Positions 1 through 64,000 of a stretch of 64,000 nt of DNA are shown here, piece by piece (positions within the stretch are counted from its first letter, which is position 1; every line of letters starts with the position of its first letter). The position numbers and the translations under genes are program-made. The notes beneath the pieces were generated by a model. It was given only the letters and a program-made list of their open reading frames with translations. It ran no database searches and had not been told where the DNA came from. Location: contig CAZRWP010000001.1 in assembly GCA_964603945.1 (NCBI GenBank), positions 59,623 to 123,622 on the forward strand, written 5' to 3'. This DNA comes from an uncultured Pseudomonadales bacterium. GTDB taxonomy: Bacteria; Patescibacteriota; Microgenomatia; UBA1400; UBA1396.

Positions 1-1041
1 ACCTGTGCGGTAAGACAGCGCGCCGAGGATCGAGCTAAAGGTTTTATATTAAATGTTGTTAAGCATTATCAGGAAAAATCTCAGCCACGGCCAAAAATTA
101 TATTAACTGGCTGCATGATTCACCACGGCCATGAAAAATTATATGAACTAATTCCGGCACTAGATGAGGTTCTGCCAATTAACGAAGTCGGTTTCAACCA
201 ATCTACTATCCGCAAAGACAACATTAATCTGGTTACCGGTCGGCGCCACGCTTGGGTACCGATCAGTAGTGGCTGCAATTCTTTTTGCACTTACTGTATT
301 GTGCCTTATTCGCGCGGCCGCGAGGCCTCGCGGCCGCTCGCCGACATCCTCACTGAAATTACTAATTTAGCCAATGAGGGCTACCAAGAAATTACTTTGT
401 TAGGCCAAAATGTAAATTCCTGGGGACTAGAAAAAGTTGGTGTTGGCTTGCGCAAACTGCTAATGCAGTCCGATCAGCCTCTACGCCGACAAGATATTCC
501 TGACAACTCGAGTCAATATTTTGCCGCCGATGGCACACCGCCATTTGTCTCTTTGCTCCAGCAAATCAGCGAAATCAAAGGTATTGAATGTATTCGGTTT
601 ATGACCAGCAATCCCTGGGATTTTTCAGATGAACTGATCAAGGAAATTGCCGCTAACCCCAAACTTGACAAGTTTATCCATCTGCCGGTCCAATCTGGCA
701 GCAATAATGTTCTTTATCGCATGAATCGAGGTTACACCAGGGAAAGGTACTTGGAAGTCGTCAATAAATTAAAACAGGCGGTGCCCGACGTCGCGATTGG
801 CACTGACATTATTGTGGGTTTTCCAGGTGAAACTGATGAAGAATTCCAGGAAACAGTTGATTTGGCTAAGCAGGTTGACTGGCATGTAGGCTTTGTGGCC
901 CAGTACTCGCCTCGGCCGGGCACTAGCGCCTGGCGATTATATGAAGATGACATTCCACCAGCCGTCAAAAAACAGCGCTGGAAAACTCTGGATGAAATCA
1001 TCAATAAATCTCACCAAGATAATCGGCCAGCAATATTATAA
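1..1041 (+). CDS. miaB: tRNA-i6A37 methylthiotransferase MiaB (radical SAM MTTase), 5'-truncated by window edge
   Basis: Frame 1 is open from nt 1 (..ILTGCMIHHGHEKL precedes the listed Met); radical-SAM CxxxCxxC motif 'CNSFCTYCIVPYSRG'; TRAM-like C-terminus; immediately followed by miaA. Confidence 0.85.
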   Translation, partial: TCAVRQRAEDRAKGFILNVVKHYQEKSQPRPKIILTGCMIHHGHEKLYELIPALDEVLPINEVGFNQSTIRKDNINLVTGRRHAWVPISSGCNSFCTYCIVPYSRGREASRPLADILTEITNLANEGYQEITLLGQNVNSWGLEKVGVGLRKLLMQSDQPLRRQDIPDNSSQYFAADGTPPFVSLLQQISEIKGIECIRFMTSNPWDFSDELIKEIAANPKLDKFIHLPVQSGSNNVLYRMNRGYTRERYLEVVNKLKQAVPDVAIGTDIIVGFPGETDEEFQETVDLAKQVDWHVGFVAQYSPRPGTSAWRLYEDDIPPAVKKQRWKTLDEIINKSHQDNRPAIL

Positions 1042-1043
1042 AT

Positions 1044-1892
1044 ATGGCTGAAACTCCACTTTTCACCATAATTTTTGGACCAACCGCTTCCGGTAAATCT
1101 GCGCAAGCCTACGAGTTAGCTCAAAAACTAGAAACCAATGTCTTGTCCTTTGATTCGCGGCATATTTATCAAGGAATGGATATTGTTACCGGTAAAGATC
1201 GGCCACCTCAAGATTGGCCGCAGAAGTTACTGGGAGTTGATTTGGTTACGCCAGATCAGGATTTCTCAATTCGCCATTACTATGAATATGCCAAGCCAAT
1301 AATTAATTCATATCGCGAGCGGCAAAAGCCACTAATTTTAGTGGGCGGTTCGTGGCAATATGTTGATGTTTTGCTCAGACCACCAGCGTCCTTATTTGTT
1401 CCGATTGACGAAAAATGGCGCCAAGAGGCTAACAAACTAAGCACACCACAATTGCAAGCAAAATTGAAACAAGTGGATGAAAGTAAATTTTCTGCCTTAA
1501 ACCAATCTGATGTCGCCAATCCTCGTCGTCTGATTAGAGCAATTGAGGTCGCTAGCCAGCCGGAAATTACTACACCCCAACCCTTGATACAAACAAACGA
1601 ATATCAGCTGATCGCTAAAACTCCTTCAATTGACCAAATCTCTGACCGAATTATTAATCGTATCCAGGAGCGACTTAATCAAGGAGCCCTTGAAGAAACT
1701 GAATATTTAATGAATAAGTATCCGGATTGGCATGCCCCCGCATTTTCCGCTACCGGTTACGGGCCAATCAGACAGTATCTTGAAGGTCAGATTGATGAGG
1801 AATCGATGAAACAAGCCTGGAAACATCAAGAACGTGAATATGCCAAGCGCCAGTTGGTCTGGATAAAATCTTTAGATTTGATAGCCGAGTAG
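1044..1892 (+). CDS. miaA: tRNA dimethylallyltransferase MiaA
   Basis: N-terminal P-loop 'FGPTASGKS', 'DSRHIYQGMDIVTGK' IPP-transferase signature; 3 nt after miaB stop. Confidence 0.85.
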   Translation: MAETPLFTIIFGPTASGKSAQAYELAQKLETNVLSFDSRHIYQGMDIVTGKDRPPQDWPQKLLGVDLVTPDQDFSIRHYYEYAKPIINSYRERQKPLILVGGSWQYVDVLLRPPASLFVPIDEKWRQEANKLSTPQLQAKLKQVDESKFSALNQSDVANPRRLIRAIEVASQPEITTPQPLIQTNEYQLIAKTPSIDQISDRIINRIQERLNQGALEETEYLMNKYPDWHAPAFSATGYGPIRQYLEGQIDEESMKQAWKHQEREYAKRQLVWIKSLDLIAE

Positions 1893-2268
1893 TTTACGAT
1901 TATTTTTCGACTAGTTAAGGAACAACAGCAACTCAACCAGCGTGATTAAGGCTAAAGTTCTAAATAAAAGTAATCCCCAAGAAATTCTCAGCAGAAAATC
2001 ACAAAAGTGTGGCTTTACATAAACGCTTGAATCGTAGCTTAATGGCCGGCGCTTTTTAATTTGACGACTCCTTAAATAGCTATTTAACTTCTCGTGACAA
2101 TTTGGAACTTTTACCTCATTTAAGGTTTCAAAATAAGCAGGCTGGTACGCTGATGGGTCTCGCACCTTATTATTTCTTGCTATTCAAGAAATATTATAGC
2201 ATACTAGATACTGCTTTAAACGGATATATTAAGCAATTTTGTTGCTTAATGGTGATGGATGCCGATAT

Positions 2269-2535
2269 TTATCTATTTTCTGAAGAAGATTGGCTTCGCA
2301 ATCTATTTAATTCTGCTTGAACTTCATACCAAAGACCGACACGATAAGAACCTGAGAGCTCAGGTACATGAGTTTCTATGATCCGAGTTATCCAATAAAA
2401 AACTAATGGGTTTTCTTTGTACTCAACTAAGCTTGGAAAATCTATTGGCTGACCATTAGTTTCTCCCTCATGTATCACTCTAGCAATTTCTGTTACAGCA
2501 GAATTAAATGACATTGTTCCCTCTTTCTTAGGCAA
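2269..2535 (-). CDS. hypothetical small protein co-oriented downstream of lexA (8-nt overlap)
   Basis: 88-aa ORF overlapping lexA stop by 8 nt; no recognisable motif; may start at internal MSFNSAV. Confidence 0.35.
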   Translation of the reverse strand: MPKKEGTMSFNSAVTEIARVIHEGETNGQPIDFPSLVEYKENPLVFYWITRIIETHVPELSGSYRVGLWYEVQAELNRLRSQSSSENR

Positions 2536-3145
2536 ATTTTCGAATTAGCCCGACACATCTTCCCTGAATTCTAACATTGCTAGCGTAAATCGGCGACATG
2601 GTTGAGTTAGCGGGTTCTAATCTTACTCGAGTTGCCTCTTTAAAAAATCTTTTAAGGGTGGCTAAGCCATTTTCAAGAAGCGCCACTACAATATCGCCAT
2701 CACGAACATCTTCCTGCTCCTCAATAACCACGTAATCACCATCCAGAATACCGTCATCAATCATGGAATCGCCCTTAACATGCAAAACATAAGCCCGGCG
2801 CTTGCCAGAAATTAATTGGGGTGAAACTTTAAAAGTTGCATTTGGATCTGGATAGGGCTCAATTGGTCGGCCGGCGGCAATGTAGCCCATCATTGGCAAG
2901 TCGATGCCTTCAGAGATTTTAAGGAAAGTTCGATCCAGCAGTTCTATTCCCCGAACAGCGCCTTCAGCTCGGCGAATAATGCTCTTTTTTTCCAAGGCGC
3001 CCAAATGCTCATGCACGGTTGCCAAAGAAGAAACACCAATGGCATCCGCAATTTCCTGCAAAGTTGGCGAGTAGTTATTTAGCTGTATATATTGAGCGAC
3101 GAAGTCAACTATTTGTCTTTGACGGCGATAAAGCGTGACTGCCAT
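2528..3145 (-). CDS. lexA: LexA repressor (SOS regulator, S24 peptidase)
   Basis: N-terminal winged HTH 'SPTLQEIADAIGVSSLATVHEHLGALEKK', Ala-Gly cleavage site 'IAAGRP', Ser/Lys dyad region 'KGDSM'; divergent from uvrB. Confidence 0.85.
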   Translation of the reverse strand: MAVTLYRRQRQIVDFVAQYIQLNNYSPTLQEIADAIGVSSLATVHEHLGALEKKSIIRRAEGAVRGIELLDRTFLKISEGIDLPMMGYIAAGRPIEPYPDPNATFKVSPQLISGKRRAYVLHVKGDSMIDDGILDGDYVVIEEQEDVRDGDIVVALLENGLATLKRFFKEATRVRLEPANSTMSPIYASNVRIQGRCVGLIRKFA

Positions 3146-3432
3146 GGCAGGCCTCCTTATGTATTTTTGTTTCGGCGAACCATACCCGAATACCCATACA
3201 ATACCCAGAAATTAGATGCTCTGTAAAGCGTATCTTAATGTATCAATTATTAACAAATTTAATATATCTTCCAATTCAAGAGGTTTACAAAAGTTTTGGG
3301 TGTTCATCATTAGATGATTTTTATCTTTTCATTTAGAACAAAATAATGATTTTTTAATCAGCTTTAACCAAATAAGACAATTTTTCACTTCCTCTCACTA
3401 GGTTAATATTCTGCGATACAATATTAGATCGC
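3146..3432. promoter_or_regulatory. Divergent lexA/uvrB promoter region with candidate operator palindromes
   Basis: 287-bp AT-rich intergenic spacer between divergently transcribed lexA and uvrB; contains short inverted repeats TCATC-N4-GATGA (~3300) and TGATT-TTTT-AATCA (~3349); no canonical CTGT-N8-ACAG or CGAAC-N4-GTTCG box seen. Confidence 0.3.
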
Positions 3433-5604
3433 ATGTATAAATTACAAGCTCCTTATCAGCCAGCTGGCGATCAGCCAAAAGCCATCCAAGAGATGACGCA
3501 AAATTACCTCTCCGGTCAAAAGGAGCAGGTCTTGCTGGGCGTTACCGGATCGGGCAAAACTTACACCATGGCAAACGTCGTGGTCAATTTAAACAAACCG
3601 ACCCTGGTTATTGCCCATAATAAAACATTAGCCGCTCAGCTATATCAGGAGTTTAGAGATTTTTTCCCAGAAAACGCTGTCAGTTATTTTGTCTCCTACT
3701 ATGATTTTTATCAGCCGGAAGCATACATCGTCACAACTGATACCTATATTGAGAAGGAAGCGCAAATTAATGAGGAAATTGATAAGTTGCGCCTGGCTAC
3801 AACGGCCAATTTGCTTTCCAGACCGGATTGTATTGTGGTGGCGTCAGTTTCCTGTATATATAACCTAGGACGCCCAGAAGATTTTGCCAATTTTGCCCTA
3901 GAAATTGTGGAGGGCGAAGTAATTTCCCGTCAAACTCTAATCACTCGCTTGGTAGACATGCAGTACCAACGGGTAACGGCTGAACTTATGCGCGGTACTT
4001 TTAGATTGCGCGGTGAGGCCGTTCAAGTCTGGCCAGCCAACGAAGAATGGGCATTTAATATCTTAATGCCAGGCAACAGCATCTCAAAAATTGAGAAGAT
4101 ACATCCATTGAGTGGTGATCTCTGGCCGATTCAGGCTTCGCAAAATCCTTACGAACCACGCCGACACACCATTTACCCGGCCAAACACTACATAGCCAGT
4201 CAAGATAGTGAAGGGGCAATTAAGCAGATTGAGGCTGATTTACAAACTCAACTCGTTAAGCTAAGAGCAGAAAATAAAATTCTGGAGGCTTATCGCCTGG
4301 AGCAACGCACCTTGCATGACCTCGATATGATTAAAGAGGTCGGTTACGTCAACGGAATTGAAAACTATTCCCGCTACTTTGATGGCCGCAAGCCTGGCGA
4401 CGCTCCATTTACATTGCTGAACTACATGCGCTGGAACGCTGAGAAATTTGGCGATGGCGAATTCTTAACCATTGTTGATGAAAGCCACATGACATTGCCG
4501 CAAGTCAGAGGCATGTATAACGGTGATCAAAGCCGCAAGACCACCCTAGTCGATTATGGTTTTAGATTGCCAGCGGCCATGGACAATCGCCCGCTGCACT
4601 TTGATGAATTTTTGGATCGCACCAGTATGCTAGCTTATGTCTCCGCGACTCCGGCCAAATGGGAAGTTGAACACAGTCAAAATACCGTGGTGGAGCAGAT
4701 TGTTCGGCCAACTGGTTTGGTAGATCCTCAAGTGGAAATCAGGCCAATTAATAACCAAATTCCTGATCTTCTGCATGAAATTGTGGTCCGCAAAGAGCGC
4801 GGCCAGCGCGTTTTAGTAACTACCTTGACCAAAAAGATGGCCGAAACTTTATCCGAATATCTAAATGATGCCAAAAAGATGAATGAGCTACTGGAGCGTC
4901 ATGGCTACAACCCAACCGACGATATGCCCAAAGCTCAGTACCTGCACTCTGACGTCCAAACCCTGGAGCGCAGTGACATCTTGGATGATCTGCGCCGCGG
5001 TGAATACGACGTTTTAATTGGTGTTAACTTACTGCGCGAGGGACTCGACCTGCCGGAAGTGACTTTGGTGGCTATTTTAGACGCCGACCAGGAAGGCTTC
5101 CTGCGCTCCACCTCTGCCTTGATCCAAACCATGGGCCGTGCCGCCCGCCACGTTGAAGGCACGGTAATTTTATATGCCGACCGCATGACTGGATCCATGC
5201 AGGCGGCAATTGATGAGGTCGGGCGGCGGCGCGACATCCAACTGGCTTACAACGCCAAGCACGGCATTGACCCTAAAACCATCGCCAAACCGGTTCGCGA
5301 TCGCTTAATTGCTCAACAGGAAAAAGAAGAACTACCTGGTATTGAGGCTATTAACTTGAATCGCCGGTTGAGCCGAGGCTTTAATCGCCCAGGCGAAAAA
5401 CGAGCCAAACACGATGGACAAACAGTCGTGGCACTTAATAAACGCACCAGCGTGATCTTGGAGCAACTCGATCCAAACTCACTCACCCCAGAGGATAAAT
5501 CCAAACTGTCCAAGCAACTGACCCGTGCCATGAACTTAGCCTCCAAAGAATGGAACTTTGAGCTAGCGGCTCAAATCAGAGATACGATCGCCAAACTAAA
5601 ATAA
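3433..5604 (+). CDS. uvrB: Excinuclease ABC subunit B (UvrB)
   Basis: Walker A 'GVTGSGKT', helicase motifs, beta-hairpin region, C-terminal UvrB/UvrC interaction helix 'ELAAQIRDTIAKLK'; 723 aa. Confidence 0.9.
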   Translation: MYKLQAPYQPAGDQPKAIQEMTQNYLSGQKEQVLLGVTGSGKTYTMANVVVNLNKPTLVIAHNKTLAAQLYQEFRDFFPENAVSYFVSYYDFYQPEAYIVTTDTYIEKEAQINEEIDKLRLATTANLLSRPDCIVVASVSCIYNLGRPEDFANFALEIVEGEVISRQTLITRLVDMQYQRVTAELMRGTFRLRGEAVQVWPANEEWAFNILMPGNSISKIEKIHPLSGDLWPIQASQNPYEPRRHTIYPAKHYIASQDSEGAIKQIEADLQTQLVKLRAENKILEAYRLEQRTLHDLDMIKEVGYVNGIENYSRYFDGRKPGDAPFTLLNYMRWNAEKFGDGEFLTIVDESHMTLPQVRGMYNGDQSRKTTLVDYGFRLPAAMDNRPLHFDEFLDRTSMLAYVSATPAKWEVEHSQNTVVEQIVRPTGLVDPQVEIRPINNQIPDLLHEIVVRKERGQRVLVTTLTKKMAETLSEYLNDAKKMNELLERHGYNPTDDMPKAQYLHSDVQTLERSDILDDLRRGEYDVLIGVNLLREGLDLPEVTLVAILDADQEGFLRSTSALIQTMGRAARHVEGTVILYADRMTGSMQAAIDEVGRRRDIQLAYNAKHGIDPKTIAKPVRDRLIAQQEKEELPGIEAINLNRRLSRGFNRPGEKRAKHDGQTVVALNKRTSVILEQLDPNSLTPEDKSKLSKQLTRAMNLASKEWNFELAAQIRDTIAKLK

Positions 5605-7035
5605 AGTACTTGTCTTTAAAAATTGACTTGATGGTATTTCCAAAATATTATCTGGCAAATTTTTTATACTTTCCGGGTCATCTTCATACACCATAATTGG
5701 TTGCGGATGATTTGGGTACATAATAGATAACATATGATTAAAATTTATGGCTTGAGAAACTTGTCTAGAAACTCCCCAGGTAGCAACAGGTGCTAATTCA
5801 TCATTGGTAAAAACAACTACAGTATCATCATTTAAGCTCGGATAATTTTGATTAAAATACTCAGATACCTGTCTGGCTATCTGAGGTCGATGAATACTAT
5901 AGTGAGCTTGATGATATAAACGCAAACTTACAATATTAAGCAGAAGAAAAATTCCCAGCATTATCTGACTCCATCTTATGGTCTGCCTGGTTGAAATAAA
6001 TGAGACTAATCCACTCAACATCAGTAAAGTCATAGATTGTCCTAGGACATACTTATGTCCAGGAAGAAATATTATAGGTAATAATGAGACTGCATAGCCC
6101 GCAATAATTAACCAAAAATATTTATTTCGCCAAACTTTAGCTCGCCAAAAAACAAAAATCCAAGTTGCAATCGTAATTAATAATAAGATCAGAAGCCACC
6201 AACCCCAAATTGGAAAAGCTGTAAAATATTGCGGAAGAATGCGTAAACCACTACTCACATAATCTAGTAACATTTCAGGTGCGCCCAAATTCCAAATGCT
6301 ATACCAAGAAAACGTATGAATCGCTCTAAAAGGCGAAAAATTCCATACATAAGCCTGCCCGCCAACTGCTTCAGTACCTAATACTAATAATCTAAGTGGC
6401 AAATATGCAGCTAACACAGCAATAAATGGCACAAGGTGAGACAGTTTTTTTACCGATTTTATTTTTGAGAATATAAATAAAATTAAAGGAAATACAACTG
6501 CACTTTCTTTTGAAGCTAAAGCTAACACAAAACACAACAAGCTCAGCCACGTTGTTGTCCAATCAGTTTTCTTAAAATACAGATAAATCCCTAATACCAC
6601 AAAAAATAGCATTAAAATTTCCTGAAAAGCTGATAAATAAAATACTCTTGTAAATTGACTGGCAGAGAATGCAAAGATAAAAGTTCCTATTGTAGCCGCT
6701 CGGCTGGATTCAAAAATCAATTTCCATAGATACCAAACTAAAATTACTGTTCCAGCAAGTATTAGTAGCGAAAACAGATAATATGGCCAGGCTGATAGTC
6801 CAAACAAGTTCTGAAACAGTCCAAAAAATAGTTGAGTGCTTAGAGGTCGATACATCGGGGTGCTTAAGTCATTTTGCCAAAAGGAAAAAGCTTGAAACAA
6901 TTTCCACCAAGGCACATCTTTGGTCAAATTTAGAAAATACCAATCGTCACTCCAAAAGAAACTCCGAAGTGACACTGCATGAAACAATAACAAACAAAGA
7001 GCTAAATATGTAGCTGGATGACGAAAAACATTCAC
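5596..7035 (-). CDS. Polytopic membrane GT-C-fold glycosyltransferase-like protein (PMT_2/TMTC-like family, paralog of 44298..46115)
   Basis: Multi-TM; shares 'F-W-(S/D)-DD', 'Y(R/K)PL' and 'SKE(S/T)..FPL' motifs with ORF 44298..46115; gene is markedly AT-richer than neighbours. Confidence 0.5.
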   Translation of the reverse strand: MNVFRHPATYLALCLLLFHAVSLRSFFWSDDWYFLNLTKDVPWWKLFQAFSFWQNDLSTPMYRPLSTQLFFGLFQNLFGLSAWPYYLFSLLILAGTVILVWYLWKLIFESSRAATIGTFIFAFSASQFTRVFYLSAFQEILMLFFVVLGIYLYFKKTDWTTTWLSLLCFVLALASKESAVVFPLILFIFSKIKSVKKLSHLVPFIAVLAAYLPLRLLVLGTEAVGGQAYVWNFSPFRAIHTFSWYSIWNLGAPEMLLDYVSSGLRILPQYFTAFPIWGWWLLILLLITIATWIFVFWRAKVWRNKYFWLIIAGYAVSLLPIIFLPGHKYVLGQSMTLLMLSGLVSFISTRQTIRWSQIMLGIFLLLNIVSLRLYHQAHYSIHRPQIARQVSEYFNQNYPSLNDDTVVVFTNDELAPVATWGVSRQVSQAINFNHMLSIMYPNHPQPIMVYEDDPESIKNLPDNILEIPSSQFLKTSTLF

Positions 7036-7073
7036 AACGCTTAGTTTAGCGTTTATGTGTAATTTAAATCAAT

Positions 7074-7271
7074 CTACTTTAACTTTTCGACTTCGCGGTG
7101 CAGAACGTGCTTGCGAATGCCGGCGGTAGGATCAAACTTCATCAGTTCGAGCTTACCACGGCCTTTTTCACGCTCGTTGCGCTTATTGCGAGAAGTGTGA
7201 TGTGTTATATGACCAGAAACTGTCGATTTGAGTGCGATCAGTTGACGTGGTCCTTTTTTTGCTTTAGCCAT
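7074..7271 (-). CDS. rpmG: 50S ribosomal protein L33
   Basis: Internal start MAKAKK..; 'GHITHHTSRNKRN..KLELMKFDP..RKHVLHRE' matches L33 'GHFYTTTKNKR..KLELKKFDP..KHV.YKE' pattern; ORF-track start extended upstream into tRNA flank. Confidence 0.8.
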   Translation of the reverse strand: MAKAKKGPRQLIALKSTVSGHITHHTSRNKRNEREKGRGKLELMKFDPTAGIRKHVLHREVEKLK

Positions 7272-7345
7272 ACAAATCCTTTCGAGAGAGCATATTGTAA
7301 CATGACCTTTGCCTGGAATTAGACCTAAGATCACATCAATGTCTC

Positions 7346-7420
7346 TGAGCCGCCAGGGGGACTCGAACCCTCGACCTATGCTTTACAAAAGCACCGCTCT
7401 ACCAACTGAGCTATGGCGGC
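7346..7420 (-). tRNA. tRNA-Thr (anticodon UGU)
   Basis: Reverse complement folds as cloverleaf: acceptor GCCGCCA/TGGCGGC, D-arm GCTC-AGTTGGTA-GAGC, anticodon stem GTGCT/AGCAT with loop TTTGTAA (UGU), T-loop TTCGAGT; one A-C mismatch in T-stem. Confidence 0.75.
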
Positions 7421-7520
7421 AACTGAACCACTAATTATAACAAAAAACCGGCCAAAACACGTCTAAGATTCACATTTCCCTGGCCTGTCACCCATTTATC
7501 AACTTTGCCCAAGCCTCGCT

Positions 7521-8489
7521 TCAATCAGCTTGGCCAGTAGATTGCTCAATCCTTAAAGCTGACAGCTCAATCGTTACTGGCCGCCCCAAACTACTGGATA
7601 ACACCTGAGCCATTTTATCGGCATCTGGCATTTCCGCGCCTTCAGGTAGATGAATCGTGGCCTCCACCACCTTGTTTCCTCCAGTTACCTTAACCTTTTC
7701 CAATTTGATTTCCGGTCGGTCGGCCAGTTCCAACTTTATTGCCTGATCTACCATCTCATTTAGCCGATTATTTTTCAAAGTGGTGATGAATGCTCCCGTC
7801 AGCAAGGTGGCTAACAAGGCAGTCATGGCAAAAGTAACGCCCCAACTTGCCAAAACTGACTCCTTTATTTCGCCAGATCTAGTTGAGCGCAGAGTAATCA
7901 GCAGAACCAGCAAACCGCCACTGATTGTCGCCACCACATTGGTAAAAAACATTAATACCGCCCCTAAAGTTAAGAGCATTTCATTAGTCGCCAGACCAAC
8001 ACCGGCCGCACAAAGTGGTGTCACTAAGGATACCGCCACCGCCACGCCAGCCAGCGACTCGGGAATATCTTTGTGGAGATAGGCATACATGCCAGCCGCG
8101 CCGGCAGTTAGGGCGATTAACAAATCGATTAAGGTCGGTTGAGCTCTCACGATTGCCGCGTCCGTCAAGCCAATCGTCGGAATAACCAACGCTACCAGTG
8201 CACTGATAACTAAAATAACCGCCGTACTGATTGAGAGGTGTGATAACGCCTTTAACATATGGCCAAACTGACCATGAGCGATGGCCACGGAAAGCGCATA
8301 AATCGGCACCAATAGCGGTGCTACCAGCATGGCCCCCAAAATTACATTAGGGTTGTCCAACAAAATTCCTAAAGTGGCCAGTGTGGAAGAAAAAATCAGC
8401 AGCCAATAATAACTAACTGAACCAGTATCCTGGGAAATCAACTCGCGTTCGTTGCGGTGGGAGGAAAATAACCAGGCCAAAGCTGACAT
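7521..8489 (-). CDS. DUF389-family integral membrane protein
   Basis: Multiple TM helices, 'MLVAPLLVPI' motif typical of DUF389/TIGR00341 hydrophobic domain; soluble C-terminal domain. Confidence 0.5.
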   Translation of the reverse strand: MSALAWLFSSHRNERELISQDTGSVSYYWLLIFSSTLATLGILLDNPNVILGAMLVAPLLVPIYALSVAIAHGQFGHMLKALSHLSISTAVILVISALVALVIPTIGLTDAAIVRAQPTLIDLLIALTAGAAGMYAYLHKDIPESLAGVAVAVSLVTPLCAAGVGLATNEMLLTLGAVLMFFTNVVATISGGLLVLLITLRSTRSGEIKESVLASWGVTFAMTALLATLLTGAFITTLKNNRLNEMVDQAIKLELADRPEIKLEKVKVTGGNKVVEATIHLPEGAEMPDADKMAQVLSSSLGRPVTIELSALRIEQSTGQAD

Positions 8490-8492
8490 TGA

Positions 8493-9293
8493 TTACTCCA
8501 CTACCACATACGCGTCGTAAAACGGACCAGTGGCAGTCGCCACTTTATCAGAAATTACGGACTCCATGGGTTGCCAGGCTTCGCCGTCCCAACCCAAAAT
8601 GGTGGCATTCGAAACGTCTTCATTCACCCTGATGGAAACTTCCAATTGCCCCGCATAGGGAGATATCAGGCGTAGAACGTAAGGTGCTGACAATAACCGG
8701 CGCTCCACATTTTCCGGCAAACCCGGTGATTGTAAGATCACGCCATAAGCAACTCTAGCCAGGTTAGCTCCTTCAGCCCGGAATTTACTGTCGCGGGAAA
8801 CAAAAATAGTCTCTTTGGTTTTATTTTCGATGAAAGCCCAATCATTTTTCAAAACATATTTTTCCGCTCCCAAAAAGCGCAGCAGTAAGCTTCCACCGCT
8901 TACATCCTCATGGTAGGAACATTTGCCACCCGCACTGCAGCTGCCAAGCAACATATCCAGACTGGCGGGCAGCTCAGCTAAATCCAAAGGCAACATCGCA
9001 CCCTGGAGAAGATCGCCGGTTTGGTATTCCATTTCGACCTCAGCTTCTTCCGCCGGCTTTTTCAGATCATAAACCGTAACCTGGAGATTGCGGCCATTCT
9101 GATTAGGCTCAATGGCTACGTAAGGCCGCTCTTCAACTGGAATTAAATTAACTTTTTCGATTGGTTTGACGGTTTTGGGTGTTTCGGAATTACTCTCATC
9201 GCTGGATCGCAGTTTGGAATAGGCCAAAACCACGCCAGTCACGACTAAAATCAACCCGATTACCAAAGCAATGATGAAACCTTTTTTTTGCAT
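8493..9293 (-). CDS. hypothetical membrane-anchored extracytoplasmic protein
   Basis: Likely start MQKKGF (9293) followed by single N-terminal TM helix; no recognisable catalytic motif. Confidence 0.45.
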   Translation of the reverse strand: MQKKGFIIALVIGLILVVTGVVLAYSKLRSSDESNSETPKTVKPIEKVNLIPVEERPYVAIEPNQNGRNLQVTVYDLKKPAEEAEVEMEYQTGDLLQGAMLPLDLAELPASLDMLLGSCSAGGKCSYHEDVSGGSLLLRFLGAEKYVLKNDWAFIENKTKETIFVSRDSKFRAEGANLARVAYGVILQSPGLPENVERRLLSAPYVLRLISPYAGQLEVSIRVNEDVSNATILGWDGEAWQPMESVISDKVATATGPFYDAYVVVE

Positions 9294-9373
9294 GTCCACA
9301 TCATACGATATTGCAGTATAGCCGAACAAGCAGAGCAATAACTAAGGCAATGTTGTGATGTAGTTTTGAGAAT

Positions 9374-9799
9374 CTACTTTTTTGAGGCTAATATTTCAGG
9401 TAATGACGCTGAAACTTTAGAAATAAATTCTTCCATCAGCGGATCATAACTAGCAAAAAGCTGATGTGCCACGTCTACAAATAAAATTACTGTGTTTTCA
9501 GAGAAATCCAAAAATAACTGCAGTCTCACTGGTAAAGCCATTTTGCTTTTTAACTCTACTAAGTCAAAGCAGGCTTGAAATTTGTTTTCTCTGGAGACTA
9601 CCTTGTTTCGCTGAACTGCCAAGTATGGCAGAGGCTCATCACTTGATTTGTCAGCTAATATTTTAGTTGTTTCAGCGGCAGCTCTATCAAAAAAATCTAC
9701 CAAAAATTGATAAATTTCACGGGTTTCCTCAAGGGAATCGCAACTTATATATTTTTCGTACTTATTATTTTGTTTCCGGTAATGTTTTTCGATTCTCAT
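9374..9799 (-). CDS. hypothetical protein
   Basis: 141-aa ORF with good coding periodicity, no recognisable domain. Confidence 0.4.
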   Translation of the reverse strand: MRIEKHYRKQNNKYEKYISCDSLEETREIYQFLVDFFDRAAAETTKILADKSSDEPLPYLAVQRNKVVSRENKFQACFDLVELKSKMALPVRLQLFLDFSENTVILFVDVAHQLFASYDPLMEEFISKVSASLPEILASKK

Positions 9800-9842
9800 A
9801 CTAATAGCTGAATTGTTAGCTTCCTGCTGGATGCGAGTTTAA

Positions 9843-11222
9843 TTAGATTTTTCCAACCACTTCACCTACTGGCACCCGAATTTGCTCCATGGAATCGCGA
9901 TCACGCAAGGTGACGGTGCCGTCTTCCAGCGTCTGGAAATCAATCGTAATACAGGTGGGTGTTCCGATTTCATCCTGACTTAGATAGCGCTTGCCGATAT
10001 TTCCACGATCATCCCAGGCAATTGGATAAATCTGACTTAGCTCTTTGAAGATTTCATCGGCTTTGGCCACTAATTCTGGCTTGTTTTTTAAGAGGGGGAA
10101 CACAGCCGCCCGGTAAGGTGCCAATTCTTTAGGCAAGCGCAAAACAATCCGCTGATTCTCTTCGTCATGATAAAACGCTTCCAACAGAATCATCAGGAAA
10201 AGGCGATTAACACCAACTGCTGGCTCAATCACGTGTGGCAGGAACTTGCGACCGGTTGAAGAATCCACCACCTGCAGATCCTGGCCAGAATATTCCATAT
10301 GTTGTTTGAGATCATAGTCAGTCCGGTAAGCCAAGCCCCAAAGCTCCTTAAAGCCAAAGGGAAAGTTGTAATCTAAATCAACAGTGCGACGACTATAAAA
10401 TGACCGCTCCTCATCTGGATGTTCCCGCCAGCGCAAATTATCAGGTGAAATGCCAAGGTCCTGTGTCACAAACTGCCACATTTGGCCTTGCCAGTCACCA
10501 AAAATTGCTTCCCAGTCGGAATTTTCTGGATCAAAGAAATACTCAATTTCGGCCATCTCAAATTCCATAGTTCTAAAAATAAAGTTTCCAAGCGTAATTT
10601 CATTGCGGAAACCTTTCCCCGTCTGACCAACGCCAAAAGGCAGTTTCACCCTAGTGCTATCCAATATATTTTTAAAGGTCGTGAAAATTCCCTGCGCCGT
10701 TTCACCACGAAGATAAGCCTTAGATTCGGTTTCAGGGACAATTCCAATAGAGGTCTCAAAAAGTAAATTGAATTGTCTAACATTAGTCCAATTAAATCCG
10801 CCACAGTACGGGCAAGGAATTTTTTCCGTTTGAATTATTTGATCTAATTCACTATCGGGCAAACCCTCAACCTGTTTCTCCTCACCTTTAGCTTGATAAT
10901 ATTCTTCAATCAAGTGATCTGCCCGCTTGCGACGCTGACACTCTTTACAATCAATTAAAGGATCGGAAAAACCACCCACGTGGCCAGAAGCTTCCCAAGT
11001 TTTGGGATGCAAAATAATAGAGGAATCCAATCCAACCATATCAGGTCGCTGAGTAATAAAGCGTTTCCACCACAAATTTATCAGGTTGCGTTTTAATTCA
11101 ACGCCCAGTGGGCCATATTCGTAAGCATTGGCGAGACCGCCATAAATTTCTGAAGAAGGATAAACAAAACCGCGCCGCTTGCTTAAACTGACGATATCGT
11201 TCATTTTGTCGGATGGATTCAT
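9843..11222 (-). CDS. glyQS: Glycine--tRNA ligase, alpha2 homodimeric type
   Basis: 'RRGFVYPSSEIYGGL..YEYGPLG' N-terminus and class II aaRS motifs; 459 aa as in the dimeric (eukaryote/archaea-like) GlyRS. Confidence 0.85.
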   Translation of the reverse strand: MNPSDKMNDIVSLSKRRGFVYPSSEIYGGLANAYEYGPLGVELKRNLINLWWKRFITQRPDMVGLDSSIILHPKTWEASGHVGGFSDPLIDCKECQRRKRADHLIEEYYQAKGEEKQVEGLPDSELDQIIQTEKIPCPYCGGFNWTNVRQFNLLFETSIGIVPETESKAYLRGETAQGIFTTFKNILDSTRVKLPFGVGQTGKGFRNEITLGNFIFRTMEFEMAEIEYFFDPENSDWEAIFGDWQGQMWQFVTQDLGISPDNLRWREHPDEERSFYSRRTVDLDYNFPFGFKELWGLAYRTDYDLKQHMEYSGQDLQVVDSSTGRKFLPHVIEPAVGVNRLFLMILLEAFYHDEENQRIVLRLPKELAPYRAAVFPLLKNKPELVAKADEIFKELSQIYPIAWDDRGNIGKRYLSQDEIGTPTCITIDFQTLEDGTVTLRDRDSMEQIRVPVGEVVGKI

Positions 11223-11396
11223 ATTTTTTGGCTCTCTACTGCTGACTTTATTTAGCTCTCTTCCGCTGACTTTAAAAGTGCGCTTTTTCTGCTGGCGCTT
11301 CCAAATAATTGTAACAGGTTTAGCTATTCCTGAGGGGTTTAAACGTTTTTTGAGTAATTTTTGAAGCGACTGTAAATGCGGTTGTTTGAACGGACA

Positions 11397-11561
11397 TTAC
11401 TTTTCCAATACCACTTCCAGGCGATTCCAGTCTTCTCGCTCAAATTCACGCTCATAATCTCTTATCCAAAGTTTAAGCGCATCAAGTCGATGCTCGGCTT
11501 TTATACTTCGAGATTGCAAAATTGAACTGTCCTTTTTTAAATCACATCGCCAGTAAAACAT
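11397..11561 (-). CDS. hypothetical small protein (54 aa from internal Met; listed ORF extends into repeat element)
   Basis: ORF-track start at 11636 lies inside repeat copy 1; plausible start MFYW at 11561; no recognisable domain. Confidence 0.25.
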   Translation of the reverse strand: MFYWRCDLKKDSSILQSRSIKAEHRLDALKLWIRDYEREFEREDWNRLEVVLEK

Positions 11562-11603
11562 ATCAACCTCCTGATTTGACGGATATTTTAGTCCTATTAT
11601 AAC

Positions 11604-11716
11604 TGAGAAGGACCGAGAAGGACCGAGAAGGATCATCCTTGCCCCTCCGCTAGCCTGGAAGGATCATCCTAGGATGATCCTTCTTGAGGAAAACAAGGGC
11701 AAGGATGATCCTTCTC
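11604..11716. repeat. Nested-palindrome intergenic repeat element, copy 1 (forward orientation)
   Basis: GAAGGATCATCC-TTGCCC-spacer-GAAGGATCATCCTAGGATGATCCTTC-spacer-GGGCAA-GGATGATCCTTC; 12-mer occurs 4x (2 direct, 2 inverted); perfect 24-bp central palindrome; preceded by GACCGAGAAG tandem; near-identical copies at 57796..57917 and 63320..63413. Confidence 0.8.
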
Positions 11717-11749
11717 TCGTAATATTAGACAATCTTGAAACTAATTAAA

Positions 11750-12292
11750 TTACACCCGTAAATAGGCAAAACTGCGTACAGGATGACCTAGCAACACCTC
11801 AACCAGTTCCGAAACCGAGCCGGCCGGAGCTGAGGCTGGCGCTTCAATGCCCTGTTGAGCCAATAGATTAAATAACGCTTGGCGCACTTGGCCACGGTGA
11901 TACTGTTCAGCATTCTGGTGGATATATCGTAAAATTTCTTCAGCGGCACTAAAAAGACTGCGTTGCTCAATCTCTTCCAGGCTTATCCGATGAATTATTT
12001 CCAAAATGGCTGATATATCTCTTAGAACCGTTAACTCCGATTGGCTGGGTAGGAGACTTTCTTCTAAGCGAACCTCGGTTAACAATTTTGTTTCTCCCAG
12101 GGAAATCCAATGAAAGGAAATGCGCGAGGCTGGCTGTAAAGCTGAGCCACGGCGTGAAGTAATTTTACGCACACCTTTAGCCAAACATGTCAAACGACCA
12201 TACTCAGGGGTGAGAATGTCAATCCAGCGGTCCTGTTCACGATAATTTCGTGTTTTTAAGACTAAGCCAGTAGAGGTGACGGATTGAGGCAC
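11750..12292 (-). CDS. recO: DNA repair protein RecO
   Basis: N-terminal OB-fold 'GLVLKTRNYREQDRWIDILTPEYGRL' typical of RecO; 180 aa (short, C-terminal Zn motif not evident). Confidence 0.7.
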   Translation of the reverse strand: MPQSVTSTGLVLKTRNYREQDRWIDILTPEYGRLTCLAKGVRKITSRRGSALQPASRISFHWISLGETKLLTEVRLEESLLPSQSELTVLRDISAILEIIHRISLEEIEQRSLFSAAEEILRYIHQNAEQYHRGQVRQALFNLLAQQGIEAPASAPAGSVSELVEVLLGHPVRSFAYLRV

Positions 12293-12301
12293 TTAACCAG
12301 T

Positions 12302-14575
12302 TTACTCGACCTTCACGGTCATGTCTTTATCCAGAATAAACTCAACTTGGCCTTCCGGCGTAGTTAGCTCAAACGGAATCGGATCGGTTCCAGCTTGCTT
12401 TTGCATACGCAAAGCATATTCTTCGCCAGAATATGGAATATTCAAAGTTGCTCTAATCCTGGCTTGGCCCATAGGTGCCAGTTTAAAGAATCCTTCAATA
12501 ATGTCGTAACCTTCATGAGAATCATCAATCGTGTGACCATTCTCAAAACCAACCAACTCTTGAACAGTGGTGCCTTTAGGCACGTACCAACGAGTCCAGT
12601 TGTTCAGATTGGCATTCAAACACAACAACCCGGCTTCCAGATTACAATTGGAGGCGGCGTGGGTATTGCGGTAAGTCAGCTCCACTTGCTTGGTGAGACT
12701 GCCATTTTCCATACTTTCAACTACTTGACTACCCTCAACCTCGGTAAATAGATTTGACTTGGCACCGCCCAGGTTGGCATCAATAATTGTCAGATAGTCC
12801 TGACCTTCTTCCACCTGAGGAATAATTCCGGCGGCATTAATTGACTCTGCGGCCAACTGCTTGTCTTCATCTAAGAAATAAAATTGGGTATGACGGCCTT
12901 CAATACTTTCCCATAAAAGTTCTGCTAGTAACGGCCATTTATCGCGGGAAGTCGCGTAAGTTTTTTGAATAATTGACTGCATCATAGGAGCCAAAATTCC
13001 CTTGCGGTCTTCGCGGTGATAAGGCGTCGGCCGGTCAATAATTTCTGACAAGGCATAAATAATCTGAGGACAGTCACAGCGGGGATCGTTTTCCGCCGAG
13101 AAAGTACCATAGCCGGGCACTTCAATAGGTCCCAGAACCTCAACAATCTCCGCTAACAAAACCGTATCTACGGAAATAATGCCATCGATATCATCGGGTT
13201 CACCAGGAATATCTTGGTAATATGAATAAACTGTTTTCATCGACTCAGAAAAGTTGGGATCCATGTTCATGTCACGCAAATTCCAACGGGACTCAGTGGT
13301 GAGATATTTTCCCAAAATCTCCGGAATCGGCGGCTTGTTGCGGAACTTCTGATCTACCTCATAGATATCATCTGATTTCTCTGGCGTCAGCTTGCCGTCT
13401 TCCACGTACACCACGGCATAGGCGGTCATAAATCCGCCGGTGGGACGTAGTTCATTATCATTTTGGAAAATAATCAGGTATTTTTGGCGTTCACCGGCGC
13501 CAGCCATCGCAGGCAATTGTTCAATCACCGGGCGGAAATCGGTCAAAGCAACTTCGGCGGCGGCGGCTCCGTCATGCAGTTGTTGAACATATGAGCGCAC
13601 CGGATAACCGGAAAATTCAACCGGGTAATCAGCTGGATCAATAACTTGGACATGGGAATTCATCTCCTCGACCTTAGCGCCAATGGCATCCAGTTGAGGG
13701 GTAATCTGCTGAAGAGTTTCCAGCATCAGGCCAATCCTGTCTTCCGTGGTGCCGCCTTCAAAACTGCCCTCACCGGTAAAACCTAAAACGTCGGCGTGGG
13801 GTTCAATCGCTGACACGGTCAAAAGTCCGGCCTCGACACCTGCTACGCCAGCTTTTAGACCAGCCGAACCATCATGATAATACTTGCCAACGAAAGGCAG
13901 TGAACCGGTCCATTTAAGGGCTTCAAATTCCTGTTGGCTGGCTTCCAATCGCTGTTTGGTATTCTCCAAATGCAATTTCGTGGCTGGTAAATTCTGAGAT
14001 TTGAATGAGTCATAGGCAATCCGGCCTTCAGTTGCTGCCTGCTGTAGCTCCGCCTTTACAACCTGCGCTTGAGCATAACTGTGCCAGGCAACTAAACTGA
14101 CGAGTACTAGCAAAACCAATAAACCGCCAGTTACTGAGCCGAGCAATTTATAGTTTCGTCTCTGCTGGTCGGACAAATTACCCCACCACTGCTTGTAATC
14201 AAATGATTTTAATCTGGCCCAAGTATTTACTGCCTGAGAAGTTGAATCATTTCCTGAAGAAGTCATGATTTGTTTCCTTTTGAGGTTGTTGGTCTTGACT
14301 GGTTCAATCTCTTTAACTTGACTATCTTTTGCTTGATTAGCTTTGGTTACTCGATTATTTGTCTGACCATCTTTTTCTTGACTGACTTTCATCGGACCAT
14401 CTTTTGTCTGGCTATCATTTGCTTGTTCATCATCCCAAGCCTTAAAAACACCAGCTTGACCATTTGAAACGGGAGTATCAATGGTTTCAGCATCACTCTC
14501 GGGTAAATCCGAGTTTTTTAGCGAATGTTTTTTCCAGATCGGAGCGAAATCATCTTTTGACATAACGACAGACAA
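12302..14575 (-). CDS. Large membrane-anchored extracytoplasmic protein (possibly DUF4012-like)
   Basis: ~150-aa polar K/Q-rich N-terminal region, one TM helix (LLVLLVLVSLVAW), ~580-aa C-terminal ectodomain; family call is low-confidence recollection. Confidence 0.5.
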   Translation of the reverse strand: MSVVMSKDDFAPIWKKHSLKNSDLPESDAETIDTPVSNGQAGVFKAWDDEQANDSQTKDGPMKVSQEKDGQTNNRVTKANQAKDSQVKEIEPVKTNNLKRKQIMTSSGNDSTSQAVNTWARLKSFDYKQWWGNLSDQQRRNYKLLGSVTGGLLVLLVLVSLVAWHSYAQAQVVKAELQQAATEGRIAYDSFKSQNLPATKLHLENTKQRLEASQQEFEALKWTGSLPFVGKYYHDGSAGLKAGVAGVEAGLLTVSAIEPHADVLGFTGEGSFEGGTTEDRIGLMLETLQQITPQLDAIGAKVEEMNSHVQVIDPADYPVEFSGYPVRSYVQQLHDGAAAAEVALTDFRPVIEQLPAMAGAGERQKYLIIFQNDNELRPTGGFMTAYAVVYVEDGKLTPEKSDDIYEVDQKFRNKPPIPEILGKYLTTESRWNLRDMNMDPNFSESMKTVYSYYQDIPGEPDDIDGIISVDTVLLAEIVEVLGPIEVPGYGTFSAENDPRCDCPQIIYALSEIIDRPTPYHREDRKGILAPMMQSIIQKTYATSRDKWPLLAELLWESIEGRHTQFYFLDEDKQLAAESINAAGIIPQVEEGQDYLTIIDANLGGAKSNLFTEVEGSQVVESMENGSLTKQVELTYRNTHAASNCNLEAGLLCLNANLNNWTRWYVPKGTTVQELVGFENGHTIDDSHEGYDIIEGFFKLAPMGQARIRATLNIPYSGEEYALRMQKQAGTDPIPFELTTPEGQVEFILDKDMTVKVE

Positions 14576-14741
14576 TCATTGTAGCAGTTTTTGGGCGCTC
14601 ACTCATTGGTTGAAATTACTGATCAGAAAACTCTTACACTAATCTCACTTTTGACGGGTAGGATCAGACTTTTAAGCTACAGAAGCGCCTGATTTTTTAG
14701 CTCTCGTCCCATCAATTACAAATTGACCAGGAGGACATATT

Positions 14742-16184
14742 TTGATTAATGAAAAGCTATCATCTGTCAGTCAAACCTGGGCTGATTTTAGATCAAGACA
14801 ATCGGCGGTTAAGACTGAGCCACTTAAAAATCTTAAACAAGAATTAATTCACCGCTGGCCACAACTGCGTAGGCTGATGGTGGTGGCTGGCGTGGCCGCC
14901 AACTTTGCCCTGCCCGCCATTGATTCACTGGCTTATAACTGCGAAGATCCCTATTGCCAACCGCCAGGCGGAGCAGTAACGGCTCTGCCTGCCCAGGAAA
15001 AAGAGCGTAATCTTGACTTAAACCAGACTCTAAAACCAGCCAGAATATTTTTGCAAAACCTCTTAACTCAATCTCTTGAAAACATAGCTCTTGAAAACAG
15101 CCGGGCAATTCATTTTGATCCTCATGCTTTAGTCTGGGAGATAATGGCCAATCCAGATCTGGTCGCCACTGGCGTGTATGGCACTCCGGTTGGTGGAAGT
15201 TCTTTAGTTGGTTGGGGCAGTGTCAACAATAACTGGCGACGCAAGCATTACAACCCCTACGACAATTATCACGAAATAACCCAGCAACTAGCCAACGAAC
15301 TTCATACCAAACAAACTCAGGCATATTTTGCTGATCTGGTTTTAATTTATGGTCGTTCTGAGAGAGGTTACCTTAATATTGTTAATAAATCAGCTGATTT
15401 TGCTGAATTTGTTCACAATGAAGGTGATATTGTTTTTTTTAATTTGCGTCCGCCTGGCGACTTTTCAGTGGCCGAGCTACGGGAATTAGTCGAAAAAATC
15501 TGGACCGGCCACGCTACTTACCTGGATGGAAGTCAGGTAGTAAGTCAGGAATTTATCAAGGAATCCGGCCCTATTCTATCGCTAGATCTGGAAGAAATGC
15601 TGAGAGGTTATTATCCGGAAGGCGTACCCGCCACTGAACTAAATACCGTTATTGAGACTTACATTGAGATCATGCGTTCTTATGGTTTTGCCAAGCCGGT
15701 TATTTTTCTGTACGAACGTGGCTTGGGTGAGCCAGATATGGTTGATGATGTCAGTCAATTAAATACGGAAAATATTATTATTATTTACTCTGGTTTTGTC
15801 CCAGAAGGTGATCTGGAATATAAAATTCAAGGCACCATCGATTTGATTACTGCCTATGGTAAAACCAGAGGTGGCTGTATGATTTTTGACAGCCAATCCC
15901 TTTCACAAGTTCAGCGGGACGATTTAACGCCAGCTGAGATTCGAGAATATATCAATAACGATGTTTGCGCCTTTGTTCTGCCACAGGGAATTTTACTTAT
16001 TATTGGTGCACCATTTCTTAGATCTAATAGATCGGGCAAATCAGACAAATCTTCCAAATCAACTAAAAGAGTCGCCAAAGCCAGATCAAAAACTAATAAA
16101 AATTCAAAATTGCAGATGCAAAGAAGAATGAATCCTGTGAAGAATTTACCAACGGCTAATCATCGCGCGAGGCGTGCGAGCTAA
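14742..16184 (+). CDS. hypothetical protein with K/R/S-rich C-terminal tail
   Basis: 480-aa ORF; C-terminus 'KSDKSSKSTKRVAKARSKTNKNSK..'; no recognisable catalytic motif. Confidence 0.45.
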   Translation: MINEKLSSVSQTWADFRSRQSAVKTEPLKNLKQELIHRWPQLRRLMVVAGVAANFALPAIDSLAYNCEDPYCQPPGGAVTALPAQEKERNLDLNQTLKPARIFLQNLLTQSLENIALENSRAIHFDPHALVWEIMANPDLVATGVYGTPVGGSSLVGWGSVNNNWRRKHYNPYDNYHEITQQLANELHTKQTQAYFADLVLIYGRSERGYLNIVNKSADFAEFVHNEGDIVFFNLRPPGDFSVAELRELVEKIWTGHATYLDGSQVVSQEFIKESGPILSLDLEEMLRGYYPEGVPATELNTVIETYIEIMRSYGFAKPVIFLYERGLGEPDMVDDVSQLNTENIIIIYSGFVPEGDLEYKIQGTIDLITAYGKTRGGCMIFDSQSLSQVQRDDLTPAEIREYINNDVCAFVLPQGILLIIGAPFLRSNRSGKSDKSSKSTKRVAKARSKTNKNSKLQMQRRMNPVKNLPTANHRARRAS

Positions 16185-16766
16185 AATTTTTATATCCTGC
16201 CAGATATTTTTGTGGCGGGCATATTCGGCATCCATTTTGGCACGCTGAATAAAAGGAATGTCATTTCGTCCCGACACTTGCCAAGGACCGGTAATACCTG
16301 GTTTAACGCTTAAAATATCGCGGATACAAGCTTTAGTTTCAGGGTAGCGAATACTTTGCTCTTTGAGTTCTCTTTCAACATACGCCCTAGGTCCAACCAT
16401 GCTCATGTCCCCTTGCAGGACGTTCAGCAACTGAGGAAACTCGTCAATAGTTAGCGCACGCAACACTTTTCCTAGTCGGGTGATACGAGGGTCATGCTCG
16501 AGCTTCCAGTCACTCTGTTTAAACTTAGCCAGCAGTTTTTTATCCTTTTGATGCAGAAGCTCATCGGCATCTTTGACCATCGACCGGAATTTATAAAGTT
16601 TGATCGATCGGCCACCCAAGCCGACTCGGGTGTGGGTGAAAAAAACCGGCCAACCAGACTCAATCATAATTAGTAGAGGCACAATAATCCAAAACGGCAA
16701 AAAAGCAAAAATTAACAGAGATGAGACTGCTAAATCTAAGATTCGTTTTTGAACTTGATAATCCAT
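16146..16766 (-). CDS. Undecaprenyl-phosphate sugar phosphotransferase (bacterial sugar transferase, WbaP/EpsL-like)
   Basis: N-terminal TM then 'KLYKFRSM..DPRITRLGKVLRALTIDEFPQLLNVLQGDMSMVGPRA' PF02397 signature; first gene of glycan operon in transcription order is GT2 at 27374, this is last. Confidence 0.8.
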   Translation of the reverse strand: MDYQVQKRILDLAVSSLLIFAFLPFWIIVPLLIMIESGWPVFFTHTRVGLGGRSIKLYKFRSMVKDADELLHQKDKKLLAKFKQSDWKLEHDPRITRLGKVLRALTIDEFPQLLNVLQGDMSMVGPRAYVERELKEQSIRYPETKACIRDILSVKPGITGPWQVSGRNDIPFIQRAKMDAEYARHKNIWQDIKILARTPRAMISRW

Positions 16767-16807
16767 AACTTTAATTTCTAAAAGTTTACTCAGCTTTTTA
16801 AGTCTGA

Positions 16808-17917
16808 TTACAAATATTTATCGAGTCCTTCTTCTTGCAGTTTGCCCACTAATTTCTTGACCTCAGCGGCGCGTTCGCGCGGCATAACCATGACCACGTC
16901 ATCGCTATCCACTACCACCAAGTTATCAACTCCGACTAGCGCAACTGCACGATGATTAGTACTGATCAAATTATTATGCGAATCTACCGCCACAACTGGC
17001 TCAGCATCCGCGCCATCACGAACGACTACTGTGCCATTGGTGTCTTTTTCACCCAACTGATAAACCGTGCTCCACAATCCGACATCATCCCAACCGAAAT
17101 CACCTGGGATAAGCATTAAATTGTCCGCTTTTTCCGAGATGGCAAAGTCAATAGAAATTTTTTCAGCGGATTCATATTCAGTATTTAAGACTTGTTGGAA
17201 TTCAGGCGTACCGATTGCCGTTTCAATCTTGGCTAAGTGAACTGTCATGTCAGGCATATATTTCTTAAAAGCGGTTTCGATAGCCTGAACGTGCCAGGTG
17301 TACATATTGGCATTCCAGTAATAATCGCCTTCAGCCAAAAACTGCTCGGCTGTAGCCCGATCTGGTTTTTCCTTGAAGCTCTTCACCGTACAAATCAAGT
17401 CACGACCATCTTCAACTTTGTCTGGATTAACCTGGATATAACCAAAGTTAACATTGGGATCAGTGGGCTTAATTCCAACAGTTAATAAATGGTTGCTCGG
17501 TCCAGCTAATTCCAAAGCCTTAGTAATGACCCGCTGAAATTCCGCTTCATCATTCAAGACATGGTCTGAGGCAATATTGGTGACAATTGCCTCTGGATCG
17601 TAATGCTTGGCAATTAGTGATCCGACGGCCATCGCCATGGCGGTGTCGCGCTTGGTAGGCTCAGCCACAATGTTTTCTGGCAGAACTTGCGGAAGCTGTT
17701 GTCTAACTTCTTCCAGATAATCTTTATTAGTTACAACAATGATTTTTTCCCAGGGAATAACGCGCTCAATTCGGCGCGCCGCCTGCTGAAGCAAAGTGGT
17801 GTTTCCGCCCAACTTAAGAAATTGCTTTGGTTTGTTGTCGCGAGACATTGGCCAAAGGCGCGTACCACTGCCTCCGGCTAAAATAACGGCATAGGCATGA
17901 TCAAGATATGAGCTCAT
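16808..17917 (-). CDS. Mannose-1-phosphate guanylyltransferase-like sugar nucleotidyltransferase
   Basis: 'AVILAGGSGTRLWPMSR..PKQFLKL' NTP-transferase signature; 4-nt overlap with upstream GT4. Confidence 0.75.
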   Translation of the reverse strand: MSSYLDHAYAVILAGGSGTRLWPMSRDNKPKQFLKLGGNTTLLQQAARRIERVIPWEKIIVVTNKDYLEEVRQQLPQVLPENIVAEPTKRDTAMAMAVGSLIAKHYDPEAIVTNIASDHVLNDEAEFQRVITKALELAGPSNHLLTVGIKPTDPNVNFGYIQVNPDKVEDGRDLICTVKSFKEKPDRATAEQFLAEGDYYWNANMYTWHVQAIETAFKKYMPDMTVHLAKIETAIGTPEFQQVLNTEYESAEKISIDFAISEKADNLMLIPGDFGWDDVGLWSTVYQLGEKDTNGTVVVRDGADAEPVVAVDSHNNLISTNHRAVALVGVDNLVVVDSDDVVMVMPRERAAEVKKLVGKLQEEGLDKYL

Positions 17918-19062
17918 GCGATCCCTTCAATCTGCTTTTGATGTTTTTTCCAATATTGATTAACCATATCAAAAAAGGTCTTTTGCCAATTGGCCTCTGC
18001 ATATTGGCTTGCCTGACGCTGGATGTCAAGTTTTGACCACGAGGCAACCATGGCCTTTTTCATAGCCGCCCTCAGCATAGCAATATTTGATTTAGGGAGA
18101 AAGAGGGCATCCTGATCTGGTCTTAGTAGCTCCGCCGCCCCGCTGTGGACGTTTATTATCACTGGACAGCCTTGAGATACTGCCTCCATGGCTGTAATAC
18201 CAAAATCTTCTTCCTGAGGAAAAACAGCGGCTTTAGCGTGCTGAAGATACCAGGCAACTTCAGATTCGGCAATCTGACCGACAAACTTAATATATTGCTG
18301 ATCCGGATCTAATCTCTGCGCAAATTTCTGCCAACATTTTGTTTTGGATCCCCTACCAGCCACAACCAAAAATTGCCGATTGGCTATCGCCGCCTGAATT
18401 GTTAAGTCAATCTTTTTGTAGGCAACGTGGCGACCCCAGGTAAAAAAGAAGTCGGCGGGCGGAATATACTTTGGTTTAGTAGGTTTTGCTAGTTTGGGAA
18501 TTGGTGGATAAATTGGCTCCTGAGCAGGGCGTCCATAATATTGGCGACATCGTTTCGCCACTAATTTTGAAATTGGCACAATTGTGTCTGGATTTTTAGC
18601 TGTATTTTGATCAATTTTTCTTAACCAATTCATGACTTGCTTGGCAAAAACGCGGATGATTGGAGGTAGTTCACGTAGATATTCAGTCTGATGAGACCAG
18701 AGATAACGAGTAGGAGTTAATAAATAGCACAAATGCAACTGACTGGGACTTGTTTGTACAGCCTTGGCAAACTCCGAAGTAACTGAAATTACTACGTCAT
18801 ACTCTGCCAAGTTAAATGACCTAAATGCCCAGGGCATGAGCCAACCAATTAATTGATGGCGACTCCGCAACCAAGGTATTGATTGCAAAAGGCTAGGACG
18901 TACATCCCAATTGTCTGCCCACCTAGCCCTTGATGGATCATAAACTGAGGTATATAGCGGCGCCTTAGGAAATATTTTATGCAAAGCCAAAAGAACACGC
19001 TCGGCTCCGCCCCACGAATTTACACGATCGTAGACAATGGCCACCCGGAGTGGTGATTTCAT
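17914..19062 (-). CDS. Glycosyltransferase family 4
   Basis: GT-B fold, C-terminal 'E..FGITAMEAVSQGCPVI' GT4 motif. Confidence 0.7.
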   Translation of the reverse strand: MKSPLRVAIVYDRVNSWGGAERVLLALHKIFPKAPLYTSVYDPSRARWADNWDVRPSLLQSIPWLRSRHQLIGWLMPWAFRSFNLAEYDVVISVTSEFAKAVQTSPSQLHLCYLLTPTRYLWSHQTEYLRELPPIIRVFAKQVMNWLRKIDQNTAKNPDTIVPISKLVAKRCRQYYGRPAQEPIYPPIPKLAKPTKPKYIPPADFFFTWGRHVAYKKIDLTIQAAIANRQFLVVAGRGSKTKCWQKFAQRLDPDQQYIKFVGQIAESEVAWYLQHAKAAVFPQEEDFGITAMEAVSQGCPVIINVHSGAAELLRPDQDALFLPKSNIAMLRAAMKKAMVASWSKLDIQRQASQYAEANWQKTFFDMVNQYWKKHQKQIEGIA

Positions 19063-20219
19063 AAATTAGCAATACTATTAAGATACACTTGCCAGGTTTT
19101 AATCGCGGCTGAATGCCAAGTATATTGGCGAGCATACTTCTGCCTGGCTTGTAATTCTTCTGCACTAGCTGGCTGGTTGATAAATTTCTTTAAAAGTTTT
19201 ACTAATTCATCAGCTTGCTGGGGATCAAAATACTCAGCTTGCTGACCATATACCTCGCGCAAAACCGGAATATCCGAAGCTATCACCGGACAACCAACTG
19301 CCATCGCTTCAATACCAGTTAGGCCAAAGCCTTCAGACAAAGACGGCTGAATCAAACCAGACGACTGCTGATACAACTTAATAACTTCCTCATCACTCAA
19401 ACCGTTCTGGACTTCGATTTGATCAGCAATTTTATATAACCGAACTTTTTCCCAAAATTCAGTTAGAAAAATTGAACGGGCAGTCAGCACTTTAAGGTTT
19501 ACATTTGGCAATTTTTGCAAAGCTTTTAGCACCACTTCAATATTTTTATGAGGATATAAACTACCGGTGTAAACAAAGTAAGGTGCCCGTTCCTTAGTTT
19601 TACTGGCGCGCTTGCGCTGGCCATTTCCCTGTCCAACGTCGGGCGTGTCTAAAAATGCTTGGCTCACACCCTCACTGGTCACGATAATTTTTTGTGGATT
19701 ACTGACGTATTTAGCCACTTCCTGTTCAACAAATTTAGTTGGCACCAATATAGCCTTGGCTCGACGCATAGCCATTTGGCTAACAAATCGGTAGGCACCG
19801 TATTTCAACCGGTATTGCCAAGCTGGCAAAGTGGTTGCATGTGGATCTTGCTGAGTGTGCCAAAGCAAGTCGTGAATAGTTACAATAAATGGTCGGCGAT
19901 AGCCAATCGGCACATTAAAGTGAGGAACGTGTAGCAAGTCCAAATTTGCTTGGTTAAAAGCTTTTAAAACAAAAATCTGTTCTCTTAAGGTGTAATGCCG
20001 AATTGGCAGTAATTCAACTTGAACATTTGGATAATTTTTTAGCCAAGGAAGTTGATCTTTCTTAGCTACAAAAATCAACCAAAAATATTTTCCATCCGAG
20101 TCGGAGGACGTTAAAGCAAGGAGCTCCCGTAAGAGCTCCTCACTATATCTACCGATTCCAGCGTGGGCAGAACCCGCCAGACGGGCATCAAACCCGAGGC
20201 GGATTATCCGCTTGGTCAT
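19059..20219 (-). CDS. Glycosyltransferase family 4
   Basis: 'EGFGLTGIEAMAVGCPVIASD' EX7E-type GT4 motif. Confidence 0.75.
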   Translation of the reverse strand: MTKRIIRLGFDARLAGSAHAGIGRYSEELLRELLALTSSDSDGKYFWLIFVAKKDQLPWLKNYPNVQVELLPIRHYTLREQIFVLKAFNQANLDLLHVPHFNVPIGYRRPFIVTIHDLLWHTQQDPHATTLPAWQYRLKYGAYRFVSQMAMRRAKAILVPTKFVEQEVAKYVSNPQKIIVTSEGVSQAFLDTPDVGQGNGQRKRASKTKERAPYFVYTGSLYPHKNIEVVLKALQKLPNVNLKVLTARSIFLTEFWEKVRLYKIADQIEVQNGLSDEEVIKLYQQSSGLIQPSLSEGFGLTGIEAMAVGCPVIASDIPVLREVYGQQAEYFDPQQADELVKLLKKFINQPASAEELQARQKYARQYTWHSAAIKTWQVYLNSIANL

Positions 20220-20228
20220 AAGTTTTAT

Positions 20229-20741
20229 TTACTCAGCTTTCTTGGTTGAGCGGCGTGTCGTGGTTTTCTTAGCCGCTGTACGACGCTTAACAGCACCGCT
20301 TTTGCGGGTAGAAGCGCGCTTGGTTGTATTAGCAGATGATTTGCTAGCCGACTTGGCAACTGACTTCTCTTCTTTAGAGGCTTCGGCTAAAGCTTCTGCT
20401 AAAGCATTGCTGTCTTCCAGACCATCATCGTTAAAAGCAAATTGCATTAATTCCAGATCTTGCTTTAACTGACGGATGCGGCGAACTCTCAGGAAATTTC
20501 CTAGTAAAGCGTATAGCACAAAGAAGGTGGCTACACCGTAGGCAACAACCGGAATGTTGTTTAAGAGTGCTGACTGGTTAGGATTAAAGTCCGGATTCTG
20601 CATCAAAAACTGGAATAATAATTGGGGCAAAAGCAAGGCAGTGATAATCGCAAAAAAGCTGATTAAAAAGGCCTCGACCGCGGCTACCAACCGATTATTC
20701 TGTTCGCTCTGGATTTCGAACTGTAGATTATTTACTTGCAT
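20229..20741 (-). CDS. small membrane protein with basic K/R/T-rich C-terminal tail
   Basis: Two predicted TM helices then 'SKSSANTTKRASTRKSGAVKRRTAAKKTTTRRSTKK'; embedded in glycan operon. Confidence 0.4.
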   Translation of the reverse strand: MQVNNLQFEIQSEQNNRLVAAVEAFLISFFAIITALLLPQLLFQFLMQNPDFNPNQSALLNNIPVVAYGVATFFVLYALLGNFLRVRRIRQLKQDLELMQFAFNDDGLEDSNALAEALAEASKEEKSVAKSASKSSANTTKRASTRKSGAVKRRTAAKKTTTRRSTKKAE

Positions 20742-21642
20742 ACTGTTTCCTTTCGTAATGCATTTTCCATTTTTTTAGTACGTCAATCATAACAAATGAT
20801 AAAAACAATATCACACGAGGATACTTCCTGCGGTAGTGTTTGTCCATAAACTGTTTCATGGTGTCATAAAAAGCACTGATTGTTTTGGATTTAGTTTCCC
20901 AATTAGCAGTCTGCTGTCCAGATTTATATTTGTGATGAATAATTGTTACCTCGGGGTCATATAGCGTCTTCCAGCCAGCTTGAGCAAACCGGTAGCACCA
21001 ATCTATGTCTTCGGCATACATAAAAAAGTCTTCATCCAATACGCCAACTTCGGCGATCGCCGCCTGCCTAACAATCATGGCCGCTCCACTGCAGGCTTCA
21101 ATTTCATGCGCTTTTTTCAAATCCAACCAACTTAGGTGATAGCCAGCCGCCCATTTTGCTTGAGGAAATAATTTGGCCACACCACTGTAATACATTAAGG
21201 CGTTCCAAGGTGTTGGAAAACCGCGATGACAAGCCGGATCAAGCTGACCATTAGTTAACTCCAGGCGCGGAGTAACTACCGCCAATTTTTCATCTGAAAA
21301 TTTTTCTAGCAAAGCCAGTAAGTCAGTATTTTGTTTAAATTCTGTATCAGAGTTTAACAACATTACAAAAGGTGCTGTAGCTTGCTTGATACCAACATTA
21401 TTGCCGCCAGCAAAACCCAGATTTTTCTCATTTTGAATTGTCTTGATCCAGGGAAACTTTTGACTAAGCTCAGCTAACGGTGAAGTCTTAGAGCCATTGT
21501 CAACCACAATCACCTCAATGTTTTCTGGACCATTGACGGTCCAGTGCTCCAGATTGTGAAAAGAGTGAAGACACTTTTCCAGCCACTTCGAATTGCCATA
21601 GTTAAGCAAAATTATTGATAGTCGGGGTTTAGAGATTGTCAT
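20728..21642 (-). CDS. Glycosyltransferase family 2
   Basis: Start at MTISKP (21642); 'LSIILLNYGN..VVDNGS..' DxD-containing GT-A motifs. Confidence 0.75.
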   Translation of the reverse strand: MTISKPRLSIILLNYGNSKWLEKCLHSFHNLEHWTVNGPENIEVIVVDNGSKTSPLAELSQKFPWIKTIQNEKNLGFAGGNNVGIKQATAPFVMLLNSDTEFKQNTDLLALLEKFSDEKLAVVTPRLELTNGQLDPACHRGFPTPWNALMYYSGVAKLFPQAKWAAGYHLSWLDLKKAHEIEACSGAAMIVRQAAIAEVGVLDEDFFMYAEDIDWCYRFAQAGWKTLYDPEVTIIHHKYKSGQQTANWETKSKTISAFYDTMKQFMDKHYRRKYPRVILFLSFVMIDVLKKWKMHYERKQYASK

Positions 21643-21664
21643 TATATTTTTCAATTTGTTTGTA

Positions 21665-22891
21665 TTATTTCTTAACGTTTTGATCACGGTTTTTGGCAGT
21701 AGTTTTTTGATAAACAGTTAGTAAGTCTTGGGCTATAATTTCCCAGCTGAAACGGCGGCTAACAAATTCTTTACCACTTTTTCCTAAACGCTTTTGACGT
21801 TCTTCATCGCCAAGCAGTTCGATTGCCACTTTCGCCATTTCCTCGGCGGAATCGCCTTGCAGAAAATGCTTATTTGGCTCAGCCTGGATGCCTTCCAGAG
21901 CAATTGAGGTACCAACCACCGGTGTCTCTGATGCCATCGCTTCCAGAACCTTATAGCGTGTTCCTTTGCCGCTAAAAACCGGCGCCAACAAAATATTAGC
22001 CTTGGCATATTCTTCACGAATATCTGGGACGCGTCCGGTTACAGTAATTTGTTTATCTTGCTTTTCATAATCGATAATTTTTTTAGTCGGTGAGGGGCCG
22101 ACTATTCTTAAATTAATATTAGGCACAGCTTGCTTAATAAGTGGCCAAATTTTCTCAACTAAAAATTCAACTGCCTCAACATTTGGCAACCAATGAAAGG
22201 TGCCTACAAACAGCAAGCTCGGCTGGCTTGACAGCTTTTTTTTGACTTGGCTGAAAAAATTAATGTCGACTCCATTACTGACCACATCAATATTCTTAAT
22301 ACTTGGCTCAACTTGCCGAATAAAATCTCGATCATCTTCCGAAACCGTTACCAGGCGATCACATCGACGCCAATAATGTTTTTCCCAATAACGAATCTTG
22401 GCAATGTCCAAGTTTAAAAGTGGCCGCAGAAGTGGCCATCGCCGCCGGATTTTAGCCGCAAAATCCTCATAACCTAAGTACTCAATTGTCTGTTCAACCA
22501 AAATTGTTGGCACAGCCGTTTTAGGAATGTTTGGCATCATATAAAACGTTTCCACATGAATTAGGTCGTGCTTAATTTCTTCTAATTCTTTGGCAATCTC
22601 TTGCTTAAGTGACATCACTAGATTTCTCGTTACCACAAACGGGAAAGGTGTGAAGCCAGCCAACAAAATATTACGGGGATGCCATGGCTTGGCCGTGCGC
22701 TTAAACAGCTTTATCTTATGGCAGTACGGCTCAAGTTCTTTAATGTATTGAAGCTCTTCTTTCTTTTTAATGAGAGCAAACAGAGTAACCTCGTGTTCCT
22801 TGGAAATTTGTTTAAGCAGATTGTAGGTTCTGACTTGGCCGCCACTTAGTAGAGGATATGGCAGATAAGGAGTCAGCATGAGAATTCGCAT
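21665..22891 (-). CDS. Glycosyltransferase family 4
   Basis: 'MRILMLTPYLPYPLLSGGQVR' N-terminus, GT-B C-terminal nucleotide-sugar motif. Confidence 0.75.
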   Translation of the reverse strand: MRILMLTPYLPYPLLSGGQVRTYNLLKQISKEHEVTLFALIKKKEELQYIKELEPYCHKIKLFKRTAKPWHPRNILLAGFTPFPFVVTRNLVMSLKQEIAKELEEIKHDLIHVETFYMMPNIPKTAVPTILVEQTIEYLGYEDFAAKIRRRWPLLRPLLNLDIAKIRYWEKHYWRRCDRLVTVSEDDRDFIRQVEPSIKNIDVVSNGVDINFFSQVKKKLSSQPSLLFVGTFHWLPNVEAVEFLVEKIWPLIKQAVPNINLRIVGPSPTKKIIDYEKQDKQITVTGRVPDIREEYAKANILLAPVFSGKGTRYKVLEAMASETPVVGTSIALEGIQAEPNKHFLQGDSAEEMAKVAIELLGDEERQKRLGKSGKEFVSRRFSWEIIAQDLLTVYQKTTAKNRDQNVKK

Positions 22892-24444
22892 TACTTGGCA
22901 CTCCTTAGATCAAAAATGATGTAATCATCCGTTTCCTCAACCACTGGAAATTGCTGGCGCAGTTCACCAACTTCATCATCCTTACTAGTAGAAACGTAAA
23001 AATCCGCGCCTTGCTCAATTTTTTCATCAATATCAAATCCAAGTGGCCAACCGCGCCGGTTGGTCTGGAAAAGAAAGGCGGTATCACCCATATAAGGCGC
23101 AATTACTAGAGCGTCTGGCGAAGTTAAGCGCTCAACTGCTGTACCGGCTCTGACAATAGCCCAATTATTAATGTTGTATAAATCTTTAATAAAATACCAG
23201 GCAAAAAGATTCGAGAAAATCCAAATTACTATTAGTCCAGTGGCCATGCCAACTGTTTGTAAGCGCGTTGGCGCCCATCTAATCAAACCAACCGCTCCCA
23301 ATGCCCAAAGCCAAGCCATTACTGGAATCAAGATTATCTGATAGTAATCATGCTGAACATTACCGCTGGCGAACACCACTAAATACAACATCATGCCGGC
23401 GACTAAACCCAAAATGGCACCCTGATTCTTAAACCAACTCTGCAAATAACTCAAAATTTCACCGAGCCTGGGTGGTAAATTTTTTGTAACTTTATTTTTA
23501 ATTAATGAAACTGAGGTCGGCAAGGTCATGGCTAAACCAATTATCGTCAACGGCGCACCCCAGTAACCAAACATCATCCGTCCAATCCGGTCAGCAAACA
23601 ACCAACGCCACCAGGCAGGTTTCAAACGAATACCATTGCCGTTCAACAACCAATCAGAAACGGGAATGCCAGTTGGAAAATTTAAGATCCAACTTCGCCA
23701 CCAAATCACTGGTAAGACGGCCAGAACCAAGCTGACCGCCAGCTTTAAAAGATTTATAAAATTAAGTTTCCCTTTTAATAACAACCTCTCAGGGAACTGC
23801 CATATGAGACCGATAAAAGTGGGAGCAAAAAACACGGCGGTCGGCTTGACCAATAGCGCCAGAGCGCCAGTCAAAGCAGTTAGAATCAACCAGCCATCGC
23901 GGCCTTGGTATTTTTTTAGCCAGGCATACCAACTAACCAGTGCCAAGCCAATAAACATTAATACAAAAGGTTCAGGCAGAATTACCCGGCCATAATAAAT
24001 TGCGTAAGGCATAAAAGTCCAAACTGCTGTGGCTACTAAAGCAGTGGCGGGATTATTTAACCGCCAAATTAACCAGCCAAAAGTAATCATGGCGATAATG
24101 GTTGCCATTACACTCGCTATACGGCTAGTAACCACCAAATCCAGGCTGGGCTGGGCTTGTAAAATAACTGCTAGCAGACCATTAATGACGGGAAACTCGA
24201 CCATTCGCCAGCCTTCAGGATTGAATTCTCCGGACTGAATGTTGGAAATATCGTGATAACGTGGTCGCAGTAAATCCACGCCGTTTTTAACATACTCACG
24301 CGTGACAGAGGCCGTATCAGCTTGTCGGAAAGAATGCCAATCAGCTAGCGGTGTATCAATTTTATAAAGGCGGAGACCAAAGGCAATTATTAATAAAGCT
24401 ATCATAATGCCAGATAGCCAACTTCTCTTCAGCCAGGTCATCAC
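22891..24444 (-). CDS. Polyprenyl-phosphate-dependent GT-C glycosyltransferase (PMT_2 / ArnT-like, GT39/83-like)
   Basis: ~12 TM helices, N-terminal loop motif 'HSFRQADTASVTREY' characteristic of PMT_2 family. Confidence 0.65.
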   Translation of the reverse strand: MMTWLKRSWLSGIMIALLIIAFGLRLYKIDTPLADWHSFRQADTASVTREYVKNGVDLLRPRYHDISNIQSGEFNPEGWRMVEFPVINGLLAVILQAQPSLDLVVTSRIASVMATIIAMITFGWLIWRLNNPATALVATAVWTFMPYAIYYGRVILPEPFVLMFIGLALVSWYAWLKKYQGRDGWLILTALTGALALLVKPTAVFFAPTFIGLIWQFPERLLLKGKLNFINLLKLAVSLVLAVLPVIWWRSWILNFPTGIPVSDWLLNGNGIRLKPAWWRWLFADRIGRMMFGYWGAPLTIIGLAMTLPTSVSLIKNKVTKNLPPRLGEILSYLQSWFKNQGAILGLVAGMMLYLVVFASGNVQHDYYQIILIPVMAWLWALGAVGLIRWAPTRLQTVGMATGLIVIWIFSNLFAWYFIKDLYNINNWAIVRAGTAVERLTSPDALVIAPYMGDTAFLFQTNRRGWPLGFDIDEKIEQGADFYVSTSKDDEVGELRQQFPVVEETDDYIIFDLRSAK

Positions 24445-24448
24445 GCCC

Positions 24449-26308
24449 CTATCTTTTTTGTGTTTTTCTTTTGTTTTTAGTGCTCTTTTGCCGACGCTTA
24501 GCTGAAGAAAGATATTTCGTAGTCGCCGTTTTTTCTTTAGCTGATTCCTCCACCGCTAAAAGAAGTGAACGCAACCGCTGAGTGTCCTTTTCCTTAGCCT
24601 GACGGGCAAAAGCAAACTTGGGAGCAATCAGCCCCTCATTGACAAAGACTGCCAGGAAAATACCTTGCAAAATCCAGAAGGTATAAGCCACTTTGGAAGA
24701 AACAAATACGTCGATATATATCGCATTCACCAAAAGACCAATTATGCCGGCAAAGTTAGCAATCGCCAAAGCGGTTAACCAAATATCCTTGCTTTTTTGG
24801 TACGCCTGCCAGCTGTACCACAGAGCCAACCCAATCGCCCCGTAATAGAAGAAGAAGCCCAGAGCACCATTCTCGCCTAAAGTCCTCAAATAATTATTGT
24901 CCGTACTTTCAGCTTCGGTGAATTGCTCAACGGTTGATTTAGTTAGTGTGGCATATCCCGAGCCAATCAGCGGATTACGCATAAAGCCGGCAAAGGCCTG
25001 CGGCCAAAGCGTCTCTAAGCGGATACAAACCGACAAACTATGCTCTAAAGCGCAATCAGAAAACACTCGATCTTGGACTAATTTGTCGCCCACTTGCTTT
25101 AGATTTCCAGCCATGGTCGCGGCTGGATCATTAAGCTCAAATTGTTGAGCTGGCACGTCCGTGTAGACATCTTTGGGGCGTTCAGAACTCGGCTGAGTAT
25201 CAGTTACTGTCATACCTTGTTCATTCAGCTCTCTTTCTAGATCATCAGTTGATTTGCCACCTTCTGGCGGCTGACCCAGCTGAATTCCCAGATAAGCTAA
25301 AGGATTTTCACGCATACCATTGGTAAAACGAAAGATCGAAGTAATGATCGGGTAACGATTCTCATCAATAATTTGCGAATATCGTGATGACAAATCTCCC
25401 ACAAACAGCATCATGGCTCCACTGATAGCCAAAACAGTCAGTCCGCGTGAAATTCCCCACCACCAGCCGCGTCGCCACATATAAAGCACAACAACCAAAC
25501 CAGCCGCTAGTAAATAACCAATAAATGAAGTCCTGGAGGCAGACATAACCATCAACCAAAGTCCGCCAAACCAGGTTAGACCAACCAAAATACTCAACAA
25601 CCACTTCTGCCATTTCTTAACAAAATCAGCGTCTCGTAGTCCAAAAAATACAGCCAATGTTAAAGGCAGAATAATAACCAAATAGGCGCCAAGATCATAA
25701 TGTCCAGCAAAAGTAGATTGAACTCGGGCATGCTCACCCAAATACAAACGAACTCCTTTGCTAAATTCACGATTCATCGTCGAAAACACTGGCCAAAAGT
25801 GATATTTCTGACCGTAACCATACACAATTACTCCCAACAGAGCCACCAACACTGTGCCGACCAGGAATAAGGCCTGTCGGCGGTTTTTCACGGCGTTATA
25901 GCCAATAAAAAAGAGTGACAAATACTGAATATGTCGAGCCCAATGCAACATTGATTTACCTATATGCAGAAGTTCTTCCGGAATAGTTTTAGTGATGTAA
26001 ACCCCACCAATATTAGAAAGCAATCCAATTGCCAGGTAAGCCAAAATAAACCAAGTAAGAGGCGTTTTCCAGGTTACTTTCCGTCTTAATAGAGAAATCA
26101 ACCACCAGCCGGCCACCAGCGCAATAAAGACATCTTCCAGGCGCAGGCGGACAATATAACCAGGAATTATGTCAGCAAAAGGAATCTTAGGATAAAGAGG
26201 AATGAAGATAATTAGGAAGGCGGTTGCTAAAAGCAAAAAGTATTCATCAAACCAATGCCAAAGCTTCCTGATAAGCACGCTGAAGTCCATATCGTCGCAG
26301 TATACCAA
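24449..26308 (-). CDS. O-antigen ligase/polymerase-like (Wzy_C-like) polytopic membrane protein with basic C-terminal tail
   Basis: Many TM helices plus large extracytoplasmic loop; C-terminus 'KRRQKSTKNKRKTQKR'; position inside glycan operon. Confidence 0.55.
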   Translation of the reverse strand: MVYCDDMDFSVLIRKLWHWFDEYFLLLATAFLIIFIPLYPKIPFADIIPGYIVRLRLEDVFIALVAGWWLISLLRRKVTWKTPLTWFILAYLAIGLLSNIGGVYITKTIPEELLHIGKSMLHWARHIQYLSLFFIGYNAVKNRRQALFLVGTVLVALLGVIVYGYGQKYHFWPVFSTMNREFSKGVRLYLGEHARVQSTFAGHYDLGAYLVIILPLTLAVFFGLRDADFVKKWQKWLLSILVGLTWFGGLWLMVMSASRTSFIGYLLAAGLVVVLYMWRRGWWWGISRGLTVLAISGAMMLFVGDLSSRYSQIIDENRYPIITSIFRFTNGMRENPLAYLGIQLGQPPEGGKSTDDLERELNEQGMTVTDTQPSSERPKDVYTDVPAQQFELNDPAATMAGNLKQVGDKLVQDRVFSDCALEHSLSVCIRLETLWPQAFAGFMRNPLIGSGYATLTKSTVEQFTEAESTDNNYLRTLGENGALGFFFYYGAIGLALWYSWQAYQKSKDIWLTALAIANFAGIIGLLVNAIYIDVFVSSKVAYTFWILQGIFLAVFVNEGLIAPKFAFARQAKEKDTQRLRSLLLAVEESAKEKTATTKYLSSAKRRQKSTKNKRKTQKR

Positions 26309-27374
26309 AAACTAGGATTCTTAAACCAATACCAAATCGCAATATTTGGCGGAGCATCCAGAGGTCGAATCCAGAAGAATGCTTATACCATAAGTAAAGG
26401 AGACCATTTATCTCACCAATAATGGCATTTTTGTGATCACTGCTGGCCGAGCCTAAATGAATTACCTGGCCAGCATCCGCCAGCACAACGTCCCAGTGGC
26501 GGCGATTGGCGCGCCAACAAAGTTCTACATCTTCGCCATACATAAAGATATGCGGATCAAAACCACCAATTTCTTCCAGGCACGGACGAGAAATCATCAT
26601 GCAGGTGCCGCCTACCCAGCCAACTTTAGCCAATTTTTTTTGTTTTAATGACTTCATCTGTGATCCGTGATGCTGATAAGAAGTTAAGACTCTAGACAAA
26701 AACGGCACATCGTCTAAAAAAGTGATCCAGCGAAATAAATTAGACAAACTGGGCAAGGCACCACCCTGTACCTGAATAGTCTTATCTGAGTTAAAAACAT
26801 AAGCTGACGCAATTCCCACATTATCAATCACCGCCTGTGTCCGACTTAAAACGGAACTAGACTTAACAAAGTTAGTTGATGAAAACGTCTTGGTCAAAGC
26901 AAAAGCTGTTCGTGGTTTTACAAAAGCATCTGAATTCACATAGAAGTAATAGTCACAATCAAGCATGGCGGTGGCAAGGTTGTTGGCACGACCAAAGCCA
27001 ATGTTCTTACGCAGTTCCACCATATGCAGTGTGTGCTCACCAACCGATGTGCTTCGAATATTGGAAATTTGCTCAATGTCTTCCGTGATGTTACCGAAAA
27101 GTTGTTCTATATGATCATCCTTTTTCTTATCTTCAGCAACCTTTAGCAAATCGTTATTTTTTCGCAGACGATAGCGCCTAGCCAAAGATACAGGACTTCT
27201 ATCCGTAGAAGCATTATCAATTACGACCACATCTAACAAGACACCTTTGGAAGCTAATAAAGCCTCAACGGATTTACGTGTCAATTCAGAAGTATTGTAA
27301 GAAATCACCACCGCACAAACCCGGGCTTTGAGTCTTTCCCTTTTTTTCCAGGTAGTATTGGTTACACTAGACAT
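26247..27374 (-). CDS. Glycosyltransferase family 2
   Basis: 'VVISYNTSELTRKSVEAL..VVVIDNASTD' GT-A motifs; start codon abuts start of divergent DUF167 gene (CATATG). Confidence 0.7.
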   Translation of the reverse strand: MSSVTNTTWKKRERLKARVCAVVISYNTSELTRKSVEALLASKGVLLDVVVIDNASTDRSPVSLARRYRLRKNNDLLKVAEDKKKDDHIEQLFGNITEDIEQISNIRSTSVGEHTLHMVELRKNIGFGRANNLATAMLDCDYYFYVNSDAFVKPRTAFALTKTFSSTNFVKSSSVLSRTQAVIDNVGIASAYVFNSDKTIQVQGGALPSLSNLFRWITFLDDVPFLSRVLTSYQHHGSQMKSLKQKKLAKVGWVGGTCMMISRPCLEEIGGFDPHIFMYGEDVELCWRANRRHWDVVLADAGQVIHLGSASSDHKNAIIGEINGLLYLWYKHSSGFDLWMLRQILRFGIGLRILVFGILRRYGLQRAYQEALALV

Positions 27375-27611
27375 ATGCGAGTATTATCCGTAAAAGTAAT
27401 TCCAAAGGCGAGCCGCAATGAAGTAACTCAGCTTTCGAAGGATAGCTTTAAGGTATATGTTACCTCGGTCGCGGAAAAAGGGAAAGCCAATAAGTCCATG
27501 CTTAAACTACTAGCTAAGCATTTGGGCTTACCGCCCTCCCACCTAATGATCTCCCGTGGAGATCGTTCCAACGATAAAACCGTGCTAGTATTGGAATCAG
27601 CTATCATATGA
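27375..27611 (+). CDS. DUF167 (YggU-like) family protein
   Basis: 'VKVIPKASRNEV..VYVTSVAEKGKANKSMLKLLAKHLGL' matches DUF167/UPF0235 pattern. Confidence 0.65.
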   Translation: MRVLSVKVIPKASRNEVTQLSKDSFKVYVTSVAEKGKANKSMLKLLAKHLGLPPSHLMISRGDRSNDKTVLVLESAII

Positions 27612-28615
27612 AAGTCTTAGTTACAGGCGGAGCCGGCTTTATTGGCTCACACTTTGTTCATTACTGGTTAGCAAATCATCCTGAGGATACCGTCGTTAAT
27701 TTTGATCTTTTAACTTACGCCGGCAATCTGGATAATTTGCAGGACATTGCTGATTCGCCCCAATATCAGTTTATTCAAGGCGATATTCGCGACGTTTCTG
27801 CTGTCGACCAGGTAATGACTGGTGTGGACATAGTGGTTCATTTTGCCGCCGAGACTCACGTGGACCGCTCAATATTAGAACCATCAGCTTTTGTGACCAC
27901 TAATGTGGTCGGCACCCAGGTTTTGCTGGACTCTGCCTTGCGACATCGGGTAAAACGATTTCACCATATCTCAACAGATGAGGTTTTCGGCAGTCTTGAA
28001 CTTGGTTCAGCTGAAAAATTCTCCGAAACCACTCCGTATGATCCACGCAGTCCTTACTCTGCTTCTAAAGCTGGCTCTGATCACTTGGTCCGTGCTTATG
28101 GCGAAACCTTTAATCTGCCAATTACTATCTCTAATTGCTCAAATAACTATGGTCCAAACATGTTCCCGGAAAAATACTTTCCGCTGGCCATCACCAATTT
28201 AATTGAGGGCAAAAACATTCCAATCTACGGTGATGGCTTAAATGTGCGCGACTGGCTATTTGTCACCGATCACTGCCGAGCAATTGAGGTAATTTTGCAA
28301 AATGGCCGCCTGGGAGAAACCTACTGCGTGGGAGGCCTAACCAAGGATGTATCTAATCATGAGATTGCCAAGATGATTCTAAACTTGATGAACTTGCCCG
28401 AAGACCGAATTGATTTTATAAAAGACCGGGCTGGCCATGACCGCCGTTATGCCATCGACTGGACCAAGATAAATCAAGAGCTTGGCTGGGCGCCATCAGT
28501 AACTTTGGAAGAGGGTTTGAGACAGACAATTGAGTGGTATCAGAACAATCAGAACTGGTGGCAGGCACTCAAACAAGCCAACGCCGATTATTTTAATAAG
28601 CAATATCAAGCCTAA
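27608..28615 (+). CDS. rmlB: dTDP-glucose 4,6-dehydratase
   Basis: 'MKVLVTGGAGFIGSHF' Rossmann, catalytic 'YSASKAGSDHLVRAY' YxxxK, 4-nt overlap with upstream gene. Confidence 0.85.
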   Translation: MKVLVTGGAGFIGSHFVHYWLANHPEDTVVNFDLLTYAGNLDNLQDIADSPQYQFIQGDIRDVSAVDQVMTGVDIVVHFAAETHVDRSILEPSAFVTTNVVGTQVLLDSALRHRVKRFHHISTDEVFGSLELGSAEKFSETTPYDPRSPYSASKAGSDHLVRAYGETFNLPITISNCSNNYGPNMFPEKYFPLAITNLIEGKNIPIYGDGLNVRDWLFVTDHCRAIEVILQNGRLGETYCVGGLTKDVSNHEIAKMILNLMNLPEDRIDFIKDRAGHDRRYAIDWTKINQELGWAPSVTLEEGLRQTIEWYQNNQNWWQALKQANADYFNKQYQA

Positions 28616-28634
28616 ACAGAGTGAGGAAATCAAG

Positions 28635-29252
28635 ATGAGTCAAACAATTAGCTACGAACCTCAACCATATGATGAATTTAGTCCAGGTATATACAAAACT
28701 CCTCTGGAGGAAGTTTATTTTATACCTTTTACTAAACACCCCGACCAACGGGGTTTTTACACAGAGCTAACTCGTCTGCCAGAATTAGACGCCGTTTTAA
28801 AGGAACCTTTTCAGCCAAGGCAGATAAATTTAAGTAATTCAAAAACTAAGGTGATCCGAGGTTTTCACGCTGAAAACTGGCAAAAATTAGTAACAATCAT
28901 AACTGGCACTGCTTTCTGTGCCTTGGCGGATTTTAGGCCACAATCACCACAATTTGGTCAAGTTATGACTGCCTCAATGGGAGAGAATGGATTAAACGGA
29001 TCTCTTTTTCTGCCCGCGGGTATCGGCAATTCTTTTTGTGTAACTCAGGGAGATTTAAATTATTTGTACGCCGTTGATCAGCTTTACCGCGATCGAGATT
29101 CAAGCGGTGATGTTGCTATTTCTTTGTTTGATTCAGATCTAAATGTCCAGTGGCCATTTGAGCAATCTGAATTAATAATCTCTGATCGTGATCGGGCATC
29201 CATATCACTGCGAGAGCGTTTTCCAGAAAAGTTCGGAGGTCAAGATGAATGA
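28635..29252 (+). CDS. rmlC: dTDP-4-dehydrorhamnose 3,5-epimerase (RmlC-like cupin)
   Basis: Start ATG at 28635 preceded by GAGGAAA SD; 'IRGFHAENWQKLVTIITG' cupin core; ORF-track start further upstream overlaps rmlB. Confidence 0.7.
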   Translation: MSQTISYEPQPYDEFSPGIYKTPLEEVYFIPFTKHPDQRGFYTELTRLPELDAVLKEPFQPRQINLSNSKTKVIRGFHAENWQKLVTIITGTAFCALADFRPQSPQFGQVMTASMGENGLNGSLFLPAGIGNSFCVTQGDLNYLYAVDQLYRDRDSSGDVAISLFDSDLNVQWPFEQSELIISDRDRASISLRERFPEKFGGQDE

Positions 29253-30159
29253 TGATATAGCTAGCAATTCAGGCAGTGATTTAACTAGTAGTTCAAATAA
29301 TATCTCAACTAAAGAATCAATATTGGGCACTGGCTTGTCTGGCTTAGTTGGTTCTGGACTGGTGAGCATTTTGAGTGACCGTTATCAGTTCCATAATCTT
29401 GATCTGACCAATGGAGTCAATATTTTAGAACCAAAGACACTGGAAAAAGCTTACGCTGAGCATCCATCACCAGTCTTAATTCATTTAGCCGCTTTTACAG
29501 ATGTTAACTCAGCCCAGGAACAAATGGGTCAAAAAGACGGGTCGGCTTATCAAGTAAACGTTACTGGCACCCGCAACGTCGCTGAGCTGTGCGCCAAGCA
29601 CAATATGCACCTTATTCACCTATCAACTGGTTATGTCTTTGATGGTGAAAAGCGTTCAGCTTATTCCGAAGATGATGCGGTAAATCCAGTTGACTGGTAC
29701 AGCGTGACCAAAACAGAAGCTGAAAAAGTTGTTCTGGACATTACACCAAACGCTACCATTTTCCGAATCAATTTCCCCTACCGGCAGGACGAATTTCCCA
29801 AAAAAGATATTTGGCATAAACTAGCTGAAGGTTTACAAGCTGGTAAAACCGGACCTTTTTTTGAAGATCATTTCTTTACTCTTACTCCGGTGGAATGGTT
29901 TGCTCAAGTTGTTGATTGGGCAATTACCACCAAGCCAGCCGGAATCTTTCACGCCACCACCGATCAAGTTTATACCGATCTATCACTGGCCCAATCAGTT
30001 GCCCAGGAGCTTGGCTTGTCTGTCAAGAATTTGAGTGGCGGCTCAGTCCATGAGTACAATAAGCAGGCGAACCGGCCATATCAGCCATCACTCATTTTAA
30101 GCAATGAGAAACTAAAACAAGCTATGGGCGATCGCTATCCAGATGGTAAAACAAGCTAA
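29245..30159 (+). CDS. rmlD: dTDP-4-dehydrorhamnose reductase with ~30-aa S/N-rich N-terminal extension
   Basis: Start at MNDDIAS (GGAGGT SD), 'IHLSTGYVFDG..Y.E.D..NPVDWYSVTK' RmlD motifs; 8-nt overlap with rmlC. Confidence 0.7.
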   Translation: MNDDIASNSGSDLTSSSNNISTKESILGTGLSGLVGSGLVSILSDRYQFHNLDLTNGVNILEPKTLEKAYAEHPSPVLIHLAAFTDVNSAQEQMGQKDGSAYQVNVTGTRNVAELCAKHNMHLIHLSTGYVFDGEKRSAYSEDDAVNPVDWYSVTKTEAEKVVLDITPNATIFRINFPYRQDEFPKKDIWHKLAEGLQAGKTGPFFEDHFFTLTPVEWFAQVVDWAITTKPAGIFHATTDQVYTDLSLAQSVAQELGLSVKNLSGGSVHEYNKQANRPYQPSLILSNEKLKQAMGDRYPDGKTS

Positions 30160-31177
30160 ATTCAGACCATTTTTCCGCTGGCGATTGTTATTTGCAACCT
30201 TATTTTTAATGTTAATTTGTGGTTATGCTTATACCAATGAGCTGGGATTACCTTTACCATTACTGCCAACCAACTTAATTACACCCAATACGCCAAAGAC
30301 AATTAATCAACCTTCAATATCTACCGAGGACATAGTTAGTCAAATTCAGAACATTAGAACTGAAAATAATCTAGATCCTCTAAATGAAAACACCACTCTG
30401 GAAAAAACTGCCCGGTTGGTAAGTTTGGAAATTGAGGACGCTCAGGATATTAATACCGAGATAAATTATGAGAGAATTCTGAATGCAGTCAGTCTAACCA
30501 AACCTCCAGAAGTTGAGGGTTTTGTTATTTTTCTTGCCGGCGTTGGTAAGCCAGATGATATTTTGGCCGACAATGAGTCTAGGCTTTTTTCTAAAGCAAA
30601 TTATACTCAGATAGGTGTCGCAACCAGGTCAGCTACCATAGCTGAGGAAGATGGCTTGATCGTGGTAATTTTGAGTTCACCGGAATTTTATCAGCCACCA
30701 AATAATCCTCAGGTAAACACTCAAGTAATTACCGATGATTCCAATGATATTCAAGGCGCGGTAACTGGCTCAGTGGCTCAAACTTCCGCTGGCCAATTGC
30801 CCAAAGAGTTCAGCTATACCGGTCAGGATCTTTGGCAGGCAGTGCAAAATTACCGCCGCGCCCATCGCCTACCCGAATTTCAACAATCCAATGAGCTTTG
30901 CACCGTGGCCAGCATCCGCCTGAATGAACAAATAGAGCTTGGCCGACTGGACAATCATGAAGGATTCTCCGCCCGAGCAGACGAATTTTTTGATAAAAAT
31001 CCTGACTGGCGCAATCTAAATGAGAATTTAGCGTCCGGTTTTGACACCGCCGTACAAGTGGTGGAATGGGGCTGGGATCAGAGTTTGGGACATCAGGCTT
31101 TAATTAAAAGCTTGGAATCTCCTAAAGCCTGCGCGGCGGCTAATTATGGCTTTGCTGTGTTAATCACCGGTAAATAA
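30143..31177 (+). CDS. Membrane-anchored CAP/SCP (PR-1-like) domain protein
   Basis: N-terminal TM; C-terminal 'YRRAHRLPEF..HEGF..NLASGF..VVEWGWDQSLGHQALI' CAP domain signature. Confidence 0.55.
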   Translation: MVKQAKFRPFFRWRLLFATLFLMLICGYAYTNELGLPLPLLPTNLITPNTPKTINQPSISTEDIVSQIQNIRTENNLDPLNENTTLEKTARLVSLEIEDAQDINTEINYERILNAVSLTKPPEVEGFVIFLAGVGKPDDILADNESRLFSKANYTQIGVATRSATIAEEDGLIVVILSSPEFYQPPNNPQVNTQVITDDSNDIQGAVTGSVAQTSAGQLPKEFSYTGQDLWQAVQNYRRAHRLPEFQQSNELCTVASIRLNEQIELGRLDNHEGFSARADEFFDKNPDWRNLNENLASGFDTAVQVVEWGWDQSLGHQALIKSLESPKACAAANYGFAVLITGK

Positions 31178-31183
31178 TAATGC

Positions 31184-31223
31184 AACCTAAAATGCCCACG
31201 GCTCCGCCAAAGCGGAGCCGTGG
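31184..31223 (-). terminator. Rho-independent terminator for 31270..31524 (hairpin shared by convergent genes)
   Basis: Perfect 12-bp stem CCACGGCTCCGC-CAAA-GCGGAGCCGTGG; on minus strand followed by GCATTTTAG U-tract; no U-tract on plus side. Confidence 0.5.
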
Positions 31224-31269
31224 ACGGACGTTGAGAGGGCCTGCCCAACCACCTCTCGTCAAGCTGTCA

Positions 31270-31524
31270 TTAGGTTACCTGACGGCTAGAGCCGAATAGA
31301 CTGGCGATCCAGAGTAACAGCGCCGCTCCGACCGTAGCCGTAATCAGACTGCCGATTAGGCCATAGGTGTCAAATCCCAGCAGACCAAATAAGTAGCCTC
31401 CTAAAAAGGATCCGATAATACCGAGAAGCATATTTCCCCGCAAGCCGAAGCCGTCACCGCGCATCAATTCACCGGCTATCCAGCCAGCGAGCGCGCCTAT
31501 AAGTAAGAATGCGATTATCTCCAT
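31270..31524 (-). CDS. GlsB/YeaQ/YmgE family stress-response membrane protein
   Basis: 84 aa, Gly-rich 2-3 TM 'GALAGWIAGELMRG..GIIGSFLGGYLFGLLG' transglycosylase-associated protein signature. Confidence 0.7.
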   Translation of the reverse strand: MEIIAFLLIGALAGWIAGELMRGDGFGLRGNMLLGIIGSFLGGYLFGLLGFDTYGLIGSLITATVGAALLLWIASLFGSSRQVT

Positions 31525-31546
31525 TTCCTACCCCTTTCTGTATTTT

Positions 31547-31852
31547 TTATTGCCCCCCATATTGCCAGCGATAGGTGTTCAACTGCGTTTGCAGTGCCAC
31601 CAATCTTTCTTGTAAATCTTCCAGGTGCCTGTCTGAATTCACCTGGATGTTGGGGGTCAAATTTTCCAGCTCCTCATGAATAGTTGAGATGATGTCGTTC
31701 ACCTCACGCTTCATCTCTAGGAGCCTAATAACTGAATCTCGATAGATTGGCCATTCATCCCGGGCGTTAGCCTCTAGATGGTCAATCCGTTTTGACATGT
31801 CAGTTACTACAGATTTAATTCGGCGGAATAAAGCAAGTTGTGAGTCGTTCAT
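31547..31852 (-). CDS. hypothetical coiled-coil protein
   Basis: 101-aa ORF, heptad-like helical sequence, no recognisable domain. Confidence 0.4.
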   Translation of the reverse strand: MNDSQLALFRRIKSVVTDMSKRIDHLEANARDEWPIYRDSVIRLLEMKREVNDIISTIHEELENLTPNIQVNSDRHLEDLQERLVALQTQLNTYRWQYGGQ

Positions 31853-32085
31853 AGATCTTTTTCCTCTTGTTTTTTATTTTGTTTTTTATGATTTATTTAT
31901 TTTTTTACTTTGTATGTTCTACATTAGGCTGTTACTTTCTGCTACTAACAAGAAATCGGTAATATTTGAGTAAGAATAGTTTCTGTTAAAAGATGGAAGT
32001 TTTAACTTACATATTAATTATTTTGGCAATTTTTATTAAGCCAAGTCTTGCGGAAATAGTCCTGTTTCTGTCATGCTAGTTACCT

Positions 32086-33750
32086 GTGAAACCTGCCCTA
32101 ATTTCAGTTCAGTCACCAGTGGCTTATTTATGTGCCGAGTTCGGCTTATATGCTCAGCTACCACTCTATGCTGGCGGCTTAGGTATTCTGGCCGGCGATA
32201 TTTTGAAATCAGCAGTTGAAGCAAATTTCCCAATGGTTGGCGTCGGCTTACTTTATAAAGGCCGTCTAGCTCAACAACAAATTAACGCTGATGACTGGCC
32301 AGAAGATTCTGATCGCAGTTTTGACCGCATAGCTGAAGGTATTTTTCCAGTAGTCCGAGACGGAGAGCCTTTACAGGTACAAGTTCCTTTAGGCTCCCAA
32401 ACTGTTAATTTGGCCATCTACGAAAAAACGATGGGCAAAACAGTCAGCCTAGTTTTGCTTGAGCCTGACGTTCCTAGTAACTCAGCTGAGATGCGCCGAT
32501 TAACCGACATTCTTTACTGTTGTGGCGACGAAAGTCAGCTCCAGCAAGCAATCTTATTAGGAGTCGGTGGCTATCGGGCTCTAAAAGCTTTGGGATTAAC
32601 ACCCACTTTTTATCACTTTAACGAAGGTCGTCCAGCCTTTTTAACTTGGGAATTCCAGGCGGACTGGCGAGAACAACAACATTTGTCAGCTGATCAAGCC
32701 AGCCAACATGCCAGATTACAAACGGTTTACACCAATCACACGTTGGTAGCCGCTGGCAACCAAACCTATCCGCTCGACTTAATTAAAAAGTATGCCCAAC
32801 CGTTTGCTGACCGGTTAGGTATTTCCGCCGATGAGTTGATAAAACCAGGTCTAGATAAGAACGCAACTGACCGTTTTAGCATCACTCAGCTGGCTTTAAA
32901 CAGCAGTATTAGGGCTTCTGGAGTTAGTCAGCGGCATACTCAGCTAGCCAAACAAAGCTGGCCAGATTATCACTGGGACGCCATCACAAATGGCGTTCAC
33001 CTCAAAACTTGGCAAAAGCCTGAATTTGCTCAACCAACTAATGACGATCAGGAACTCTGGAATACGCACCGTAAATATAAACATCGGTTAATGGAAATGG
33101 CAGTGGAACGTACCGGCATTGGCTATGATCCAGATCACCTAATAATTGCCTGGGCACGTCGGATCACCGAGTATAAACAGCTCGACCGCGTTTTTGCTGA
33201 TTTAGAGCGCCTGGAGGCAATTCTTCGTCATCCAGCCAGACCAATTCAGATTTTAATTGCTGGCAAAACTCACCCGGGTGATGATAATGCCAAGCGGACT
33301 TTACAAAACATCATCCGATTGTTCCAGACCAGACTAAACGGCGTTGCCCTCTACTTGCCAAACTATGATATTGAACTAGCCCAATATTTAACTTCCGGCG
33401 TTGATTTGTGGCTTAATACGCCCAAGTTTGGTTTGGAGGCCAGCGGTACTTCAGGCATGAAATGTGTTAGCAACGGAGTGCTTCAGGCTACGGTAGCCGA
33501 TGGCTGGTCAGCGGAAGTTGATTGGACCAATCGCGGTTGGGTATTGGAGCCAGATAGTCCGGAAGTTAGTCTTTACGATCAACTGGAAAACTCGATTGCC
33601 CCAATGTTTTATCAGCGCGACCACCGCGGTCTACCAATGGAGTGGCTTGCGCGCATGCGTAACTCAATGAAATTAGCTAATGATTTTAGTGCCGAGCGTG
33701 TTCTGAATGATTACCGACGATATTTATATCACCCAACTCAAACTGAATAA
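32086..33750 (+). CDS. glgP: Alpha-glucan phosphorylase (glycogen/maltodextrin phosphorylase, GT35)
   Basis: GTG start; 'YLCAEFGL..LPLYAGGLGILAGD' N-terminus and PLP-lysine site 'EASGTSGMK'. Confidence 0.8.
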   Translation: MKPALISVQSPVAYLCAEFGLYAQLPLYAGGLGILAGDILKSAVEANFPMVGVGLLYKGRLAQQQINADDWPEDSDRSFDRIAEGIFPVVRDGEPLQVQVPLGSQTVNLAIYEKTMGKTVSLVLLEPDVPSNSAEMRRLTDILYCCGDESQLQQAILLGVGGYRALKALGLTPTFYHFNEGRPAFLTWEFQADWREQQHLSADQASQHARLQTVYTNHTLVAAGNQTYPLDLIKKYAQPFADRLGISADELIKPGLDKNATDRFSITQLALNSSIRASGVSQRHTQLAKQSWPDYHWDAITNGVHLKTWQKPEFAQPTNDDQELWNTHRKYKHRLMEMAVERTGIGYDPDHLIIAWARRITEYKQLDRVFADLERLEAILRHPARPIQILIAGKTHPGDDNAKRTLQNIIRLFQTRLNGVALYLPNYDIELAQYLTSGVDLWLNTPKFGLEASGTSGMKCVSNGVLQATVADGWSAEVDWTNRGWVLEPDSPEVSLYDQLENSIAPMFYQRDHRGLPMEWLARMRNSMKLANDFSAERVLNDYRRYLYHPTQTE

Positions 33751-33759
33751 ATAAAAAAA

Positions 33760-34635
33760 CTATAGCAAAACGCTGGTCTCTGTTTTATCCTGAGCTTCAG
33801 TTTGTTCAGGCATGATGTAAACGTCAGCCTTGTAATCATTTAGACCAACAAATTCCGCTTTACCTTGAATAATTGCCTCCATTGGACGGCAGGCATAACA
33901 ACCGTCGTCGCCATGCGGACACTTGAATCGTTCCAGCTTACGAGCAGTTTTTATCTGCCGAGCCACCTCTAAAACCTGATTATGAGCCTCAGCTAGATCA
34001 GGTAGTTCTTTTGGAGTGAGCTCGTCACTGCTATCTAGATACCAATAACTAGCCTTGGCTACCCGGCGATGCTGACAATTTTGGACTAATAAGTGATAAA
34101 TTGGCAACTGCAAAGAACCGCTATCTTCCTCATTCTTGCCGGTTTTAAAGTCGATGATATGAACGCTATCGGTGTCTGGTAAAAATTCTAGCCAGTCAAT
34201 CTTGCCGCACAAAATTATGTTGTCCTCTTCAGAGAGCCAGTAGTGGGGCAAATCGTCATTAATTTTAACGGCAAGATTCAACAAAGGTCCGGGATGATCC
34301 ATAACACGGCGCAACATCGTTTCACCGCGCAGTTTGTATTTTTCCTCAGTAGCCGCGTCTCTGAAACCGCCAGCCTTGCCACTGACTTTTTTCCAAGCCG
34401 TCTGAAACTTTTTGATTAGCGACTCATTGAATCGCTCTTTGGTTGGTAAAACCGACAACGACTCAATTACCTCATGCACGGCAGATCCTAAAGCCAGCGG
34501 CGGCGCCATTAACTGGATTTTATGCTTGGTTTTGGGATCACGATAAACATTTTTTAGATAGTAGGAACGCGGGCATTTCAACCAATCACTAATGGAGGAA
34601 TGGGAAACCCAGGTGGCAGTAAATTTGTCAGGCAT
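33760..34635 (-). CDS. Standalone Cas4-like PD-(D/E)xK nuclease with Fe-S cluster cysteines (RecB-family exonuclease)
   Basis: N-terminal 'KCPRSYYLK' Cys, 'IIDFKTGK' D-x-K motif, 'QLPIYHLL' QxxxY motif, C-terminal 'CPHGDDGCYAC' Cys triad; no CRISPR/cas neighbours. Confidence 0.6.
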   Translation of the reverse strand: MPDKFTATWVSHSSISDWLKCPRSYYLKNVYRDPKTKHKIQLMAPPLALGSAVHEVIESLSVLPTKERFNESLIKKFQTAWKKVSGKAGGFRDAATEEKYKLRGETMLRRVMDHPGPLLNLAVKINDDLPHYWLSEEDNIILCGKIDWLEFLPDTDSVHIIDFKTGKNEEDSGSLQLPIYHLLVQNCQHRRVAKASYWYLDSSDELTPKELPDLAEAHNQVLEVARQIKTARKLERFKCPHGDDGCYACRPMEAIIQGKAEFVGLNDYKADVYIMPEQTEAQDKTETSVLL

Positions 34636-34733
34636 AAAAGCTATCGTAGCAGAAATTTATGCACAAATAAAACACGAAGATTCTAGTCTCTGGTAACTTT
34701 GGCATCTCGCCATCTGCTAGCCATATTTTTAAT

Positions 34734-35057
34734 TTAGAAGGGCAGTTCTACGGCTGAATTGAGATCATCTTCATCATCTTGATCATCTGAGTCATCACTT
34801 GAATTTGCTGAACTGATCTGATCTTCAATCGGCTCTGGCCTAGCTTTCTCCGCCGGTTCCATATCATCTTGAATTTCGACAAATTCATTTTCTACTTCTT
34901 TGAGCCTGGAGCGACACTTCGCAATCAGCTCTTTACCTGATTTGAGCTTTTTTAAGCCTTCTTCCAGATCAATATCTTCCTGCTGAAACCAGCGATTAAT
35001 TTCTTCCAGTTCCAGTAAAGCCTGATTAAAATTAAATTTGGCTTGTTTTTTACTCAT
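34734..35057 (-). CDS. xseB: Exodeoxyribonuclease VII small subunit with acidic C-terminal tail
   Basis: 'FNQALLELEEINRWFQQEDIDLEEGLKKLKSGKELIAKCRSRLKEVENE' XseB pattern; 8-nt overlap with xseA. Confidence 0.7.
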   Translation of the reverse strand: MSKKQAKFNFNQALLELEEINRWFQQEDIDLEEGLKKLKSGKELIAKCRSRLKEVENEFVEIQDDMEPAEKARPEPIEDQISSANSSDDSDDQDDEDDLNSAVELPF

Positions 35058-36387
35058 GTGCCTCCACTTTCTCTACTTTTGTTTTTAATTTTCCCTGATG
35101 AAGTTTTATGCTCAAAGACTCACCTTTTATTACTTGTTTAACTGACCGTACAACTTCGTTTTTCTCATTCATCACAATACTATAGCCTTGTTTAAGTTTT
35201 AAGGTTGGATCGGACAAGTTTAGCTGTGTATCAAAATTATCTAGCTGATTTGCCCAGTTGCTAATCCAGCGTTGCCAAACAGCTGGCATTGATTGCTCGT
35301 AGTCAGTTAAGCCTTCACTGATTTGCCGTCTTTGTCTTTGCCACAAGTTAAAATTTAATTTAAAGTTTTCAGTTAGCTGAAAATACCTCTGCTTTAAGCG
35401 AGGTAAAAATGAGCTTAAACTTTGCTGATAAAAATTCAATGCCTGGTGTTGAGTTTCCAAGCGTGAAGAAAATAAGTAAACTAACTCACTAGCCAGCTCC
35501 TTAACTTGGCCTTGAGCGATAATCAGTGCTCGCTTTTGGGTAGAAGCCATTGTCTCCTGATATCTTTTTAGCCGGTCTTCCAGTCTCACCCAATTTGCTG
35601 AGATTATTTTACCGGCATCGGTAGGTGTTGAAGCCCGAACATCAGCTACCAAATCAGAAATAGTCAAGTCATTTTCATGACCAATCGCTGATAAAACCGG
35701 AATCTTGGAGGAAAATATTGCTTTAGCTACCGGCTCAGAATTAAAAGCCTGCAAACTCTCCAAACTGCCGCCGCCACGAGTCAGCACAATTACATCCAGC
35801 TCCATGGGATGTTCATTAAACCACTTAAAAGCCCTTGCGATTGAATCAACCGCCTGCAGACCTTCAACCCGGACGTCATAATGAAATATCTGATAACCAA
35901 ATTGGCCTAGATGCGTCCGGAAATCCTTAATGGCATCTCCCTGCGAAGAAGTAATCAAACCAATGCGCACTGGATAATCTGGCAAAGCCTGCTTGGCTGA
36001 CTCTGCAAAAAATCCGGCTTGTTCCAACTGTCGTTTGAGTTTTTCAAACGCCTGCTTGAGAGCGCCTTCGCCTACCGGACTAATATAATCAGCTTGAAAA
36101 CTGAACTTGCCAAAAGGTTTATAAATATTCGGTACGCCGATGACCTGGATTTCCAAGCCTTCTTTTAAATCCACACCCAAACTGTTGAGTTTGTGACGCC
36201 AGATCATACAGTTGAGCACCGCTTTTTCATGCTTATCAGACAAATTGAAATAACTGGCTGTTCCGCGATGGGTCAAACTGGTAATTTCGCCCTGAACCGT
36301 CACCCGCAGTGGCTTGAGCAGTTCATTGGTTAAATCAAGAAACTCAGCTACGGAAAAAATGGCTTCCGGCGGAATGGGACTGGACAT
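35050..36387 (-). CDS. xseA: Exodeoxyribonuclease VII large subunit
   Basis: N-terminal OB-fold, central catalytic region and C-terminal coiled-coil; operon with xseB. Confidence 0.8.
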   Translation of the reverse strand: MSSPIPPEAIFSVAEFLDLTNELLKPLRVTVQGEITSLTHRGTASYFNLSDKHEKAVLNCMIWRHKLNSLGVDLKEGLEIQVIGVPNIYKPFGKFSFQADYISPVGEGALKQAFEKLKRQLEQAGFFAESAKQALPDYPVRIGLITSSQGDAIKDFRTHLGQFGYQIFHYDVRVEGLQAVDSIARAFKWFNEHPMELDVIVLTRGGGSLESLQAFNSEPVAKAIFSSKIPVLSAIGHENDLTISDLVADVRASTPTDAGKIISANWVRLEDRLKRYQETMASTQKRALIIAQGQVKELASELVYLFSSRLETQHQALNFYQQSLSSFLPRLKQRYFQLTENFKLNFNLWQRQRRQISEGLTDYEQSMPAVWQRWISNWANQLDNFDTQLNLSDPTLKLKQGYSIVMNEKNEVVRSVKQVIKGESLSIKLHQGKLKTKVEKVEAHE

Positions 36388-36414
36388 GAAGACATTGTAT
36401 CTAAGCTCGGTGGG

Positions 36415-37050
36415 TTATTCTTGGGCAATCTGAGCAATAATTTCTCGAATAATTGTTTCTTTGGTGTCTCTATAAATTTTTTTCTTGTCTTCCTTCTTTG
36501 TTGCCTGTTCGGCCAACTTAACAGCCAGTTTTTTTGCCTCCTCATAACGGCGACAATAATCCGGATGTTCTCGTAAAAAATTTCGAAATTTTATTTCTTT
36601 GACCTCTTCAATTGATGGACCTTGAATTAGATGAAGATGGAACAAGCGTAATTTGCCATTATCCAGGTAATCATGGCGATCCAGAAACCATCGGTTATCG
36701 TCAATTATGACGTGGTGTTTAAAGGTGTAACCACTCTGCTCTAACTTAGAAATTAAGTTGAATACAGAATCTGGAATTTGTTTGAGATTAGCACTTTTTT
36801 CCTCAGGCACACAAAGCATCAAATCAATAATACCCTTACCACTTAAACCAGGCACAGCAGTGCTTCCGATATGCTCAATTACTGTTCCTGATGGCAAGAA
36901 TTCTGCTAAACGTTCAATTTCCTGTTGTGCCCAAGTGGTATAAATCGGTCGATACGGCTTATATACATACTTATTAAGCCATAACTTTGACACATCTGTA
37001 GAACTATCGTCCATTGTTTCTAATTTTACTAGAGACAATTGACAATTCAA
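36415..37050 (-). CDS. GrpB family protein (nucleotidyltransferase-like, UPF0157)
   Basis: 'IEHIGSTAVPGLSGKGIIDLML' GrpB signature; true start may be internal MDDSS (37014). Confidence 0.7.
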   Translation of the reverse strand: MNCQLSLVKLETMDDSSTDVSKLWLNKYVYKPYRPIYTTWAQQEIERLAEFLPSGTVIEHIGSTAVPGLSGKGIIDLMLCVPEEKSANLKQIPDSVFNLISKLEQSGYTFKHHVIIDDNRWFLDRHDYLDNGKLRLFHLHLIQGPSIEEVKEIKFRNFLREHPDYCRRYEEAKKLAVKLAEQATKKEDKKKIYRDTKETIIREIIAQIAQE

Positions 37051-37144
37051 CTAGCAGGCATAAAATATTTAGCTCAGCTAATTTTTGCCAGGAAGTGGCG
37101 CACTACAACTAACTTTTTTTTGGAAATAATTTTAGAAACACTAT

Positions 37145-38617
37145 ATGAACATCACAACTGCCAGCCGAAAAGCCTGGAATAAATCAAAAATAACATTTAG
37201 CAAATACTTCCGGCGTAGCCGGATTTGGTTGCGCCGAAATCCTAATCGAGTAATGATTGCCTTCTTTGTCGTCATGGCAGTTTTATTGATTGCTGGGCGC
37301 TGGTTAAATAAACCAGAGCCTCCCACCGAACCCGCGCAGAATGAGCCCCGCTTGGTGGAAACTTACAGTATTGGCGCGGCTCCTCGTGTCACGGTTCAGG
37401 CTAGGGTACAAAAAGGTAATGTCATTAATATTGTGGCCCAGACACCGGGAATTGTTCAAAAAATTAATGTTAAAGAAGGCCAGTCGGTCAAGCGTGGCCA
37501 AAATTTAATTAGTTTGTCCAGTAATTATCAAGGTGGAAACGCCGCCACGGTTCAGCGGCAGATCGCGCAGGTTCAGCAACAGCACACGGCTGACACTTAC
37601 GATCAGCAAAAAAGTTTGCTTGATCAGCAAAGAGAAGTTGCTCTGCAAACTTCGGACAACGCCGAAGAATTACGCCAAATTACTGACCGCTCGCTGGGTG
37701 AAACCCGCGACCTGATCGACCTAAATGAAGACATTTTGTCGGAAATTGAGGACAACTTGGAAGATCTAGAGGAAAACAATCCCAACAATCAAAATGACCC
37801 ATTAATTCTGCAAACCAAACAACTCCAAAGCCAATACAAGGCAGGTTTAAATCAATTGCGATCTGGTTTAAGACAGGCAGAATATCAGGCTGATGATGAA
37901 GAACCACCAGCCGAACTAGCTCAACTTCAAAAAGATCTCACCCTTCAGCAATTGGATATTCAAGCTAAGTCACTCGACATGAGCAGAGAGATGGCCAATC
38001 TTCAGCTTAGATTAGCCAAAGTTAATGAAGGCAGTATGTATCCCGGCGCACCACTTGGAGGTCAAGTTGAGCGCATTCATGTTCAGATTGGTCAGCAAGT
38101 TAATCCAGGCACAAAGTTAGTTACTTTACAATCTTCCGGCCAAGCCACCACAGTGGTCGCTTTGGTGCCGCGTCAAATCGCTTTATCTTTATCCAAAATA
38201 GAGTTAACTAGACTTAATCTTGGCGACAAATCAATTGAATTAGCACCTACTTATGTTTCTCACGAGGCGGTAGAGAATGGTTTATATTCCATAGTTTTTA
38301 ATCTTCCTGAAACGGAGAACGTCAGTGTTAGCGACAATCAAGTGGTGGCAATTGACCTGCCAGTCGGATTAGCCGATACCAGCGATATCATTCCCTTTAT
38401 TCCGCTTGATGCGGTTTATCAAAATGGCCGCCAAGCGTTTGTCTTTACGGCTCAAGAGGAAAAAGCACGTGTACAACCAGTGAAGCTGGGCAGTGTATTT
38501 GGCAGTTTCGTCCAAATATCTGATGGACTTAAAAAAGAAGATCAAGTAATTCTTGACCGCAATGTAATTGACGGCGATCCCATCACCATAGTTAATCAAG
38601 GTCTTTTGACAGAGTAA
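37145..38617 (+). CDS. Efflux RND transporter periplasmic adaptor subunit (HlyD/MFP family)
   Basis: N-terminal TM, biotinyl/lipoyl-like hairpin and long coiled-coil, beta-barrel C-terminus; 8 nt upstream of RND permease. Confidence 0.65.
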   Translation: MNITTASRKAWNKSKITFSKYFRRSRIWLRRNPNRVMIAFFVVMAVLLIAGRWLNKPEPPTEPAQNEPRLVETYSIGAAPRVTVQARVQKGNVINIVAQTPGIVQKINVKEGQSVKRGQNLISLSSNYQGGNAATVQRQIAQVQQQHTADTYDQQKSLLDQQREVALQTSDNAEELRQITDRSLGETRDLIDLNEDILSEIEDNLEDLEENNPNNQNDPLILQTKQLQSQYKAGLNQLRSGLRQAEYQADDEEPPAELAQLQKDLTLQQLDIQAKSLDMSREMANLQLRLAKVNEGSMYPGAPLGGQVERIHVQIGQQVNPGTKLVTLQSSGQATTVVALVPRQIALSLSKIELTRLNLGDKSIELAPTYVSHEAVENGLYSIVFNLPETENVSVSDNQVVAIDLPVGLADTSDIIPFIPLDAVYQNGRQAFVFTAQEEKARVQPVKLGSVFGSFVQISDGLKKEDQVILDRNVIDGDPITIVNQGLLTE

Positions 38618-38624
38618 GGACAGC

Positions 38625-41600
38625 ATGGCTGATGAATGGCAATCCTATCTTGAACAGCTGAAGTTTGATCGCGCCTGGCTGAAAGGTTGGGTGGCTAGCT
38701 ATTTGACCAATGTTCGTCTGATGATCATGTTTATTTTGGCTGTGACCGCGGTTGGGGTTTGGGCATACCTAACCATGCCTCGCTCTCTCAATCCGGAAGT
38801 TGAACTGCCAATCGTAACGGTTGGAACCGCTTTTCCTGGTGCCTCGCCAGACAGTGTTGAAACTTTAGTGACCATACCAATTGAAAACGGCGTAAAAAAA
38901 GTTAAAGGACTTTCCACATATTCTTCAACTTCTCAGGAAGGATTTTCGCTTGTTTTTCTGGAATTTACTTCTGAAGTAAGTCCGCAGACAGCCCGCGACG
39001 AGGTTCGTGCTGTAGTTGACCAAATTACTCTGCCAGATGACGCCATGGATCCGCAAATTCAAGAGCTGGATTTTGAAGATATTCCAGTTTGGACCTTCGC
39101 TTTAATTAAGAAAAGTAATAGTGATACCGCAAGTTTGATGCGATTATCGGAGACAATCCAAGCTGAGCTTGAGAGTATGGCCATGGTTGATCGAGTTGAG
39201 CTAAGTGGATTTGATCGTCAGGAAATTCAAGTCTTGATCGACCCGACCACCATAAAAGAGCGCCAACTTGACCCTATGTCTTTAGCGGGAAGTTTGCGTA
39301 CTTCACTCCTATCATTTCCCGGCGGCTTAGTCTATACCGATAGAAATCAACTATCACTTGGCATGAATGCTTCTGCAGACAACTTAACCGACCTGCGAGA
39401 ACTGCCGTTAGCCATTAATGGCCAGACCTATCGCCTGGGTCAAATTGCTACCGTGATGGAAAGGTCCGTCCCTGGCCAACAACCGACTTTAATTGCCACT
39501 CCGAATTCTCCGCCCCAAAATGCTGTCCAGTTTTCTGCCTACCGAACTAAAACTACGCAGTTTGATGAAGCCGCAAAAGCTATGGAAGCCAAAGTAAATG
39601 AGCTTGTTGAACCATATCAGGACGGCTACGAAGTGGTTACGATCGCCAATTACAACAATGACATTGATATTCAGTTTGGCGACTTAGTTGATAATTTTTG
39701 GCAAACTCTGGCCTTGGTCGCTGGCACGATGTTCCTAATTTACGGACTGCGTCAGGCCACGGTCGCTTCACTAGCGATCCCCTTTCCTCTGCTAATTACG
39801 TTTGCCGTGATGGTGGTTATGGGCATATCGCTCAACTTCCTGTCAATTTTTTCTCTTCTAATTGCCCTAGGTTTATTTGTTGATAATGCCGTGGTTATTA
39901 TTGAAGGCTTTTCATCTTATTATCGTTCTGGCAAGTTCACGCCGCTCCAAACAGCTATACTTGTCTGGCGAGATTTTTCCATTCCCCTGATTTCGATCAA
40001 CTTAGTTACAGTCTGGGCATTTTTACCGCTGTTACTGTCCCAAGGCATTATTGGTGAATTCATCCGGCCACTGCCAATCATTGTGTCGGCGTCTATGTTT
40101 GCCTCAGTATTAATTGCCTTACTTTTCACTCTGCCTTCGATGATGCTATTAGCCAATCCCGCTTTGCCCAAACGGGTCAAGTATTTAATCAACGTTTTAT
40201 TTGGTCTAGTAATTTTGGCGGCTGGCTGGCTAGTAATCCCCAGCTCGCCATTAAAAATTCCAACCTTTTTCGTATTTATTTTGTTGTTGGCAGTCTTGCT
40301 TGGCTACCGCGGCCACTTATCTAATCTTTGGCAAAATACTAAAAATAGGTTTGCCTGGTCAGGAAAAATTGAGAGCTTTTTCCGGCGAATTCTAGATCAG
40401 GGATTGATCGATCTCAGACCAATATCTGCCTGGTATAGACGACAGATTATTAAACTGATGGCCACGCGCAGTGCCCGCCTAAAAACGCTGGCGTTTGTGT
40501 TGATATTTACATTGGCTACCTATTTATTACTGCCACTTGGATTTATTCGCAATGAATTTTTCCCTAACATGGACATGGATCAGCTATTTGTCTATGTTGA
40601 GCTTCCCCTGGGAACACGGGCTGATTTAACCTCAGCAGAAATGCAGTCTCTATTAGATGATGTTAGACAAACTCCAGGCACACGTCTGGCGGTGGGACAA
40701 GTGGGTCAAGGCGGCGGTGGCAATGTTCTAACTAACGCTGGCGGCGGACCAAACACTATTACCATTACTTTATTGCTTGAGCCAGCCGAGCAGCGAGAAC
40801 TCAGCTCTATGGAAATCGCTCAGCAGTTGCGCGATAAATATATTGACTATACTAATGGTAATTTACAGATTCAGGAGCTATCCGCTGGACCGCCTGCCGG
40901 CGCCGATGTCCAACTGACCATTCTCGGCGAAGACCTTAACATCATTGAAGGTTATGTCACCCAGCTGGAGGAGTATTTAAATCAGCAAGAAGGTGTGACC
41001 AACGTTAATAAGTCAGTAAAACCAGGGGCAAGTAAACTGACCTTTGAACCGGATCTGGACCAACTCCAGTCGCGCAATCTTAGCGAATCGCAGGTCGGCT
41101 ACTGGCTAAGACTTTTGGGCAGTGGAACAAATCTAGCCACGGCTCGGTTTGGCAATGACGAACAAGATATTACTCTACGCTTTTCACCTGAAATTGCCCA
41201 AGCTGGCGACATTAACCAGTTGGAAATTCCCGGACCACAAGGCTACACACCTTTAGCCCTACTCGGCAATCTGAAATTGGAACAAAATCCCACCGTAATT
41301 GCCCGAGAAAACGGTCAACGGAGTATGTCGGTAACCGCTGAGGTTTTAGACGGTTATTCTGTTTCTCTAATCAACCAGGAACTGCAAAACTACGCCGATT
41401 CACAGCTGGATTTCCCGCAGGGTTACAGCTGGAAAACCGGAGGCGTTAATGAGGAAAACGCGGAGTCTGTTGAGTCGACTCTTCAAGCCATGGCCATTTC
41501 TGCGATCTTAATTTTGATTTCGATGGTGGTTCAACTAAAATCTTTCCGTAAAGCTATTCTGGTTATGCTTGTAATTCCGCTGGCTATTTCCGGTGTTTTC

Positions 41601-41978
41601 TTCTGGTTTGCCGTAACTAACACGCCGCTCTCCTATCCAGCCTTAATTGGCCTTTTATCACTCTTTGGCATTGTGGTGGCCAACTCAATTGTTTTGGTTG
41701 ACAAAATTAATCAAAACTTGGAGGCCGGCTTAATTCAGCGGGACGCCATTGTTGACGCCGCCGCCAGCCGTCTGGAACCGATCGCCTTGACGTCCTTTGC
41801 TTCGATTGTCGGCCTAATCCCTATTACCCTAGCCGATCCACTTTGGCGTGGTTTGGGTGGTTCAATCATTGCAGGTCTATCATTTTCGGGAACTTTGATG
41901 CTCTTTTTCATTCCGGTGGTATATTATTATTTTTTCCCACAAGACCAGGGAAACGTTAAAAGTAAAAAGCGCCGATAA
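38625..41978 (+). CDS. Efflux RND transporter permease (AcrB/HAE family), 1117 aa
   Basis: 12-TM architecture with two large extracytoplasmic loops, 'AVGVWAYLTMP..LP..P.V.V.T..PGASP..VE' N-terminus typical of AcrB. Confidence 0.85.
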   Translation: MADEWQSYLEQLKFDRAWLKGWVASYLTNVRLMIMFILAVTAVGVWAYLTMPRSLNPEVELPIVTVGTAFPGASPDSVETLVTIPIENGVKKVKGLSTYSSTSQEGFSLVFLEFTSEVSPQTARDEVRAVVDQITLPDDAMDPQIQELDFEDIPVWTFALIKKSNSDTASLMRLSETIQAELESMAMVDRVELSGFDRQEIQVLIDPTTIKERQLDPMSLAGSLRTSLLSFPGGLVYTDRNQLSLGMNASADNLTDLRELPLAINGQTYRLGQIATVMERSVPGQQPTLIATPNSPPQNAVQFSAYRTKTTQFDEAAKAMEAKVNELVEPYQDGYEVVTIANYNNDIDIQFGDLVDNFWQTLALVAGTMFLIYGLRQATVASLAIPFPLLITFAVMVVMGISLNFLSIFSLLIALGLFVDNAVVIIEGFSSYYRSGKFTPLQTAILVWRDFSIPLISINLVTVWAFLPLLLSQGIIGEFIRPLPIIVSASMFASVLIALLFTLPSMMLLANPALPKRVKYLINVLFGLVILAAGWLVIPSSPLKIPTFFVFILLLAVLLGYRGHLSNLWQNTKNRFAWSGKIESFFRRILDQGLIDLRPISAWYRRQIIKLMATRSARLKTLAFVLIFTLATYLLLPLGFIRNEFFPNMDMDQLFVYVELPLGTRADLTSAEMQSLLDDVRQTPGTRLAVGQVGQGGGGNVLTNAGGGPNTITITLLLEPAEQRELSSMEIAQQLRDKYIDYTNGNLQIQELSAGPPAGADVQLTILGEDLNIIEGYVTQLEEYLNQQEGVTNVNKSVKPGASKLTFEPDLDQLQSRNLSESQVGYWLRLLGSGTNLATARFGNDEQDITLRFSPEIAQAGDINQLEIPGPQGYTPLALLGNLKLEQNPTVIARENGQRSMSVTAEVLDGYSVSLINQELQNYADSQLDFPQGYSWKTGGVNEENAESVESTLQAMAISAILILISMVVQLKSFRKAILVMLVIPLAISGVFFWFAVTNTPLSYPALIGLLSLFGIVVANSIVLVDKINQNLEAGLIQRDAIVDAAASRLEPIALTSFASIVGLIPITLADPLWRGLGGSIIAGLSFSGTLMLFFIPVVYYYFFPQDQGNVKSKKRR

Positions 41979-41981
41979 AAT

Positions 41982-42305
41982 CTAATCAGAACCCTGCCAA
42001 ATCTCGGAAATCTGTTCAGCCAAATTAAAATCAAGCTCAGTCAGACCGCCAACCGAGTGGGTCGTCAAACTAACAGTAACCTGACGATAATCATGCAGTA
42101 ACAAATCAGGATGATGGTTTTGGGATTCCGCAATAATGGCAATTTTATTAATAAATTTAATGGCCTCTGAAAAATCTTCTAGCTGAAAATCGCGCCACAA
42201 CTGCATTGCGTCTGTCTGATCAATCTGCCACCCCGGGCTCAATTTTTCCAGCAATTTAAATGCCTGTGTCTCATCAATTGGTACATTAGACTTTTTATTT
42301 GTCAT
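41982..42305 (-). CDS. Pterin-4a-carbinolamine dehydratase (PCD/DCoH)
   Basis: 'ESQNHHPDLLLHDYRQVTVSLTTHSVGGLTELDF' E-x-x-NHHP signature. Confidence 0.8.
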   Translation of the reverse strand: MTNKKSNVPIDETQAFKLLEKLSPGWQIDQTDAMQLWRDFQLEDFSEAIKFINKIAIIAESQNHHPDLLLHDYRQVTVSLTTHSVGGLTELDFNLAEQISEIWQGSD

Positions 42306-42398
42306 AACTGAGTTTTTTTGCTCGTTTCTTAAATAATTCTAGCTGATGGCAGTAAGTTACAAGTAAGAGGAAAAACTGGCAAATATTTTAAACAGTAT

Positions 42399-42668
42399 TT
42401 AGATGCTTTCTCCAGCTATCAGCTCTTGTTTTTGCTGTCTGGATAATTTTTTGATTTCGGCTTCTAAATGCTGTGCCACGGAACGATCAGGTGCCTCCAA
42501 CTGATATTTTAGTTTTACCGGCAGACGCACTTTGGTATATTTTGCTCCGCTACCCTGATTGTGGGCGAGTATTCTCTGCTCTAAATCTTTGGCACAACCG
42601 GTATATAAGGTGCCGTCAGCGCATTCAACTATGTAAACCCACCAATTCTCTGCCTGTGCTGACTTCAT
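42399..42668 (-). CDS. GIY-YIG nuclease family protein (YhbQ/UPF0213-like)
   Basis: 'WWVYIVECADGTLYTGCAKDLEQRILAHNQG' GIY-YIG motifs; start taken at MKSAQ (ORF-track start would overlap greA start). Confidence 0.7.
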   Translation of the reverse strand: MKSAQAENWWVYIVECADGTLYTGCAKDLEQRILAHNQGSGAKYTKVRLPVKLKYQLEAPDRSVAQHLEAEIKKLSRQQKQELIAGESI

Positions 42669-42697
42669 CCTAATAGTGTAAACTTCCCTAGACTGAT

Positions 42698-43201
42698 ATG
42701 ACAAATAATCTCTTCAAGAAAAAACGAGCTAATTGGCCTACCAAAGCGGAAGACTCCATACCTTTGACTGCCGATACGATTGCGGCGCTAAAACGCGAGC
42801 AAGCTGAATTGCTGCGCGAACAAGACGAAGTCATTGAGCGTCTCAAGGTAGCCAGAGAAATGGGTGATCTTTCCGAAAACGGCGCTTATAAGTATGCCAA
42901 GTTTGAATTAGGTCGAGTTCGCCGTCGTCTAGGTGAGGTAAATAAACTTCTCAAGTTAGGCGTGGTTATTCAGAAGCAGAAAAACGGCCAGGCTGGCTTT
43001 GGCAATCAAGTGACTGTCAAGAATGAGCAAGGCGAACGAAGTTTCCTATTGGTTAGCGAGCATGAATCCGACCCCGTTAAAGGAAAGCTCTCCGATAAAA
43101 GTCCGCTTGGGTCGGCAGTTTTTGGTCGATCAATTGGTGAAACTGTTCAGGTCGAACTGCCTGGAGGGCGAACACAGTTTGAAATCACTGCCATTACCTA
43201 G
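42698..43201 (+). CDS. greA: Transcription elongation factor GreA
   Basis: 'AREMGDLSENGAYKYAKFE' acidic finger tip and FKBP-like C-terminal domain; ~20-aa basic N-terminal extension. Confidence 0.85.
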   Translation: MTNNLFKKKRANWPTKAEDSIPLTADTIAALKREQAELLREQDEVIERLKVAREMGDLSENGAYKYAKFELGRVRRRLGEVNKLLKLGVVIQKQKNGQAGFGNQVTVKNEQGERSFLLVSEHESDPVKGKLSDKSPLGSAVFGRSIGETVQVELPGGRTQFEITAIT

Positions 43202-43247
43202 CTATCATTAAATTGAAACAAATTAGAATATCAATTAGAAAGATGGC

Positions 43248-43541
43248 ATGAATTTGACTTTAGTTAAACTTTTTCAATGGGCTAAGACTTTACACCGCAC
43301 AGCTTTGTTTGGCATGGTTATCTTGAGCCTTTTGATGGGTGCCACCGGCAGTATCATGCGCTTTCCGGTAACCGCAGACCGACTACTTAATCCCAACTTT
43401 CAACTTGTACGCTCATTGCACAGTCAACTCAGCCCATATTTTTCAATATTTTTGATTTTGATGATGGTGTCAGGTCTATATATGTACTTTTTTCCCTGGT
43501 ACACCAAGCGCCAAGCTTCTAAAAAACAAAAAACTAGTTAA
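43248..43541 (+). CDS. hypothetical small membrane protein
   Basis: 97 aa, 2-3 predicted TM helices. Confidence 0.35.
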   Translation: MNLTLVKLFQWAKTLHRTALFGMVILSLLMGATGSIMRFPVTADRLLNPNFQLVRSLHSQLSPYFSIFLILMMVSGLYMYFFPWYTKRQASKKQKTS

Positions 43542-43576
43542 AAATTAGCATTTTCAGAATTTAGGCTGGCAAATAA

Positions 43577-44227
43577 TTAAACATTTTCAGTTAGATTAAA
43601 ACAGCGGATAGTTTTACCACCTGGCCGTTTACCTAAGTAAAATTGAAAGTTGGGATTATCAGCACGTTTAGTTAACTCCTGAGTCAAACTTTTGTACGTA
43701 TATTTGCGCAACCAGCGACCATACCGGCAGAAATCCACTTGGGTATAGTTCCAATTTTCATCAATCTGATTGCATATTATTAGTGGCGCCTCAATCTCAC
43801 AGCTAGTATCCACCACCCAATCTATTAGTTCTTTGGCCGGAGCATGAGCCGGATGCTCAAGCCGGCGCCAGCCATAAAGAAGTTTGGAGTTTGGCCAGAT
43901 ATTTAAGTAAAGCCAGTAGGTGGATTTCATCAGCAGTTGATCCAAGTGCCGACGAACCCAGCGATACACAAAAATAGATGCGCCAATAGTAAATTCCAAA
44001 ATAAATAATAGATCCTGACGAAGTTCTTCTTCTGAATCAATCGCCGGAGGGGACGGAGGAGCTTCTTCTTTTTGTGTTCTTTCTTTATTTTTAATTGGAT
44101 GTTTCTTCAGCCAAGCTTGACAGTAACTATTTAATATCAAGAACGCTCTTACTGGAATGGCAATGAAAACTACAACTATAACTAAAGGCAGTATCATAAT
44201 TACAATTTCTTCTACCATTACCCTCAA
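43577..44227 (-). CDS. hypothetical membrane-anchored protein
   Basis: N-terminal TM helix (ILPLVIVVVFIAIPV), no recognisable domain. Confidence 0.4.
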   Translation of the reverse strand: MRVMVEEIVIMILPLVIVVVFIAIPVRAFLILNSYCQAWLKKHPIKNKERTQKEEAPPSPPAIDSEEELRQDLLFILEFTIGASIFVYRWVRRHLDQLLMKSTYWLYLNIWPNSKLLYGWRRLEHPAHAPAKELIDWVVDTSCEIEAPLIICNQIDENWNYTQVDFCRYGRWLRKYTYKSLTQELTKRADNPNFQFYLGKRPGGKTIRCFNLTENV

Positions 44228-44297
44228 TATACAGTCTGTAGAATTTTTGCCAAGTGATCTGCTTGGCAGATCTGGATTTAATCTCTACCATTAAGCT

Positions 44298-46115
44298 ATG
44301 ACCAAAATACAGCAGATTATTCGCCAGTATTGGCCTTACTTGCTGCTTATTATTTTGGGATTACTAGTTTACGCTAGTTCATTGGGTAATGAATTCGTCT
44401 GGGACGATGAAGAACAGATTGTTCTCAACCAAGCAGTTCACTCCTTAAATAACTGGGGCGAATTCTTTAAAAGTTCCACCTTTAACGCCGGCGGTGGCGC
44501 CAAGGCAGGTGGCCTTTACTACAAACCGCTGATGACCCTCTCCTACGCCTGGCTTTATACCCTGTCCTCCGGTCGCGCCAGCTGGTTCCACGCGTTTCAA
44601 GTAATTTTGCATTTAACAAACAGCTGTTTACTTTTGTCTCTGTTTTATTGGTTAATCAAGAACAAATACTGGCCTTGGCCTGAAAAAGCCAATAATCAGC
44701 TAAAGACTATTCTCCCTTGGTTTTTGGCGGCTGTCTGGTTGCTTCATCCCATAAATGTTGAGTCAGTGGCCTATATTGCTAGTCTGCAGGATGTTCAATC
44801 ATTTACTTGGGGAATGCTGGCTTTGCATTTTAGTCTGCGCGCCCCGATGCGCTGGTGGCGCTACCTGCTGACCGGTCTACTGCTATTGGCCGCCGTTCTT
44901 TCCAAAGAAACCGGCGCACTGTTTATTCCGCTGGTGTGGCTAGGAACAACACTCTGGCCTAATCTTGCCAAATCTTCTACTCCATCTTCCGCCGAATCTC
45001 CTAAAAAAAGTAGCAGTCGCCAGCTACGCCTAGCCAAGGAATCAGAACTTATTTACGGCGGACTACTTTCCTTTGTAGTAGTGCTCTTTTATACCTGGCT
45101 GAGATTTGGCTATGCCCAGCTCGGTTTGCAAAGCCATGGGCTGTCGCCGATTACCAGAATTTCCTTATTGGAACGACTGATGAGTGTGCCTAAAATAATT
45201 TGGTTTTATCTAAGAACCTTTATTTGGCCTGACCAACTAACAATTGCTCAGCACTGGCACGTTGAATCTTTGAGTTTGACTGAATTTTGGTTACCTCTAA
45301 TCACTGTCTTACTTTTAGCTGTTATTTTTGCCTGGCTTACCTACCAGCAAATCAGTAAAAAAAATTGGGTTTGGCTATTTTTTATCGTTTGGTTTGGCTT
45401 AGGAATGGGGCTTCACTTACAGATATTTCCCCTAGACATGACAGTGGCCGATCGCTGGTTTTACTTTCCCATGGCTGGCTTACTAGGCATGCTTGGTGTT
45501 TGGCTAACTCCCTGGATCAGCACACAGCTAACCACTTGGAAAAATTATGCTCTGGTCATAGGCGCGATAGTCGTTTTAGCTTTACTAGGCGCCCGTAGCT
45601 GGATGAGAATTCAGAACTGGCAAGACAGTCTGTCTTTATACAGCCAAGATATCCAAGCAAATCCAGATGCCTTTGACTTGAGTAATAACTACGGCGTTGC
45701 CCTTTTCCGCGCTGGTGATGATCAAGCCGCACTAAATGCCTTTAAGCATTCGGTTGAGGTGGCGCCACACTGGTGGACTAACTGGAATAATTACGGCGTC
45801 TTGCTGGAACAGCAAGGCGCTACCGAATCCGCTCAGCAAGCCTATGCCAAGGCCGTGGAAAATGGGGAGTACTATCTGGCTTATGAGAATCTAGCAAAAA
45901 TTCTGCTCCAATCATCACCTGAATCGGCTCGCGAATTCACTGAATCTGCCTTGGAGAAATTGCCTTACAACTATACTTTATGGTTTGTCTACTTGTCGTC
46001 TTTAAATGAACTTGGCGAAACTGAGTTAGCATTGCCTTATGCCAAAACTCTAGCTGAACAAACTAGGGTTAAGGAATTTATTGAGCTTTATCAGTCAATG
46101 TTAGAAACGCCTTAA
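44298..46115 (+). CDS. TMTC-like GT-C glycosyltransferase (DUF1736/PMT_2-like membrane domain) with C-terminal TPR repeats
   Basis: N-terminal 'NEFVWDDEEQIVLNQ', 'YYKPL', 'SKETGALFIPL' motifs shared with 5596..7035 paralog; ~11 TM; C-terminal TPR-like repeats (AFKHSVEVAP.., AYAKAVENGEYY..). Confidence 0.6.
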   Translation: MTKIQQIIRQYWPYLLLIILGLLVYASSLGNEFVWDDEEQIVLNQAVHSLNNWGEFFKSSTFNAGGGAKAGGLYYKPLMTLSYAWLYTLSSGRASWFHAFQVILHLTNSCLLLSLFYWLIKNKYWPWPEKANNQLKTILPWFLAAVWLLHPINVESVAYIASLQDVQSFTWGMLALHFSLRAPMRWWRYLLTGLLLLAAVLSKETGALFIPLVWLGTTLWPNLAKSSTPSSAESPKKSSSRQLRLAKESELIYGGLLSFVVVLFYTWLRFGYAQLGLQSHGLSPITRISLLERLMSVPKIIWFYLRTFIWPDQLTIAQHWHVESLSLTEFWLPLITVLLLAVIFAWLTYQQISKKNWVWLFFIVWFGLGMGLHLQIFPLDMTVADRWFYFPMAGLLGMLGVWLTPWISTQLTTWKNYALVIGAIVVLALLGARSWMRIQNWQDSLSLYSQDIQANPDAFDLSNNYGVALFRAGDDQAALNAFKHSVEVAPHWWTNWNNYGVLLEQQGATESAQQAYAKAVENGEYYLAYENLAKILLQSSPESAREFTESALEKLPYNYTLWFVYLSSLNELGETELALPYAKTLAEQTRVKEFIELYQSMLETP

Positions 46116-47077
46116 CCAGCCAGACTGGTCATCAGCATTATCTCCACTACGACAAATCCTAGATATAGACATAGCAAAACGGCGCACTCTTTGCGTGAAA
46201 GATGATTGCGTGAACGAGCAAAAAAGTAAAATAAGATCAGGCCAATCGCTAAAAAGCTAAAGCGCTGGAGAAAGTGATTGGGCAATTGAATCGTTTCTCC
46301 GTACATCAGGGTGAAAATTCCAAATAAAAGTGAGTTCACACTGGCTGAGCCTAGGTAGTCCGCCAAAGCGATATCCTTTTTCTTACTTAAAACTGAGCGA
46401 ATAGCAATTGATATTTCAGGAATATTTGTACCAATCGCGACCACAATTAAACTGACAAAAAATGGTGAAATACTCAATATATCCGCAAAATAAATTGTAG
46501 AATTCACAATTTGATAACTAGCACCAATTAACAACAGCATGCCAACCAGAATCTTGAGTATCAACCCAGCTCCGCGTTTTTTCTTGCGGTTCATGATGTT
46601 TTTTGCCTTATCCAAATATGACTGCTTCATTGAAAAGGACAGCACCAAACCCAGATATAAAACTATTAAAAACATGCCTTCCCATTTTCCTAACTTCTGG
46701 TCTGCTGTCAAAAAGGCTGGTGCTACAACCACGATTAGTGTTGAAATTAGTTGTCTTTTATTAAGCTGAGAAGGAATCTTGATACCGTTACCCAAAACAC
46801 CCAGCAAAGGAATAACACCTAAAAACATCACAATAATGCCACCTAACAAATTGCCAGCCACAATCTGAGGATCGTCATTGGCAATTGACGCAATTCCGAT
46901 CGTCAGCTCCGGTAATGAAGTTAATAAACCCAAAAAGATGAACGAAATGATAAATCTGGGCAAGCGCCATGAATTAGATAATCCGGCGATGGTTGATACC
47001 ACCAAATCTGAGCCCAACCAAACCAACAAAAAACAGACCAAATAAATTATCAACTGGAGAATTAAGTTATCCATCAT
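46112..47077 (-). CDS. Ca2+/Na+ antiporter (CaCA family, YrbG-like)
   Basis: Two alpha-repeat regions 'GLLTSLPELTIGIASI' and 'GTNIPEISIAIRSV', ~10 TM. Confidence 0.7.
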   Translation of the reverse strand: MMDNLILQLIIYLVCFLLVWLGSDLVVSTIAGLSNSWRLPRFIISFIFLGLLTSLPELTIGIASIANDDPQIVAGNLLGGIIVMFLGVIPLLGVLGNGIKIPSQLNKRQLISTLIVVVAPAFLTADQKLGKWEGMFLIVLYLGLVLSFSMKQSYLDKAKNIMNRKKKRGAGLILKILVGMLLLIGASYQIVNSTIYFADILSISPFFVSLIVVAIGTNIPEISIAIRSVLSKKKDIALADYLGSASVNSLLFGIFTLMYGETIQLPNHFLQRFSFLAIGLILFYFFARSRNHLSRKECAVLLCLYLGFVVVEIMLMTSLAG

Positions 47078-47229
47078 GGCAGGTCGCTTTCAACCCTTAG
47101 TAAAGCATATCCAAGGCCATAATGAAAAGGTCAAGGTTATAACTGTATCTTAAGAAATTGTTTATAGCTAAAAACCAGCCAGCTGTATTAGCGGTAATCT
47201 TTAACTCCGACTAGAGTCCAGAGTTTGAC

Positions 47230-47952
47230 CTAGCAACCTAAGCTGGCACGGCATTGCTGTTGAGCTGAACCGGCGGGCAGTTGATCACAAATTCCACATT
47301 GATCCTCATCACCTTGAACCGGAGCTTGGTCTGTTGTAGGCATGAATTGCTCGCTCATATCCATGAATTGCACGTCAGCGGGTGGAGCAAAACTGTCGTC
47401 ATTGGGAATCCAGGGCCGGCAATTGAAATCAAACTCGGCTGAATCGTCGAAATTAAATTCATCTGAACTGGTATCTTCGGCTGAATCTTCGACTGTTTCC
47501 TCATCCTCGGCCAGGTCATCAACCAGCAAATCGTCGTCGTCGATGGTCATCTTTACACCTTGAGTCTGTCCATCTGTCCACATGTATTGAACATCACCAT
47601 CTCTAATAACATGAGTGACCATAACCCCCTCATTTGGCATGGTTGAGGAAAAGTTACCGCGGAAACGCGTCTCGCCACTGACAAATACCTCACCCTCAAT
47701 TAGTCCGCCATCTGGATCTGTTGATTGATAATCACACTGCGTGCTCGATCCGGCCATCATTAATTGGCGCAAACTACTGCGTTTGGTTTGTTCACCACTG
47801 ACTGAGTCAGCAGTCTCCTGAGAATTGTCCGCCGACTGTGAGTTGGTATTGACTGCTTCATCCGCCACCGAGCGATTCGACTGCCAATACCAGGCGCCAA
47901 CGGCACCGGCTAACAAAATAATGATTAGAGCAATCAGGAGATTTTTGTTCAT
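47230..47952 (-). CDS. Secreted/membrane-anchored acidic Cys-containing protein
   Basis: N-terminal TM/signal (LLIALIIILLAGAVGAW), D/E-rich central region, C-terminal Cys cluster 'CGICDQ..QQQCRASLGC'. Confidence 0.45.
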   Translation of the reverse strand: MNKNLLIALIIILLAGAVGAWYWQSNRSVADEAVNTNSQSADNSQETADSVSGEQTKRSSLRQLMMAGSSTQCDYQSTDPDGGLIEGEVFVSGETRFRGNFSSTMPNEGVMVTHVIRDGDVQYMWTDGQTQGVKMTIDDDDLLVDDLAEDEETVEDSAEDTSSDEFNFDDSAEFDFNCRPWIPNDDSFAPPADVQFMDMSEQFMPTTDQAPVQGDEDQCGICDQLPAGSAQQQCRASLGC

Positions 47953-48070
47953 ATATCAGAATTATAGGCGGGCTTATCAGCCGGCGCAAGATAGCAAATC
48001 GATCAAACCCTCTCTTAAATAATGGCTATTGTATCTAAGCCGATAATTATTTAGGCTCAGGGGGTACGAT

Positions 48071-49762
48071 TATGCAGAATTTAACACAAGAGCAAAATGT
48101 TCATCCTTTTGATTTACAACCGCCACTGCCAGACTGCCCAGTAGTTAATTATAAAAAGGGCGGACCCGAATATGAGGACTCAATCAAATAATATTTGGAA
48201 CAACTCCTGGAATTTGCCAAAGCTACTGGCGTTTGACAGGCAGTCATAGACGCACTAGCTGGCGACAGCGGCTTTACCAACCTTAGCTCGCATCCGCTCA
48301 AAAATACTGAACACTTACAGCCACCAACTGGTAGTGGTCAAGGCCTGGTTGTAACCGGCTATGAGGAAACATATTCCCCTGATTTAGAAGTGATTGATCT
48401 AATGGAAACCAATCCAGAGATGGTTGATGAAATTCTTTACGCTTGGCTCTACCACTTGGCTTTATTCAATCATCCAGAGCACTTAGATGCTCTTTATCAG
48501 GTGGCCAAGAATCATTTTAAAGCTCCTAAAGAACGAAAAAATAAAGCCTTGGAACTTGCCAAGAAACGGGGGGAGGCAGTAAGTATTTTGGAGCTAGCCA
48601 TGCGGATTCCGGAACAAACCAAATACCCTCGGATGAGCCGAACTAAAATCCTCACCCTGGGAGGATTGTATTTCAATATGGGTCGCATAGTTAAAGACTC
48701 TGAAGAAATCTTTGGTCGAATGCAAGCTAGAAATGTAATTGTGGCCGGCGAAAACCCCGATATTACGGGATCGCCATTAATGCTGGCCTCCATGGCCGCA
48801 GCTCACCGTTTAGTGGGAATTCCCAGAGACGGTATTTTTACGGATATTGCGCGCCAAGCAAAGTTAGCTGGCGAATCCTTAAAGTTACTGGAGGAGCTTA
48901 GCCAACTTTTTGGCCGAAACAAGGAAGAACGAAAAACTCCTGTTAGATTGGTACAAGCACAACTTAGTAGGAGTTGTTGAAGCTAATCCAGATCCAGCTA
49001 TAGAAAGGGCTCAGGCTCTCTATGATGCTGGCGTCCGTACCTTTAGGGTGTATTCGCCAGAGCCAAGTGATCAGTTAGTCCAAACAGTTAAAGCTTTGCG
49101 CCAACACCAAAAAGAACAAGGCTGGGAACCGATTGAAATATTCGCTGGCCAGGTAGTGAGTGTCAGTCAAGCTAAAGAATTGGAAGATGCTGGCTGTGAT
49201 GGTCTTTATTGGCGTGGGTGGTGGGGGCCGGTGTATTACAGGTAATGTCGCCAACCTGGCAATTGATTGGCCTCAGCTACTATGGTCATTACGCGGAAAA
49301 ATTAAGATTCCAGTGATAGTCCAAGGAGGAGCAAATGACAATCCAGCCACTACCATTGCCTTGGGCGGCTCAGGAATTGGAGCGGTCGGTGCAATGGGCG
49401 GAAGCCTCGAAAGTCCAGGTGGAACTTTATACTTTTATGACCCTAAAACAGGTGAAATCTTTAAGTTTTATGGAGGTGAAGCTTCTAATCGAATGCGCGC
49501 AATGGCGGATCGCGAAGATATATTTGGGAGAACCATTAATACAGAAGGTGAAACCGCTAGAAAGTTCTTTAAAAATAATCCTTTTCAAGGAATATATGCT
49601 ACTGCCCTTCAAAGGCTTACTGAAATGCTGGAACGAATTTCAACCGGTTTAGGCTTTCAAAATGCCAGAAATATCAGAAAACAACAAAAAAGAACAAAGA
49701 ATGTCCGGCGTGAGGCTCCTATCATGAGCCTATCTAGAAACCCGCACGATACGCATCCCTAA
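48071..49762 (+). pseudogene. IMPDH/GuaB3-like TIM-barrel gene disrupted by 2-3 frameshifts
   Basis: Consecutive overlapping ORFs in three frames (48390..48980, 48910..49245, 49160..49762, plus possible 48071..48193) carry successive IMPDH-family motifs ('GVRTFRVYSPEPS..', 'KIPVIVQGGANDNPATTIALGGSGIGAVGAMGGS', 'FYGGEASN'); second shift coincides with G5 run near 49215. Confidence 0.45.
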
Positions 49763-49891
49763 AGTTAAGCACGCAATATATTAATAGCTGCTCTAGCTAT
49801 AATCTCTTTCTAATATTTACTAGAATATTTTGCTTTGACTTTTTTTAAAATTCATGTCAAATTGAATATATATTCATATCATCTAATAGCT

Positions 49892-50263
49892 ATGCCTAGA
49901 AATAAGTCGCCGCGCACCACATCGTCAGTTCCGAGGTCTCCCTTCTTCAAACCACAAGGAGTCTGTTTGAAACAATTGGAAGTTGTCAGGCTTCAAGATG
50001 ATGAATTTGAAGCAATTAAACTGCATGATTTCGATCAGCTCTCCCAGATAGAAGCGGCCTTAGCGATGAAAATCTCCCAACCAACTTTCGGCCGAATTCT
50101 TCACTCTGCCTATAAAAAAATCAGTCAAGCATTACTAGAAGGCAAAGCAATTGCCATTCAACCACAGAAAGGAAGGGCTCATGAAACTTCTCAGTCTCAA
50201 AAATATTTTGATTATACTAGCGCTGTTTGTGATGTCTGCGGCCGGACTTGTCTGGCTAAATAA
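49892..50263 (+). CDS. DUF134 (UPF0251) family putative DNA-binding protein
   Basis: Start at MPRNKSPR; 'FKPQGV..LEVVRLQDDEFEAIKLHDFDQLSQIEAALAMKISQPTFGRIL..AYKKIS.ALLEGKAI' matches DUF134 pattern. Confidence 0.6.
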   Translation: MPRNKSPRTTSSVPRSPFFKPQGVCLKQLEVVRLQDDEFEAIKLHDFDQLSQIEAALAMKISQPTFGRILHSAYKKISQALLEGKAIAIQPQKGRAHETSQSQKYFDYTSAVCDVCGRTCLAK

Positions 50264-51368
50264 AACTCAGACCCTACCATTTGTCGCTCAAAAAAATAAA
50301 CCGATCAATGGCCTGCTGATGTTGATTGAGTTTGAAGATATCGATGGCGTTTTGCAGTGGGAAAAGGAACTTGACCAGCGTAATCTGACTGCCATGGTGA
50401 AAGTGCAAAACAATGTTTTAGAGGAAAATCCCGATGTTTTTAAGCGTTTAGCTGACAAAGGTTATGAGATTGCCGGTGGGTATGACGAAGAAGCTTTTTG
50501 GGACATGCCATATGACCAGCAATTCAAATATTTATCCGAGGCTAAAAATTTAGTGGAAGATATTACCGGCAAGCCAATGCGAGTCTTTGGCAGTCGCTAC
50601 TTTGCCTATGACGAAACCACTTTAAAAGCGGCTGACAGTCTGGAAATTGAGTATATTTTAGCTCGTGGAACTCAAGACGTCGCCGCCATGATCTTTGATC
50701 CAGATGAATATTCTGCCAAAGTAATTTCCGTTACTAATGTTGAAAATGGCGAAATGGGTCGCGGTTCTTTATGCGACTACAGTTTGTGGGCCCGCGGCGC
50801 TGACGCCACGGAGTTTGCCCAAATTCTGCAAGAAAGCTTAGCCAAAAAACCAGCCAACATGATCTTAGTCTCCCATGCTTACTTGGGTGGCACCCGTCAG
50901 GAATGGTGGACTGAATATAAAAAAGTTTTAGAAACCGATCTAGTTGAGTGGGTGGGTTTTGATGAATGGATTGCCAAGCAGGAAATAAAAAGACTGCCCA
51001 ACCAAGAGATCCCGATTAATCGCGAAGTAAAGTATGTTCAGCCAAATCCTGCCAAACCCATGGAGGATTACGCCCCAGTAACTGATTTAGAAAATTCGGA
51101 AATAGTCATGTTTCACAACGGCTTGGGCGAAATGTGTATTGAAGCAATTGATTTTTTCCAGGAGAACCAAATAAGCTATCGTGAGTACTTGAATACCGAT
51201 CCGCAGTTCTCAGCTTTGCTGACGCAATATCAAGTTGAGTATCCAACTAGCACCGGTGTTTCGACAAACTACCAATACTTGCCAATTATCTTTTACGAGG
51301 GCAAAGCATACTCAGGCTTTAACGAGCAGATTGCTGAGAAAATTTTAAGTGAGTGGGAGGAAAGATAG
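50181..51368 (+). CDS. Secreted/membrane-anchored protein with C-terminal glutaredoxin-like module
   Basis: Start MKLLSL with signal/TM; C-terminal ~80 aa 'EIVMFHNGLGEMC..YREYLNTD..LPIIFYEGKAYSGF' follows glutaredoxin fold pattern with atypical single-Cys site; N-terminal domain unassigned. Confidence 0.45.
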   Translation: MKLLSLKNILIILALFVMSAAGLVWLNKTQTLPFVAQKNKPINGLLMLIEFEDIDGVLQWEKELDQRNLTAMVKVQNNVLEENPDVFKRLADKGYEIAGGYDEEAFWDMPYDQQFKYLSEAKNLVEDITGKPMRVFGSRYFAYDETTLKAADSLEIEYILARGTQDVAAMIFDPDEYSAKVISVTNVENGEMGRGSLCDYSLWARGADATEFAQILQESLAKKPANMILVSHAYLGGTRQEWWTEYKKVLETDLVEWVGFDEWIAKQEIKRLPNQEIPINREVKYVQPNPAKPMEDYAPVTDLENSEIVMFHNGLGEMCIEAIDFFQENQISYREYLNTDPQFSALLTQYQVEYPTSTGVSTNYQYLPIIFYEGKAYSGFNEQIAEKILSEWEER

Positions 51369-51602
51369 ATGTAAGTGGAGGAATTCACCCGCTCAGGCTC
51401 ATAGCTTCTATTTTGGTATTCGCTTGAGCGAGTACCTTGATGAGAATCCCCTTTCTTTCAATAAAAAAACCTGCCAGGTGGAGGGATTCCCCGACTCTCC
51501 CTGATTTTCATCAGGGCTCGCTGGACTAGGCAGGTGTTCGCAAGCTTGCTCACACTTGCCGTCGGAACATAGGCTTCGCACCCAATTACCTCTACCAACA
51601 AA

Positions 51603-51630
51603 AAAATCCCCACTCGGGGATCTTTTTTGT
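51603..51630. terminator. Bidirectional rho-independent terminator (3' of tRNA-Ser)
   Basis: AAAAAA-ATCCCC-ACTC-GGGGAT-CTTTTTTG: 6-bp GC-rich stem flanked by A-run and T-run. Confidence 0.55.
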
Positions 51631-51718
51631 TGGCGGAGGTGGAGGGATTCGAACCCACGCAACCGGTAAAGGTTCAGGTTTAGCAAACCTGTGCAATTGG
51701 CCACTATGCGACACCTCC
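51631..51718 (-). tRNA. tRNA-Ser (anticodon GCU), class II with long variable arm
   Basis: Reverse complement: acceptor GGAGGTG/CACCTCC, anticodon stem CAGGT/ACCTG with loop TTGCTAA (GCU), 16-nt variable arm, T-loop TTCGAAT, encoded CCA. Confidence 0.8.
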
Positions 51719-51909
51719 TGGTCAGATGAACAGTTTCATCTGGGTCAGCTTGGGTATTATAACGGTGAAATCGGCCAGCGCCAACCAGACAGCAAGAACT
51801 AATCTCGCCCAAGTTAAACATCGTCAAAATTATGACCTGATTTATTTTTTATCAACTTATTACATATTTTTAACAATTTTCCAACAAATTTGTTTTAGCG
51901 TGACAATTT

Positions 51910-52362
51910 ATGAATCGGTTTCGCACTGAATTAAAAAGGATTTTAAGCAATCAGAAACCTAGCCGATTGCACCAAAATCTAGTCGATATTGCCTCAGAGC
52001 AATCTGGAAATAAACCTTTCCTGACCGAATCTCAACAAAGAGCTAGAGATCTTGATGACTTGGTTGATTTGATTGAAAAAGCCATCGAGACAGTTCGGAC
52101 TAGAATTGACTTTCTCAGAATTTTTCAAAATATTGGTTACTTATCTAAGATGAAAAGTGCAAATTATAATCACATGCCCAGTCTTCTCGATTTAATGGCT
52201 AGACAGAGATTAAAAAAACTTCCGAAAAGTTTTGAATTTTCCAAAAAGGACCGAGACTTAGCATTTGAGCTCGGACAAGCGTGGGCTGAATTAGTTCTAA
52301 ATAGTTCTCGGAATAATAATGATCGGCCGCCAGCCAAGCAACCACCTAATCGCTGGCGCTAA
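51910..52362 (+). CDS. hypothetical protein
   Basis: 150-aa ORF, helical, no recognisable domain. Confidence 0.4.
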   Translation: MNRFRTELKRILSNQKPSRLHQNLVDIASEQSGNKPFLTESQQRARDLDDLVDLIEKAIETVRTRIDFLRIFQNIGYLSKMKSANYNHMPSLLDLMARQRLKKLPKSFEFSKKDRDLAFELGQAWAELVLNSSRNNNDRPPAKQPPNRWR

Positions 52363-52435
52363 GCTAGGCCTATTTCGATTTAATCCACCATCTGTACCAA
52401 CACCTTATAATGATGGCATAATGCCTGCTTAGGTT

Positions 52436-53146
52436 ATGCCAAACGCTAAGTCACAAATTTTTACCTGTCAGGACGGTCTGGAAGTGCCTATCACCTGGCA
52501 AACGAGTTCGCGCAACCGGAATATCAGGCTAACGGTTGCCACCAGTGGAGTTAGAGTTAGCTCGCCGCCGCGTACTAAGTGGTCAGTCATAAAAAATTTC
52601 TTAAGTGATCAGGAAAATTGGCTTAAAGCCCAGCTGGAAAAACAGGTGCCTGTTTCACCAAATCGGCTATATTATCAAGGCAAACAATATAAATTGAAAC
52701 TTAGTCCAAGCGCTGAGCCAACTCGAGTTCATTTTAGGGATGACACCTGCTATGTTTCGCCAATTCGTCCAACTGACGAATCGGTCCAACAAACACTGGA
52801 GCGGTGGTTAAAAACCACCGCGGCTGAAGAACTCACATCAGTTTTTTTGGAATGCCGGCAGGACATGGGTGTTCAGGCCAGCAATTTACGCTGGCGCGAC
52901 ACCAAATCGCGCTGGGGAAGCTGTTCGACTGATGGGCAAATTATGCTGAGCTGGCGCTTAATTCACGCGCCGCCTGTTGTAGCCCGTTACGTAATCATTC
53001 ATGAACTCGCCCACCGAATTCACCACAATCATTCGTCTCACTTTTGGAAATTAGTGGCCGAGCATGATCCGGCTTACAAAGTTCACCGCGGCTGGCTCAA
53101 ACGGCACGGCCATCAGTGCCAGACTCCGCAAACTAAGTTGTTCTAA
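52436..53146 (+). CDS. YgjP-like (DUF45/M48-related) zinc metallohydrolase
   Basis: C-terminal 'YVIIHELAHRIHHNHSSHFWKLV' HExxH-containing DUF45 signature. Confidence 0.7.
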   Translation: MPNAKSQIFTCQDGLEVPITWQTSSRNRNIRLTVATSGVRVSSPPRTKWSVIKNFLSDQENWLKAQLEKQVPVSPNRLYYQGKQYKLKLSPSAEPTRVHFRDDTCYVSPIRPTDESVQQTLERWLKTTAAEELTSVFLECRQDMGVQASNLRWRDTKSRWGSCSTDGQIMLSWRLIHAPPVVARYVIIHELAHRIHHNHSSHFWKLVAEHDPAYKVHRGWLKRHGHQCQTPQTKLF

Positions 53147-53225
53147 ATTTGAATTTGATGGAGGCGCGGCCGTCTCCCCAGGAGCGGCCGCGCCAACTTG
53201 CCAACTTCAATTTAATAAATATTTC

Positions 53226-54902
53226 TTAGACATTGCCTTCAATGGAATTGATAATCACCAGTACGAGCGGCTCCTTTTCCGATTCTTGGCGGATTCGGTA
53301 ACGGATGTCGTTTTTAATTTGAATAGGCAAATCTTTAGCCTCTTGTCCATTTTTGGCCAGTGTTTCGCGGACAGTTTCCCGTACAATTTGGTATAACTGC
53401 TCCTGCTCTTCAGGAGAAGTCAGGCCTAAGCCTCTTTCTTCAACCGACATATTGTTGAGGTCATAATTACCGGCCACTTCGTTCATCGCCACCACAATTA
53501 CACCCTGCTTGCCCAAAATTTCGCGATCAGCCAACACCTGATCCATCACTTGACTGGTTGTGCCAGCTACTGTGATCGTTCGTTCCCTCAACTTAATTTC
53601 TTTACCATAGCGGAAACCGTTGGCGTCTAGTTCAACTGGCTTACCATAATGAGGTAAAACAATCTGATTAAGGTTATAGCCGTGATGCTCGACCACATGG
53701 CTAAAACGTACGCGGTGACGTTCTTCACCGCCAATCGGGAATAGATATTTTGGCTTCAACAGGTGAACCATGAGCATCTGCTCATACTCACCAGCGTGGC
53801 CGGAAACGTGCAAATCGTCATCCACGTCTGAATAAGCCACGTCGATACCCTTTTCGGCTAATTCATCAATAACACCATAGACGTTGATTTCATTACCGGG
53901 AATTGGTTCCGAGGCAACGATCACCTTGTCGCCGCGATGAATGTTGACCAGGCGGTGCTCGCCGGAAACGGCTCGCACCAGCGAAGATCCAGCCTGTCCC
54001 TGACTGCCAGCGACCACTAAACAAATCTGGTCATCCGGCACTCCATCTAGGTTCCGTTTGTTGAGTTTGATATTGGGTGGGAAATTTAGCAGACCCATAT
54101 TCATGGCTGTGTTTACATTCTGCTCAACCGAACGGCCAATAAAGCTGATCTTGCGGTCAAACTCTGAGGCCACATCAATTACCTGCTGAACGCGGTGCAA
54201 ATTGGAACTCATTAAGGTCACAATTACCTTGCCTTTAACATCATGCATTTCACGCCGCAAAGTGCCGCGTAGAACCGATTCAGACGCCGTGGGATCACGG
54301 CGCTCAATGCGCAGACAATCCAGCAAAGCGCACAGCACTCCTTCGCGGCCAATATTGGCAATTTTTTGCAGATCCATGTGCTGACCGTCAACTGGCGTTA
54401 AGTCGATCTTAAAATCAGACCCGTGGTAAATCACACCTTCCGGCGTGCGGATCACCAAGTGACGAGTGTCGGGCACTGAGTGAGTTACGCGAATTGTCTC
54501 AAAGGTGAACGGTCCCAATTTTAGCTGGCCATCATCAAAGTACTGGACTTCCTTTTCAATATCCTGATCAGCCAAACGAGTCATAGCAAACTCAGCCGTT
54601 AAAGGCGAGCCATAAATCGGCACATCCACGCCGATCTCTCGTAAGACATACGGCAAGGCGGCGATATGGTCATCATGACCGTGAGATAGGACAATACCGT
54701 GCAGAGTCGCGCCAGCGGCTAAACGATCCTGCAGATACTGTGTATCGGGCACCAGGATGTCAACGCCAGGCATTTCCATCGGCGCAAAGCCGATTCCGCA
54801 ATCGACAACAACCATATCATCGCCGAGCTCGTAAACAAACATGTTTTTAGTGACACGTCCAATGCCACCCATGGGGAATATTTTTAACATAAATGTGTTC
54901 AT
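53226..54902 (-). CDS. rnj: Ribonuclease J (metallo-beta-lactamase/beta-CASP)
   Basis: 'IVLSHGHDDHIAALP' HxHxDH motif, beta-CASP and C-terminal domain, 558 aa. Confidence 0.85.
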   Translation of the reverse strand: MNTFMLKIFPMGGIGRVTKNMFVYELGDDMVVVDCGIGFAPMEMPGVDILVPDTQYLQDRLAAGATLHGIVLSHGHDDHIAALPYVLREIGVDVPIYGSPLTAEFAMTRLADQDIEKEVQYFDDGQLKLGPFTFETIRVTHSVPDTRHLVIRTPEGVIYHGSDFKIDLTPVDGQHMDLQKIANIGREGVLCALLDCLRIERRDPTASESVLRGTLRREMHDVKGKVIVTLMSSNLHRVQQVIDVASEFDRKISFIGRSVEQNVNTAMNMGLLNFPPNIKLNKRNLDGVPDDQICLVVAGSQGQAGSSLVRAVSGEHRLVNIHRGDKVIVASEPIPGNEINVYGVIDELAEKGIDVAYSDVDDDLHVSGHAGEYEQMLMVHLLKPKYLFPIGGEERHRVRFSHVVEHHGYNLNQIVLPHYGKPVELDANGFRYGKEIKLRERTITVAGTTSQVMDQVLADREILGKQGVIVVAMNEVAGNYDLNNMSVEERGLGLTSPEEQEQLYQIVRETVRETLAKNGQEAKDLPIQIKNDIRYRIRQESEKEPLVLVIINSIEGNV

Positions 54903-54983
54903 CAGCTAATTAATGGATAACCAACACTTGTCAGTTATCAAAAAGCTGATGAAACTCCTTTCTTTTCTTTATTTTTAGAAACC

Positions 54984-55610
54984 CTAAAATAGGGCTTCTT
55001 TTATGCTCTCAATTTGTTCAGCCTGGCTTTCCCGCTGGCCAATATAAGCCAAGGCTTTAGGTATTTTGCCAATATCTTGGCTAAATGCCTCCTTTAGCTT
55101 GCCATTTCTAAGCGCCGCCGCTGGGTGATAAATTGGCAAGACATATATTATGCGCCCTTTCCAGCGGATCCGCTTCAGAACTCCGTGGACTAAGGTTATT
55201 TTAGCCTCAGGTAGAAAAAAATTTAGACTGAATCTGCCTAATGTAACAAACAATTTAGGCTTGATTAAGTCAATTTCTTCCAGCAAAAATGGTAAATAAG
55301 CTTTTATTTCGTCTAGCTGTGGATCGCGGTTGCCTGGCGGCCTCACCTTGACGATATTGCTGACATATAAATCTGGCCTAGCTAGACCATTTTCCTCAAG
55401 CGTCCGGTTAAATAACTGACCAGATCGTCCGACAAACGGAATGCGCTGCTTTGCCTCCTCAGCTCCTGGCGCCTCGCCAATCACCATTATTTGAGAGTGC
55501 AAATTACCTTGACCAATCACGATATCCTGGGGAACCTGGCAAAGTGGTAGATCGTCACAACGCGACTCCATTAGTTTTAATAACTTCGCGTGCTGATCTT
55601 CTCTCGTCAT
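54984..55610 (-). CDS. Uracil-DNA glycosylase, family 4
   Basis: 'VIGEAPGAEEAKQRIPFVGRSGQLF' family-4 UDG motif A and C-terminal 'HPAAALRN' motif. Confidence 0.75.
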   Translation of the reverse strand: MTREDQHAKLLKLMESRCDDLPLCQVPQDIVIGQGNLHSQIMVIGEAPGAEEAKQRIPFVGRSGQLFNRTLEENGLARPDLYVSNIVKVRPPGNRDPQLDEIKAYLPFLLEEIDLIKPKLFVTLGRFSLNFFLPEAKITLVHGVLKRIRWKGRIIYVLPIYHPAAALRNGKLKEAFSQDIGKIPKALAYIGQRESQAEQIESIKEALF

Positions 55611-55934
55611 GCTGAATCTCTATTGTATCAGGTTAAAAAACTGCAAATTTGCGGTGTCAAAAATTGCGGGGAAAGTACATTACAACAGCTTTGACAATAA
55701 AAATACAGAGTTGAATTGAAGGCTGTTGAACAGATAAGGTCATAAAAGTGTTGAACCTGTCCACTAGCACCATCTCCACTTACTATTTGAGACAATTTCA
55801 AGCACCACAAGACATAAATTCTCCCTATTTTGAAATATCTAATTCAGCTTTTAACTGCTGTAGATCAACCTATTCTTATAAGTTACTAAAAAATATTTCA
55901 GCTGAAAAGGCTGATTGGTAAGAGTTGGTAATTT

Positions 55935-56654
55935 ATGGCTTATCGCTCAAACCGCTACGATAACCGCCGACCAAAATATAAAAAACCACCAGAATCACGA
56001 CCTTCAAGACCTCAGTCTTTTGCCAAACACCGTTATGATTTTGGAGACAAAGAAAAACGAGAAATAAGAGAGGTAACTGGAGACCGATGTCTCCGCTGTG
56101 GAATTCAAGAGCATGAGTTAGATTTACTTCTAGCGCAAGCTTGTGAAAAGTGTGATCTAAATGACGCTGACAAAAATTGCAATAGTGGCTGTGACATTAC
56201 CAGTGATCGTCATCTGGAGATTCATCATACTGTCTCAAAATGGTTTGCAGCCGAAAATAAAATGGATTCCAAGGTGATTGGAAGCCTGAACATGGGTGTT
56301 TGTCTTTGTAATGAATGCCACAAAATTATGGATCGATTAGCTCAACAACCAGACTCAGAAGATGATCTCAGAACACTTTATGAACTCGGAAAGCGTGATC
56401 TATCGACTCAAGAAATTACAAATCTCTTCAGAAGAGCTAGAACTAAAAGTTACTTGGCTGAAATTTTACGTATTTGGTACAACCGCGACATGATTGTCAA
56501 TGGATTGGAACCAGAATTTTTGCCTCAGCCAGACAGAATTTTATTAAGAACAGCCCAAGCCAAAGCTCTAATCAAAGAACAACAAAAAAGAGAGAAGTCA
56601 AATTCTCGCATGCGCAAACACCAACCACAAGGGCAATATTACGAGCTTCGCTAA
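55935..56654 (+). CDS. HNH endonuclease-domain protein with basic N- and C-termini (low-GC gene)
   Basis: 'CLRCG..LEIHHTVSKW..N..CLCNECH' HNH CxxC/HH/CxxCH pattern; gene ~40% GC with 324-bp AT-rich upstream spacer containing TTGAC-like direct repeats. Confidence 0.6.
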   Translation: MAYRSNRYDNRRPKYKKPPESRPSRPQSFAKHRYDFGDKEKREIREVTGDRCLRCGIQEHELDLLLAQACEKCDLNDADKNCNSGCDITSDRHLEIHHTVSKWFAAENKMDSKVIGSLNMGVCLCNECHKIMDRLAQQPDSEDDLRTLYELGKRDLSTQEITNLFRRARTKSYLAEILRIWYNRDMIVNGLEPEFLPQPDRILLRTAQAKALIKEQQKREKSNSRMRKHQPQGQYYELR

Positions 56655-56658
56655 CTAT

Positions 56659-57789
56659 TTAGTACGTCGGCAGGAAAAATTTAACATTATCCTGATTAAT
56701 CACAACTTGAGGCAAATTTTTCTCCAGACGTAATCTGGCGGCCTTGGCCACCGCTCCCTTGAGATTGCGTTCCAGCGTACGAATTCCGGCGTCAAAACCT
56801 AACGGACGAACCATAGTTGGCCAAACATCTTCAGCAATAATCAGTGAATTAGCATCCATGCCGGCTTCCTGCAGAAGTTTGGGCATGACGTAACGCTGGG
56901 CAATCACCGTTTTTTCATCATCACTGTAAGAAGGCATGTCAATCCGCTCGACCCGGTCCATCACGGCCGTGGCAATTGAGCGGGTATTGTTAGCAGTGGC
57001 AATAAACAAGACCTGAGACAAATCCACGGGGTAATCCAAATAGTGGTCAATGAAGGCATAATTCTGCTTGGGATCCAAGAGCTCAACCAGCACACCCATG
57101 ATGTCCATCCGAGCATCTTCCGCAACCCGGTCAATTTCATCTAAAAGCATAACTGGATTTCGAGTTTTGGCTTCCGCCAGACCTTTAACCACCCAGCCAG
57201 GTTCTGCTTCTAGGTGCAGTCTGGATTGGCCACGCAGGTCGCGCGCCGATCCCATTCCGCCAAAAGGAATACGGACGATTTCGCGCCCCATGGCCTCGGC
57301 AATAGAGTAAGCAAAGGTGGTTTTACCGGTTCCTACCAGACCTACTAGCAGGACAATTGGCGCGCGTATCTGACCACGCTCCAGCGTGTCTGACTGAGCG
57401 GCCTGCTCAGCCTGTTGTTTTTGAAATTTAAGAATGGCAATGTACTCCAAGATGCGATCCTTAACCGATTGCATACCATAGTGATGCTTTTCAAAAATCT
57501 GCTTAGCTTGCTCTAAATCCAGCGTGTCTTCCGTGGTAACTTCCCAGGGAACTTGAGTCGCCCAATCTATGTATTTGGTTGTGCGCTCATAAGCTTCACT
57601 GTAATTTTGCGTCTGGGCGGCGCGCTCTAATAAACGAATTTCCCGATCTAATTTTTGCTTAAGATCGTCTGGCGCCGTGGAATCAGCAATCCGCTGTTTT
57701 AAAGCACTAATCTCATCGCTCACTACCTGATCAGGCACATTATTGGTCATTGAAATATTGTCATCAGCCATACAGATACTATAAACCAT
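56659..57789 (-). CDS. Lon-homologous AAA+ ATPase lacking both LON N-terminal (PUA-like) and C-terminal protease domains
   Basis: Aligns to Lon central helix + AAA+ module: 'YIDWATQVPW', 'HYGMQSVKDRILEYIA', Walker A 'LVGLVGTGKTT', Walker B 'MLLDEID', 'FDAGIRTLERNL' sensor-2 region; stops where Lon protease domain would begin, 4 nt from convergent HNH gene; start set at MVYSIC outside repeat. Confidence 0.7.
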   Translation of the reverse strand: MVYSICMADDNISMTNNVPDQVVSDEISALKQRIADSTAPDDLKQKLDREIRLLERAAQTQNYSEAYERTTKYIDWATQVPWEVTTEDTLDLEQAKQIFEKHHYGMQSVKDRILEYIAILKFQKQQAEQAAQSDTLERGQIRAPIVLLVGLVGTGKTTFAYSIAEAMGREIVRIPFGGMGSARDLRGQSRLHLEAEPGWVVKGLAEAKTRNPVMLLDEIDRVAEDARMDIMGVLVELLDPKQNYAFIDHYLDYPVDLSQVLFIATANNTRSIATAVMDRVERIDMPSYSDDEKTVIAQRYVMPKLLQEAGMDANSLIIAEDVWPTMVRPLGFDAGIRTLERNLKGAVAKAARLRLEKNLPQVVINQDNVKFFLPTY

Positions 57790-57795
57790 CGGATG

Positions 57796-57917
57796 AGAAG
57801 GATCACTGCTAAGAAGGATCATCGCCAAGAAGGATCATCCTTGCCCCTCCTCTTGCCTGGAAGGATCATCCTAGGATGATCCTTCTTGAGGAAACCAAGG
57901 GCAAGGATGATCCTTTA
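57796..57917. repeat. Nested-palindrome intergenic repeat element, copy 2 (forward orientation)
   Basis: Same architecture as 11604..11716 (GAAGGATCATCC x4 around CCTAGG-centred palindrome, TTGCCC/GGGCAA inner inverted repeat); preceded by degenerate AAGAAGGATCATC tandem; ~35 bp upstream of Lon-like ORF start. Confidence 0.8.
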
Positions 57918-57980
57918 GTATAATGAAAAAATGAAAGACCCAAACAATGAAAACACTAAAAAAATCCGGTTGGCCGTTTT

Positions 57981-58397
57981 ATGGTCGCCGTGGGAGCAAT
58001 AGTCCAATTAAAGGGAACTAATAAAATTTTACTGATCAAACGAAATGAAAATGAGGACTGGCAACCTGGCGAATGGGAAATTCCTTATGGTCGGATCGAC
58101 CAGTTTGAGGACTTGAGCACCGGACTTAGGCGAGAGGTTAAAGAAGAAACTGGCCTCACAAACCTGAAAATTGGAAATATTCTTACCAATTGGCATATTT
58201 TTAGAGGTCAAAAATCAGCTCATAACGAAATTATTGGCTTAACCTTTGTCTGCGAGACTTCCCATGAAAAAATTAAACTCTCTTTTGAGCATTGCGAGTA
58301 TCAATGGTGTGAACCAGAAGAAGCGATTAAATTAATTTCCACTGAGGGTATTAAGCGCGATGTCTTGGCTTTCATTGATCAGATTTCAAAATTTTAG
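57981..58397 (+). CDS. NUDIX hydrolase
   Basis: Nudix box 'GRIDQFEDLSTGLRREVKEETGL' (GX5EX7REUXEEXGU). Confidence 0.75.
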   Translation: MVAVGAIVQLKGTNKILLIKRNENEDWQPGEWEIPYGRIDQFEDLSTGLRREVKEETGLTNLKIGNILTNWHIFRGQKSAHNEIIGLTFVCETSHEKIKLSFEHCEYQWCEPEEAIKLISTEGIKRDVLAFIDQISKF

Positions 58398-58441
58398 TCC
58401 AAATTATAATCAAATTGCTAGTTTCACCAAAGAATAAACAC

Positions 58442-58490
58442 GATGAGCTGTTAGTCAGCCTGACTGATTAACAGCTCATCAATTTTTGTG
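58442..58490. terminator. Bidirectional terminator between NUDIX gene (+) and pnp (-)
   Basis: 12-bp perfect stem GATGAGCTGTTA...TAACAGCTCATC with inner GTCA/TGAC stem, followed by AATTTTTGTG on plus and T-rich on minus. Confidence 0.55.
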
Positions 58491-58548
58491 TTAAGTTTTT
58501 TGACAGATTACCAGATTAGTTGCCTAATAGCTTAAGGTTATTTAAGCC

Positions 58549-60858
58549 TTAACTGCGTCCGCCACCGTAGCTACCGCCGCGTCCGCCGCGGTCGCTTCGA
58601 CCACCGCTTCGACGATCTCCACCACGGCCGCCACGATCTCCGCCATAGCCACCTCGACCGCCGCGGTCGCTTCGACCACTGCCGTCATCTTGGCGTCCGC
58701 CACTGCGACCACCACTGCTATCGCCGCGGTCTCCACCGCCTTGCTGGCGGCGTTCTTGGCGTTCAGCCTCAGCTTGCTCACGTTCTTCTTTGGAAAGCAT
58801 GGTCAGGCGAACTCGGTCGCCATCAACTTCCAAAACCTCAACGTGAACGACATCATCCAGATTAACCACTTCATGTGGATCACGGACATAACCGGTTGCC
58901 ATCTGAGAAACGTGAACCAAGCCATCGCGGCCTGGCACCATTTCCACAAAGGCACCGTATTCCTCAATCCGGGTAACTTTACCATCAAATTCCATGCCTG
59001 GTTCAAAGGTCATCATCATGTTACGGATGGCGTGAACAGCGCGATCAATGTCTTCCTGGATTGGTGAAGCCACCGTGACTCGGCCATCTTCATCAACCGA
59101 GATCTCTGTCTTGGTTGATTCCTGCAAACTTCGGATGTTTTTGCCTCCGGGACCGATCAGCTCGCCGATCTGGCTAACCAGAATCTGTACAGCTTCAATC
59201 TTGGGGGCATTAGCGGCCAATTCCTTACGGGGCTCAGGCAGACATTCGAGCATCTTGCCTAAAATGTGCAAGCGGCCGATTCTAGCCTGTTCTAAGGCCT
59301 CAGTCATCACTTCCATTGGGATGCCATCAATCTTGATATCCATCTGAATAGCGGTTATGCCTTCATCTGTTCCGGCAACCTTAAAGTCCATATCACCGAT
59401 ATGATCTTCCAGTCCCTGAATGTCAGAGAGCACGACGTACTCATTGGTGTCATCATTGCGCATTAAGCCCATGGCGATTCCCGCCACCGGCTTGCGGATT
59501 GGCACACCGGCCGCCATCAGTGACAGCGTACTGCCACAGACAGAAGCCTGGGAGGTAGAACCGTTAGAACTCATGACTTCTGACACCACATGAATGGTAT
59601 AAGGGAATTCTTCCTGAGACGGGATAACCGGGAGCAAAGCTCGTTCGGCTAGGGCGCCATGGCCGATTTCGCGGCGCTTGGGCCAACCAACACGGCCGGT
59701 TTCACCAGAGGCAAAGGGAGGCATGTTGTAGTGGTGAATGTAACGCTTCTCCTCTTCACCTTCCATGTCTTCAATTAGTTGAGCAAAGGCGGGAGAAGCC
59801 AAAGTTGTAATCGTTAAGACCTGAGTTGCACCGCGTTTGAACATGGCTGAGCCATGTGCAGTCGGCAGTAAATCAACTTCACAGGTAATCTCGCGGATTT
59901 GATCAGTTTGGCGTTCATCTGGACGAATTCGCTCTTCAAAGGTACGGCGGCGAGCTTCCCTCTTCATTAGTAAGCTGAAAATCTCTCCAAGCGGAGCCTC
60001 TTCCAAAGCCTCGTCCTCGGCAATCAGTTTTTCCTTGAGTTTAGCGATGGTGTCATCTTGAGGCTGAAGCAAAGCTTTAGCTTTAACGGCTTGCGCAATT
60101 TCTGACTGATGATTCTTCCAAATCTTCTCAATTAATTCTTCATCCAGTTGAGGGGCCTCAAAGACTGATTTCTCTTTGCCGATGGCTGATTTCATCTCTT
60201 TTAAGACCGAGTTTATGCCCTTGATTTGTTCATGAGCCGCTTCCAGGGCTTTCACCATTTGGGCTTCACTTACCTCAAGCGCACCAGCCTCAACCATAAC
60301 AATGGCTTTATCCGTACCAGCGACAATCAAGTCGAGGGCAGAATCAGTCAATTCTTCATAGGTCGGGTTGTAGGTGAATTTGTCTTCTTTGGGCAAATAA
60401 CCTACGCGCAGACCACTGATTGGTCCGTTGAAGGGAATTGAAGAAATTTCCAGCGCGGCCGTGGTGGCAACTAAGGCCAGCATGTCCGGGTTGTTAACGC
60501 TATCAACCGATAAAACAGTGGCGATAACCTGAACTTCTCGCTTATAACCGTCTGGGAACATCGGACGAATACTTCGGTCAATGACGCGGGCGCTCAGAAT
60601 GGCTTCATCCGAAGGGCGGCCTTCACGCTTGACCCAGCGACTGCCTTTAATTTTGCCGCCAGCGTACAGTTTTTCAATGTACTCGACTTGCAGGGGGAAC
60701 CAACCTAAATTGGATTCACCGCCAAGAGCCACCGTGGCGTGGACAACAGTCCCGCCACATTTGGCTAACACGGCTGCTTCTGCTTGTTGGCTAAAGCGGC
60801 CGACTTCTAGGAGAATTTCTTTTTCTCCAATAGGAATGGAAAATTGTTTTACTTCCAT
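58549..60858 (-). CDS. pnp: Polyribonucleotide nucleotidyltransferase (PNPase) with ~70-aa C-terminal RGG/RG-rich tail
   Basis: Two RNase PH domains, KH and S1 domains; C-terminus 'GGGDRGDSSGGRSGGRQDDGSGRSDRGGRGGYGGDRGGRGGDRRSGGRSDRGGRGGSYGGGRS' encoded by imperfect DNA repeats (58552-58760). Confidence 0.9.
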   Translation of the reverse strand: MEVKQFSIPIGEKEILLEVGRFSQQAEAAVLAKCGGTVVHATVALGGESNLGWFPLQVEYIEKLYAGGKIKGSRWVKREGRPSDEAILSARVIDRSIRPMFPDGYKREVQVIATVLSVDSVNNPDMLALVATTAALEISSIPFNGPISGLRVGYLPKEDKFTYNPTYEELTDSALDLIVAGTDKAIVMVEAGALEVSEAQMVKALEAAHEQIKGINSVLKEMKSAIGKEKSVFEAPQLDEELIEKIWKNHQSEIAQAVKAKALLQPQDDTIAKLKEKLIAEDEALEEAPLGEIFSLLMKREARRRTFEERIRPDERQTDQIREITCEVDLLPTAHGSAMFKRGATQVLTITTLASPAFAQLIEDMEGEEEKRYIHHYNMPPFASGETGRVGWPKRREIGHGALAERALLPVIPSQEEFPYTIHVVSEVMSSNGSTSQASVCGSTLSLMAAGVPIRKPVAGIAMGLMRNDDTNEYVVLSDIQGLEDHIGDMDFKVAGTDEGITAIQMDIKIDGIPMEVMTEALEQARIGRLHILGKMLECLPEPRKELAANAPKIEAVQILVSQIGELIGPGGKNIRSLQESTKTEISVDEDGRVTVASPIQEDIDRAVHAIRNMMMTFEPGMEFDGKVTRIEEYGAFVEMVPGRDGLVHVSQMATGYVRDPHEVVNLDDVVHVEVLEVDGDRVRLTMLSKEEREQAEAERQERRQQGGGDRGDSSGGRSGGRQDDGSGRSDRGGRGGYGGDRGGRGGDRRSGGRSDRGGRGGSYGGGRS

Positions 60859-60884
60859 AACTTCCTTTCTGGTAGCCCGATGCG

Positions 60885-60947
60885 GAAGTTTTCAGAGTTC
60901 CTCACCTGGACAAACGTCTGGATGAGCTGAGGAGATCTGAAAACTTC
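60885..60947 (-). promoter_or_regulatory. Long stem-loop in rpsO-pnp intergenic leader (candidate RNase III processing/autoregulatory hairpin)
   Basis: Outer 12-bp perfect inverted repeat GAAGTTTTCAGA / TCTGAAAACTTC extended by ~7 further pairs; located 26 nt upstream of pnp start, analogous in position to E. coli pnp leader hairpin. Confidence 0.4.
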
Positions 60948-61003
60948 ACCGACGCTTCTGTCAGGCTACTCGTTTTTAATATTTTTTGTGTGTATTACTG
61001 AGT

Positions 61004-61273
61004 TTACTTACTTAAACCTAAACGCTCAATGAGGGACTTATAACGAGCCTCATCTTTGCGGGCTAAGAAGTTAAGCAGACGGCGGCGCTTGGCGACCATC
61101 TTCAACAGTCCCTTACGGGAATTGCGATCTTTCTTGTGCTTGGACAGATGTCCAGTGAGATCTTCAATCTGCTTGGTTAACAAAGCCACCTGCACTTCAG
61201 GAGAACCAGTATCACCAGCCTGAGTCTTGTATTTATCAATAATTTCTTGCTTGATCTGCGGATCTAAAGCCAT
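61004..61273 (-). CDS. rpsO: 30S ribosomal protein S15
   Basis: Start MALDPQIK preceded by AGGAGG SD; '[61 protein letters not shown]' S15 signature; upstream of pnp as in canonical operon. Confidence 0.85.
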
Positions 61274-61449
61274 AATTCCTCCTTTTGTCACCCCGCCTCC
61301 GCAGGCCGAGTGGAAAAGTATTTTTGTTTTTTATATCGAGGGCAATTATAGCATGGAATTGGGGAATTCAACGGTGAAAGGCCTAGCAAGAACAATTTTT
61401 CTAATGTGGAGCTAAACCTCTGTCCAATTACTTTAATACTACTAATTAT

Positions 61450-62460
61450 TTAACCTAAATGCCTTTTTAGGAAATTAACAACATATTGCCTAAGTTGAAA
61501 ACCGAGGTCTTGACCAGTTGTTAAATATACCTTTAAATTATCAACTTGCTCAGCTGTTAATCGGTTTTGTTTTAATTCCTCATACAACTCAGTTATTATT
61601 TCTGCTTGTTCAATACCAGTCATTTCTTTTTTAGCCGCTGAAACTCTTGCATGGCCTAAATTTCTTAAATCAGAAATAAGCTCTTCAATTGTTGGCTGAT
61701 AATCAGGCTGTCTAAACCTAGCAAGCTTATCTCTGACGTTTTTCTGTGACTCCAGTAGTATTAATAAATGTTTTCGGGCTTTCTGAAGATTGCCTAATAT
61801 TTCTTGTAATTCTGAATGTATCTTTTCTTTAAGTTCAGATCTTATCAATTTGTTTGACTCAGAAAATAATGGCTTAAATTGAATATAAAATCGAAAGGCT
61901 GATTCCTTAAATGCTTTTTGCACTTCACTTTCATCAGCACCTGGCTTGATACCCAAGATTCTGTATGGAGTTACTTTAGATGGCTGATTATTGCCAAGCC
62001 TGTAAACTCTCCAAACTTCTAACTCTTCTTCCATAATATCAAGCAAGCTTGATATTTCATTTTCTGTAAGAGTCTTCTTAACTTTGTCTTTATTCAGACG
62101 GCTAATCAATTTCACCCTGGCGATGTTTAGATTTTTTTGTATTTCACCAACTTCATTTAATAATTCAATAGAAACTTTTCGATTTTGATCAAAATTAAAA
62201 ATTTTTGCCAGCTGCCGATGGGCATATATAATCTCATCCTCTCTCGCATCTGCTTGAACATTTAGCACCACTTCTGGCTCTACCTCTGACCAGTTTATTT
62301 TCTCATCAAGTTCTAATCCTGATTCCCGCCTTATTCTGGCTTTGTATTCGTTCAACCGATGTATGAGATCATATTCAGTTTGCGCCCATCTTTCTTGATC
62401 GTCATCTCGTTTTGGTCTAATAGGCCTGGTTGAACCCTCGTTGTTACCTCTATGTTTCAT
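61450..62460 (-). CDS. hypothetical protein encoded in low-GC segment adjacent to tRNA-Met
   Basis: 336-aa helical/charged protein, no clear domain (weak J-domain-like 'YRILGIKPGADESEVQKAFK' without HPD); local AT content visibly higher than flanks. Confidence 0.45.
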   Translation of the reverse strand: MKHRGNNEGSTRPIRPKRDDDQERWAQTEYDLIHRLNEYKARIRRESGLELDEKINWSEVEPEVVLNVQADAREDEIIYAHRQLAKIFNFDQNRKVSIELLNEVGEIQKNLNIARVKLISRLNKDKVKKTLTENEISSLLDIMEEELEVWRVYRLGNNQPSKVTPYRILGIKPGADESEVQKAFKESAFRFYIQFKPLFSESNKLIRSELKEKIHSELQEILGNLQKARKHLLILLESQKNVRDKLARFRQPDYQPTIEELISDLRNLGHARVSAAKKEMTGIEQAEIITELYEELKQNRLTAEQVDNLKVYLTTGQDLGFQLRQYVVNFLKRHLG

Positions 62461-62551
62461 GTCCGTAATTATATAAGAGGATGAATGAAAGGGTTGAGCA
62501 ATCTGATCAGGTACAATATGAAGTTGGTGTTTTATAATACCTAAAGCCCGA

Positions 62552-62625
62552 GCCAGGGTAGCTCAGTTGGTTAGAGCATCGGATTCATAAACCGAAGGTC
62601 GTGGGTTCAACTCCCACCCCTGGTA
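62552..62625 (+). tRNA. tRNA with CAU anticodon (Met; elongator-type or Ile2 cannot be distinguished)
   Basis: Acceptor GCCAGGG/CCCTGGT (G1-U72 wobble), D-arm GCTC-AGTTGGTTA-GAGC, anticodon loop TTCATAA (CAU), T-arm GTGGG-TTCAACT-CCCAC; no GGG/CCC initiator anticodon-stem signature; CCA not encoded. Confidence 0.75.
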
Positions 62626-62692
62626 CAAAATATATCCTTGTCTCCTCGACGAAGGCTAAAGCCTTAAGTCTCGTCGACAAATATATATTTTG
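62626..62692 (+). terminator. Compound palindrome / probable terminator immediately 3' of tRNA-Met
   Basis: CAAAATATAT...ATATATTTTG outer inverted repeat enclosing TCGACGA-(AGGCT-AAA-AGCCT)-...-TCGTCGA nested hairpin, followed by T-rich tract. Confidence 0.4.
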
Positions 62693-62796
62693 TTTATATT
62701 TTCCAGAGACTAAATAGCACTTACTCGTAAAAATTATATTTATTTTGCGCCATGGGCAACTTTAGAGGGACCCACAAGCAAAAAAATATAATTTTT

Positions 62797-63222
62797 TTAC
62801 ATCGACATGGCGGCTAGATCGGCCACATATTCCTCAACTAAGGGGCTCTCTTTTGGCTCAGCTCTTAAAGAGAAGATGCGGTTGCCGTCTTCATCATAGG
62901 AAATTTCAAAATAAACGTCAGAAGCCAGTCTTACCTGAACTGGTTCTTCATAATCGTTTTGGTTCAACTTATTCATAATTGCCTCTCCAGCCTGCGGCTC
63001 TATTCTTAATAACGGCGATAATAATCTTGCACCTTCAATCAATCGACCAATAATTCGCAAATGCCAGCGACTCTGATCATTAAGTGGCAGAAGTGCGCCG
63101 GTGCTTTCATCATCGGCTTGATCCCTTAATCTCAGTACGGCTTTGCCGGCCAAAGTCACTCCCCGTCTAGCTAATTTATCAGGGAAAGATCTTCTTTCTT
63201 GTACCGGTGCTAACTGATTCAT
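62797..63222 (-). CDS. hypothetical protein
   Basis: 141-aa ORF with normal GC and coding periodicity; no recognisable domain. Confidence 0.4.
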   Translation of the reverse strand: MNQLAPVQERRSFPDKLARRGVTLAGKAVLRLRDQADDESTGALLPLNDQSRWHLRIIGRLIEGARLLSPLLRIEPQAGEAIMNKLNQNDYEEPVQVRLASDVYFEISYDEDGNRIFSLRAEPKESPLVEEYVADLAAMSM

Positions 63223-63319
63223 CGGTCCTCCTCCCTGTTCTTTTAAAGGTATTACACCTACGACATGAAAGAAGGCGGTAAGGGAGCAGTAATGGCTGAG
63301 TAGGGAGATTTGTGTTGGT

Positions 63320-63413
63320 GAAGAAGGATCATCCTTGCCTTTAATTTACTCAAGAAGGATCATCCTAGGATGATCCTTCCAGGCAAGAGACGGGGCAAGG
63401 ATGATCCTTCTTC
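63320..63413. repeat. Nested-palindrome intergenic repeat element, copy 3 (inverted orientation)
   Basis: Reverse-complement arrangement of copies 1/2: GAAGGATCATCC-TTGCC..spacer..AAGAAGGATCATCCTAGGATGATCCTTCC..spacer..GGGGCAAGGATGATCCTTCTTC. Confidence 0.75.
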
Positions 63414-63431
63414 ATTCCTTCTCCACGCCCA

Positions 63432-63468
63432 GCAAAAAGCCCGATGGCTGTGAGGCCACCGGGCTTAA
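63432..63468 (-). terminator. Rho-independent terminator of hup
   Basis: On minus strand: AAGCCCGGTGGCCTCACAGCCATCGGGCTT hairpin (9-bp stem, one mismatch) followed by TTTTTG. Confidence 0.55.
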
Positions 63469-63505
63469 TTTTCACAAGATTTAAACTTAATCTTGAAAGT
63501 TGAAT

Positions 63506-63793
63506 TTACTTGCGTTTGCCGGCAATAGCTTCCTTGAGAGGCTTACCAGCCTTAAAGTTGACAACGCGGTGACTCTTAATGATACGAGTCAGTTCTTCAC
63601 GGCCAAAAGGCACCACTTTTTTATCTGCCACCTGGCGGACGTCAAAGGTACCGAAACCGGACCAAAGAACCTTCTGCCCCTTACCGAGTGAGCGATTGGT
63701 TTCCTCTAAGAAAACGTCGATCGCTTCCTGGGCGGCCTTTTGAGTAAGGTTTGCTCGTTTAGCTACTATAGCGACGAGTTGTGACTTGTTCAT
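63506..63793 (-). CDS. hup: DNA-binding protein HU
   Basis: Start MNKSQLV preceded by AGGAG SD; 'NKSQLVAIVAKRANLTQKAAQEAIDVFLE..GFGTFDVRQ..V.NFKAGK.LKEAI' HU/IHF fold signature. Confidence 0.8.
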   Translation of the reverse strand: MNKSQLVAIVAKRANLTQKAAQEAIDVFLEETNRSLGKGQKVLWSGFGTFDVRQVADKKVVPFGREELTRIIKSHRVVNFKAGKPLKEAIAGKRK

Positions 63794-63851
63794 AAAGTGA
63801 ACTCCTTCTACTTTTTTCCTTTTTTTCACTGTCGTGAGTGACCTATTGTAC

Positions 63852-64000
63852 CTTATGATGCTTTGGCTGAAGCACGCAATTCTCGGATTACATTAACCGT
63901 AACCGCTCCCGGATACTGCATATCGTCCTGGATCTTCTGAGCCACCTTTTGGGCGACTACCTGCAGGTCTCGATCTGTAGTCTTGTCTGGATTGAGGATA
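63852..64000 (-). CDS. rny: Ribonuclease Y, C-terminal end only (gene continues beyond window)
   Basis: Minus-strand frame reads '..DLQVVAQKVAQKIQDDMQYPGAVTVNVIRELRASAKAS*' matching the conserved RNase Y C-terminus 'YPGQIKVTVIRETRAV'. Confidence 0.55.

Follow-up and report, generated by a model that had tools for sequence, protein, structure and literature searches.

REPIN–RAYT systems consist of hairpin-forming REP doublets and REP-associated tyrosine transposases, and are found in Pseudomonas, E. coli and other Proteobacteria (PMC3116915, PMC3337134, PMC5581495). The GI REPIN of SBW25 is 89 bp in length, and its REP palindrome is imperfect at the centre (AA/TT) (PMC3116915, PMC3337134, PMC5581495). 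The foot of the REP hairpin carries a conserved 5′ tetranucleotide tag, which is either GTAG or CGTC (PMC3733652). The structure of E. coli TnpA-REP bound to a REP hairpin is available as 4ER8. REPIN–RAYT systems have been discussed as a rare case of mobile DNA that persists vertically over long periods and has perhaps been co-opted by its hosts, and most of their characterisation comes from Proteobacteria whose genomes are large.

Two further groups of elements are relevant for comparison with the repeat family described here. IS200/IS605 insertion sequences and PATEs share with it a Y1 transposase of the HUH fold, hairpin ends, the lack of a target-site duplication and a presumed single-stranded DNA mechanism. 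Correia elements of Neisseria, ERIC, RUP and other miniature inverted-repeat transposable elements (MITEs) resemble it as intergenic palindromes of around 100 bp that lie near promoters or genes and form RNA hairpins if transcribed. Elements of the Correia, ERIC and RUP type carry target-site duplications (in the case of Correia, TA), and DDE-type transposases are their presumed means of mobilisation.

Here, we focus on three palindromic repeats in the window, by which we mean the whole 64-kb stretch of DNA that was analysed. The closest PNPase relatives of the window are metagenome-assembled genomes (MAGs) at 82% and 77% identity, followed by Woesebacteria at 63%; on the basis of these relatives, the window is placed in Patescibacteria/CPR, Microgenomatia type. 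The organism is present in samples Ga0123335, Ga0172382, Ga0265293 and 3300001682 and in several SRA runs. Patescibacteria are episymbiotic and have highly streamlined genomes of approximately 1 Mb. The three repeats probably belong to a family of REPIN-like doublets that a RAYT-like HUH/Y1 transposase would mobilise in trans. No report of REPIN, RAYT or REP elements in CPR/Patescibacteria was found in the searchable literature, nor was the 13-mer of the element.

The genome is compact, and three of its larger intergenic gaps hold the three copies. The surrounding genes are housekeeping genes, encoding GlyRS, RecO, DUF4012, a Lon-like AAA ATPase, NUDIX, PNPase, S15 and HU. The features of the window are as follows:

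11604–11624, plus strand: two degenerate direct repeats of the arm start (GAGAAGGACC twice), abutting copy 1.
11625–11716, plus strand: core of copy 1, between the stop codon of a recO-like gene (11750) and a minus-strand small ORF/GlyRS operon; outer arms at 11627–11638 and 11703–11714, 26-bp central palindrome at 11658–11683.
57795–57826, plus strand: two degenerate arm repeats with a 16-bp period (GAGAAGGATCACTGCTAA / GAAGGATCATCGCCAA), abutting copy 2.
57827–57916, plus strand: core of copy 2, in the divergent region between the Lon-like AAA ATPase gene (minus strand, ATG at 57771) and the NUDIX gene (plus strand, 57981).
63319–63414, minus strand: copy 3, in the opposite orientation to copies 1 and 2; its outer inverted repeat is perfect over 21 bp.
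63414–63424, minus strand: degenerate arm remnant GGAGAAGGAAT beside copy 3.
63433–63470, minus strand: hairpin and T-run resembling an intrinsic terminator of the HU gene, directly upstream (on the minus strand) of copy 3 and outside the element.

A preliminary description of the window had recognised three copies of identical architecture, each with four occurrences of a 12-mer, and had noted that the third is inverted. Both observations hold: copies 1 and 2 are 96% identical, and copy 3 is 91–93% complementary to both. The distance of around 35 bp that it gave between the first two copies and downstream start codons needs correction, as the core of copy 1 lies 63 nt from the ATG at 11561 (42 nt if measured from its degenerate repeats) and that of copy 2 is separated by 55 nt from the ATG at 57771. 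On one side, copy 3 is flanked by the HU gene terminator and on the other by an ORF of 141 aa, whose likely start codon (ATG at 63222) is 96 nt away. The degenerate half-sites reported next to copies 1 and 2 are real, with positions 57813–57824 beside copy 2 matching the 12-mer with one mismatch, and a similar remnant is also present beside copy 3. Collapse of repeats during assembly had been raised as a concern; the site of copy 3 recurs in independent JGI, ENA and Logan assemblies, and the copies are therefore not an assembly artefact.

Each copy is approximately 90 bp in length and is composed of an arm (GAAGGATCATCC followed by TTGCC), a spacer of 13–14 nt, a perfect palindrome of 26 bp, a second spacer of 13–14 nt and the arm in reverse. 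Each copy thus has four occurrences of the 12-mer GAAGGATCATCC, two in each direction, and exact matches to the 12-mer in the window are confined to the three copies; if up to two mismatches are allowed there are 24 matches in the window against 4.3 expected, a count equalled by none of 100 shuffles. The perfect central palindrome is GAAGGATCATCCTAGGATGATCCTTC, which at 26 bp is longer than the 24 bp originally given. The inner TTGCCC/GGGCAA inverted repeat, which had been listed as a separate component, is present in the sequence but is merely the inward extension of the outer arms, which form perfect inverted repeats of 20 bp in copy 1 and 20–21 bp overall. Every 12-mer holds a dyad, AAGGAT[C/G]ATCCTT, of 13 bp (outer) or 11 bp (inner) that is imperfect at its centre alone, and the centres of the four dyads in the window copies are 31, 11 and 31 bp apart. 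The element therefore consists of inverted, hairpin-forming halves with four motif copies, where the classical doublet form has two. The two spacers are not complementary to one another, which gives each copy an orientation; the asymmetric spacers are used here to define the plus orientation.

The copies had been expected to form hairpins, and the predicted folds are very stable. As RNA, each copy folds into a nested hairpin of −55 to −65 kcal/mol (z −7.7 to −10.4) on both strands, and as single-stranded DNA the same hairpin has −30 to −33 kcal/mol (z −7 to −9.5). For copy 1, the values are −61 to −65 kcal/mol as RNA (z of around −8.7) and −33 kcal/mol as DNA (z −7.8). An Rfam search of the window returned three tRNAs only and no match at the elements. 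The family in the window has no conserved GTAG or CGTC tag at a fixed position; GTAG is found in the spacer of some relatives (L125, L127, L129 and L131), where it is inconsistent. Two other properties of the element were considered and rejected. It is not a carrier of avoided restriction sites, given that GATC occurs 269 times in comparison to 242 expected and CCTAGG is only mildly low, and its ends do not provide an outward promoter, as the −10-like boxes nearby are not accompanied by a −35-like hexamer at a constant spacing.

The family extends well beyond the window. An exact search with the 26-mer core matches 33 metagenome contigs from four samples, and these contigs and the window together hold 38 instances at 27 sites with distinct flanks, or approximately 25 loci once L016 and L027 are merged. 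The forecast of dozens of copies genome-wide agrees with this count, which refers to metagenome contigs from the same organism or its close relatives, and sits alongside the three occurrences in the 64-kb window; the 26-mer in question is the same one that flanks the transposase gene discussed below. The locus of copy 2 is itself found again in contigs L015 and L030. All 38 instances align without gaps, and their orientations are evenly divided (19 versus 19). Conservation across the family is 90–100% in the arms and 50–90% in the spacers, and copy 1 matches the family profile with an nhmmer E-value of 9e-31. Copies are exclusively intergenic, are found in tandem, divergent and convergent contexts, and are frequently located 9–40 nt from the end of a gene; the four convergent cases are L003, L019/L032, L028:7156 and L033. 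The adjacent genes are functionally unrelated and include those for GlyRS, the Lon-like ATPase, NUDIX, SmpB, ferredoxin, DNA ligase and Fic. Partial duplications of an arm lie beside eight elements where 0.65 would be expected, an enrichment of approximately 12-fold across the family.

A search for target-site duplications of 2–9 bp at 25 sites, with any boundary offset, found none: the best result was five of the 25 sites for a length of 2 bp at one offset, and at lengths of 3 bp or more there were no matches. A consensus for the target was likewise not found. Within the window and contigs L001–L033 (approximately 210 kb), an nhmmer profile search revealed neither degenerate, partial, isolated-arm or longer composite members of the family nor an insertion sequence with matching ends. 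The exact 26-mer has no matches in viral contigs, and none in 185,579 species-representative genomes, which implies that the organism, or its variant of the element, is absent from that set. In Logan assemblies, contigs are broken at the midpoint of the palindrome, which explains the fragmentation of assemblies at the repeat.

A candidate partner for the element is encoded on one of these contigs. The gene for P0001 (L031:4104–4538, 144 aa) begins 41 nt beyond a copy of the element and is divergent from the adjoining 23S rRNA gene. Two ORF products of around 145 aa on element-bearing contigs, P0001 and a paralogue in L011, share the pattern YHxYNRG...NHFH...YILSNP. In comparison with the Pfam profile Y1_Tnp (PF01797), P0001 covers profile positions 4–118 of 121 with a score of 19.1 bits, under the cut-off of 23 bits, while the L011 paralogue reaches 28 bits and exceeds it. 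The sole NCBIfam family matched is REP_Tyr_transpos (NF047646), with 28.2 bits for P0001 and 46.7 bits for the L011 paralogue; since both fall below the cut-off of 80 bits, the protein is a distant relative of RAYTs and not an equivalog. Among 35 homologues, H64 and H66 of the HUH motif are invariant and Tyr124, in the YILxNP motif, is nearly so. The AlphaFold2 model of P0001 (pLDDT 93) has as its top fold match in the PDB the E. coli TnpA-REP structure 4ER8, with a TM-score of 0.68, ahead of the ISDra2 and IS608 TnpA structures, and 4ER8 is likewise the best PDB match by sequence profile.

The 64-kb window contains no homologue of this transposase. Indirect evidence nevertheless suggests that the L031 contig originates from the organism of the window, namely the shared element sequence, the metagenomes in which both occur, a similar G+C content and the overlap of L031 with L014 at 99.6% identity. 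L014 has a dispersed copy of the element between the genes for DNA ligase and Fic; in L129, the same pair of genes is 45 nt apart, leaving no room for an element.

The association between element and gene can be followed across lineages. The comparison covered seven of these, comprising the lineage of the window and six other CPR lineages represented by the genomic contexts of six homologues of P0001. These homologues are P0002 (78% identical), P0009 (51%), P0014 (50%), P0003 (49%), P0012 (49%) and P0011 (46%), and all are encoded beside an element of the same architecture. The spacing of the motifs is 29–31, 11–24 and 29–31 bp across lineages, with the outer-to-inner distance always at 29–31 bp. 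The arms, by comparison, are lineage-specific (GGATCATCC, GGATAGTCC, AGAAGTTCT, AGAACGCRC, GGGTAATCC and GGTTAATCC). The elements next to the six homologues are as follows:

L125 (78%): arms AGGATCATCCTT kept, with the outer-stem extension TTGCCC/GGGCAA changed to TTGGGGG/CCCCCAA.
L134 (51%): arms GGATAGTCC/GGATATTCC with TTACAAA/TTTGTAA.
L131 (50%): arms GGGTAATCC, elements on both sides of the gene.
L127 (49%): arms AGAAGTTCT and centre CTTAAG, elements on both sides of the gene.
L135 (49%): arms GGTTAATCC, stuttered.
L129 (46%, a contig of 1.08 Mb): arms AGAACGCRC, a pair of elements flanking the gene, in inverted orientation.

In L031, L125 and L134 the element is present on one side of the gene only, and in L125, L134 and L135 it is located 5′ of the gene. 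The gene lies divergently upstream of a 23S rRNA gene in L031, L129 and L135, and in L125 and L134 the same position is indicated by conserved flanking sequence; L031 and L129 also have downstream gene order in common. Within the contigs analysed, one genomic place was found per protein. The 17–20 kb around the gene in L129 and L131 hold the flanking copies of the element only, and proliferation is thus documented for the window lineage alone. At a greater distance, CPR homologues of around 220 aa (L136 and L138) are flanked by simple palindromes of 23 nt. The wider protein family is very large, with 5,080 matches, many of which are labelled Patescibacteria.

Changes in the arms between lineages are compensatory. 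Across 13 elements from eight lineages, 89% of the nested hairpin is paired and, of its 28 pairs, 23 are altered on both sides. The nested hairpin has a covariation score of 0.587, compared with 0.19 for shuffles (none of 500 reaches 0.587) and at most 0.175 for controls in which the pairing partner was slid. An arrangement of two side-by-side hairpins was rejected in favour of the nested fold, as it scores 0.296 and has a mismatch at the centre in most sequences.

These features resemble those of REPIN–RAYT systems in several ways. The element is around 90 bp and consists of inverted units, each containing a short palindrome that is imperfect at its centre (C/G here), and folds as a long hairpin; arms are better conserved than spacers, and copies are exclusively intergenic, apparently number in the dozens and lack a target duplication. 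A gene of around 145 aa encoding an HUH/Y1 protein is flanked by the element, pairing of element and gene is lineage-specific, synteny of the gene is conserved among related lineages, and a second, distinct paralogue is flanked by other repeats. There are also clear differences. The host belongs to Patescibacteria/CPR, the gene adjoins the 23S rRNA gene, the protein is far from the curated RAYT model and there is no consistent GTAG or CGTC tag. Unlike classical REPINs, which contain two REPs with variable spacers, the element has four motifs at a fixed spacing of 31, 11–14 and 31 bp and no length variants. It is the combination of a short HUH/Y1 gene, a paired hairpin doublet, a syntenic gene position and dispersal without target duplication that matches the published definition (PMC3337134, PMC5581495) and leads to the REPIN-like reading. 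The earlier classification as REP/MITE-like accordingly stands in its first half, by virtue of dispersal, hairpins and a Y1 gene adjoining co-varying elements, and not in its second, since a strict MITE would require a duplication and a matching insertion sequence.

According to the REPIN-like reading, the element would be a non-autonomous palindromic unit of around 90 bp made up of two inverted halves, each with two imperfect 13-bp dyads. The presence of two dyads per half means that the single-stranded element would fold as a long nested hairpin, in which an internal loop separates an outer stem of around 20 bp from an inner one of 11–13 bp. By analogy with E. coli TnpA-REP and IS200/IS605 transposases, a protein of the P0001 type would recognise, bind and cleave these hairpins, and the element would be copied in trans via single-stranded DNA. 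Effects on neighbouring genes, for instance through the spacing of promoters or hairpins in mRNA, are putative and would be of a secondary nature.

A related explanation is that the gene and its flanking hairpins form an autonomous insertion sequence of the IS200/IS605 type, of which the 90-bp elements are deletion derivatives similar to PATEs. Elements do lie on both sides of the gene in L127, L129 and L131, the protein resembles the TnpA structures of ISDra2 and IS608 nearly as closely as it does TnpA-REP, and its score does not reach the equivalog cut-off for RAYTs. What speaks against an autonomous insertion sequence is the conserved location of the gene beside the rRNA: in at least five lineages, whose proteins are 46–78% identical, the gene keeps its chromosomal place adjacent to the 23S rRNA gene, and a single place was found per lineage. 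IS200/IS605 elements are multi-copy and horizontally mobile and have distinct left and right subterminal hairpins; here, the gene is apparently fixed at one syntenic locus, the same complete element is found on both of its flanks and what is dispersed is a complete and symmetric doublet that lacks a gene. The protein has a RAYT-type YIxxNP motif at its C-terminus, and nhmmer revealed neither isolated arms nor longer composites in the approximately 210 kb searched. Taken together, we regard this explanation as unlikely.

The stability of the folds on both strands and the strong compensatory change across lineages could alternatively be accounted for by a structured RNA, such as a hairpin that stabilises mRNA or is processed by RNase III, a terminator or an sRNA, that is kept for its function at the RNA level. 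Several copies are 9–40 nt from flanking genes and, judging from this proximity, are probably co-transcribed. However, co-variation is equally expected of a hairpin substrate in single-stranded DNA, there is no Rfam match and no U-tract, and copies occur in either orientation in every type of intergenic region. An RNA function also leaves the adjacency to a transposase gene unexplained, and as the primary explanation it is very unlikely. RNA-level side effects are known for REP and Correia elements, and a side effect of this kind is possible for the copies described here.

The preliminary description had also proposed a super-operator, in which the element is an array of operators for a dimeric DNA-binding regulator of the adjacent genes. 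The geometry is suggestive, with four dyad 13-mers whose centres are 31, 11 and 31 bp apart, or approximately 3, 1 and 3 helical turns; furthermore, the arms are better conserved than the spacers and many copies are 10–35 bp from TATAAT-like boxes. Against this, copies are found in convergent regions and in both orientations (19 versus 19) with no rule relating them to gene strand, and their neighbours do not form a functionally coherent set. The spacers are non-palindromic and asymmetric yet conserved, which points to copying rather than to convergent selection of sites. In addition, the site orthologous to that of copy 3 is clean and empty in L034, the closest relative (HU 96% and PNPase 82% identical), despite conserved flanking genes. 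A super-operator is therefore highly improbable.

The history of the copy 3 site bears on how the elements are gained and retained. Relative to L034, the window has approximately 118 extra bases that include copy 3, and this is the one empty site found in all. A terminator-like hairpin and T-run are present at the equivalent position in L034, L036 and L037. Copy 3 is present in every assembly that has an identical HU protein and reaches past the HU gene, such that no strain-level polymorphism for presence or absence was found among assemblies encoding identical HU. In the Woesebacteria contigs L036 and L037, a diverged element of the same architecture, with arms GGTTTCTCCT/AGGAGAAWCC and centre CCTAGG, occupies the same position after the HU terminator, which could reflect long residence or a function rather than a recent insertion, or else a hot spot. 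A different kind of change is seen between L016 and L027, which derive from related strains: at this orthologous locus, the flanks are 85–95% identical and the element is flipped in place. Together with the lack of a target-site duplication and of a target consensus, the variety of intergenic contexts and the partial arm duplications, this flip is consistent with transposition of the Y1/HUH kind.

Recognition of GAAGGATCATCC terminal inverted repeats by a DDE transposase would make the element a MITE in the classical sense. This would fit the perfect terminal inverted repeats of 20–21 bp, the uniform length and the intergenic dispersal, but is barely credible given that, unlike Correia, ERIC and RUP elements, the family shows no target-site duplication of 2–9 bp, whichever boundary offset is used, the window and the loci contain no full-length insertion sequence bounded by these ends, the motif is repeated internally where MITE ends have no need of it, and the consistent association is with a Y1 transposase.

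The REPIN-like reading has consequences beyond the window. The broader proposal, which is slightly more likely true than not, is that CPR genomes keep a vertically inherited pair of the REPIN–RAYT type, composed of a single RAYT-like gene adjacent to the 23S rRNA gene and a co-evolving ‘double-doublet’ hairpin that reaches dozens of copies per approximately 1 Mb in at least one lineage. The element itself offers a compact substrate for biochemistry, having four identical 13-bp dyads at a fixed spacing, and it accounts for the repeated breakage of contigs in metagenome assemblies of CPR. In organisms that are not yet genetically manipulable, the element could moreover be used as a strain marker or be a source of promoter-proximal variation. 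If the REPIN-like reading is true, the range of REPIN–RAYT systems would be widened to Patescibacteria, with compensatory change over seven lineages and approximately 25–45 copies in one of them. Under the broader proposal, long-lived intragenomic replicators would extend to the most streamlined bacteria known and, because genomes of this kind tolerate little junk, their presence would hint at a role at the level of the host.

At a locus shared by two related strains (L016:3849-3936 and L027:1315-1402, on element-bearing metagenome contigs), the nested-hairpin repeat element is internally opposite and the flanks are collinear; the difference is a palindromic repeat flipped in place. Contigs L002/L012 and L006 have one element flank in common and an unrelated opposite flank, a mismatch that reflects either inter-copy recombination (rearrangement) or chimeric assembly across the repeat. 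In Logan assemblies of five independent runs, contigs (L115-L118 and L122) end at the identical base, mid-way through the 26-bp central palindrome; the element causes a systematic assembly break in Logan contigs.

Several genes that adjoin elements carry a TATAAT-like box just 6-8 nt 5′ of the ATG and have no Shine-Dalgarno sequence, which suggests that their transcripts are leaderless. A small ORF starting at window position 11561, by contrast, does have AGGAGG; the 54-aa product has no Pfam match.

Start signals near elements
Window 57771-57790; L005:4180-4211; L006/L012 flank: TATAAT-like box close to ATG
Window 11397-11561, minus strand: strong ribosome-binding site on a 54-aa ORF that is located between element copy 1 and the GlyRS gene

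Two further features of the window are repetitive or palindromic. The 3′ end of the PNPase gene (58550-58715, minus strand) encodes a C-terminal tail of ~90 residues, rich in Arg, Gly and Asp with GGDRGG... repeats, the coding DNA of which is a degenerate 9-36-bp periodic repeat (family D1); a similar tail is found in the relatives L035 and L036. The other is a palindrome with no relation to the element family.

Palindrome of the window
311-340: G+C-rich, near-perfect 30-bp palindrome, CGCGCGGCCGCGAGGCCTCGCGGCCGCTCG, within ORF 1-1041, plus strand

Other features lie on the contigs of RAYT-like gene P0001, its paralogue and its more remote CPR Y1 transposase homologues (~210-220 aa; L136 and L138), which have simple 23-nt palindromes on their flanks, with one copy in L138 falling within the 5′ portion of the called gene.

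Features of transposase-bearing contigs
L031:204-865, minus strand: two short ORFs immediately past the 23S rRNA gene, on its 3′ side
L138:9975-9997, 10153-10175 and 10667-10689: 23-nt palindrome ACTTAGGGGTCCGTCCCCTAAGT
L136:10618-10640 and a site ~10 nt 5′ of where the gene begins (10001): 23-nt palindrome TTTCTAGGKTCTGACCYTAGA
L011:988-1425 (orthologue L128:502-939): a second paralogue of RAYT-like type, sharing 40% identity with P0001

One of the L031 ORFs starts MDDGARNRKSAYFNTQQF... and may resemble a LAGLIDADG homing-endonuclease fragment. No nested element is adjacent to the L011/L128 paralogue; in L011, where a tRNA gene follows it, it is edged by its own inverted repeats of ~40 bp, unlike the element (ACATTCTC...GCCCGTCAC / GTGACGGGC...GAGAATGT). 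The paralogue may be the partner of a different repeat family, an arrangement that would parallel the multiple distinct RAYTs of Pseudomonas.

Follow-up and report, generated by a model that had tools for sequence, protein, structure and literature searches.

Gene content of the locus

The 64-kb window analyzed here (the whole stretch of 64,000 nucleotides) contains a conserved assembly cluster for an envelope glycan, a cell-surface sugar polymer, of a Microgenomates-type Patescibacteria (CPR) bacterium with a tiny genome (Table 1). Ten minus-strand genes run from 27374 down to 16146 and five plus-strand genes from 27375 to 31177, and ORF, Pfam, and NCBIfam analyses bear out the leftward glycosyltransferase (GT) operon and the rightward DUF167-rml-CAP operon of a preliminary description of this DNA. 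The full gene order was found in the Microgenomates-type relatives L007 to L009 and the junction-proximal genes in L170 to L172. The relatives are Woesebacteria-, Curtissbacteria-, and Pacebacteria-type Patescibacteria, which fits the earlier suggestion of a probably monoderm envelope. A CAP-gene counterpart of 325 to 351 aa lies downstream of rmlD in every relative whose fetched DNA extends that far.

Table 1. Genes and sequence elements of the locus (positions in the window)
Feature	Positions	Strand	Basis or remark
Small monotopic polyprenyl-phosphate phosphoglycosyl transferase, 206 aa	16146..16766	-	Pfam Bac_transf 200.6 bits
Mannose-1-phosphate guanylyltransferase, ManC-like, 369 aa	16808..17917	-	Pfam NTP_transferase and ManC_GMP_beta-helix
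GT4 glycosyltransferase, 382 aa	17914..19062	-	Glycos_transf_1 67.7 bits
GT4 glycosyltransferase, 386 aa	19059..20219	-	Glycos_transf_1 96 bits
170-aa protein, two predicted TM segments, basic low-complexity C-terminal tail	20229..20741	-	
GT2 glycosyltransferase, 304 aa	20728..21642	-	Glycos_transf_2 74.7 bits
GT4 glycosyltransferase, 408 aa	21665..22891	-	Glyco_trans_1_4 90.2 bits
GT-C fold lipid-carrier-dependent glycosyltransferase, GT39/ArnT-like, 516 aa	22891..24441	-	
WaaL-fold (Wzy_C superfamily) membrane glycan ligase/polymerase, 613 aa	24449..26290	-	
GT2 glycosyltransferase, 375 aa, first gene of GT operon	26247..27374	-	Pfam GT2 families
P1, inferred -10 hexamer TACACT	27363..27368	+	6 nt before DUF167 ATG; antisense of GT2 codons 3-4
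CATATG, two divergent starts abutting, 0 nt between	27372..27377	.	Sequence
DUF167 (YggU-family) protein, 78 aa	27375..27611	+	Pfam 73.8 bits, TIGR00251 79.1 bits
Proximal -10-like hexamer GATAAT, candidate	27383..27388	-	8 nt before GT2 ATG
Distal candidate TTCCCT-N16-TAACAT, inside DUF167 codons 28-37	27457..27484	-	Near-frozen synonymous sites
P2, TGCTAGTAT, extended -10-like element, candidate internal promoter	27583..27591	+	16 nt before rmlB ATG
RmlB, dTDP-glucose 4,6-dehydratase	27608..28615	+	TIGR01181 462.6 bits, cut-off 365.1
RmlC-like dTDP-4-dehydrorhamnose 3,5-epimerase	28635..29252	+	Pfam dTDP_sugar_isom 103.8 bits
RmlD-like dTDP-4-dehydrorhamnose reductase	29245..30159	+	RmlD_sub_bind 158.6 bits
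CAP/YkwD-like protein, N-terminal hydrophobic anchor, 344 aa, last gene of rml operon	30143..31177	+	CAP 27.5 bits, cut-off 21.1
Hairpin, 14-bp stem, likely bidirectional terminator	31194..31225	.	Terminator scan; between CAP gene and convergent gene

The phosphoglycosyl transferase is the initiating enzyme; its match to the WbaP/EPS sugar transferase models of NCBIfam is confined to their C-terminal catalytic part, and it has one predicted hydrophobic segment. The ManC-like protein lacks a PMI domain, and its match to TIGR01479 (GMP_PMI, E = 3.5e-89) covers the guanylyltransferase part only (model positions 3 to 349 of 467). No Pfam or NCBIfam family matched the 170-aa protein, which has counterparts of 160 to 164 aa at the equivalent position in L007, L008, and L009. 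The internal GT2 enzyme, without a predicted TM segment, has 304 aa according to gene callers, with the start as on L001 to L006, and 319 aa from the first in-frame start. The largest GT4 enzyme reached 220.6 bits against TIGR03087, under the cut-off. Two homologues of the first-gene GT2 have been named WbbL-type rhamnosyltransferases by JGI, and this protein carries an 18-residue N-terminal extension ahead of beta-1, kept in relatives and missing from distant homologues.

The earlier designation of the GT-C protein as PMT_2 GT-C stands for the fold, whereas protein O-mannosylation specifically is not supported: its Pfam PMT and PMT_2 scores (28.0 and 29.1 bits) barely exceed the cut-offs, and ArnT, ALG12, and STT3 resemble it as closely as PMT does. 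Since it is equally close to several GT-C families, such as ArnT, PMT, and ALG12, its donor and acceptor are not assignable. RmlC and RmlD scored below the NCBIfam equivalog cut-offs (79.5 bits against 155.75 for TIGR01221 and 152.5 against 224 for TIGR01214), and therefore the deoxysugar may not be L-rhamnose.

Proposed glycan assembly

The enzyme families and folds are shown by the analysis, whereas the sequence of reactions, the sugars used, and the kind of acceptor are inferred. The small phosphoglycosyl transferase would place a sugar phosphate onto polyprenyl phosphate, and three GT4 and two GT2 enzymes would extend the chain at the cytoplasmic face, using GDP-mannose (ManC) and a dTDP-6-deoxyhexose (RmlB and the RmlC/D-like enzymes) as donors. 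The intermediate would cross the membrane via a flippase encoded by none of the window's recognized genes. Outside, the WaaL-fold enzyme would pass the finished glycan to an envelope acceptor, and the GT-C enzyme would add a sugar from a lipid-linked donor. When the remaining ORFs of at least 100 aa in the 64-kb window were scanned against Pfam, no RmlA-type transferase, MOP/Wzx flippase, Wzm/Wzt, or Wzz was detected, in agreement with the reported absence of rmlA, Wzx, and a chain-length regulator. Neither an LCP-type ligase nor a polyprenyl-phosphate sugar synthase was recognized at the locus.

Among known systems, the WaaL-fold protein comes closest to the O-antigen ligase WaaL (PDB 7TPG/7TPJ) and PglL/WsaB-type O-oligosaccharyltransferases of the Wzy_C superfamily. 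It differs from WaaL in sequence (14% identity; 21.8 bits against Pfam Wzy_C, under the 31.7 cut-off) and in size (613 versus 403 aa, with an additional loop of 200 residues); a CPR cell is not expected to contain lipid A-core. Rather than a ligase or oligosaccharyltransferase, this protein might be a polymerase of the Wzy type that joins the repeat units of a wall or capsular polysaccharide, a possibility to be kept in mind although we do not consider it probable. The superfamily includes polymerases, one source calls a homologue "Secreted polysaccharide polymerase," and the next-best folds are SEDS polymerases. However, Wzy polymerases diverge with each repeat-unit structure, whereas the WaaL-fold protein retains about 45% identity between very distant CPR lineages and has more than 1,800 homologues; moreover, Wzx and a chain-length regulator were not found nearby.

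Rhamnose-rich cell-wall polysaccharide clusters of Gram-positive cocci and Geobacillus S-layer glycan (slg) clusters have in common with the window rml genes, GT2 and GT4 enzymes, an initiating phosphoglycosyl transferase, and an extracytoplasmic GT-C or Wzy_C enzyme. Unlike the 64-kb window, they also have rmlA together with an ABC transporter or Wzx flippase. These clusters (reviewed in PMC9574508 and PMC4931226) are among the known loci most like this one.

Abutting start codons at the operon junction

The zero intergenic distance noted previously was confirmed in the sequence, and both start codons are sound; on six or more metagenome contigs, independent gene callers set both starts at these abutting positions. 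Mis-annotation of one start, which would leave room for an ordinary divergent promoter region, is scarcely credible. Elsewhere in the window, some ORF-derived starts lie too far upstream, as for the GIY-YIG gene at 42704. However, no ATG, GTG, or TTG occurs in the first-gene GT2 after M1 until V22, and relatives share its N-terminal W9 and K10. The GTG proposed at about 27317 does not exist; the first GTG codons met in frame are those of V22 and V23 (27311-27306) within beta-1, so that no downstream start restores a normal promoter region. Likewise, the next possible DUF167 start is M42, yet the family profile aligns from residue 3. The same start calls were seen again in five diverged lineages.

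The spacer is 0 nt in five lineages (the window, L007, L090, L008, and L171), down to 53% GT2 identity, and 29 to 61 nt in L175, L010, L173, L170, and L172. DUF167 is missing in L009, L174, and L176.

Promoter candidates

Each of the 12 close lineages, which are related and do not represent independent events, carries TAnnnT upstream of the first rml-operon gene, at a distance of 6 nt (once 7 nt) from the ATG. These lineages show eight distinct hexamers with constant T1, A2, and T6 and variable middle bases; in window shuffles, the chance of TAnnnT was about 3% per register. In the five zero-spacer lineages, the hexamer is the antisense of GT2 codons 3 and 4, codon 3 begins with A, and codon 4 is GTA, ATA, or TTA, so that NTA is kept while the residue varies (V/I/L). 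These codons are rare (relative use of 0.16, 0.12, and 0.24, respectively), and none of the seven spacer-bearing lineages has NTA as codon 4. The 12 include lineages with the hexamer in non-coding spacer and diverging flanks.

Bacterial leaderless genes are marked by TANNNT some 12 nt ahead of the start (PMC3160421), and by this criterion we infer that TACACT is the promoter of a leaderless DUF167-rml mRNA. Window-wide, TANNNT at N6/N7 precedes 7 of the 36 genes that come first in an operon, compared with 2.15 +/- 1.42 after shuffling (P = 0.005), and only 1 of 19 internal genes, whereas SD-like motifs precede 10 of 19 internal genes versus 6 of 36 operon-first genes. In the window, no SD-like motif was seen ahead of the GT2 or DUF167 start. 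P1 has no recognizable -35 element, and a sigma-70 consensus scan of 26800-28000 found nothing.

The GT-operon promoter is less certain than that of the rml operon, and its candidates lie inside the DUF167 gene. The proximal GATAAT is shared by the window and L008, with CATAAT at N7 in L172 and at N9 in L010; it is not present in L007, L090, and L171. The distal candidate reads TTGCCT-N16-TAACAT in most relatives, and synonymous sites of its block are nearly invariant (V29 GTT, 10/10; T30 ACC, 9/10; A38 GCC, 9/10). The modal-codon fraction is about 0.87 in DUF167 codons 28-40 and about 0.79 in codons 63-73, compared with about 0.45 in the rest of DUF167 and about 0.55 in the GT2 gene. No conserved antisense ORF crosses the distal block. 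This candidate consists mostly of preferred codons, and codon bias may explain part of its conservation. P2 contains AAAACCGTGnTAGTATTGGA (TGnTAGTAT), invariant in seven ingroup lineages, and TAGTAT still precedes rmlB in the DUF167-less lineages.

Proposed working of the junction

The touching starts are most likely workable through leaderless transcription of at least one operon, from a promoter embedded in the first codons of the opposing gene. With moderate confidence, we favor as the best explanation of the whole a glycan-assembly cluster with a leaderless rml operon and promoters embedded in opposing genes. The DUF167-rml mRNA would start at the A of the ATG (27375), driven by P1 as a -10-only element doubling as the antisense of GT2 codons, a double role that the N-terminal extension of GT2 would tolerate. 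P2, in the DUF167 3' end, probably drives rmlBCD-CAP separately. The GT operon would start within DUF167, from GATAAT or from the TTGCCT-N16-TAACAT-like site about 80 nt upstream. Loss of the spacer, fitting a compact genome, would be possible because neither promoter would need a leader region. As judged from sequence, the glycan cluster itself appears ordinary, and the promoter geometry unusual and conserved.

Alternatively, neither operon might be leaderless, and ordinary promoters deep in the opposing genes might produce long, antisense-overlapping 5' leaders in an excludon-like, face-to-face arrangement. The frozen block in DUF167 codons 28-40, promoter-like on the GT strand in most lineages, and the three lineages without a conserved -10 beside the GT2 start point in this direction. 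Nevertheless, we regard long leaders as unlikely: for the rml operon, TAnnnT at exactly N6/N7 in all close lineages, including some with the hexamer in spacers with diverged flanks, is hard to account for otherwise; neither start in the window has an SD-like motif ahead of it; and no conserved promoter-like block was found in the 5' part of the GT2 gene. Still less probable, indeed very much so, is that DUF167 no longer works as a gene and survives as a relic in decay, its DNA now only providing both operons with a shared promoter and leader region. It occupies exactly the position of an intergenic spacer, contains two blocks conserved at the nucleotide level, and is lacking from three lineages. 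However, its ORF is intact in 10 lineages and gap-free over the first ~72 codons, down to 47% GT2 identity; its Pfam and TIGR00251 scores both exceed the cut-offs; its stop overlaps the rmlB start (ATGA); and synonymous sites of conserved residues outside the two blocks vary freely, a mark of selection on the protein.

Comparison with known promoter arrangements

Leaderless mRNA genes of Actinobacteria and Deinococcus have a TANNNT -10 box about 12 nt before the start codon (PMC3160421, PMC4007540, PMC3898074). The rml operon resembles them in having TAnnnT 6 to 7 nt before ATG, no SD, and no clear -35, and in the enrichment of this pattern at operon-first genes. Unlike in those genes, the inferred -10 here is embedded in a divergent gene's coding sequence, whose codon choice would maintain it. 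No published leaderless survey for Patescibacteria was found in the literature searched. Warman et al. (bioRxiv 10.1101/2020.01.31.928960) described bidirectional promoters with overlapping -10 elements and divergent transcription start sites (TSSs) 7 to 25 bp, mostly 18 bp, apart. The junction would be similar in its closely spaced divergent initiation from one short DNA stretch; however, the inferred TSSs of the window would be only about 1 to 2 bp apart, and each -10 box would lie beyond the opposite TSS, inside the other transcript. In L175 and L176, the opposite-strand -10 boxes appear to overlap, as in the model of Warman et al.

Results

The ORF map agrees with the preliminary description of the locus as ten minus-strand genes (the GT operon) that meet five plus-strand genes (the rml operon). 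The minus-strand set encodes a small Bac_transf phosphoglycosyl transferase, a ManC-type guanylyltransferase, two GT4 enzymes, a 170-aa membrane protein, a GT2, a further GT4, a PMT/PMT_2 protein, a protein with a weak Wzy_C match, and another GT2; the plus-strand set encodes DUF167, RmlB, an RmlC-like protein, an RmlD-like protein, and a CAP-domain protein. The claimed zero-nucleotide junction can be read directly in the sequence as CATATG, and in at least six independent metagenome contigs from this organism gene callers place the abutting starts alike. The earlier suggestion that GT2 truly starts at a downstream GTG is rejected, as this codon would fall within beta-1: the ATG is the sole start codon 5' of the first beta-strand (VCAVVISYN), and the next candidates, V22 and V23, both lie inside that strand. 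The N-terminal motif of GT2 is common to relatives down to 53% identity, W9 and K10 are invariant in the twelve closest sequences, and residues 1 to 18, absent from distant homologues, thus form an extension that is specific to the clade and lies beyond the catalytic fold. For DUF167, alignment to the Pfam and TIGR00251 profiles begins at residue 3, and the next possible start is M42. Since both start codons are sound, the zero spacer is genuine. A hairpin with a 14-bp stem closes the rml operon, and Rfam matched only three tRNAs in the whole window, so the junction has neither a riboswitch nor another known RNA. At its other end, GT2 shares 44 nt with the beginning of the WaaL-fold gene, and synonymous sites in its codons 351 to 375 are almost frozen (modal fraction 0.77 to 0.92), as expected for dual coding.

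Coordinates of features in the window and, where stated, in relatives' loci
Feature	Position	Strand	Remark
GT operon	27374 to 16146	-	ten genes
rml operon	27375-31177	+	five genes
Start-codon junction	27372-27377		CATATG
P1	27363-27368	+	putative rml-operon promoter: TACACT, 6 nt 5' of DUF167 ATG
Second -10 candidate at junction	27383-27388
Inferred transcription start pair	27375/27376
P2	27583-27591	+	3' part of DUF167
WaaL-fold gene	24449-26290	-	613 aa
GT-C gene	22891-24441	-	516 aa
GT2/WaaL-fold gene overlap	26247-26290
Hairpin	31194-31225
Second PMT_2-type GT-C gene	5596-7035	-	479 aa
DUF4012 gene	12302-14575	-	757 aa
ORF with LPQG	14742-16184	+	480 aa
HlyD-type and AcrB-type genes	37145-41978	+
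GIY-YIG gene, as listed	42399-42704	-
GIY-YIG gene, alternative ATG	42668	-
greA	42698-43201	+
IMPDH/GMP-reductase-like gene	48390-49762	+	three ORFs
DUF167 gene of L175	1234-1471 (L175)	-
Inverted repeat of L009	~9833-9940 (L009)

The GT2 family occurs in Woesebacteria-, Curtissbacteria-, Chisholmbacteria-, and Pacebacteria-type Patescibacteria. Twelve further lineages, collected by exact-protein look-ups and one metagenome scan, were compared (L numbers denote relatives' loci); among the matches listed, scans with generic GT2 motifs yielded at least one useful locus from genomes and at least three from metagenomes. The complete gene order is present in L007 to L009 and the junction-proximal genes in L170 to L172. 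A very short shared control region is the rule at this locus, with zero as its extreme. In a neighbor-joining tree the spacer-bearing L172, L010, and L175 fall outside, implying either two gains of the zero spacer or a single gain followed by re-expansion in L170 and L173.

Divergent starts in the window and its relatives
Locus	GT2 identity to window (%)	Spacer (nt)	Hexamer at P1 position	Remark
Window		0	TACACT	reference
L007	73	0	TACACT
L090	67	0	TATAGT
L008	61	0	TAAACT
L171	53	0	TATACT
L175	50	29	TATAAT
L010	47	45	TACAAT
L173	61	48	TACAAT
L170	60	51	TACAAT
L172	51	61	TACAAT
L176	43	35		no DUF167, rmlB faces GT2
L174	60	119	TATTGT	no DUF167, rmlB faces GT2
L009	59	204	TATCGT	no DUF167, rmlB faces GT2

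Two of these loci show features of their own. The spacer of L009 contains a perfect 20-bp inverted repeat (AGGGTCGATCCCTCTTCACG ... CGTGAAGAGGGATCGACCCT), a possible operator or inserted element. L175 carries an intact DUF167 gene (MRILTVTVVPDSARED...) that the source's gene caller missed; it has TATAAT-N6-ATG and is separated by 29 nt from a GTG-initiated GT2 gene, which is preceded by GAAGGGGA.

Bacterial leaderless genes have a published signature, TANNNT with its first T about 12 nt 5' of the start codon (PMC3160421). A TAnnnT hexamer lies 6 nt (once 7 nt) 5' of the first rml-operon ATG in all 12 closest lineages, in eight distinct versions that keep T1, A2, and T6 constant. Within the spacers, no other stretch is conserved. 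Where the spacer is zero, the hexamer lies antisense to GT2 codons 3 (AGT or ACT) and 4 (GTA, ATA, or TTA), and NTA is kept at codon 4 though the residue alternates between V, I, and L. All three are rare codons in this setting, making up 0.16, 0.12, and 0.24 of their codon families, and none of the seven spacer-bearing lineages has NTA at this position. DUF167 has TACACT at -12 to -7 and lacks a Shine-Dalgarno (SD) sequence, the pattern by which Zheng et al. recognize leaderless genes. In the more distant L176, an SD (AAGGAG) follows TAGTAT, which makes rmlB leadered there. A sigma-70 consensus scan of 26800 to 28000 returned no site; promoters at the junction, if real, would be of a -10-only kind.

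Further candidate elements lie inside DUF167. Across ten DUF167 genes, conserved residues are mostly free at synonymous sites (modal-codon fraction about 0.45; the GT2 gene baseline is about 0.55), with two nearly frozen blocks, codons 28 to 40 and 63 to 73. The latter holds AAAACCGTGnTAGTATTGGA, invariant in seven ingroup lineages, which reads as an extended -10 (TGnTAGTAT) 13 to 31 nt 5' of the rmlB ATG; TAGTAT is kept 5' of rmlB in lineages without DUF167. This element is likely a second promoter, P2, for rmlBCD-CAP. Codons 28 to 40, read on the GT strand, contain TTGCCT-N16-TAACAT (with TTCCCT in the window), a candidate GT-operon promoter; a transcript from it would carry a 5' leader, about 76 nt long, that runs antisense to the DUF167 start. 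A conserved antisense ORF, considered to explain why these synonymous sites are frozen, is interrupted by stops in most lineages and was rejected. Closer to the GT2 gene, GATAAT is found 8 nt 5' of the ATG in the window and L008, matching the leaderless pattern in part only, and CATAAT at N7 in L172 and N9 in L010. Nothing comparable lies near the GT2 ATG in L007, L090, and L171, which leaves the GT-operon promoter with candidates rather than a settled assignment. In 10 of 13 lineages the gene directly 5' of rmlB, where rmlA is often found, is DUF167 (YggU family); in the window, the DUF167 stop and the rmlB start overlap.

Throughout the window, TANNNT at N6/N7 precedes 7 of 36 operon-first genes (shuffles, 2.15 +/- 1.42; P = 0.005) and 1 of 19 internal genes. 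SD-like motifs precede 10 of 19 internal and 6 of 36 first genes, and no gene has both. This modest but consistent evidence makes leaderless initiation plausible in this organism. The listed GIY-YIG and greA genes overlap head to head by 7 nt; the true GIY-YIG start is likely the ATG at 42668 (MKSAQAENWW...), giving TACACT-N6-ATG, a 29-nt divergent spacer, and a second compact leaderless-type pair. The second PMT_2-type GT-C gene also has a leaderless-type start (TAAACT-N7-GTG). The DUF4012 gene adjoining the glycan locus has TACAAT just 2 nt 5' of its listed TTG, so that its true start may differ.

RmlB is a TIGR01181 equivalog (462.6 bits, cut-off 365.1). The RmlC-like and RmlD-like proteins pass Pfam (103.8 and 158.6 bits) and score under the TIGR01221 (79.5 against 155.75) and TIGR01214 (152.5 against 224) cut-offs. 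The rml-operon product is predicted to be a dTDP-6-deoxyhexose, probably but not certainly L-rhamnose. The sole NTP_transferase in the 64-kb window is ManC-type (TIGR01479); this 369-aa enzyme is a predicted GDP-mannose pyrophosphorylase without the isomerase domain, and the 206-aa initiating enzyme, with one membrane segment, is predicted to correspond to the catalytic core of WbaP-type transferases. A Pfam search of all other ORFs of at least 100 aa bore out that the window holds no RmlA and no Wzx/MOP flippase or chain-length regulator (no Polysacc_synt, MurJ, or Wzz match), and found no ABC exporter there. No polyprenyl-phosphate sugar synthase, including the polyprenyl-phosphate-mannose type, was recognized in the window. 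A GtrB/GtrA- or GacI/GacJ-like pair feeding the GT-C enzyme, formed by GT2-304 (the 304-aa GT2) and the 170-aa protein, is unsupported: GT2-304 has no transmembrane segment and only general GT2 matches, and the 170-aa protein has two predicted transmembrane segments and no family.

The 613-aa protein has a WaaL-type polytopic membrane fold. Its PF04932 (Wzy_C) score of 21.8 bits does not reach the cut-off of 31.7, and many of its homologues have a precomputed PF04932 match. An alignment examined for the O-antigen ligase/Wzy_C assignment has invariant R and H columns, candidates for the catalytic Arg/His residues. For the 516-aa protein, the proposed GT-C fold and PMT-type sequence domain stand; it may be a protein O-mannosyltransferase, but it is about as close to other GT-C families (ALG12, ArnT, Pmt4, and STT3B score within 2 Z units of one another). 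PDB sequence searches with three membrane/GT proteins gave no matches, making fold searches necessary. Homologues of the WaaL-fold and GT-C proteins number more than 1800 each and share about 45% identity across Patescibacteria. This conservation suggests a conserved acceptor and favors a ligase over a repeat-unit polymerase. Our literature searches found nothing relevant on O-antigen ligases in CPR.

Among other genes, the IMPDH/GMP-reductase-like gene is broken into three overlapping ORFs that differ in frame, with Pfam IMPDH matches to model positions 90-170 and 168-330, and is a pseudogene or frameshifted. The 480-aa ORF belongs to no Pfam or NCBIfam family and shares 39 nt at its 3' end with the convergent Bac_transf gene. 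Its product has a transmembrane segment at the N-terminus and, at the C-terminus, LPQG followed by a hydrophobic stretch and a basic tail, which resembles a sortase-type sorting signal.

Discussion

The glycan cluster itself is ordinary for the phylum. What appears new is the conserved zero spacer together with codon-level upkeep of a -10 box, both built on known mechanisms; the promoter arrangement would join leaderless mRNAs with closely spaced divergent promoters. We infer every promoter here from sequence and comparison, and the lineages compared are related. In symmetrical bidirectional promoters, start sites lie 7 to 25 bp apart, mostly 18, and flank shared -10 boxes (Warman et al., bioRxiv 10.1101/2020.01.31.928960). 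The junction falls outside this class as defined: its inferred start sites are 1 to 2 bp apart, and the -10 candidates lie outside that pair, each inside the opposite transcript and coding sequence.

CATATG might be a fully interleaved pair of leaderless promoters, a reading that we consider unlikely. On this reading, RNA polymerase footprints would coincide, so that only one operon could initiate at a time, constituting a protein-free switch between sugar-nucleotide supply and glycan assembly. The first codons of both genes would be selected as promoter DNA, the geometry would be distinct from the 7- to 25-bp symmetrical class, and leaderless initiation would suggest itself as a general route to intergenic loss in CPR.

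For P1, the junction offers a clean natural case in which a putative promoter element and the N-terminal codons of the divergent gene are the same DNA, the presumed -10 bases T, A, and T being fixed while the encoded residue drifts between V, I, and L. It may provide a concrete mechanism by which ultra-small CPR genomes delete intergenic DNA and keep regulation, and gene callers or promoter predictors built on intergenic promoters and SD sites would misread such genomes. Within the literature that could be searched, we found no report of leaderless transcription in CPR.

In gene content the locus resembles Gram-positive clusters for rhamnose wall polysaccharides and S-layer glycans; however, those carry rmlA and an exporter, both missing from the 64-kb window. 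Together, the WaaL-fold and GT-C enzymes resemble core envelope machinery of Patescibacteria, whose surface chemistry is essentially unexplored. Six kilobases from the locus, a HlyD-type adaptor gene adjoins that of a 1117-aa AcrB-type RND transporter, a pair also adjacent in the relatives' loci L001, L004, and L007; such a transporter is notable for a presumed single-membrane CPR cell.

Follow-up and report, generated by a model that had tools for sequence, protein, structure and literature searches.

Evidence for recent and repeated inactivation of an IMPDH-superfamily gene in a species-level bacterial population

Within the window, by which we mean the whole 64,000-nucleotide stretch of DNA analysed here, one gene of the IMPDH/GMP-reductase superfamily is interrupted four times, and we hold with high confidence that it is a true pseudogene whose inactivation is recent, that it once encoded a 563-amino-acid enzyme, and that it is no longer maintained in the species-level population to which the window belongs. 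In the history we propose, the ancestral enzyme, 563 residues long and lacking a CBS domain, combined an N-terminal extension with an IMPDH-like (β/α)8 barrel that bore the catalytic Cys/Thr loop; in the window strain the gene was disabled by two nonsense substitutions together with a +1 insertion and a −2 deletion; in the wider population every sampled haplotype is broken, from at least four independent founding lesions; and homologous recombination has shuffled lesions and divergent tracts among haplotypes, with relaxed (or reversed) selection on the enzyme as the probable cause. A sequence-only reading of the window had offered three accounts of the region, a decaying purine-metabolism gene, a phase-variable run or a homopolymer sequencing error, and it is the first that the evidence supports: the lesions recur, they differ among strains, and no intact allele was sampled. 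Plausible, too, is its further remark that such decay would suit a reduced genome, since the nearest homologues are those of Woesebacteria and other Microgenomates.

The interrupted gene and its protein family

An ORF listing and three-frame translation place the gene in frame 0 from the ATG at 48072, which follows a Shine-Dalgarno-like AGGGGG at 48059–48064, to about 48930, with two in-frame stops; in frame 1 from about 48932 to 49206; and in frame 2 from about 49207 to the stop at 49760–49762. Searches by tblastn with the intact homologues P0001–P0004 gave matches at 48117–48935, 48898–49209 and 49202–49747 (numbered frames 1, 2 and 3 in that search; best E = 1e-101), and the three pieces match the family profile at E = 2e-65, 2e-52 and 3e-81, respectively. 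The stitched, frame-corrected protein scores 63.6 bits against Pfam PF00478 (cut-off 25.6) over residues 291–543, confirming the proposed IMPDH-family similarity, and the last fragment by itself scores 30.4 bits. As expected of a pseudogene, homology to relatives of 552–553 residues extends over 97% of the query and is interrupted by two stops and two frameshifts. The earlier description of a gene broken across three to four frames holds for three, in which tblastn, the profile and PF00478 find consecutive parts of the family, and fails for the fourth. The upstream ORF of about 40 residues that had suggested it does belong to the gene, as its true N-terminus (39 residues, 48072–48191), and lies in the same frame as the ORF at 48390–48980, not in another; since the TAA at 48189–48191 and the TGA at 48234–48236 split these two ORFs with no frameshift between them, the gene occupies three frames and carries two nonsense codons. 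Both motifs quoted in that reading sit in the ORF at 49160–49762. Coding sequence makes up 86% of the remainder of the window, where 54 long ORFs are intact, and the overlapping ORFs at 27608–30159, which might have marked further broken genes, proved to be rmlB, rmlC and rmlD, all intact, their overlaps arising from mechanical upstream starts.

An AF2 model of the repaired protein (pLDDT 91.1, pTM 0.93) and a Foldseek search of the PDB with that model, which placed IMPDH catalytic domains on top (E = 3e-15, target-normalised TM 0.78–0.82), both point to a (β/α)8 barrel. The best structural matches are CBS-deleted IMPDH constructs at 17–20% identity, and the stitched protein has no CBS family among its Pfam matches at E ≤ 1. 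Residues G384-G385-G386-R387-C388 are invariant in 40 sequences, and C388 and T390 align to the GSICTT loop, giving the family a catalytic Cys after β6 and a Thr two residues on; the Cys codon is still present in the window (TGT, 49232–49234).

Family-level models, by contrast with the superfamily model, do not claim the protein. The canonical IMPDH equivalog TIGR01302 gives the stitched protein 49.2 bits against a cut-off of 481.5, and the intact members P0001 and P0045 fare alike (39.8 and 45.7 bits); the GMP reductase models TIGR01305, TIGR01306, NF003470 and NF052358 give 14.6–32 bits against cut-offs of 344–675, and the GuaB1 equivalog models are also far below theirs. The GuaB3 model TIGR01304 has no match to the stitched protein at E ≤ 1 or to P0001 and P0045 at E ≤ 1e-5, while a canonical short IMPDH, serving as a positive control, matches it at about 1e-30. 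The label 'GuaB3-like' given to the gene at first sight is therefore replaced by a separate, Patescibacteria-specific clade of the IMPDH superfamily.

The family comprises 310 homologues, mostly 500–570 residues long and at best 54% identical, whose hosts are mainly Woesebacteria, Pacebacteria, Amesbacteria, Dojkabacteria, Collierbacteria and Levybacteria metagenome-assembled genomes (MAGs), with a few MAGs labelled Chloroflexota. No close intact orthologue appeared, the best GTDB and protein matches listed being only 50–55% identical; none among the matches listed from 5.8 billion proteins, which missed near-identical fragment clusters, exceeds 55% identity, and there is no synteny with the P0001 locus. 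The clade is uncharacterised and found almost only in Patescibacteria, with an N-terminal extension of about 150–200 residues and no CBS domain; a literature search for an IMPDH-like family in Patescibacteria found no paper. The ancestral substrate was probably a purine nucleotide such as IMP, XMP or GMP. Head-to-head pairing with a Ham1/ITPase gene is seen at 18 of 81 loci, and a canonical 384-residue IMPDH lies nearby in three, directly adjacent in two. This coexistence with guaB, together with the neighbourhoods, suggests that the family is a paralogue, probably tied to IMP/XMP metabolism. Neither a second IMPDH-like ORF nor a Ham1 gene occurs within the 64-kb window.

Lesions of the window allele and its sister haplotypes

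We predicted the window lesions from homologue alignment and then confirmed them against sister alleles, having retrieved the locus from many independent assemblies by exact-protein look-ups of neighbouring genes and one JGI metagenome DNA-pattern scan (Table 1).

Table 1. Features of the pseudogene, with the lesions and haplotypes of the locus (window coordinates)
Feature	Position or contigs	Strand	Description
Whole pseudogene	48072–49762	+	563 codons; IMPDH superfamily, Patescibacteria-specific clade; ATG 48072, TAA 49760–49762
Lesion a	48189–48191	+	TTA (Leu)>TAA, codon 40; TTA in haplotypes B, C, D, E, F; TAA in all A-type contigs
Lesion b	48234–48236	+	TGG (Trp)>TGA, codon 55; TGG in haplotypes B, C, D, E, F
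Lesion c	48931	+	+1 G, GAAGAAC[G]AAAAAC; frame 0 to frame 1; neighbouring A5 run unchanged
Lesion d	49207–49210	+	2-bp TA deletion within TATATT; frame 1 to frame 2; specific to window haplotype
Lesion e	48318–48320	+	Codon 83, CAG>TAG in haplotypes B, C and recombinant L098; intact in window
Lesion f	48536–48541	+	A6 run, −1 frameshift in haplotypes B and F; intact in window
Lesion g	48550–49427	+	870-bp deletion in haplotype B between 8-bp direct repeats TGGAACTT (48550–48557, 49420–49427)
Lesion h	after 49558	+	+AG, seen in L091 only
Lesion i	48210–48212	+	Codon 47, GAA>TAA in L091/L099; intact in window
Lesion j	48693–48695	+	Codon 208, AAA>TAA; sole lesion of haplotype D (L096); intact in window
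Lesion k	49123–49125	+	Codon 351, TGG>TGA; sole lesion of haplotype E (L104); intact in window
Lesion l	48198–48200	+	Codon 43, GAA>TAA in L097; intact in window
Active-site loop	49217–49234	+	GGT GGT GGG GGC CGG TGT = GGGGRC; catalytic Cys codon TGT 49232–49234; includes G5 run 49223–49227
Mosaic tract 1	49119–49299	+	Window versus A', C, D: about 20 clustered differing sites; dN/dS 0.12 over 49117–49190
Mosaic tract 2	49498–49621	+	Two deep haplotypes (window, C, D versus A', B); about 25% nucleotide divergence; dN/dS 0.27
Mosaic tract 3	49628–49714	+	A, A', B versus C, D, E haplotypes
Haplotype A	window, L002, L003		Lesions a, b, c, d
Haplotype A'	L001, L004		Lesions a, b, c
Haplotype A''	L097		Lesions a, b, c and l
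Haplotype B	L087, L088, L102 (aligned); L106, L107 (by ORF pattern)		Lesions e, f, g
Haplotype C	L091, L099		Lesions i, e, h (h seen in L091 only)
Haplotype D	L096, L105 (L105 = first 1223 nt only)		Lesion j alone
Haplotype E	L104		Lesion k alone
Haplotype F	L108		Lesion f, without e or g

All four window lesions are derived, judged against the single-frame allele D as reference and outgroup. Lesion b falls on a Trp conserved in the nearest homologues (ETGVW) and aligned to the W of P0001–P0004, and both TTA and TGG, the unmutated states of lesions a and b, are found in all five of haplotypes B–F. The inserted G of lesion c is missing from these haplotypes wherever the site is present; L091 (C), L096 (D) and L104 (E) read EEQKLLLDWY or its equivalent there in one frame, and sister alleles, by showing that a G was inserted, also rule out slippage from A4 to A5. 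At lesion d, sister alleles read GAT GGT CTT TAT ATT GGC and the window ...TAT T GGC; the TA is kept in L001, L004, L091, L092, L095, L096 and L104 and is missing only from the window, L002 and L003. It is this deletion, rather than the G5 run to which the second frameshift had been assigned (about 49215), that changes the frame: the run is of equal length in every allele covering it and is read in the correct frame, encoding the invariant GGGG ahead of Arg-Cys, so the frameshift was misplaced. With stops at codons 40 and 55 and two frameshifts inside the barrel, the window allele should be unable to yield a full-length product.

Independent assemblies from at least 15 datasets (NCBI, Logan, JGI, ENA) reproduce the window lesions. 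Two contigs, L002 and L003, match the window exactly at the locus, identical assemblies coming from SRR7082976 and SRR7082982; L001 and L004 are 99% identical, sharing lesions a, b and c but carrying the ancestral TATATT (99%-identical haplotypes: SRR30791824, SRR28624430). The metagenome pattern scan retrieved haplotype B around lesion a and no match around lesion d. Recurring in independent assemblies, with their ancestral states preserved in sister haplotypes, the lesions are biological and not artefacts.

Across haplotypes A, A', A'', B, C, D, E and F we find 12 distinct disabling lesions (a–l): seven nonsense mutations, four small frameshifts and one 870-bp deletion. Among them, at least four founding events were independent of one another (the A clade, e, j and k). 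The large deletion, g, takes out most of the barrel together with the Cys loop; its presence in L106 and L107 is inferred from their pattern of ORFs of 82, 55 and 89 residues, and translation shows that the frame stays broken, against the idea that the deletion might restore it. Since the fragments P0176, P0178 and P0179 carry f and g without e, lineage B acquired f, then g, then e. None of the full-length contigs sampled holds an intact allele, and an exact look-up of four hypothetical repaired allele sequences in the protein collection found none of them, a weak test that an intact allele of more than 90% identity could escape. Haplotypes D and E, with one stop each, might retain partial function: the stop of D lies in the linker between extension and barrel, with an in-frame ATG downstream, and that of E, a TGA in place of Trp, may be leaky.

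Five flanking genes (605, 321, 240, 123 and 378 residues) are called full length in every contig and differ by 205 synonymous and 95 missense changes with no confirmed nonsense; one nonsense call and two internal-stop alleles in these flanks coincide with 3-nt indels in full-length products (604 and 239 residues), and are treated as alignment artefacts. In other species, where the sequence-only reading had proposed that orthologues be checked for intactness, the family gene is intact at 80 of 81 loci once contig-end truncations are set aside. In the protein collection, which names NCBI among the sources, the fragments appear as two proteins of 192 and 191 residues, which should be annotated as one pseudogene.

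Timing, recombination and the cause of loss

Of the family's 55 invariant positions the repaired protein has changed none, and of its 39 near-invariant ones two, a count inside the range shown by intact members; haplotype D compared with the ingroup ancestor gives a dN/dS of 0.20–0.23 at a dS of about 0.2 (relative 95% identical). A dN/dS near 0.2, with invariant positions kept, indicates that purifying selection acted until recently and that inactivation is recent. Relaxed selection is our default cause for the loss.

A tentative alternative, which we consider possible though rather unlikely, is that loss of the enzyme was actively selected in landfill- or wastewater-type populations: knock-outs would have been repeatedly and positively selected, recombination would have stacked them, and early stops would have been favoured as avoiding costly or toxic truncated products. 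(The source of haplotype B, Ga0172382, is a landfill leachate well in which Patescibacteria are dominant; PMC9723747.) At least four founding lesions arose independently, in lineages that otherwise diverged under purifying selection (dN/dS about 0.2). On the low-divergence backbone (A, A', B and C), nonsense changes make up four of 12 substitutions (P = 0.0013) against a mutational opportunity of 4.3–5.0%, and four of eight within codons 1–349 (P = 0.00025); five of the seven nonsense lesions fall in codons 40–83, which hold 16.5% of the opportunity (P = 0.0019); the order f, g, e in lineage B runs from downstream to upstream; and seven nonsense lesions in the gene stand against none confirmed in the flanks (Fisher P = 0.0016, flanks entered as 0). 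When all polymorphism is counted, however, with mosaic tracts, D and E included, nonsense changes number seven of 267 (2.6%), which is not above the neutral 4.8%, and leaving out the mosaic tracts is a post hoc choice. The ratio of missense to synonymous changes, 0.98 in the gene and 0.46 in the flanks, is raised twofold, as plain relaxation predicts; lesion l must be neutral, because lesion a precedes it on the same haplotype; partial contigs sample the 5' end more than the 3' end; and no benefit of loss is known. Because the global enrichment of nonsense changes is gone once divergent tracts are counted, we do not put adaptive loss forward as the principal cause. If it were true, the enzyme's activity or its truncated products would have turned harmful, conceivable triggers being a new host, an altered nucleotide supply, and pressure from phages or toxic nucleotides.

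The 3' third of the gene is a mosaic of deeply divergent tracts (Table 1; dN/dS values of 0.12–0.27 cover two of the three). No donor for them was found among 120 homologues, and they look like recombination imports from unsampled relatives. Recombination is visible in the lesions too: contig L098 unites a, b and e, and lesion e, accompanied by the linked variant 48329C, is found on three backgrounds; because the two move together, recombination evidently carries lesions between backgrounds. A rather improbable account of both the tracts and the loss is duplication: the gene would be redundant, with a working paralogue elsewhere in the genome making it dispensable and donating the divergent tracts by gene conversion. 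Tracts about 25% divergent, with a dN/dS of 0.12–0.27, inside an otherwise near-identical pseudogene do look as if copied from a functional relative, and some genomes encode a second IMPDH-superfamily gene beside the family gene; yet no second family member occurs in the 64-kb window, part of a contig of at least 288.7 kb; identity does not exceed 55% among the matches listed from 5.8 billion proteins; none of the homologues listed comes close to being a donor for a tract variant; and the paralogues that neighbour the gene in other genomes belong to the canonical short IMPDHs and do not resemble it closely.

That the gene is intact and merely misread or misassembled we regard as next to impossible: the window is a metagenome-assembled contig and lesion c adjoins an A5 run, but two of the lesions are substitutions, one is a G insertion beside an A run of constant length and one a TA deletion, the same haplotype was assembled independently in several runs and projects, and the 54 other long ORFs are intact, so that re-examination of alternative assemblies disposes of the homopolymer error suggested earlier. 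Equally negligible is the chance that the gene stays functional through phase variation, programmed frameshifting, stop readthrough or an alternative genetic code, for although TGA twice replaces a Trp codon (lesions b and k), as it would if UGA encoded Trp, and lesion f of another lineage falls in an A6 run, the 54 ordinary long ORFs of the window end in TGA (5), TAA (38) and TAG (11), lesions of the TAA and TAG kind exist too, homologues and sister alleles read in one frame with no conserved recoding site, and lesions differ by strain, lineage B lacking 870 bp including the active-site loop. The phase-variable run proposed at first falls with these, the G5 tract being no lesion site and constant among alleles, lesion c being a G insertion with a constant A5, and lesion d occurring in one haplotype only.

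At this locus a CPR bacterium is caught losing a gene, cleanly resolved at the population level: 12 lesions are placed with their polarity and, in part, their order, and dead alleles recombine with one another. The case could be used to test relaxed against adaptive loss in ultra-small symbiotic bacteria. It also draws attention to a widespread, uncharacterised clade of the IMPDH superfamily in Patescibacteria, often head-to-head with Ham1/ITPase and sometimes beside canonical guaB, whose enzyme at least one lineage evidently no longer needs.

Comparison with known systems

With canonical GuaB (PDB 6mgr, 4ixh, 3ffs) the family shares PF00478 and the (β/α)8 fold (TM 0.78–0.82 over about 400 columns). 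Its GIGGGGRC[IT]TG aligns with GuaB GIGPGSICTT, conserving the Cys and the Thr two residues later, and its IPVIV[EQ]GG, ESPGG and YGGEAS align with IPIIADGG, EESPG and YRGMGS, respectively. It differs from GuaB in sequence (17–20% identity), in having no CBS/Bateman domain, and in an N-terminal region of about 150–200 residues with conserved motifs of its own (QGL..T, AWLYYLELFNHPER and SRT); it has Arg before the catalytic Cys, Glu/Gln for the ribose-binding Asp, and GGEAS for RGMGS. Its coexistence with a canonical short IMPDH in some genomes suggests a paralogue whose reaction is probably different; and the window copy, unlike GuaB, is dead. GMP reductase (GuaC; GuaB1-type, PDB 6lk4) is the best single-sequence PDB match (E = 5e-14) and shares the superfamily and the Cys loop, but all its equivalog models score far below their cut-offs. 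GuaB3 is likewise IMPDH-related and without a CBS domain, but its model, TIGR01304, matches neither the stitched protein nor intact members of the family.

As a kind of feature the locus is ordinary, a pseudogene that happens to be unusually well documented, and it is no new kind of system. Parallel loss-of-function polymorphism is a general phenomenon in bacterial populations, and the locus shares with it the occurrence of many independent knock-out alleles of one gene within one species. In CPR MAGs, for example those of Parcubacteria, pseudogenes account for 5–10% of genes and have been interpreted as ongoing gene loss (PMC11188291). The present case is likewise one of a disabled gene in what would be a small, symbiont-like genome, but differs in following a single locus at the population level, through 12 lesions, their polarity and partial order, and recombination among dead alleles.

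Alleles and annotation of the pseudogene

One allele contig of the broken IMPDH-like gene (L095, ERR6160967) carries the window haplotype without the TA deletion, and at window position 49218 it reads GAT for GGT, a glycine-to-aspartate change. The affected glycine sits in the GGGG loop, which precedes the catalytic cysteine, and is nearly invariant in this Patescibacteria-specific family (>90% of sequences); the substitution, also present in a protein-collection fragment (P0161, from SRR5690606), is probably a further inactivating missense change. Two pieces of the pseudogene, 48402-48980 and 49187-49762, have entered the protein collection as two unconnected entries (192 and 191 aa), for which NCBI is given as one of the sources; the proper annotation would be one pseudogene.

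Surrounding genes and clustered differences

Comparison of the window with L001, a 99%-identical contig, revealed 20 clustered differences at 37250-37500 against a background of roughly one per 300-500 bp. The cluster, which falls within the membrane-fusion-protein gene (37145-38617) of an RND-type efflux pair, is probably another recombination tract; the genome that carries the pair appears to be that of a member of the Patescibacteria. A second group, of 8 linked differences at 47956-47995, occupies the intergenic space that separates the start of the pseudogene from the divergent 240-aa gene; it sets haplotypes B, E and F apart from A and D, and may represent either promoter-region divergence or a recombination boundary. 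The 240-aa protein has no Pfam family in the precomputed gene tables and is named pseudopilin PulG in one JGI record; among the haplotypes, no other flanking gene reaches its missense-to-synonymous ratio of ~1 (22 versus 21). The 139-aa ORF, a mechanical call lying over a tRNA gene, is probably not a gene.

Features of the window and of loci carrying the family gene in other species
Sequence	Coordinates	Strand	Feature
Window	37145-41978		RND-type efflux pair: 490-aa membrane-fusion protein and 1117-aa ACR_tran/HAE1 transporter
Window	47230-47952	-	240-aa protein; N-terminal hydrophobic segment, acidic Cys-containing C-terminal part
Window	51408-51827	-	139-aa ORF covering tRNA-Ser(GCT), 51631-51718
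L007	5671-6822		Canonical CBS-less IMPDH, 384 aa
L012	5671-6822		Canonical CBS-less IMPDH, 384 aa
L009	2825-3976		Canonical CBS-less IMPDH, 384 aa
L009	5890-7419		Family gene as two ORFs, 416 and 86 aa; MAG labelled Limisphaerales
L031	5305-6060		Ham1/ITPase
L019, L078			Ham1/ITPase

The family gene in other species

Across the 81 loci of other species that carry the family gene (L006-L086), it is split only in L009, where the cause may be misassembly or a second pseudogene that arose independently. At 18 of these loci the family gene is arranged head-to-head with a neighbouring Ham1/ITPase gene (PF01725) at a spacing of 23-290 bp, a pairing that suggests a functional link between the family and ITP/XTP>IMP/XMP house-cleaning; the 64-kb window contains no Ham1 gene. 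Beside the family gene in three loci, and directly upstream of it in L007 and L012, we find a canonical IMPDH; the two of these ORFs that were scanned score 394 bits (L007) and 367 bits (L009) against TIGR01302. The family therefore coexists with guaB and has not replaced it.

Follow-up and report, generated by a model that had tools for sequence, protein, structure and literature searches.

A protease-less Lon-type AAA+ ATPase, probably functional, is kept beside full-length LonA in Patescibacteria

The window, by which we mean the whole 64,000-nucleotide stretch of DNA that was analysed, contains an open reading frame that corresponds to the middle of a Lon protease. We consider it very probable that this ORF is a functional, vertically inherited, stand-alone AAA+ ATPase, an old Lon paralogue derived from LonA and made up of the helical bundle, nucleotide-binding domain and lid only. 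The evidence consists of its domain make-up and invariant ATPase motifs, a family of proteins of the same size, and a separate full-length LonA in related genomes. The neighbouring gene that resembles HNH endonucleases is not the cause of the AAA-only architecture.

The ORF corresponds to the ATPase module of LonA

The frame at 56659..57828 on the minus strand is open, with no internal interruption, and would specify 389 aa if the TTG at 57828 were used as the start codon. Initiation is more likely at the ATG at 57789, giving 376 aa, or at the ATG at 57771, giving a gene at 56659..57771 and a protein of 370 aa. The protein comprises the three-helix bundle, nucleotide-binding domain and lid of LonA. 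NCBIfam profile searches matched it to positions 252-565 of 795 in TIGR00763 ('lon'; E 3e-91) and to positions 247-579 of 784 in NF008053, with scores of 307 and 236 bits that fall below the curated cut-offs of 608 and 891, respectively. The Pfam domains were AAA (E 6e-18) and a weak Lon_lid (E 0.0016) and nothing else, and PDB chains of LonA and LONP1 matched query residues 37-386 (E 1e-66). The initial annotation had described an intact ORF equal to the middle of Lon, and this description held.

Structural comparisons gave the same result. The AF2 model of the monomer (pLDDT 78) has helices at residues 15-30, 35-54 and 57-73, and its top Foldseek matches were all LonA or LONP1 AAA modules (TM 0.65-0.72). 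Alignment to PDB 6n2i placed the C-terminal part of the LonA HI(CC) domain, the three-helix bundle, at 57490..57720 on the minus strand. The ORF begins about 17 residues ahead of this bundle, and in the alignment its stop falls at the linker between the AAA and protease domains of LonA.

Both the LON N-terminal domain and the serine-protease domain are absent, as had been proposed from the sequence. Pfam gave no match to LON_substr_bdg (PF02190) or Lon_C (PF05362) in the protein. When the window was searched with tblastn, three LonA N-terminal regions gave no match, and three LonA protease domains gave no significant match in any frame; the AAA module alone was found. The remnant searches used two full-length general LonA proteins in sensitive mode and the N-terminal and protease regions of a patescibacterial LonA at default settings. 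They recovered nothing between 55600 and 56700, where the peptide 'VSGDGASGQV' had been read as a displaced Lon remnant; its resemblance to Lon is due to chance. The gene arrangement recurs in six assemblies of this species that are independent of one another (L001-L004, L093 and L094), and the locus is therefore not misassembled, a concern that had been raised at the outset.

The ATPase motifs are invariant and the pore loops are altered

Motif conservation was scored over 85 sequences of the AAA-only family, with three LonA references for comparison. The classical AAA+ (PF00004) motif set is complete in the window protein. Walker A (GLVGTGKTT, 57316..57342), the D, E and last D of Walker B (LLDEID, 57130..57147), the sensor-1 Asn and Arg finger (56989-56991 and 56953-56955 within 56953..56991) and the sensor-2 Arg (56779..56781), all on the minus strand, are invariant among the 85 family members. 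The LonA form of Walker A is GPPGVGKTS, and some more distant AAA-only proteins (P0136, P0149 and P0152) have LQGVGKT or LPGIGKT in this motif. A family-specific block, DIMGVLVELLDP, stands where LonA has GDPSSALLEVLDP.

Pore-loop 1 (RGQSRLHLEAEPG, 57196..57234, minus strand) carries His at a position that is Tyr in all three LonA references. Across the family this position was most often His (27 of 85), followed by Ile (18), Leu (17), Tyr (7), Asn (5) and Val (4). The pore-loop-2 aromatic, present in two of the three LonA proteins compared, is absent from the family. Pore-loop 1 has also lost one Arg, and the loops do not exceed their LonA counterparts in basic character. LonA grips its substrate through the pore-loop-1 aromatic. 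Because neither pore-loop aromatic is conserved, classical polypeptide threading by the AAA-only protein is uncertain.

The protein ends in the tail FLPTY-COOH (56662..56676, minus strand), which aligns with the LonA AAA-to-protease linker. The family consensus of this tail is F-L-P-Q-Y, with Pro in 84 of 85 sequences and the terminal Tyr in 79 of 85. FLPxY followed by a stop is the common end point across the family, including loci that lack the HNH-like gene.

The AAA-only family is widespread, and the gene in the window is under purifying selection

The best 120 database homologues (58-100% identity) were all 327-421 aa long and contained AAA and Lon_lid domains only. At least 555 matching stretches were found in GTDB species-representative genomes, and the titles of the matching genomes name Woesebacteria, Microgenomates, Pacebacteria and other Patescibacteria. 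The family is recognizable by a length of about 350-400 aa, AAA plus Lon_lid as its only domains, GLVGTGKTT, the block given above and the C-terminal FLPxY, all of which the window protein has; the N-terminal tail is variable and often of low complexity. Family genes of 350-400 aa sit inside long contigs and share the position of the stop, which argues against their being assembly fragments. A distinct non-Lon family normally of this size had been named as the finding that would overturn the Lon reading. The family is indeed normally this size, but it is derived from Lon.

Comparison of the strain contigs revealed 4-10 synonymous and 0-1 non-synonymous codon changes in the AAA-only gene, showing that the gene is under purifying selection. 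Members are labelled in databases as 'AAA family ATPase' or, wrongly, as 'ATP-dependent Lon protease'. Neither Pfam nor NCBIfam has a model dedicated to the family, and in the literature searched, Lon paralogues of Patescibacteria that lack the protease are not described.

Full-length LonA is encoded separately in related genomes

The AAA-only gene coexists with full-length LonA in relatives. LonA of 812-842 aa, with N, AAA and Lon_C domains, is encoded on the same contig as the AAA-only gene in L011, L015, L016, L048 and L176. Thus the comparison of synteny with relatives that had been suggested initially revealed a full lon elsewhere, 6-9 kb away in Woesebacteria-type relatives, accompanying an intact AAA-only gene and never adjacent to it. 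The identity between the two proteins of one genome is about 33%, and that between the AAA-only protein and other LonA proteins is 40-42% (BLASTP).

The window ends with a HU gene followed by the last 140 nt of the RNase Y gene, and this order is collinear with L175-L177, in which LonA comes after RNase Y. By synteny, the LonA gene of the window's organism should start about 2-3 kb beyond the window end. The overlap of the window end with L175-L177 has only 81% nucleotide identity, and an exact 61-mer from the window end was not found in metagenome contigs. Five LonA homologues (P0276-P0280) with 73-75% identity to the query LonA were considered as the LonA of this species and rejected, since each contig either belongs to another species or is too short for any overlap with the window.

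Four proteins with two or three Lon AAA modules and Lon_C (P0124, P0125, P0129 and P0133) were likewise considered as fusions of an AAA-only protein with Lon and rejected. Their modules carry the LonA signatures GPPGVGKT and RGHR[RK]TYIGAMPG, and the AAA-only signatures are absent. The tandem modules are internal LonA duplications and therefore provide no functional (Rosetta-stone) link.

These results bear on the idea that the AAA-only protein is a partner of LonA, joining it in mixed hexamers or forming an accessory ring that tunes its substrate choice or activity. The helical bundle and AAA module, which are the ring-contact parts of LonA (PMC6722904), are retained, and the two genes lie within 6-9 kb of each other in Woesebacteria-type relatives. 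However, the proteins are only about 33% identical within a genome, the gene is never next to lon and is instead stably linked to the genes for a uracil-DNA glycosylase (UDG) and RNase J, and the tandem-AAA Lon proteins offer no fusion support. We regard a partnership of this kind as improbable.

The HNH-like gene is an old occupant of a variable slot

An orphan gene of 239 aa (55935..56654, plus strand) is convergent with the AAA-only gene, with 4 nt between the two stop codons. Its start is separated from that of the UDG gene by a divergent intergenic region of 324 bp (55611..55934; 34% GC), which is presumably the promoter region and in which tblastn found no Lon remnant. The convergent ORF and its AT-rich leader were thus both present as initially described. 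So was repeat copy 2 on the 5′ side of the AAA-only gene (57825..57915), which lies in the divergent intergenic region between the AAA-only and NUDIX genes; this 91-nt nested palindrome occurs in three copies in all and is specific to this species.

The assignment of the orphan gene as an HNH endonuclease was sustained only in part. Its product shares the CxxC...HH...CxxCH pattern of HNH endonucleases (PF01844; PF13391, HNH_2), with CxxC at 56088-56099, HH at 56223-56228 and CxxCH at 56307-56321 on the plus strand, and the corresponding residues (C52, C55, H97, H98, C125, C128 and H129) are invariant in five HNH-like homologues from four lineages. This motif is the main support for the HNH label. 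The matches to HNH families were weak and none reached a curated threshold: the window protein had no Pfam or NCBIfam match, its PHROG HNH matches had E values of 0.004 and 0.01, and its homologues hit HNH or HNH_2 below the gathering score (HNH_2, E 0.0023-0.1). A PDB profile search with the protein returned no HNH protein, only chance matches to zinc ribbons, and the AF2 model, built from a four-sequence alignment, has a mean pLDDT of 44. Only three database homologues were found among 5.8 billion proteins.

The gene had also been called low in GC. Its GC content of 40.3% is within one standard deviation of the mean of the window ORFs (43.7%, sd 3.8), and a foreign origin based on low GC was rejected since the value is not an outlier. 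It was present in all six same-species contigs, as a single copy in the window, and was not found in viral contigs. A mobile (homing) HNH element was rejected because there was no presence/absence variation among close strains, no further copy in the window and no occurrence in viral contigs.

The HNH-like gene is tightly convergent with the AAA-only gene in this species, in the species represented by L005 and L048, and in L011. Identity among orthologues that occupy this slot is only 25-39%, indicating vertical descent. Between genomes whose AAA-only proteins are 80% identical, the shared HNH-like proteins have 25% identity, and the gene is therefore old in the slot. Its sequence diverges fast, and it has long occupied this variable slot in one subclade of Woesebacteria. 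Apparent single-base indels, in homopolymers, were present in the HNH-like gene in three of the six strain contigs, and in those contigs the AAA-only protein differs at one residue at most. The HNH-like gene is possibly decaying.

In the initial annotation it was proposed that an HNH element had recently inserted and truncated lon, leaving a still-open ORF. In a fuller version of this idea the element is of the homing type and has cut lon in two, and the AAA ORF is the middle part, now decaying into a pseudogene. The HNH-like ORF does abut the 3′ end of the AAA ORF at a distance of 4 nt, exactly where the LonA protease domain would follow. Against a split lon, the family has the same size throughout and ends in FLPxY and a stop even where the HNH-like gene is missing, no remnant of the protease or N domain was detected, selection on the AAA-only gene is purifying, and full-length LonA has a gene of its own in relatives. 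The HNH-like gene has long been in the slot and was not found in viral contigs. These findings refute a recent insertion, which we give practically no chance of being correct.

The alternative offered at the same time was that the AAA+ protein is Lon-like, genuinely lacks a protease and is paired with a nuclease. A genuine protein of this kind is supported, but the pairing is not general, as most family members lack the HNH-like gene and have the UDG gene directly downstream. A related proposal, a two-gene defence or toxin module formed by the AAA+ and HNH-like genes, could draw on their tight convergence in the lineages named above. We judge it to be extremely unlikely, given that PADLOC-DB 2.0 gave generic AAA matches (E 1e-6 or weaker) and nothing significant for the HNH-like proteins, that the HNH-like gene is missing from most family members, that it carries single-base indels in three of the six strain contigs, in which the AAA-only protein is nearly unchanged, and that the two genes are convergent rather than co-transcribed. 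The HNH-like gene is a lineage-restricted occupant of a variable slot.

Genes for nucleic-acid enzymes are the conserved neighbours

Gene neighbourhoods were compared at 138 loci (sets of 79 and 59) with 50-100% protein identity, covering 10 kb on either side. A co-directional gene for a family-4 UDG followed the AAA-only gene at 111 of the 138 loci (61 of 79 and 50 of 59); the gap was often 6-100 nt, and its median for the 79-locus set was 116 nt. RNase J was encoded downstream in the same direction at 126 loci (72 of 79 and 54 of 59). The order AAA-only, family-4 UDG, RNase J was kept in about 80-90% of the loci. In the window all three genes are on the minus strand, with the HNH-like gene between the AAA-only and UDG genes; the identities of the UDG (54984..55610) and of RNase J (53226..54902), downstream of the UDG, were confirmed. 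In the Woesebacteria type, PNPase, S15, RNase Y and HU are encoded just upstream of the AAA-only gene. The PNPase gene of the window (58549..60858, minus strand) corresponds to the upstream neighbour in these relatives, where the order is rpsO-pnp-AAA.

That nucleic-acid enzymes are the conserved neighbours hints at a role beyond general protein quality control. One form of such a role is a ring that acts with the products of the presumably co-transcribed UDG and RNase J genes, clearing proteins that are stuck on DNA or RNA or remodelling an RNA-degradation or repair complex. The co-directional arrangement in most of the 138 loci, the short gaps and the upstream genes of the Woesebacteria type all favour it. 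However, housekeeping gene order can last without a functional link, the protein has no nucleic-acid-binding domain, and its pore loops, with one Arg lost, show no gain in basic character over LonA. We consider this role rather unlikely.

No peptidase gene was a conserved neighbour at the 138 loci within 10 kb on either side, and the sole Lon_C found in these neighbourhoods was that of full-length LonA. This result bears on a split protease, in which the AAA-only ring would dock through FLPxY-COOH on a separately encoded peptidase ring, either S16/Lon_C-like or of another type. Precedents are ClpX with ClpP and PAN with the 20S proteasome. The ATPase motifs are all intact, and the extreme C-terminus that aligns with the linker into the protease domain is conserved at its Pro and terminal Tyr. 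The missing peptidase neighbour, the lack of a stand-alone Lon_C at these loci and the unconserved pore-loop aromatic argue in the other direction, and we assign a split protease only a slight likelihood.

Discussion

Our preferred reading is a stand-alone ATPase derived from LonA (E. coli Lon, Meiothermus taiwanensis LonA and human LONP1; MEROPS S16). The AAA-only protein shares with LonA the three-helix bundle, the AAA+ nucleotide-binding domain, the lid and all ATPase catalytic residues, at 33-42% identity (BLASTP). It differs from LonA in lacking the N-terminal substrate-binding domain and the S16 Ser-Lys protease domain, in a Walker A of GLVGTGKT rather than GPPGVGKT, and in not keeping the pore-loop-1 Tyr and the pore-loop-2 aromatic. 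In a 2022 survey of the Lon subfamilies A, B, C and BA, ATPase and protease domains were both stated to be present in all Lons (PMC9569914).

The closest structural equivalent is EcLon(235-584) (PDB 6N2I), which consists of the C-terminal part of HI(CC) and the NB and H domains and whose crystals contain an ADP-bound hexamer in the form of an open ring (PMC6722904). The AAA-only protein is nearly coextensive with it, query residues 37-386 corresponding to residues 8-339 of the 344-residue chain. Whereas 6N2I is a laboratory fragment obtained by limited proteolysis, the AAA-only ORF is natural and separately encoded and has signatures of its own. LonC of Meiothermus taiwanensis is, like the AAA-only protein, a member of the Lon family minus one catalytic activity; it is reported to retain the protease and to lack ATPase activity (PMC3391209, PMC13069640). 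As described there, the loss in LonC is the reverse of that in the AAA-only protein, which has the ATPase motifs but no protease. ClpX, ClpB/Hsp104 and PAN are ring ATPases with no covalent protease, some of which dock on a peptidase via short motifs. Their likeness to the AAA-only protein is a functional analogy only, as they belong to other AAA+ clades and have aromatic pore loops and defined N-terminal or adaptor domains.

By analogy with the equivalent LonA fragment, the AAA-only protein would form a hexameric ring that may hydrolyse ATP to unfold a client, or to remodel it, and leave the client undegraded. In the absence of a Lon N domain, the client could be chosen by the variable N-terminal tail, the helical bundle or an adaptor. 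The pore loops, conserved though non-canonical, and the conserved FLPxY-COOH tail point to a client or docking partner of a specialised kind. A bolder proposal would make the paralogue a near-essential machine that defines the patescibacterial lineage and has a task outside the range of classical Lon, either as an ATP-driven extractor or remodeller coupled to UDG and RNase J or as a motor for a protease in trans engaged through FLPxY. In the former case its work might be to strip proteins off damaged DNA or RNA, or to organise a complex of the degradosome kind. We view this proposal as conceivable yet doubtful.

Patescibacteria have very small genomes. That hundreds of species nevertheless keep the AAA-only gene with invariant catalytic residues indicates that it is probably important. 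An ORF equal to the middle of Lon is the normal state in Patescibacteria, neither a truncation nor an assembly error, and the label 'ATP-dependent Lon protease' on such proteins overstates the proteolytic capacity of the host organisms. The family is widespread, undescribed in the literature searched and kept by ultra-small Patescibacteria beside a normal Lon. Its members are natural counterparts to the LonA ATPase fragment in isolation, have altered pore loops and could reveal what work the Lon motor does once uncoupled from proteolysis.

Identity and extent of the AAA-only protein

The AAA-only gene is an open frame on the minus strand (56659..57828) encoding 389 aa from a TTG codon that overlaps the adjacent 91-nt repeat by 4 nt. 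Further in-frame ATG codons are present at 57789 and 57771. Alignment with relatives placed the usual start of the family, M-[STAD]-D, at 57771; position 57789 may be an alternative start, since the six residues ahead of the 57771 start are also present in one 81%-identical relative.

The initial annotation described the ORF as the middle of Lon, and our comparisons bore this out. Pfam identified an AAA domain (E 6e-18) and a weak Lon_lid match in the protein, and found neither LON_substr_bdg nor Lon_C. The protein covered positions 252-565 of the 795-position NCBIfam lon model (E 3e-91); its score, 307 bits, fell below the cut-off of 608. All strong matches to solved structures were LonA or LONP1, the best being the E. 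coli fragment 6N2I (query 37-386 to residues 8-339/344, near full length). This fragment consists of the C-terminal part of HI(CC) with the NB and H domains, and forms a hexameric open ring with ADP in crystals (PMC6722904). An AlphaFold model was derived from 15 aligned sequences (pLDDT 78), and in Foldseek its top matches were again LonA and LONP1 AAA modules (TM 0.65-0.72).

The AAA-only ORF is not a truncated lon

One of the two initial readings was that a mobile nuclease had recently truncated lon at this locus. Two full-length LonA sequences (sensitive settings) and the N-terminal and protease regions of a patescibacterial LonA (default settings) were used as tblastn queries. Across the whole 64-kb window these searches matched the AAA module and no N-terminal or protease remnant; positions 55600-56700 contained no Lon remnant in any frame, and the likeness of 'VSGDGASGQV' to the protease active site, previously noted as faint, is due to chance.

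The best 120 matches among 5.8 billion proteins were 58-100% identical to the AAA-only protein, all 327-421 aa in length, and contained AAA/Lon_lid domains alone; many are enclosed by contigs of 0.1-1.4 Mb. A scan of species-representative genomes yielded at least 555 matching stretches. The informative record titles among the listed matches were Woesebacteria, Microgenomates, Pacebacteria, Paceibacterota, Cerribacteria and "Patescibacteria group". The family shares a C-terminal tail, N-x-K-I-F-L-P-Q-Y-COOH, in which Pro was found in 84 and Tyr in 79 of 85 non-redundant sequences. Contigs from strains of the same species differed from the window by 4-10 synonymous and 0-1 non-synonymous codons in this gene. 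Moreover, the arrangement of the AAA-only and HNH-like genes recurred in six independent assemblies and is not an assembly artefact. From the absence of remnants, the uniform size and common end point of the family, the evidence of selection and the recurrence across assemblies, we conclude that the ORF is not a truncation and that the proposal of a recent one was wrong.

Many of the GTDB species-representative MAGs with this Patescibacteria-type gene cluster (L013-L092) bear the title 'uncultured Pseudomonadales bacterium', 'Vitreimonas sp.' or else 'Methylococcaceae bacterium', and one isolate name includes 'PATE'. These three titles look like taxonomic mislabels and are unfit for judging the distribution of the family.

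Relatives encode both the AAA-only protein and LonA

Five contigs with an AAA-only gene (L011, L015, L016, L048 and L176; proteins 67-83% identical to that of the window) also encode a full-length LonA of 812-842 aa, consisting of the N domain, AAA module, lid and a Lon_C domain with the DGPSAG motif. On sequence grounds, the AAA-only protein is a paralogue of LonA and not a replacement for it. The 14-kb contig L176 has the order and orientation of the window: AAA-only gene, PNPase, S15, a few small genes, HU and RNase Y, followed by LonA on the other strand. The last 500 nt of the window, containing the HU gene and then the final 140 nt of RNase Y, are collinear with L175-L177 (81% nt identity), and thus the LonA gene of this organism is expected about 2-3 kb past position 64000. 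Several other LonA matches lay on contigs equal in size to those bearing AAA-only genes (699,001, 265,352, 155,667, 153,085, 88,509, 62,573, 46,475 and 16,550 bp), which suggests that coexistence is more widespread. Identity between the AAA-only protein and the AAA module of LonA was only ~33% within the same genome, indicating that the split is old, and 40-42% with other bacterial LonA. A functional partnership between these coexisting, long-separated proteins appears very unlikely.

Conserved gene neighborhood

Among the 138 loci with enough downstream sequence, a family-4 UDG gene was found co-directionally downstream of the AAA-only gene in 111 and an RNase J gene in 126 (54984..55610 and 53226..54902 in the window, both minus strand). 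Both identities were confirmed by matches over cut-off (TIGR00758 and TIGR00649, respectively). The gap between the AAA-only and UDG genes had a median of 116 nt in the first set (n=79 loci), and was as short as 6-30 nt in some. Upstream, rpsO-pnp was present in Woesebacteria-type genomes and sugar-phosphate genes in others. The company of UDG and RNase J raises the prospect of a nucleic-acid-linked role, which we consider unlikely. No peptidase was a conserved neighbor at the 138 loci, and it is highly improbable that the AAA-only protein works with a protease partner acting in trans.

Several other features of the region were observed. In many Paceibacteria-type relatives (e.g. L010, L018, L027, L033, L042 and L051) the UDG and RNase J genes are separated by a gap of ~900 nt, which is absent from the window; in L010 (11749-12588) it contains a 279-aa gene without a Pfam family. 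A NUDIX hydrolase gene (57981-58397, plus strand) separates PNPase from the AAA-only gene in the window's species only, the NUDIX genes of L005 and L176 being placed elsewhere. Its match to the PADLOC candidate-defence profile PDC-S07 (E 4.6e-14) may reflect merely the generic NUDIX fold. The PNPase (58549..60858, minus strand; 730-801 aa among relatives) ends in an Arg/Gly-rich tail of ~55-60 residues with GGDRGGRGG-type repeats (58549-58720), whose 64% GC DNA was reported as direct-repeat family D1. To our knowledge, bacterial PNPase seldom has an RGG-like tail. Between rpsO and tRNA-Met lies a 336-aa ORF (61450-62460, minus strand, 35% GC) whose only family matches are two brief, weak J-domain-like segments (NCBIfam E 4.5e-6 to 6e-4, well below the cut-offs). 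Relatives including L011 and L176 lack it at this position, which marks it as a lineage-specific insertion.

A fast-diverging HNH-like gene occupies a variable slot

The slot between the AAA-only and UDG genes is ~30-150 nt in most genomes, and holds two glycosyltransferase genes in L007 and assorted ORFs elsewhere. In the window's subclade it is filled by a small convergent gene, which encodes 239 aa in the window (55935-56654, plus strand). Its counterparts in L005 and L048 encode 213-214 aa and are 25% identical, whereas the AAA proteins there are 80-83% identical; L095 has a version with 39% identity over the aligned part and L011 a minimal 138-aa form. In the genome pair of the 25% comparison, UDG, RNase J and PNPase are 67, 73 and 77% identical. 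Occupancy of the same slot across the subclade at 25-39% identity indicates that the gene is vertically inherited and diverges far faster than its neighbors.

This gene had been annotated as an HNH endonuclease of low GC content. It has the motif CxxC..HH..CxxCH, with all seven Cys/His residues invariant among homologues, and PHROG and Pfam HNH models matched repeatedly, always below threshold; from these features an HNH-type zinc-finger nuclease is plausible. Its GC content (40.3%) is unremarkable, less than one standard deviation from that of the window's ORFs. Only three homologues were found among 5.8 billion proteins and none in viral contigs, and defence-system profiles gave no match. 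Single-base indels were present in the gene in three of six same-species contigs from other samples: L001 (gene at ~5174-5890 in locus coordinates), L094 (gene at 1535-2260) and L093 (gene at 3113-3400). The two viewed in detail, in L001 and L094, fell within T runs, and the AAA protein of the indel-bearing contigs had at most one amino-acid change. Either the gene is truly decaying or varying in a phase-like manner, or the indels are sequencing errors in homopolymers. The 324-bp, 34% GC stretch 5′ of the gene is a divergent intergenic region shared with UDG. As the insertion splits UDG from the AAA-only gene, UDG would need its own promoter in the window, presumably in this region.

An apparently species-specific intergenic repeat

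The 91-nt repeat occurs in three intergenic copies in the window (11623-11713, 57825-57915 and, inverted, 63319-63409). It is a nested palindrome of AAGGATCATCCT units that forms a long hairpin (-55 kcal/mol, z = -6.2) and is preceded by short GAGAAGGAYC direct repeats. A search of 92 loci detected it in just one, the same-species contig L001. The repeat resembles REP or MITE elements, appears confined to this species and shows no obvious connection with the architecture of the AAA gene.

Predicted activity and relationship to Lon proteases

Walker A (GLVGTGKTT), Walker B (LLDEID), the sensor-1 Asn, the Arg finger and the sensor-2 Arg were invariant in 85 sequences, and the family is expected to be an active ATPase. 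The elements with which LonA grips its substrate are altered. Pore-loop 1 reads RGHRRTY[VI] in LonA and RG-x-SRL-x-L in the AAA-only family, in which the position of the LonA Tyr is occupied by H (27), I (18), L (17), Y (7), N (5) or V (4). The pore-loop-2 region contains an aromatic residue (D[WF]RGDP) in two of three LonA compared and reads DA[RN]xDIMG in the AAA-only family, which also has the signature block DIMGVLVELLDP. Over its first 15-60 residues the protein varies and is frequently of low complexity, and some relatives have Q/P-rich extensions of 100-320 residues. Together, these comparisons show that the gene encodes a LonA-type AAA+ module on its own, which is conserved, under selection and unimpaired in its catalytic residues; relatives have LonA as well, and the gene is linked to those for UDG and RNase J. 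If it behaves like LonA and 6N2I, the protein would be a hexameric, ATP-driven remodeller and could not carry out proteolysis in cis. Both the changes in the pore loops and the conservation of the C-terminal tail point to a specialised client or docking partner.

JGI records label these proteins Lon protease. This annotation is inappropriate, since the protein lacks the N domain and protease domain that define LonA and falls below its curated score. A protease domain is present in each of the described Lon subfamilies (A, B, C and BA; PMC9569914). LonC retains the protease and lacks ATPase activity (PMC3391209, PMC13069640), the reverse of the AAA-only protein. Four public proteins of 960-1675 aa (P0124, P0125, P0129 and P0133) carry LonA-type AAA modules in tandem, two or three per protein, and the two of P0129 are nearly identical; for the first three proteins, Pfam listed Lon_C and not the LON N domain. 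The AAA-only family is not related to these tandem-AAA Lon proteases.

Neither Pfam nor NCBIfam has a dedicated profile for the AAA-only family, and we found no description of it in the literature, our coverage of which was not exhaustive. The gene is an ordinary member of this large uncharacterised family, a variant within the Lon/AAA+ world that is worth study although the reading of a fresh truncation was wrong.
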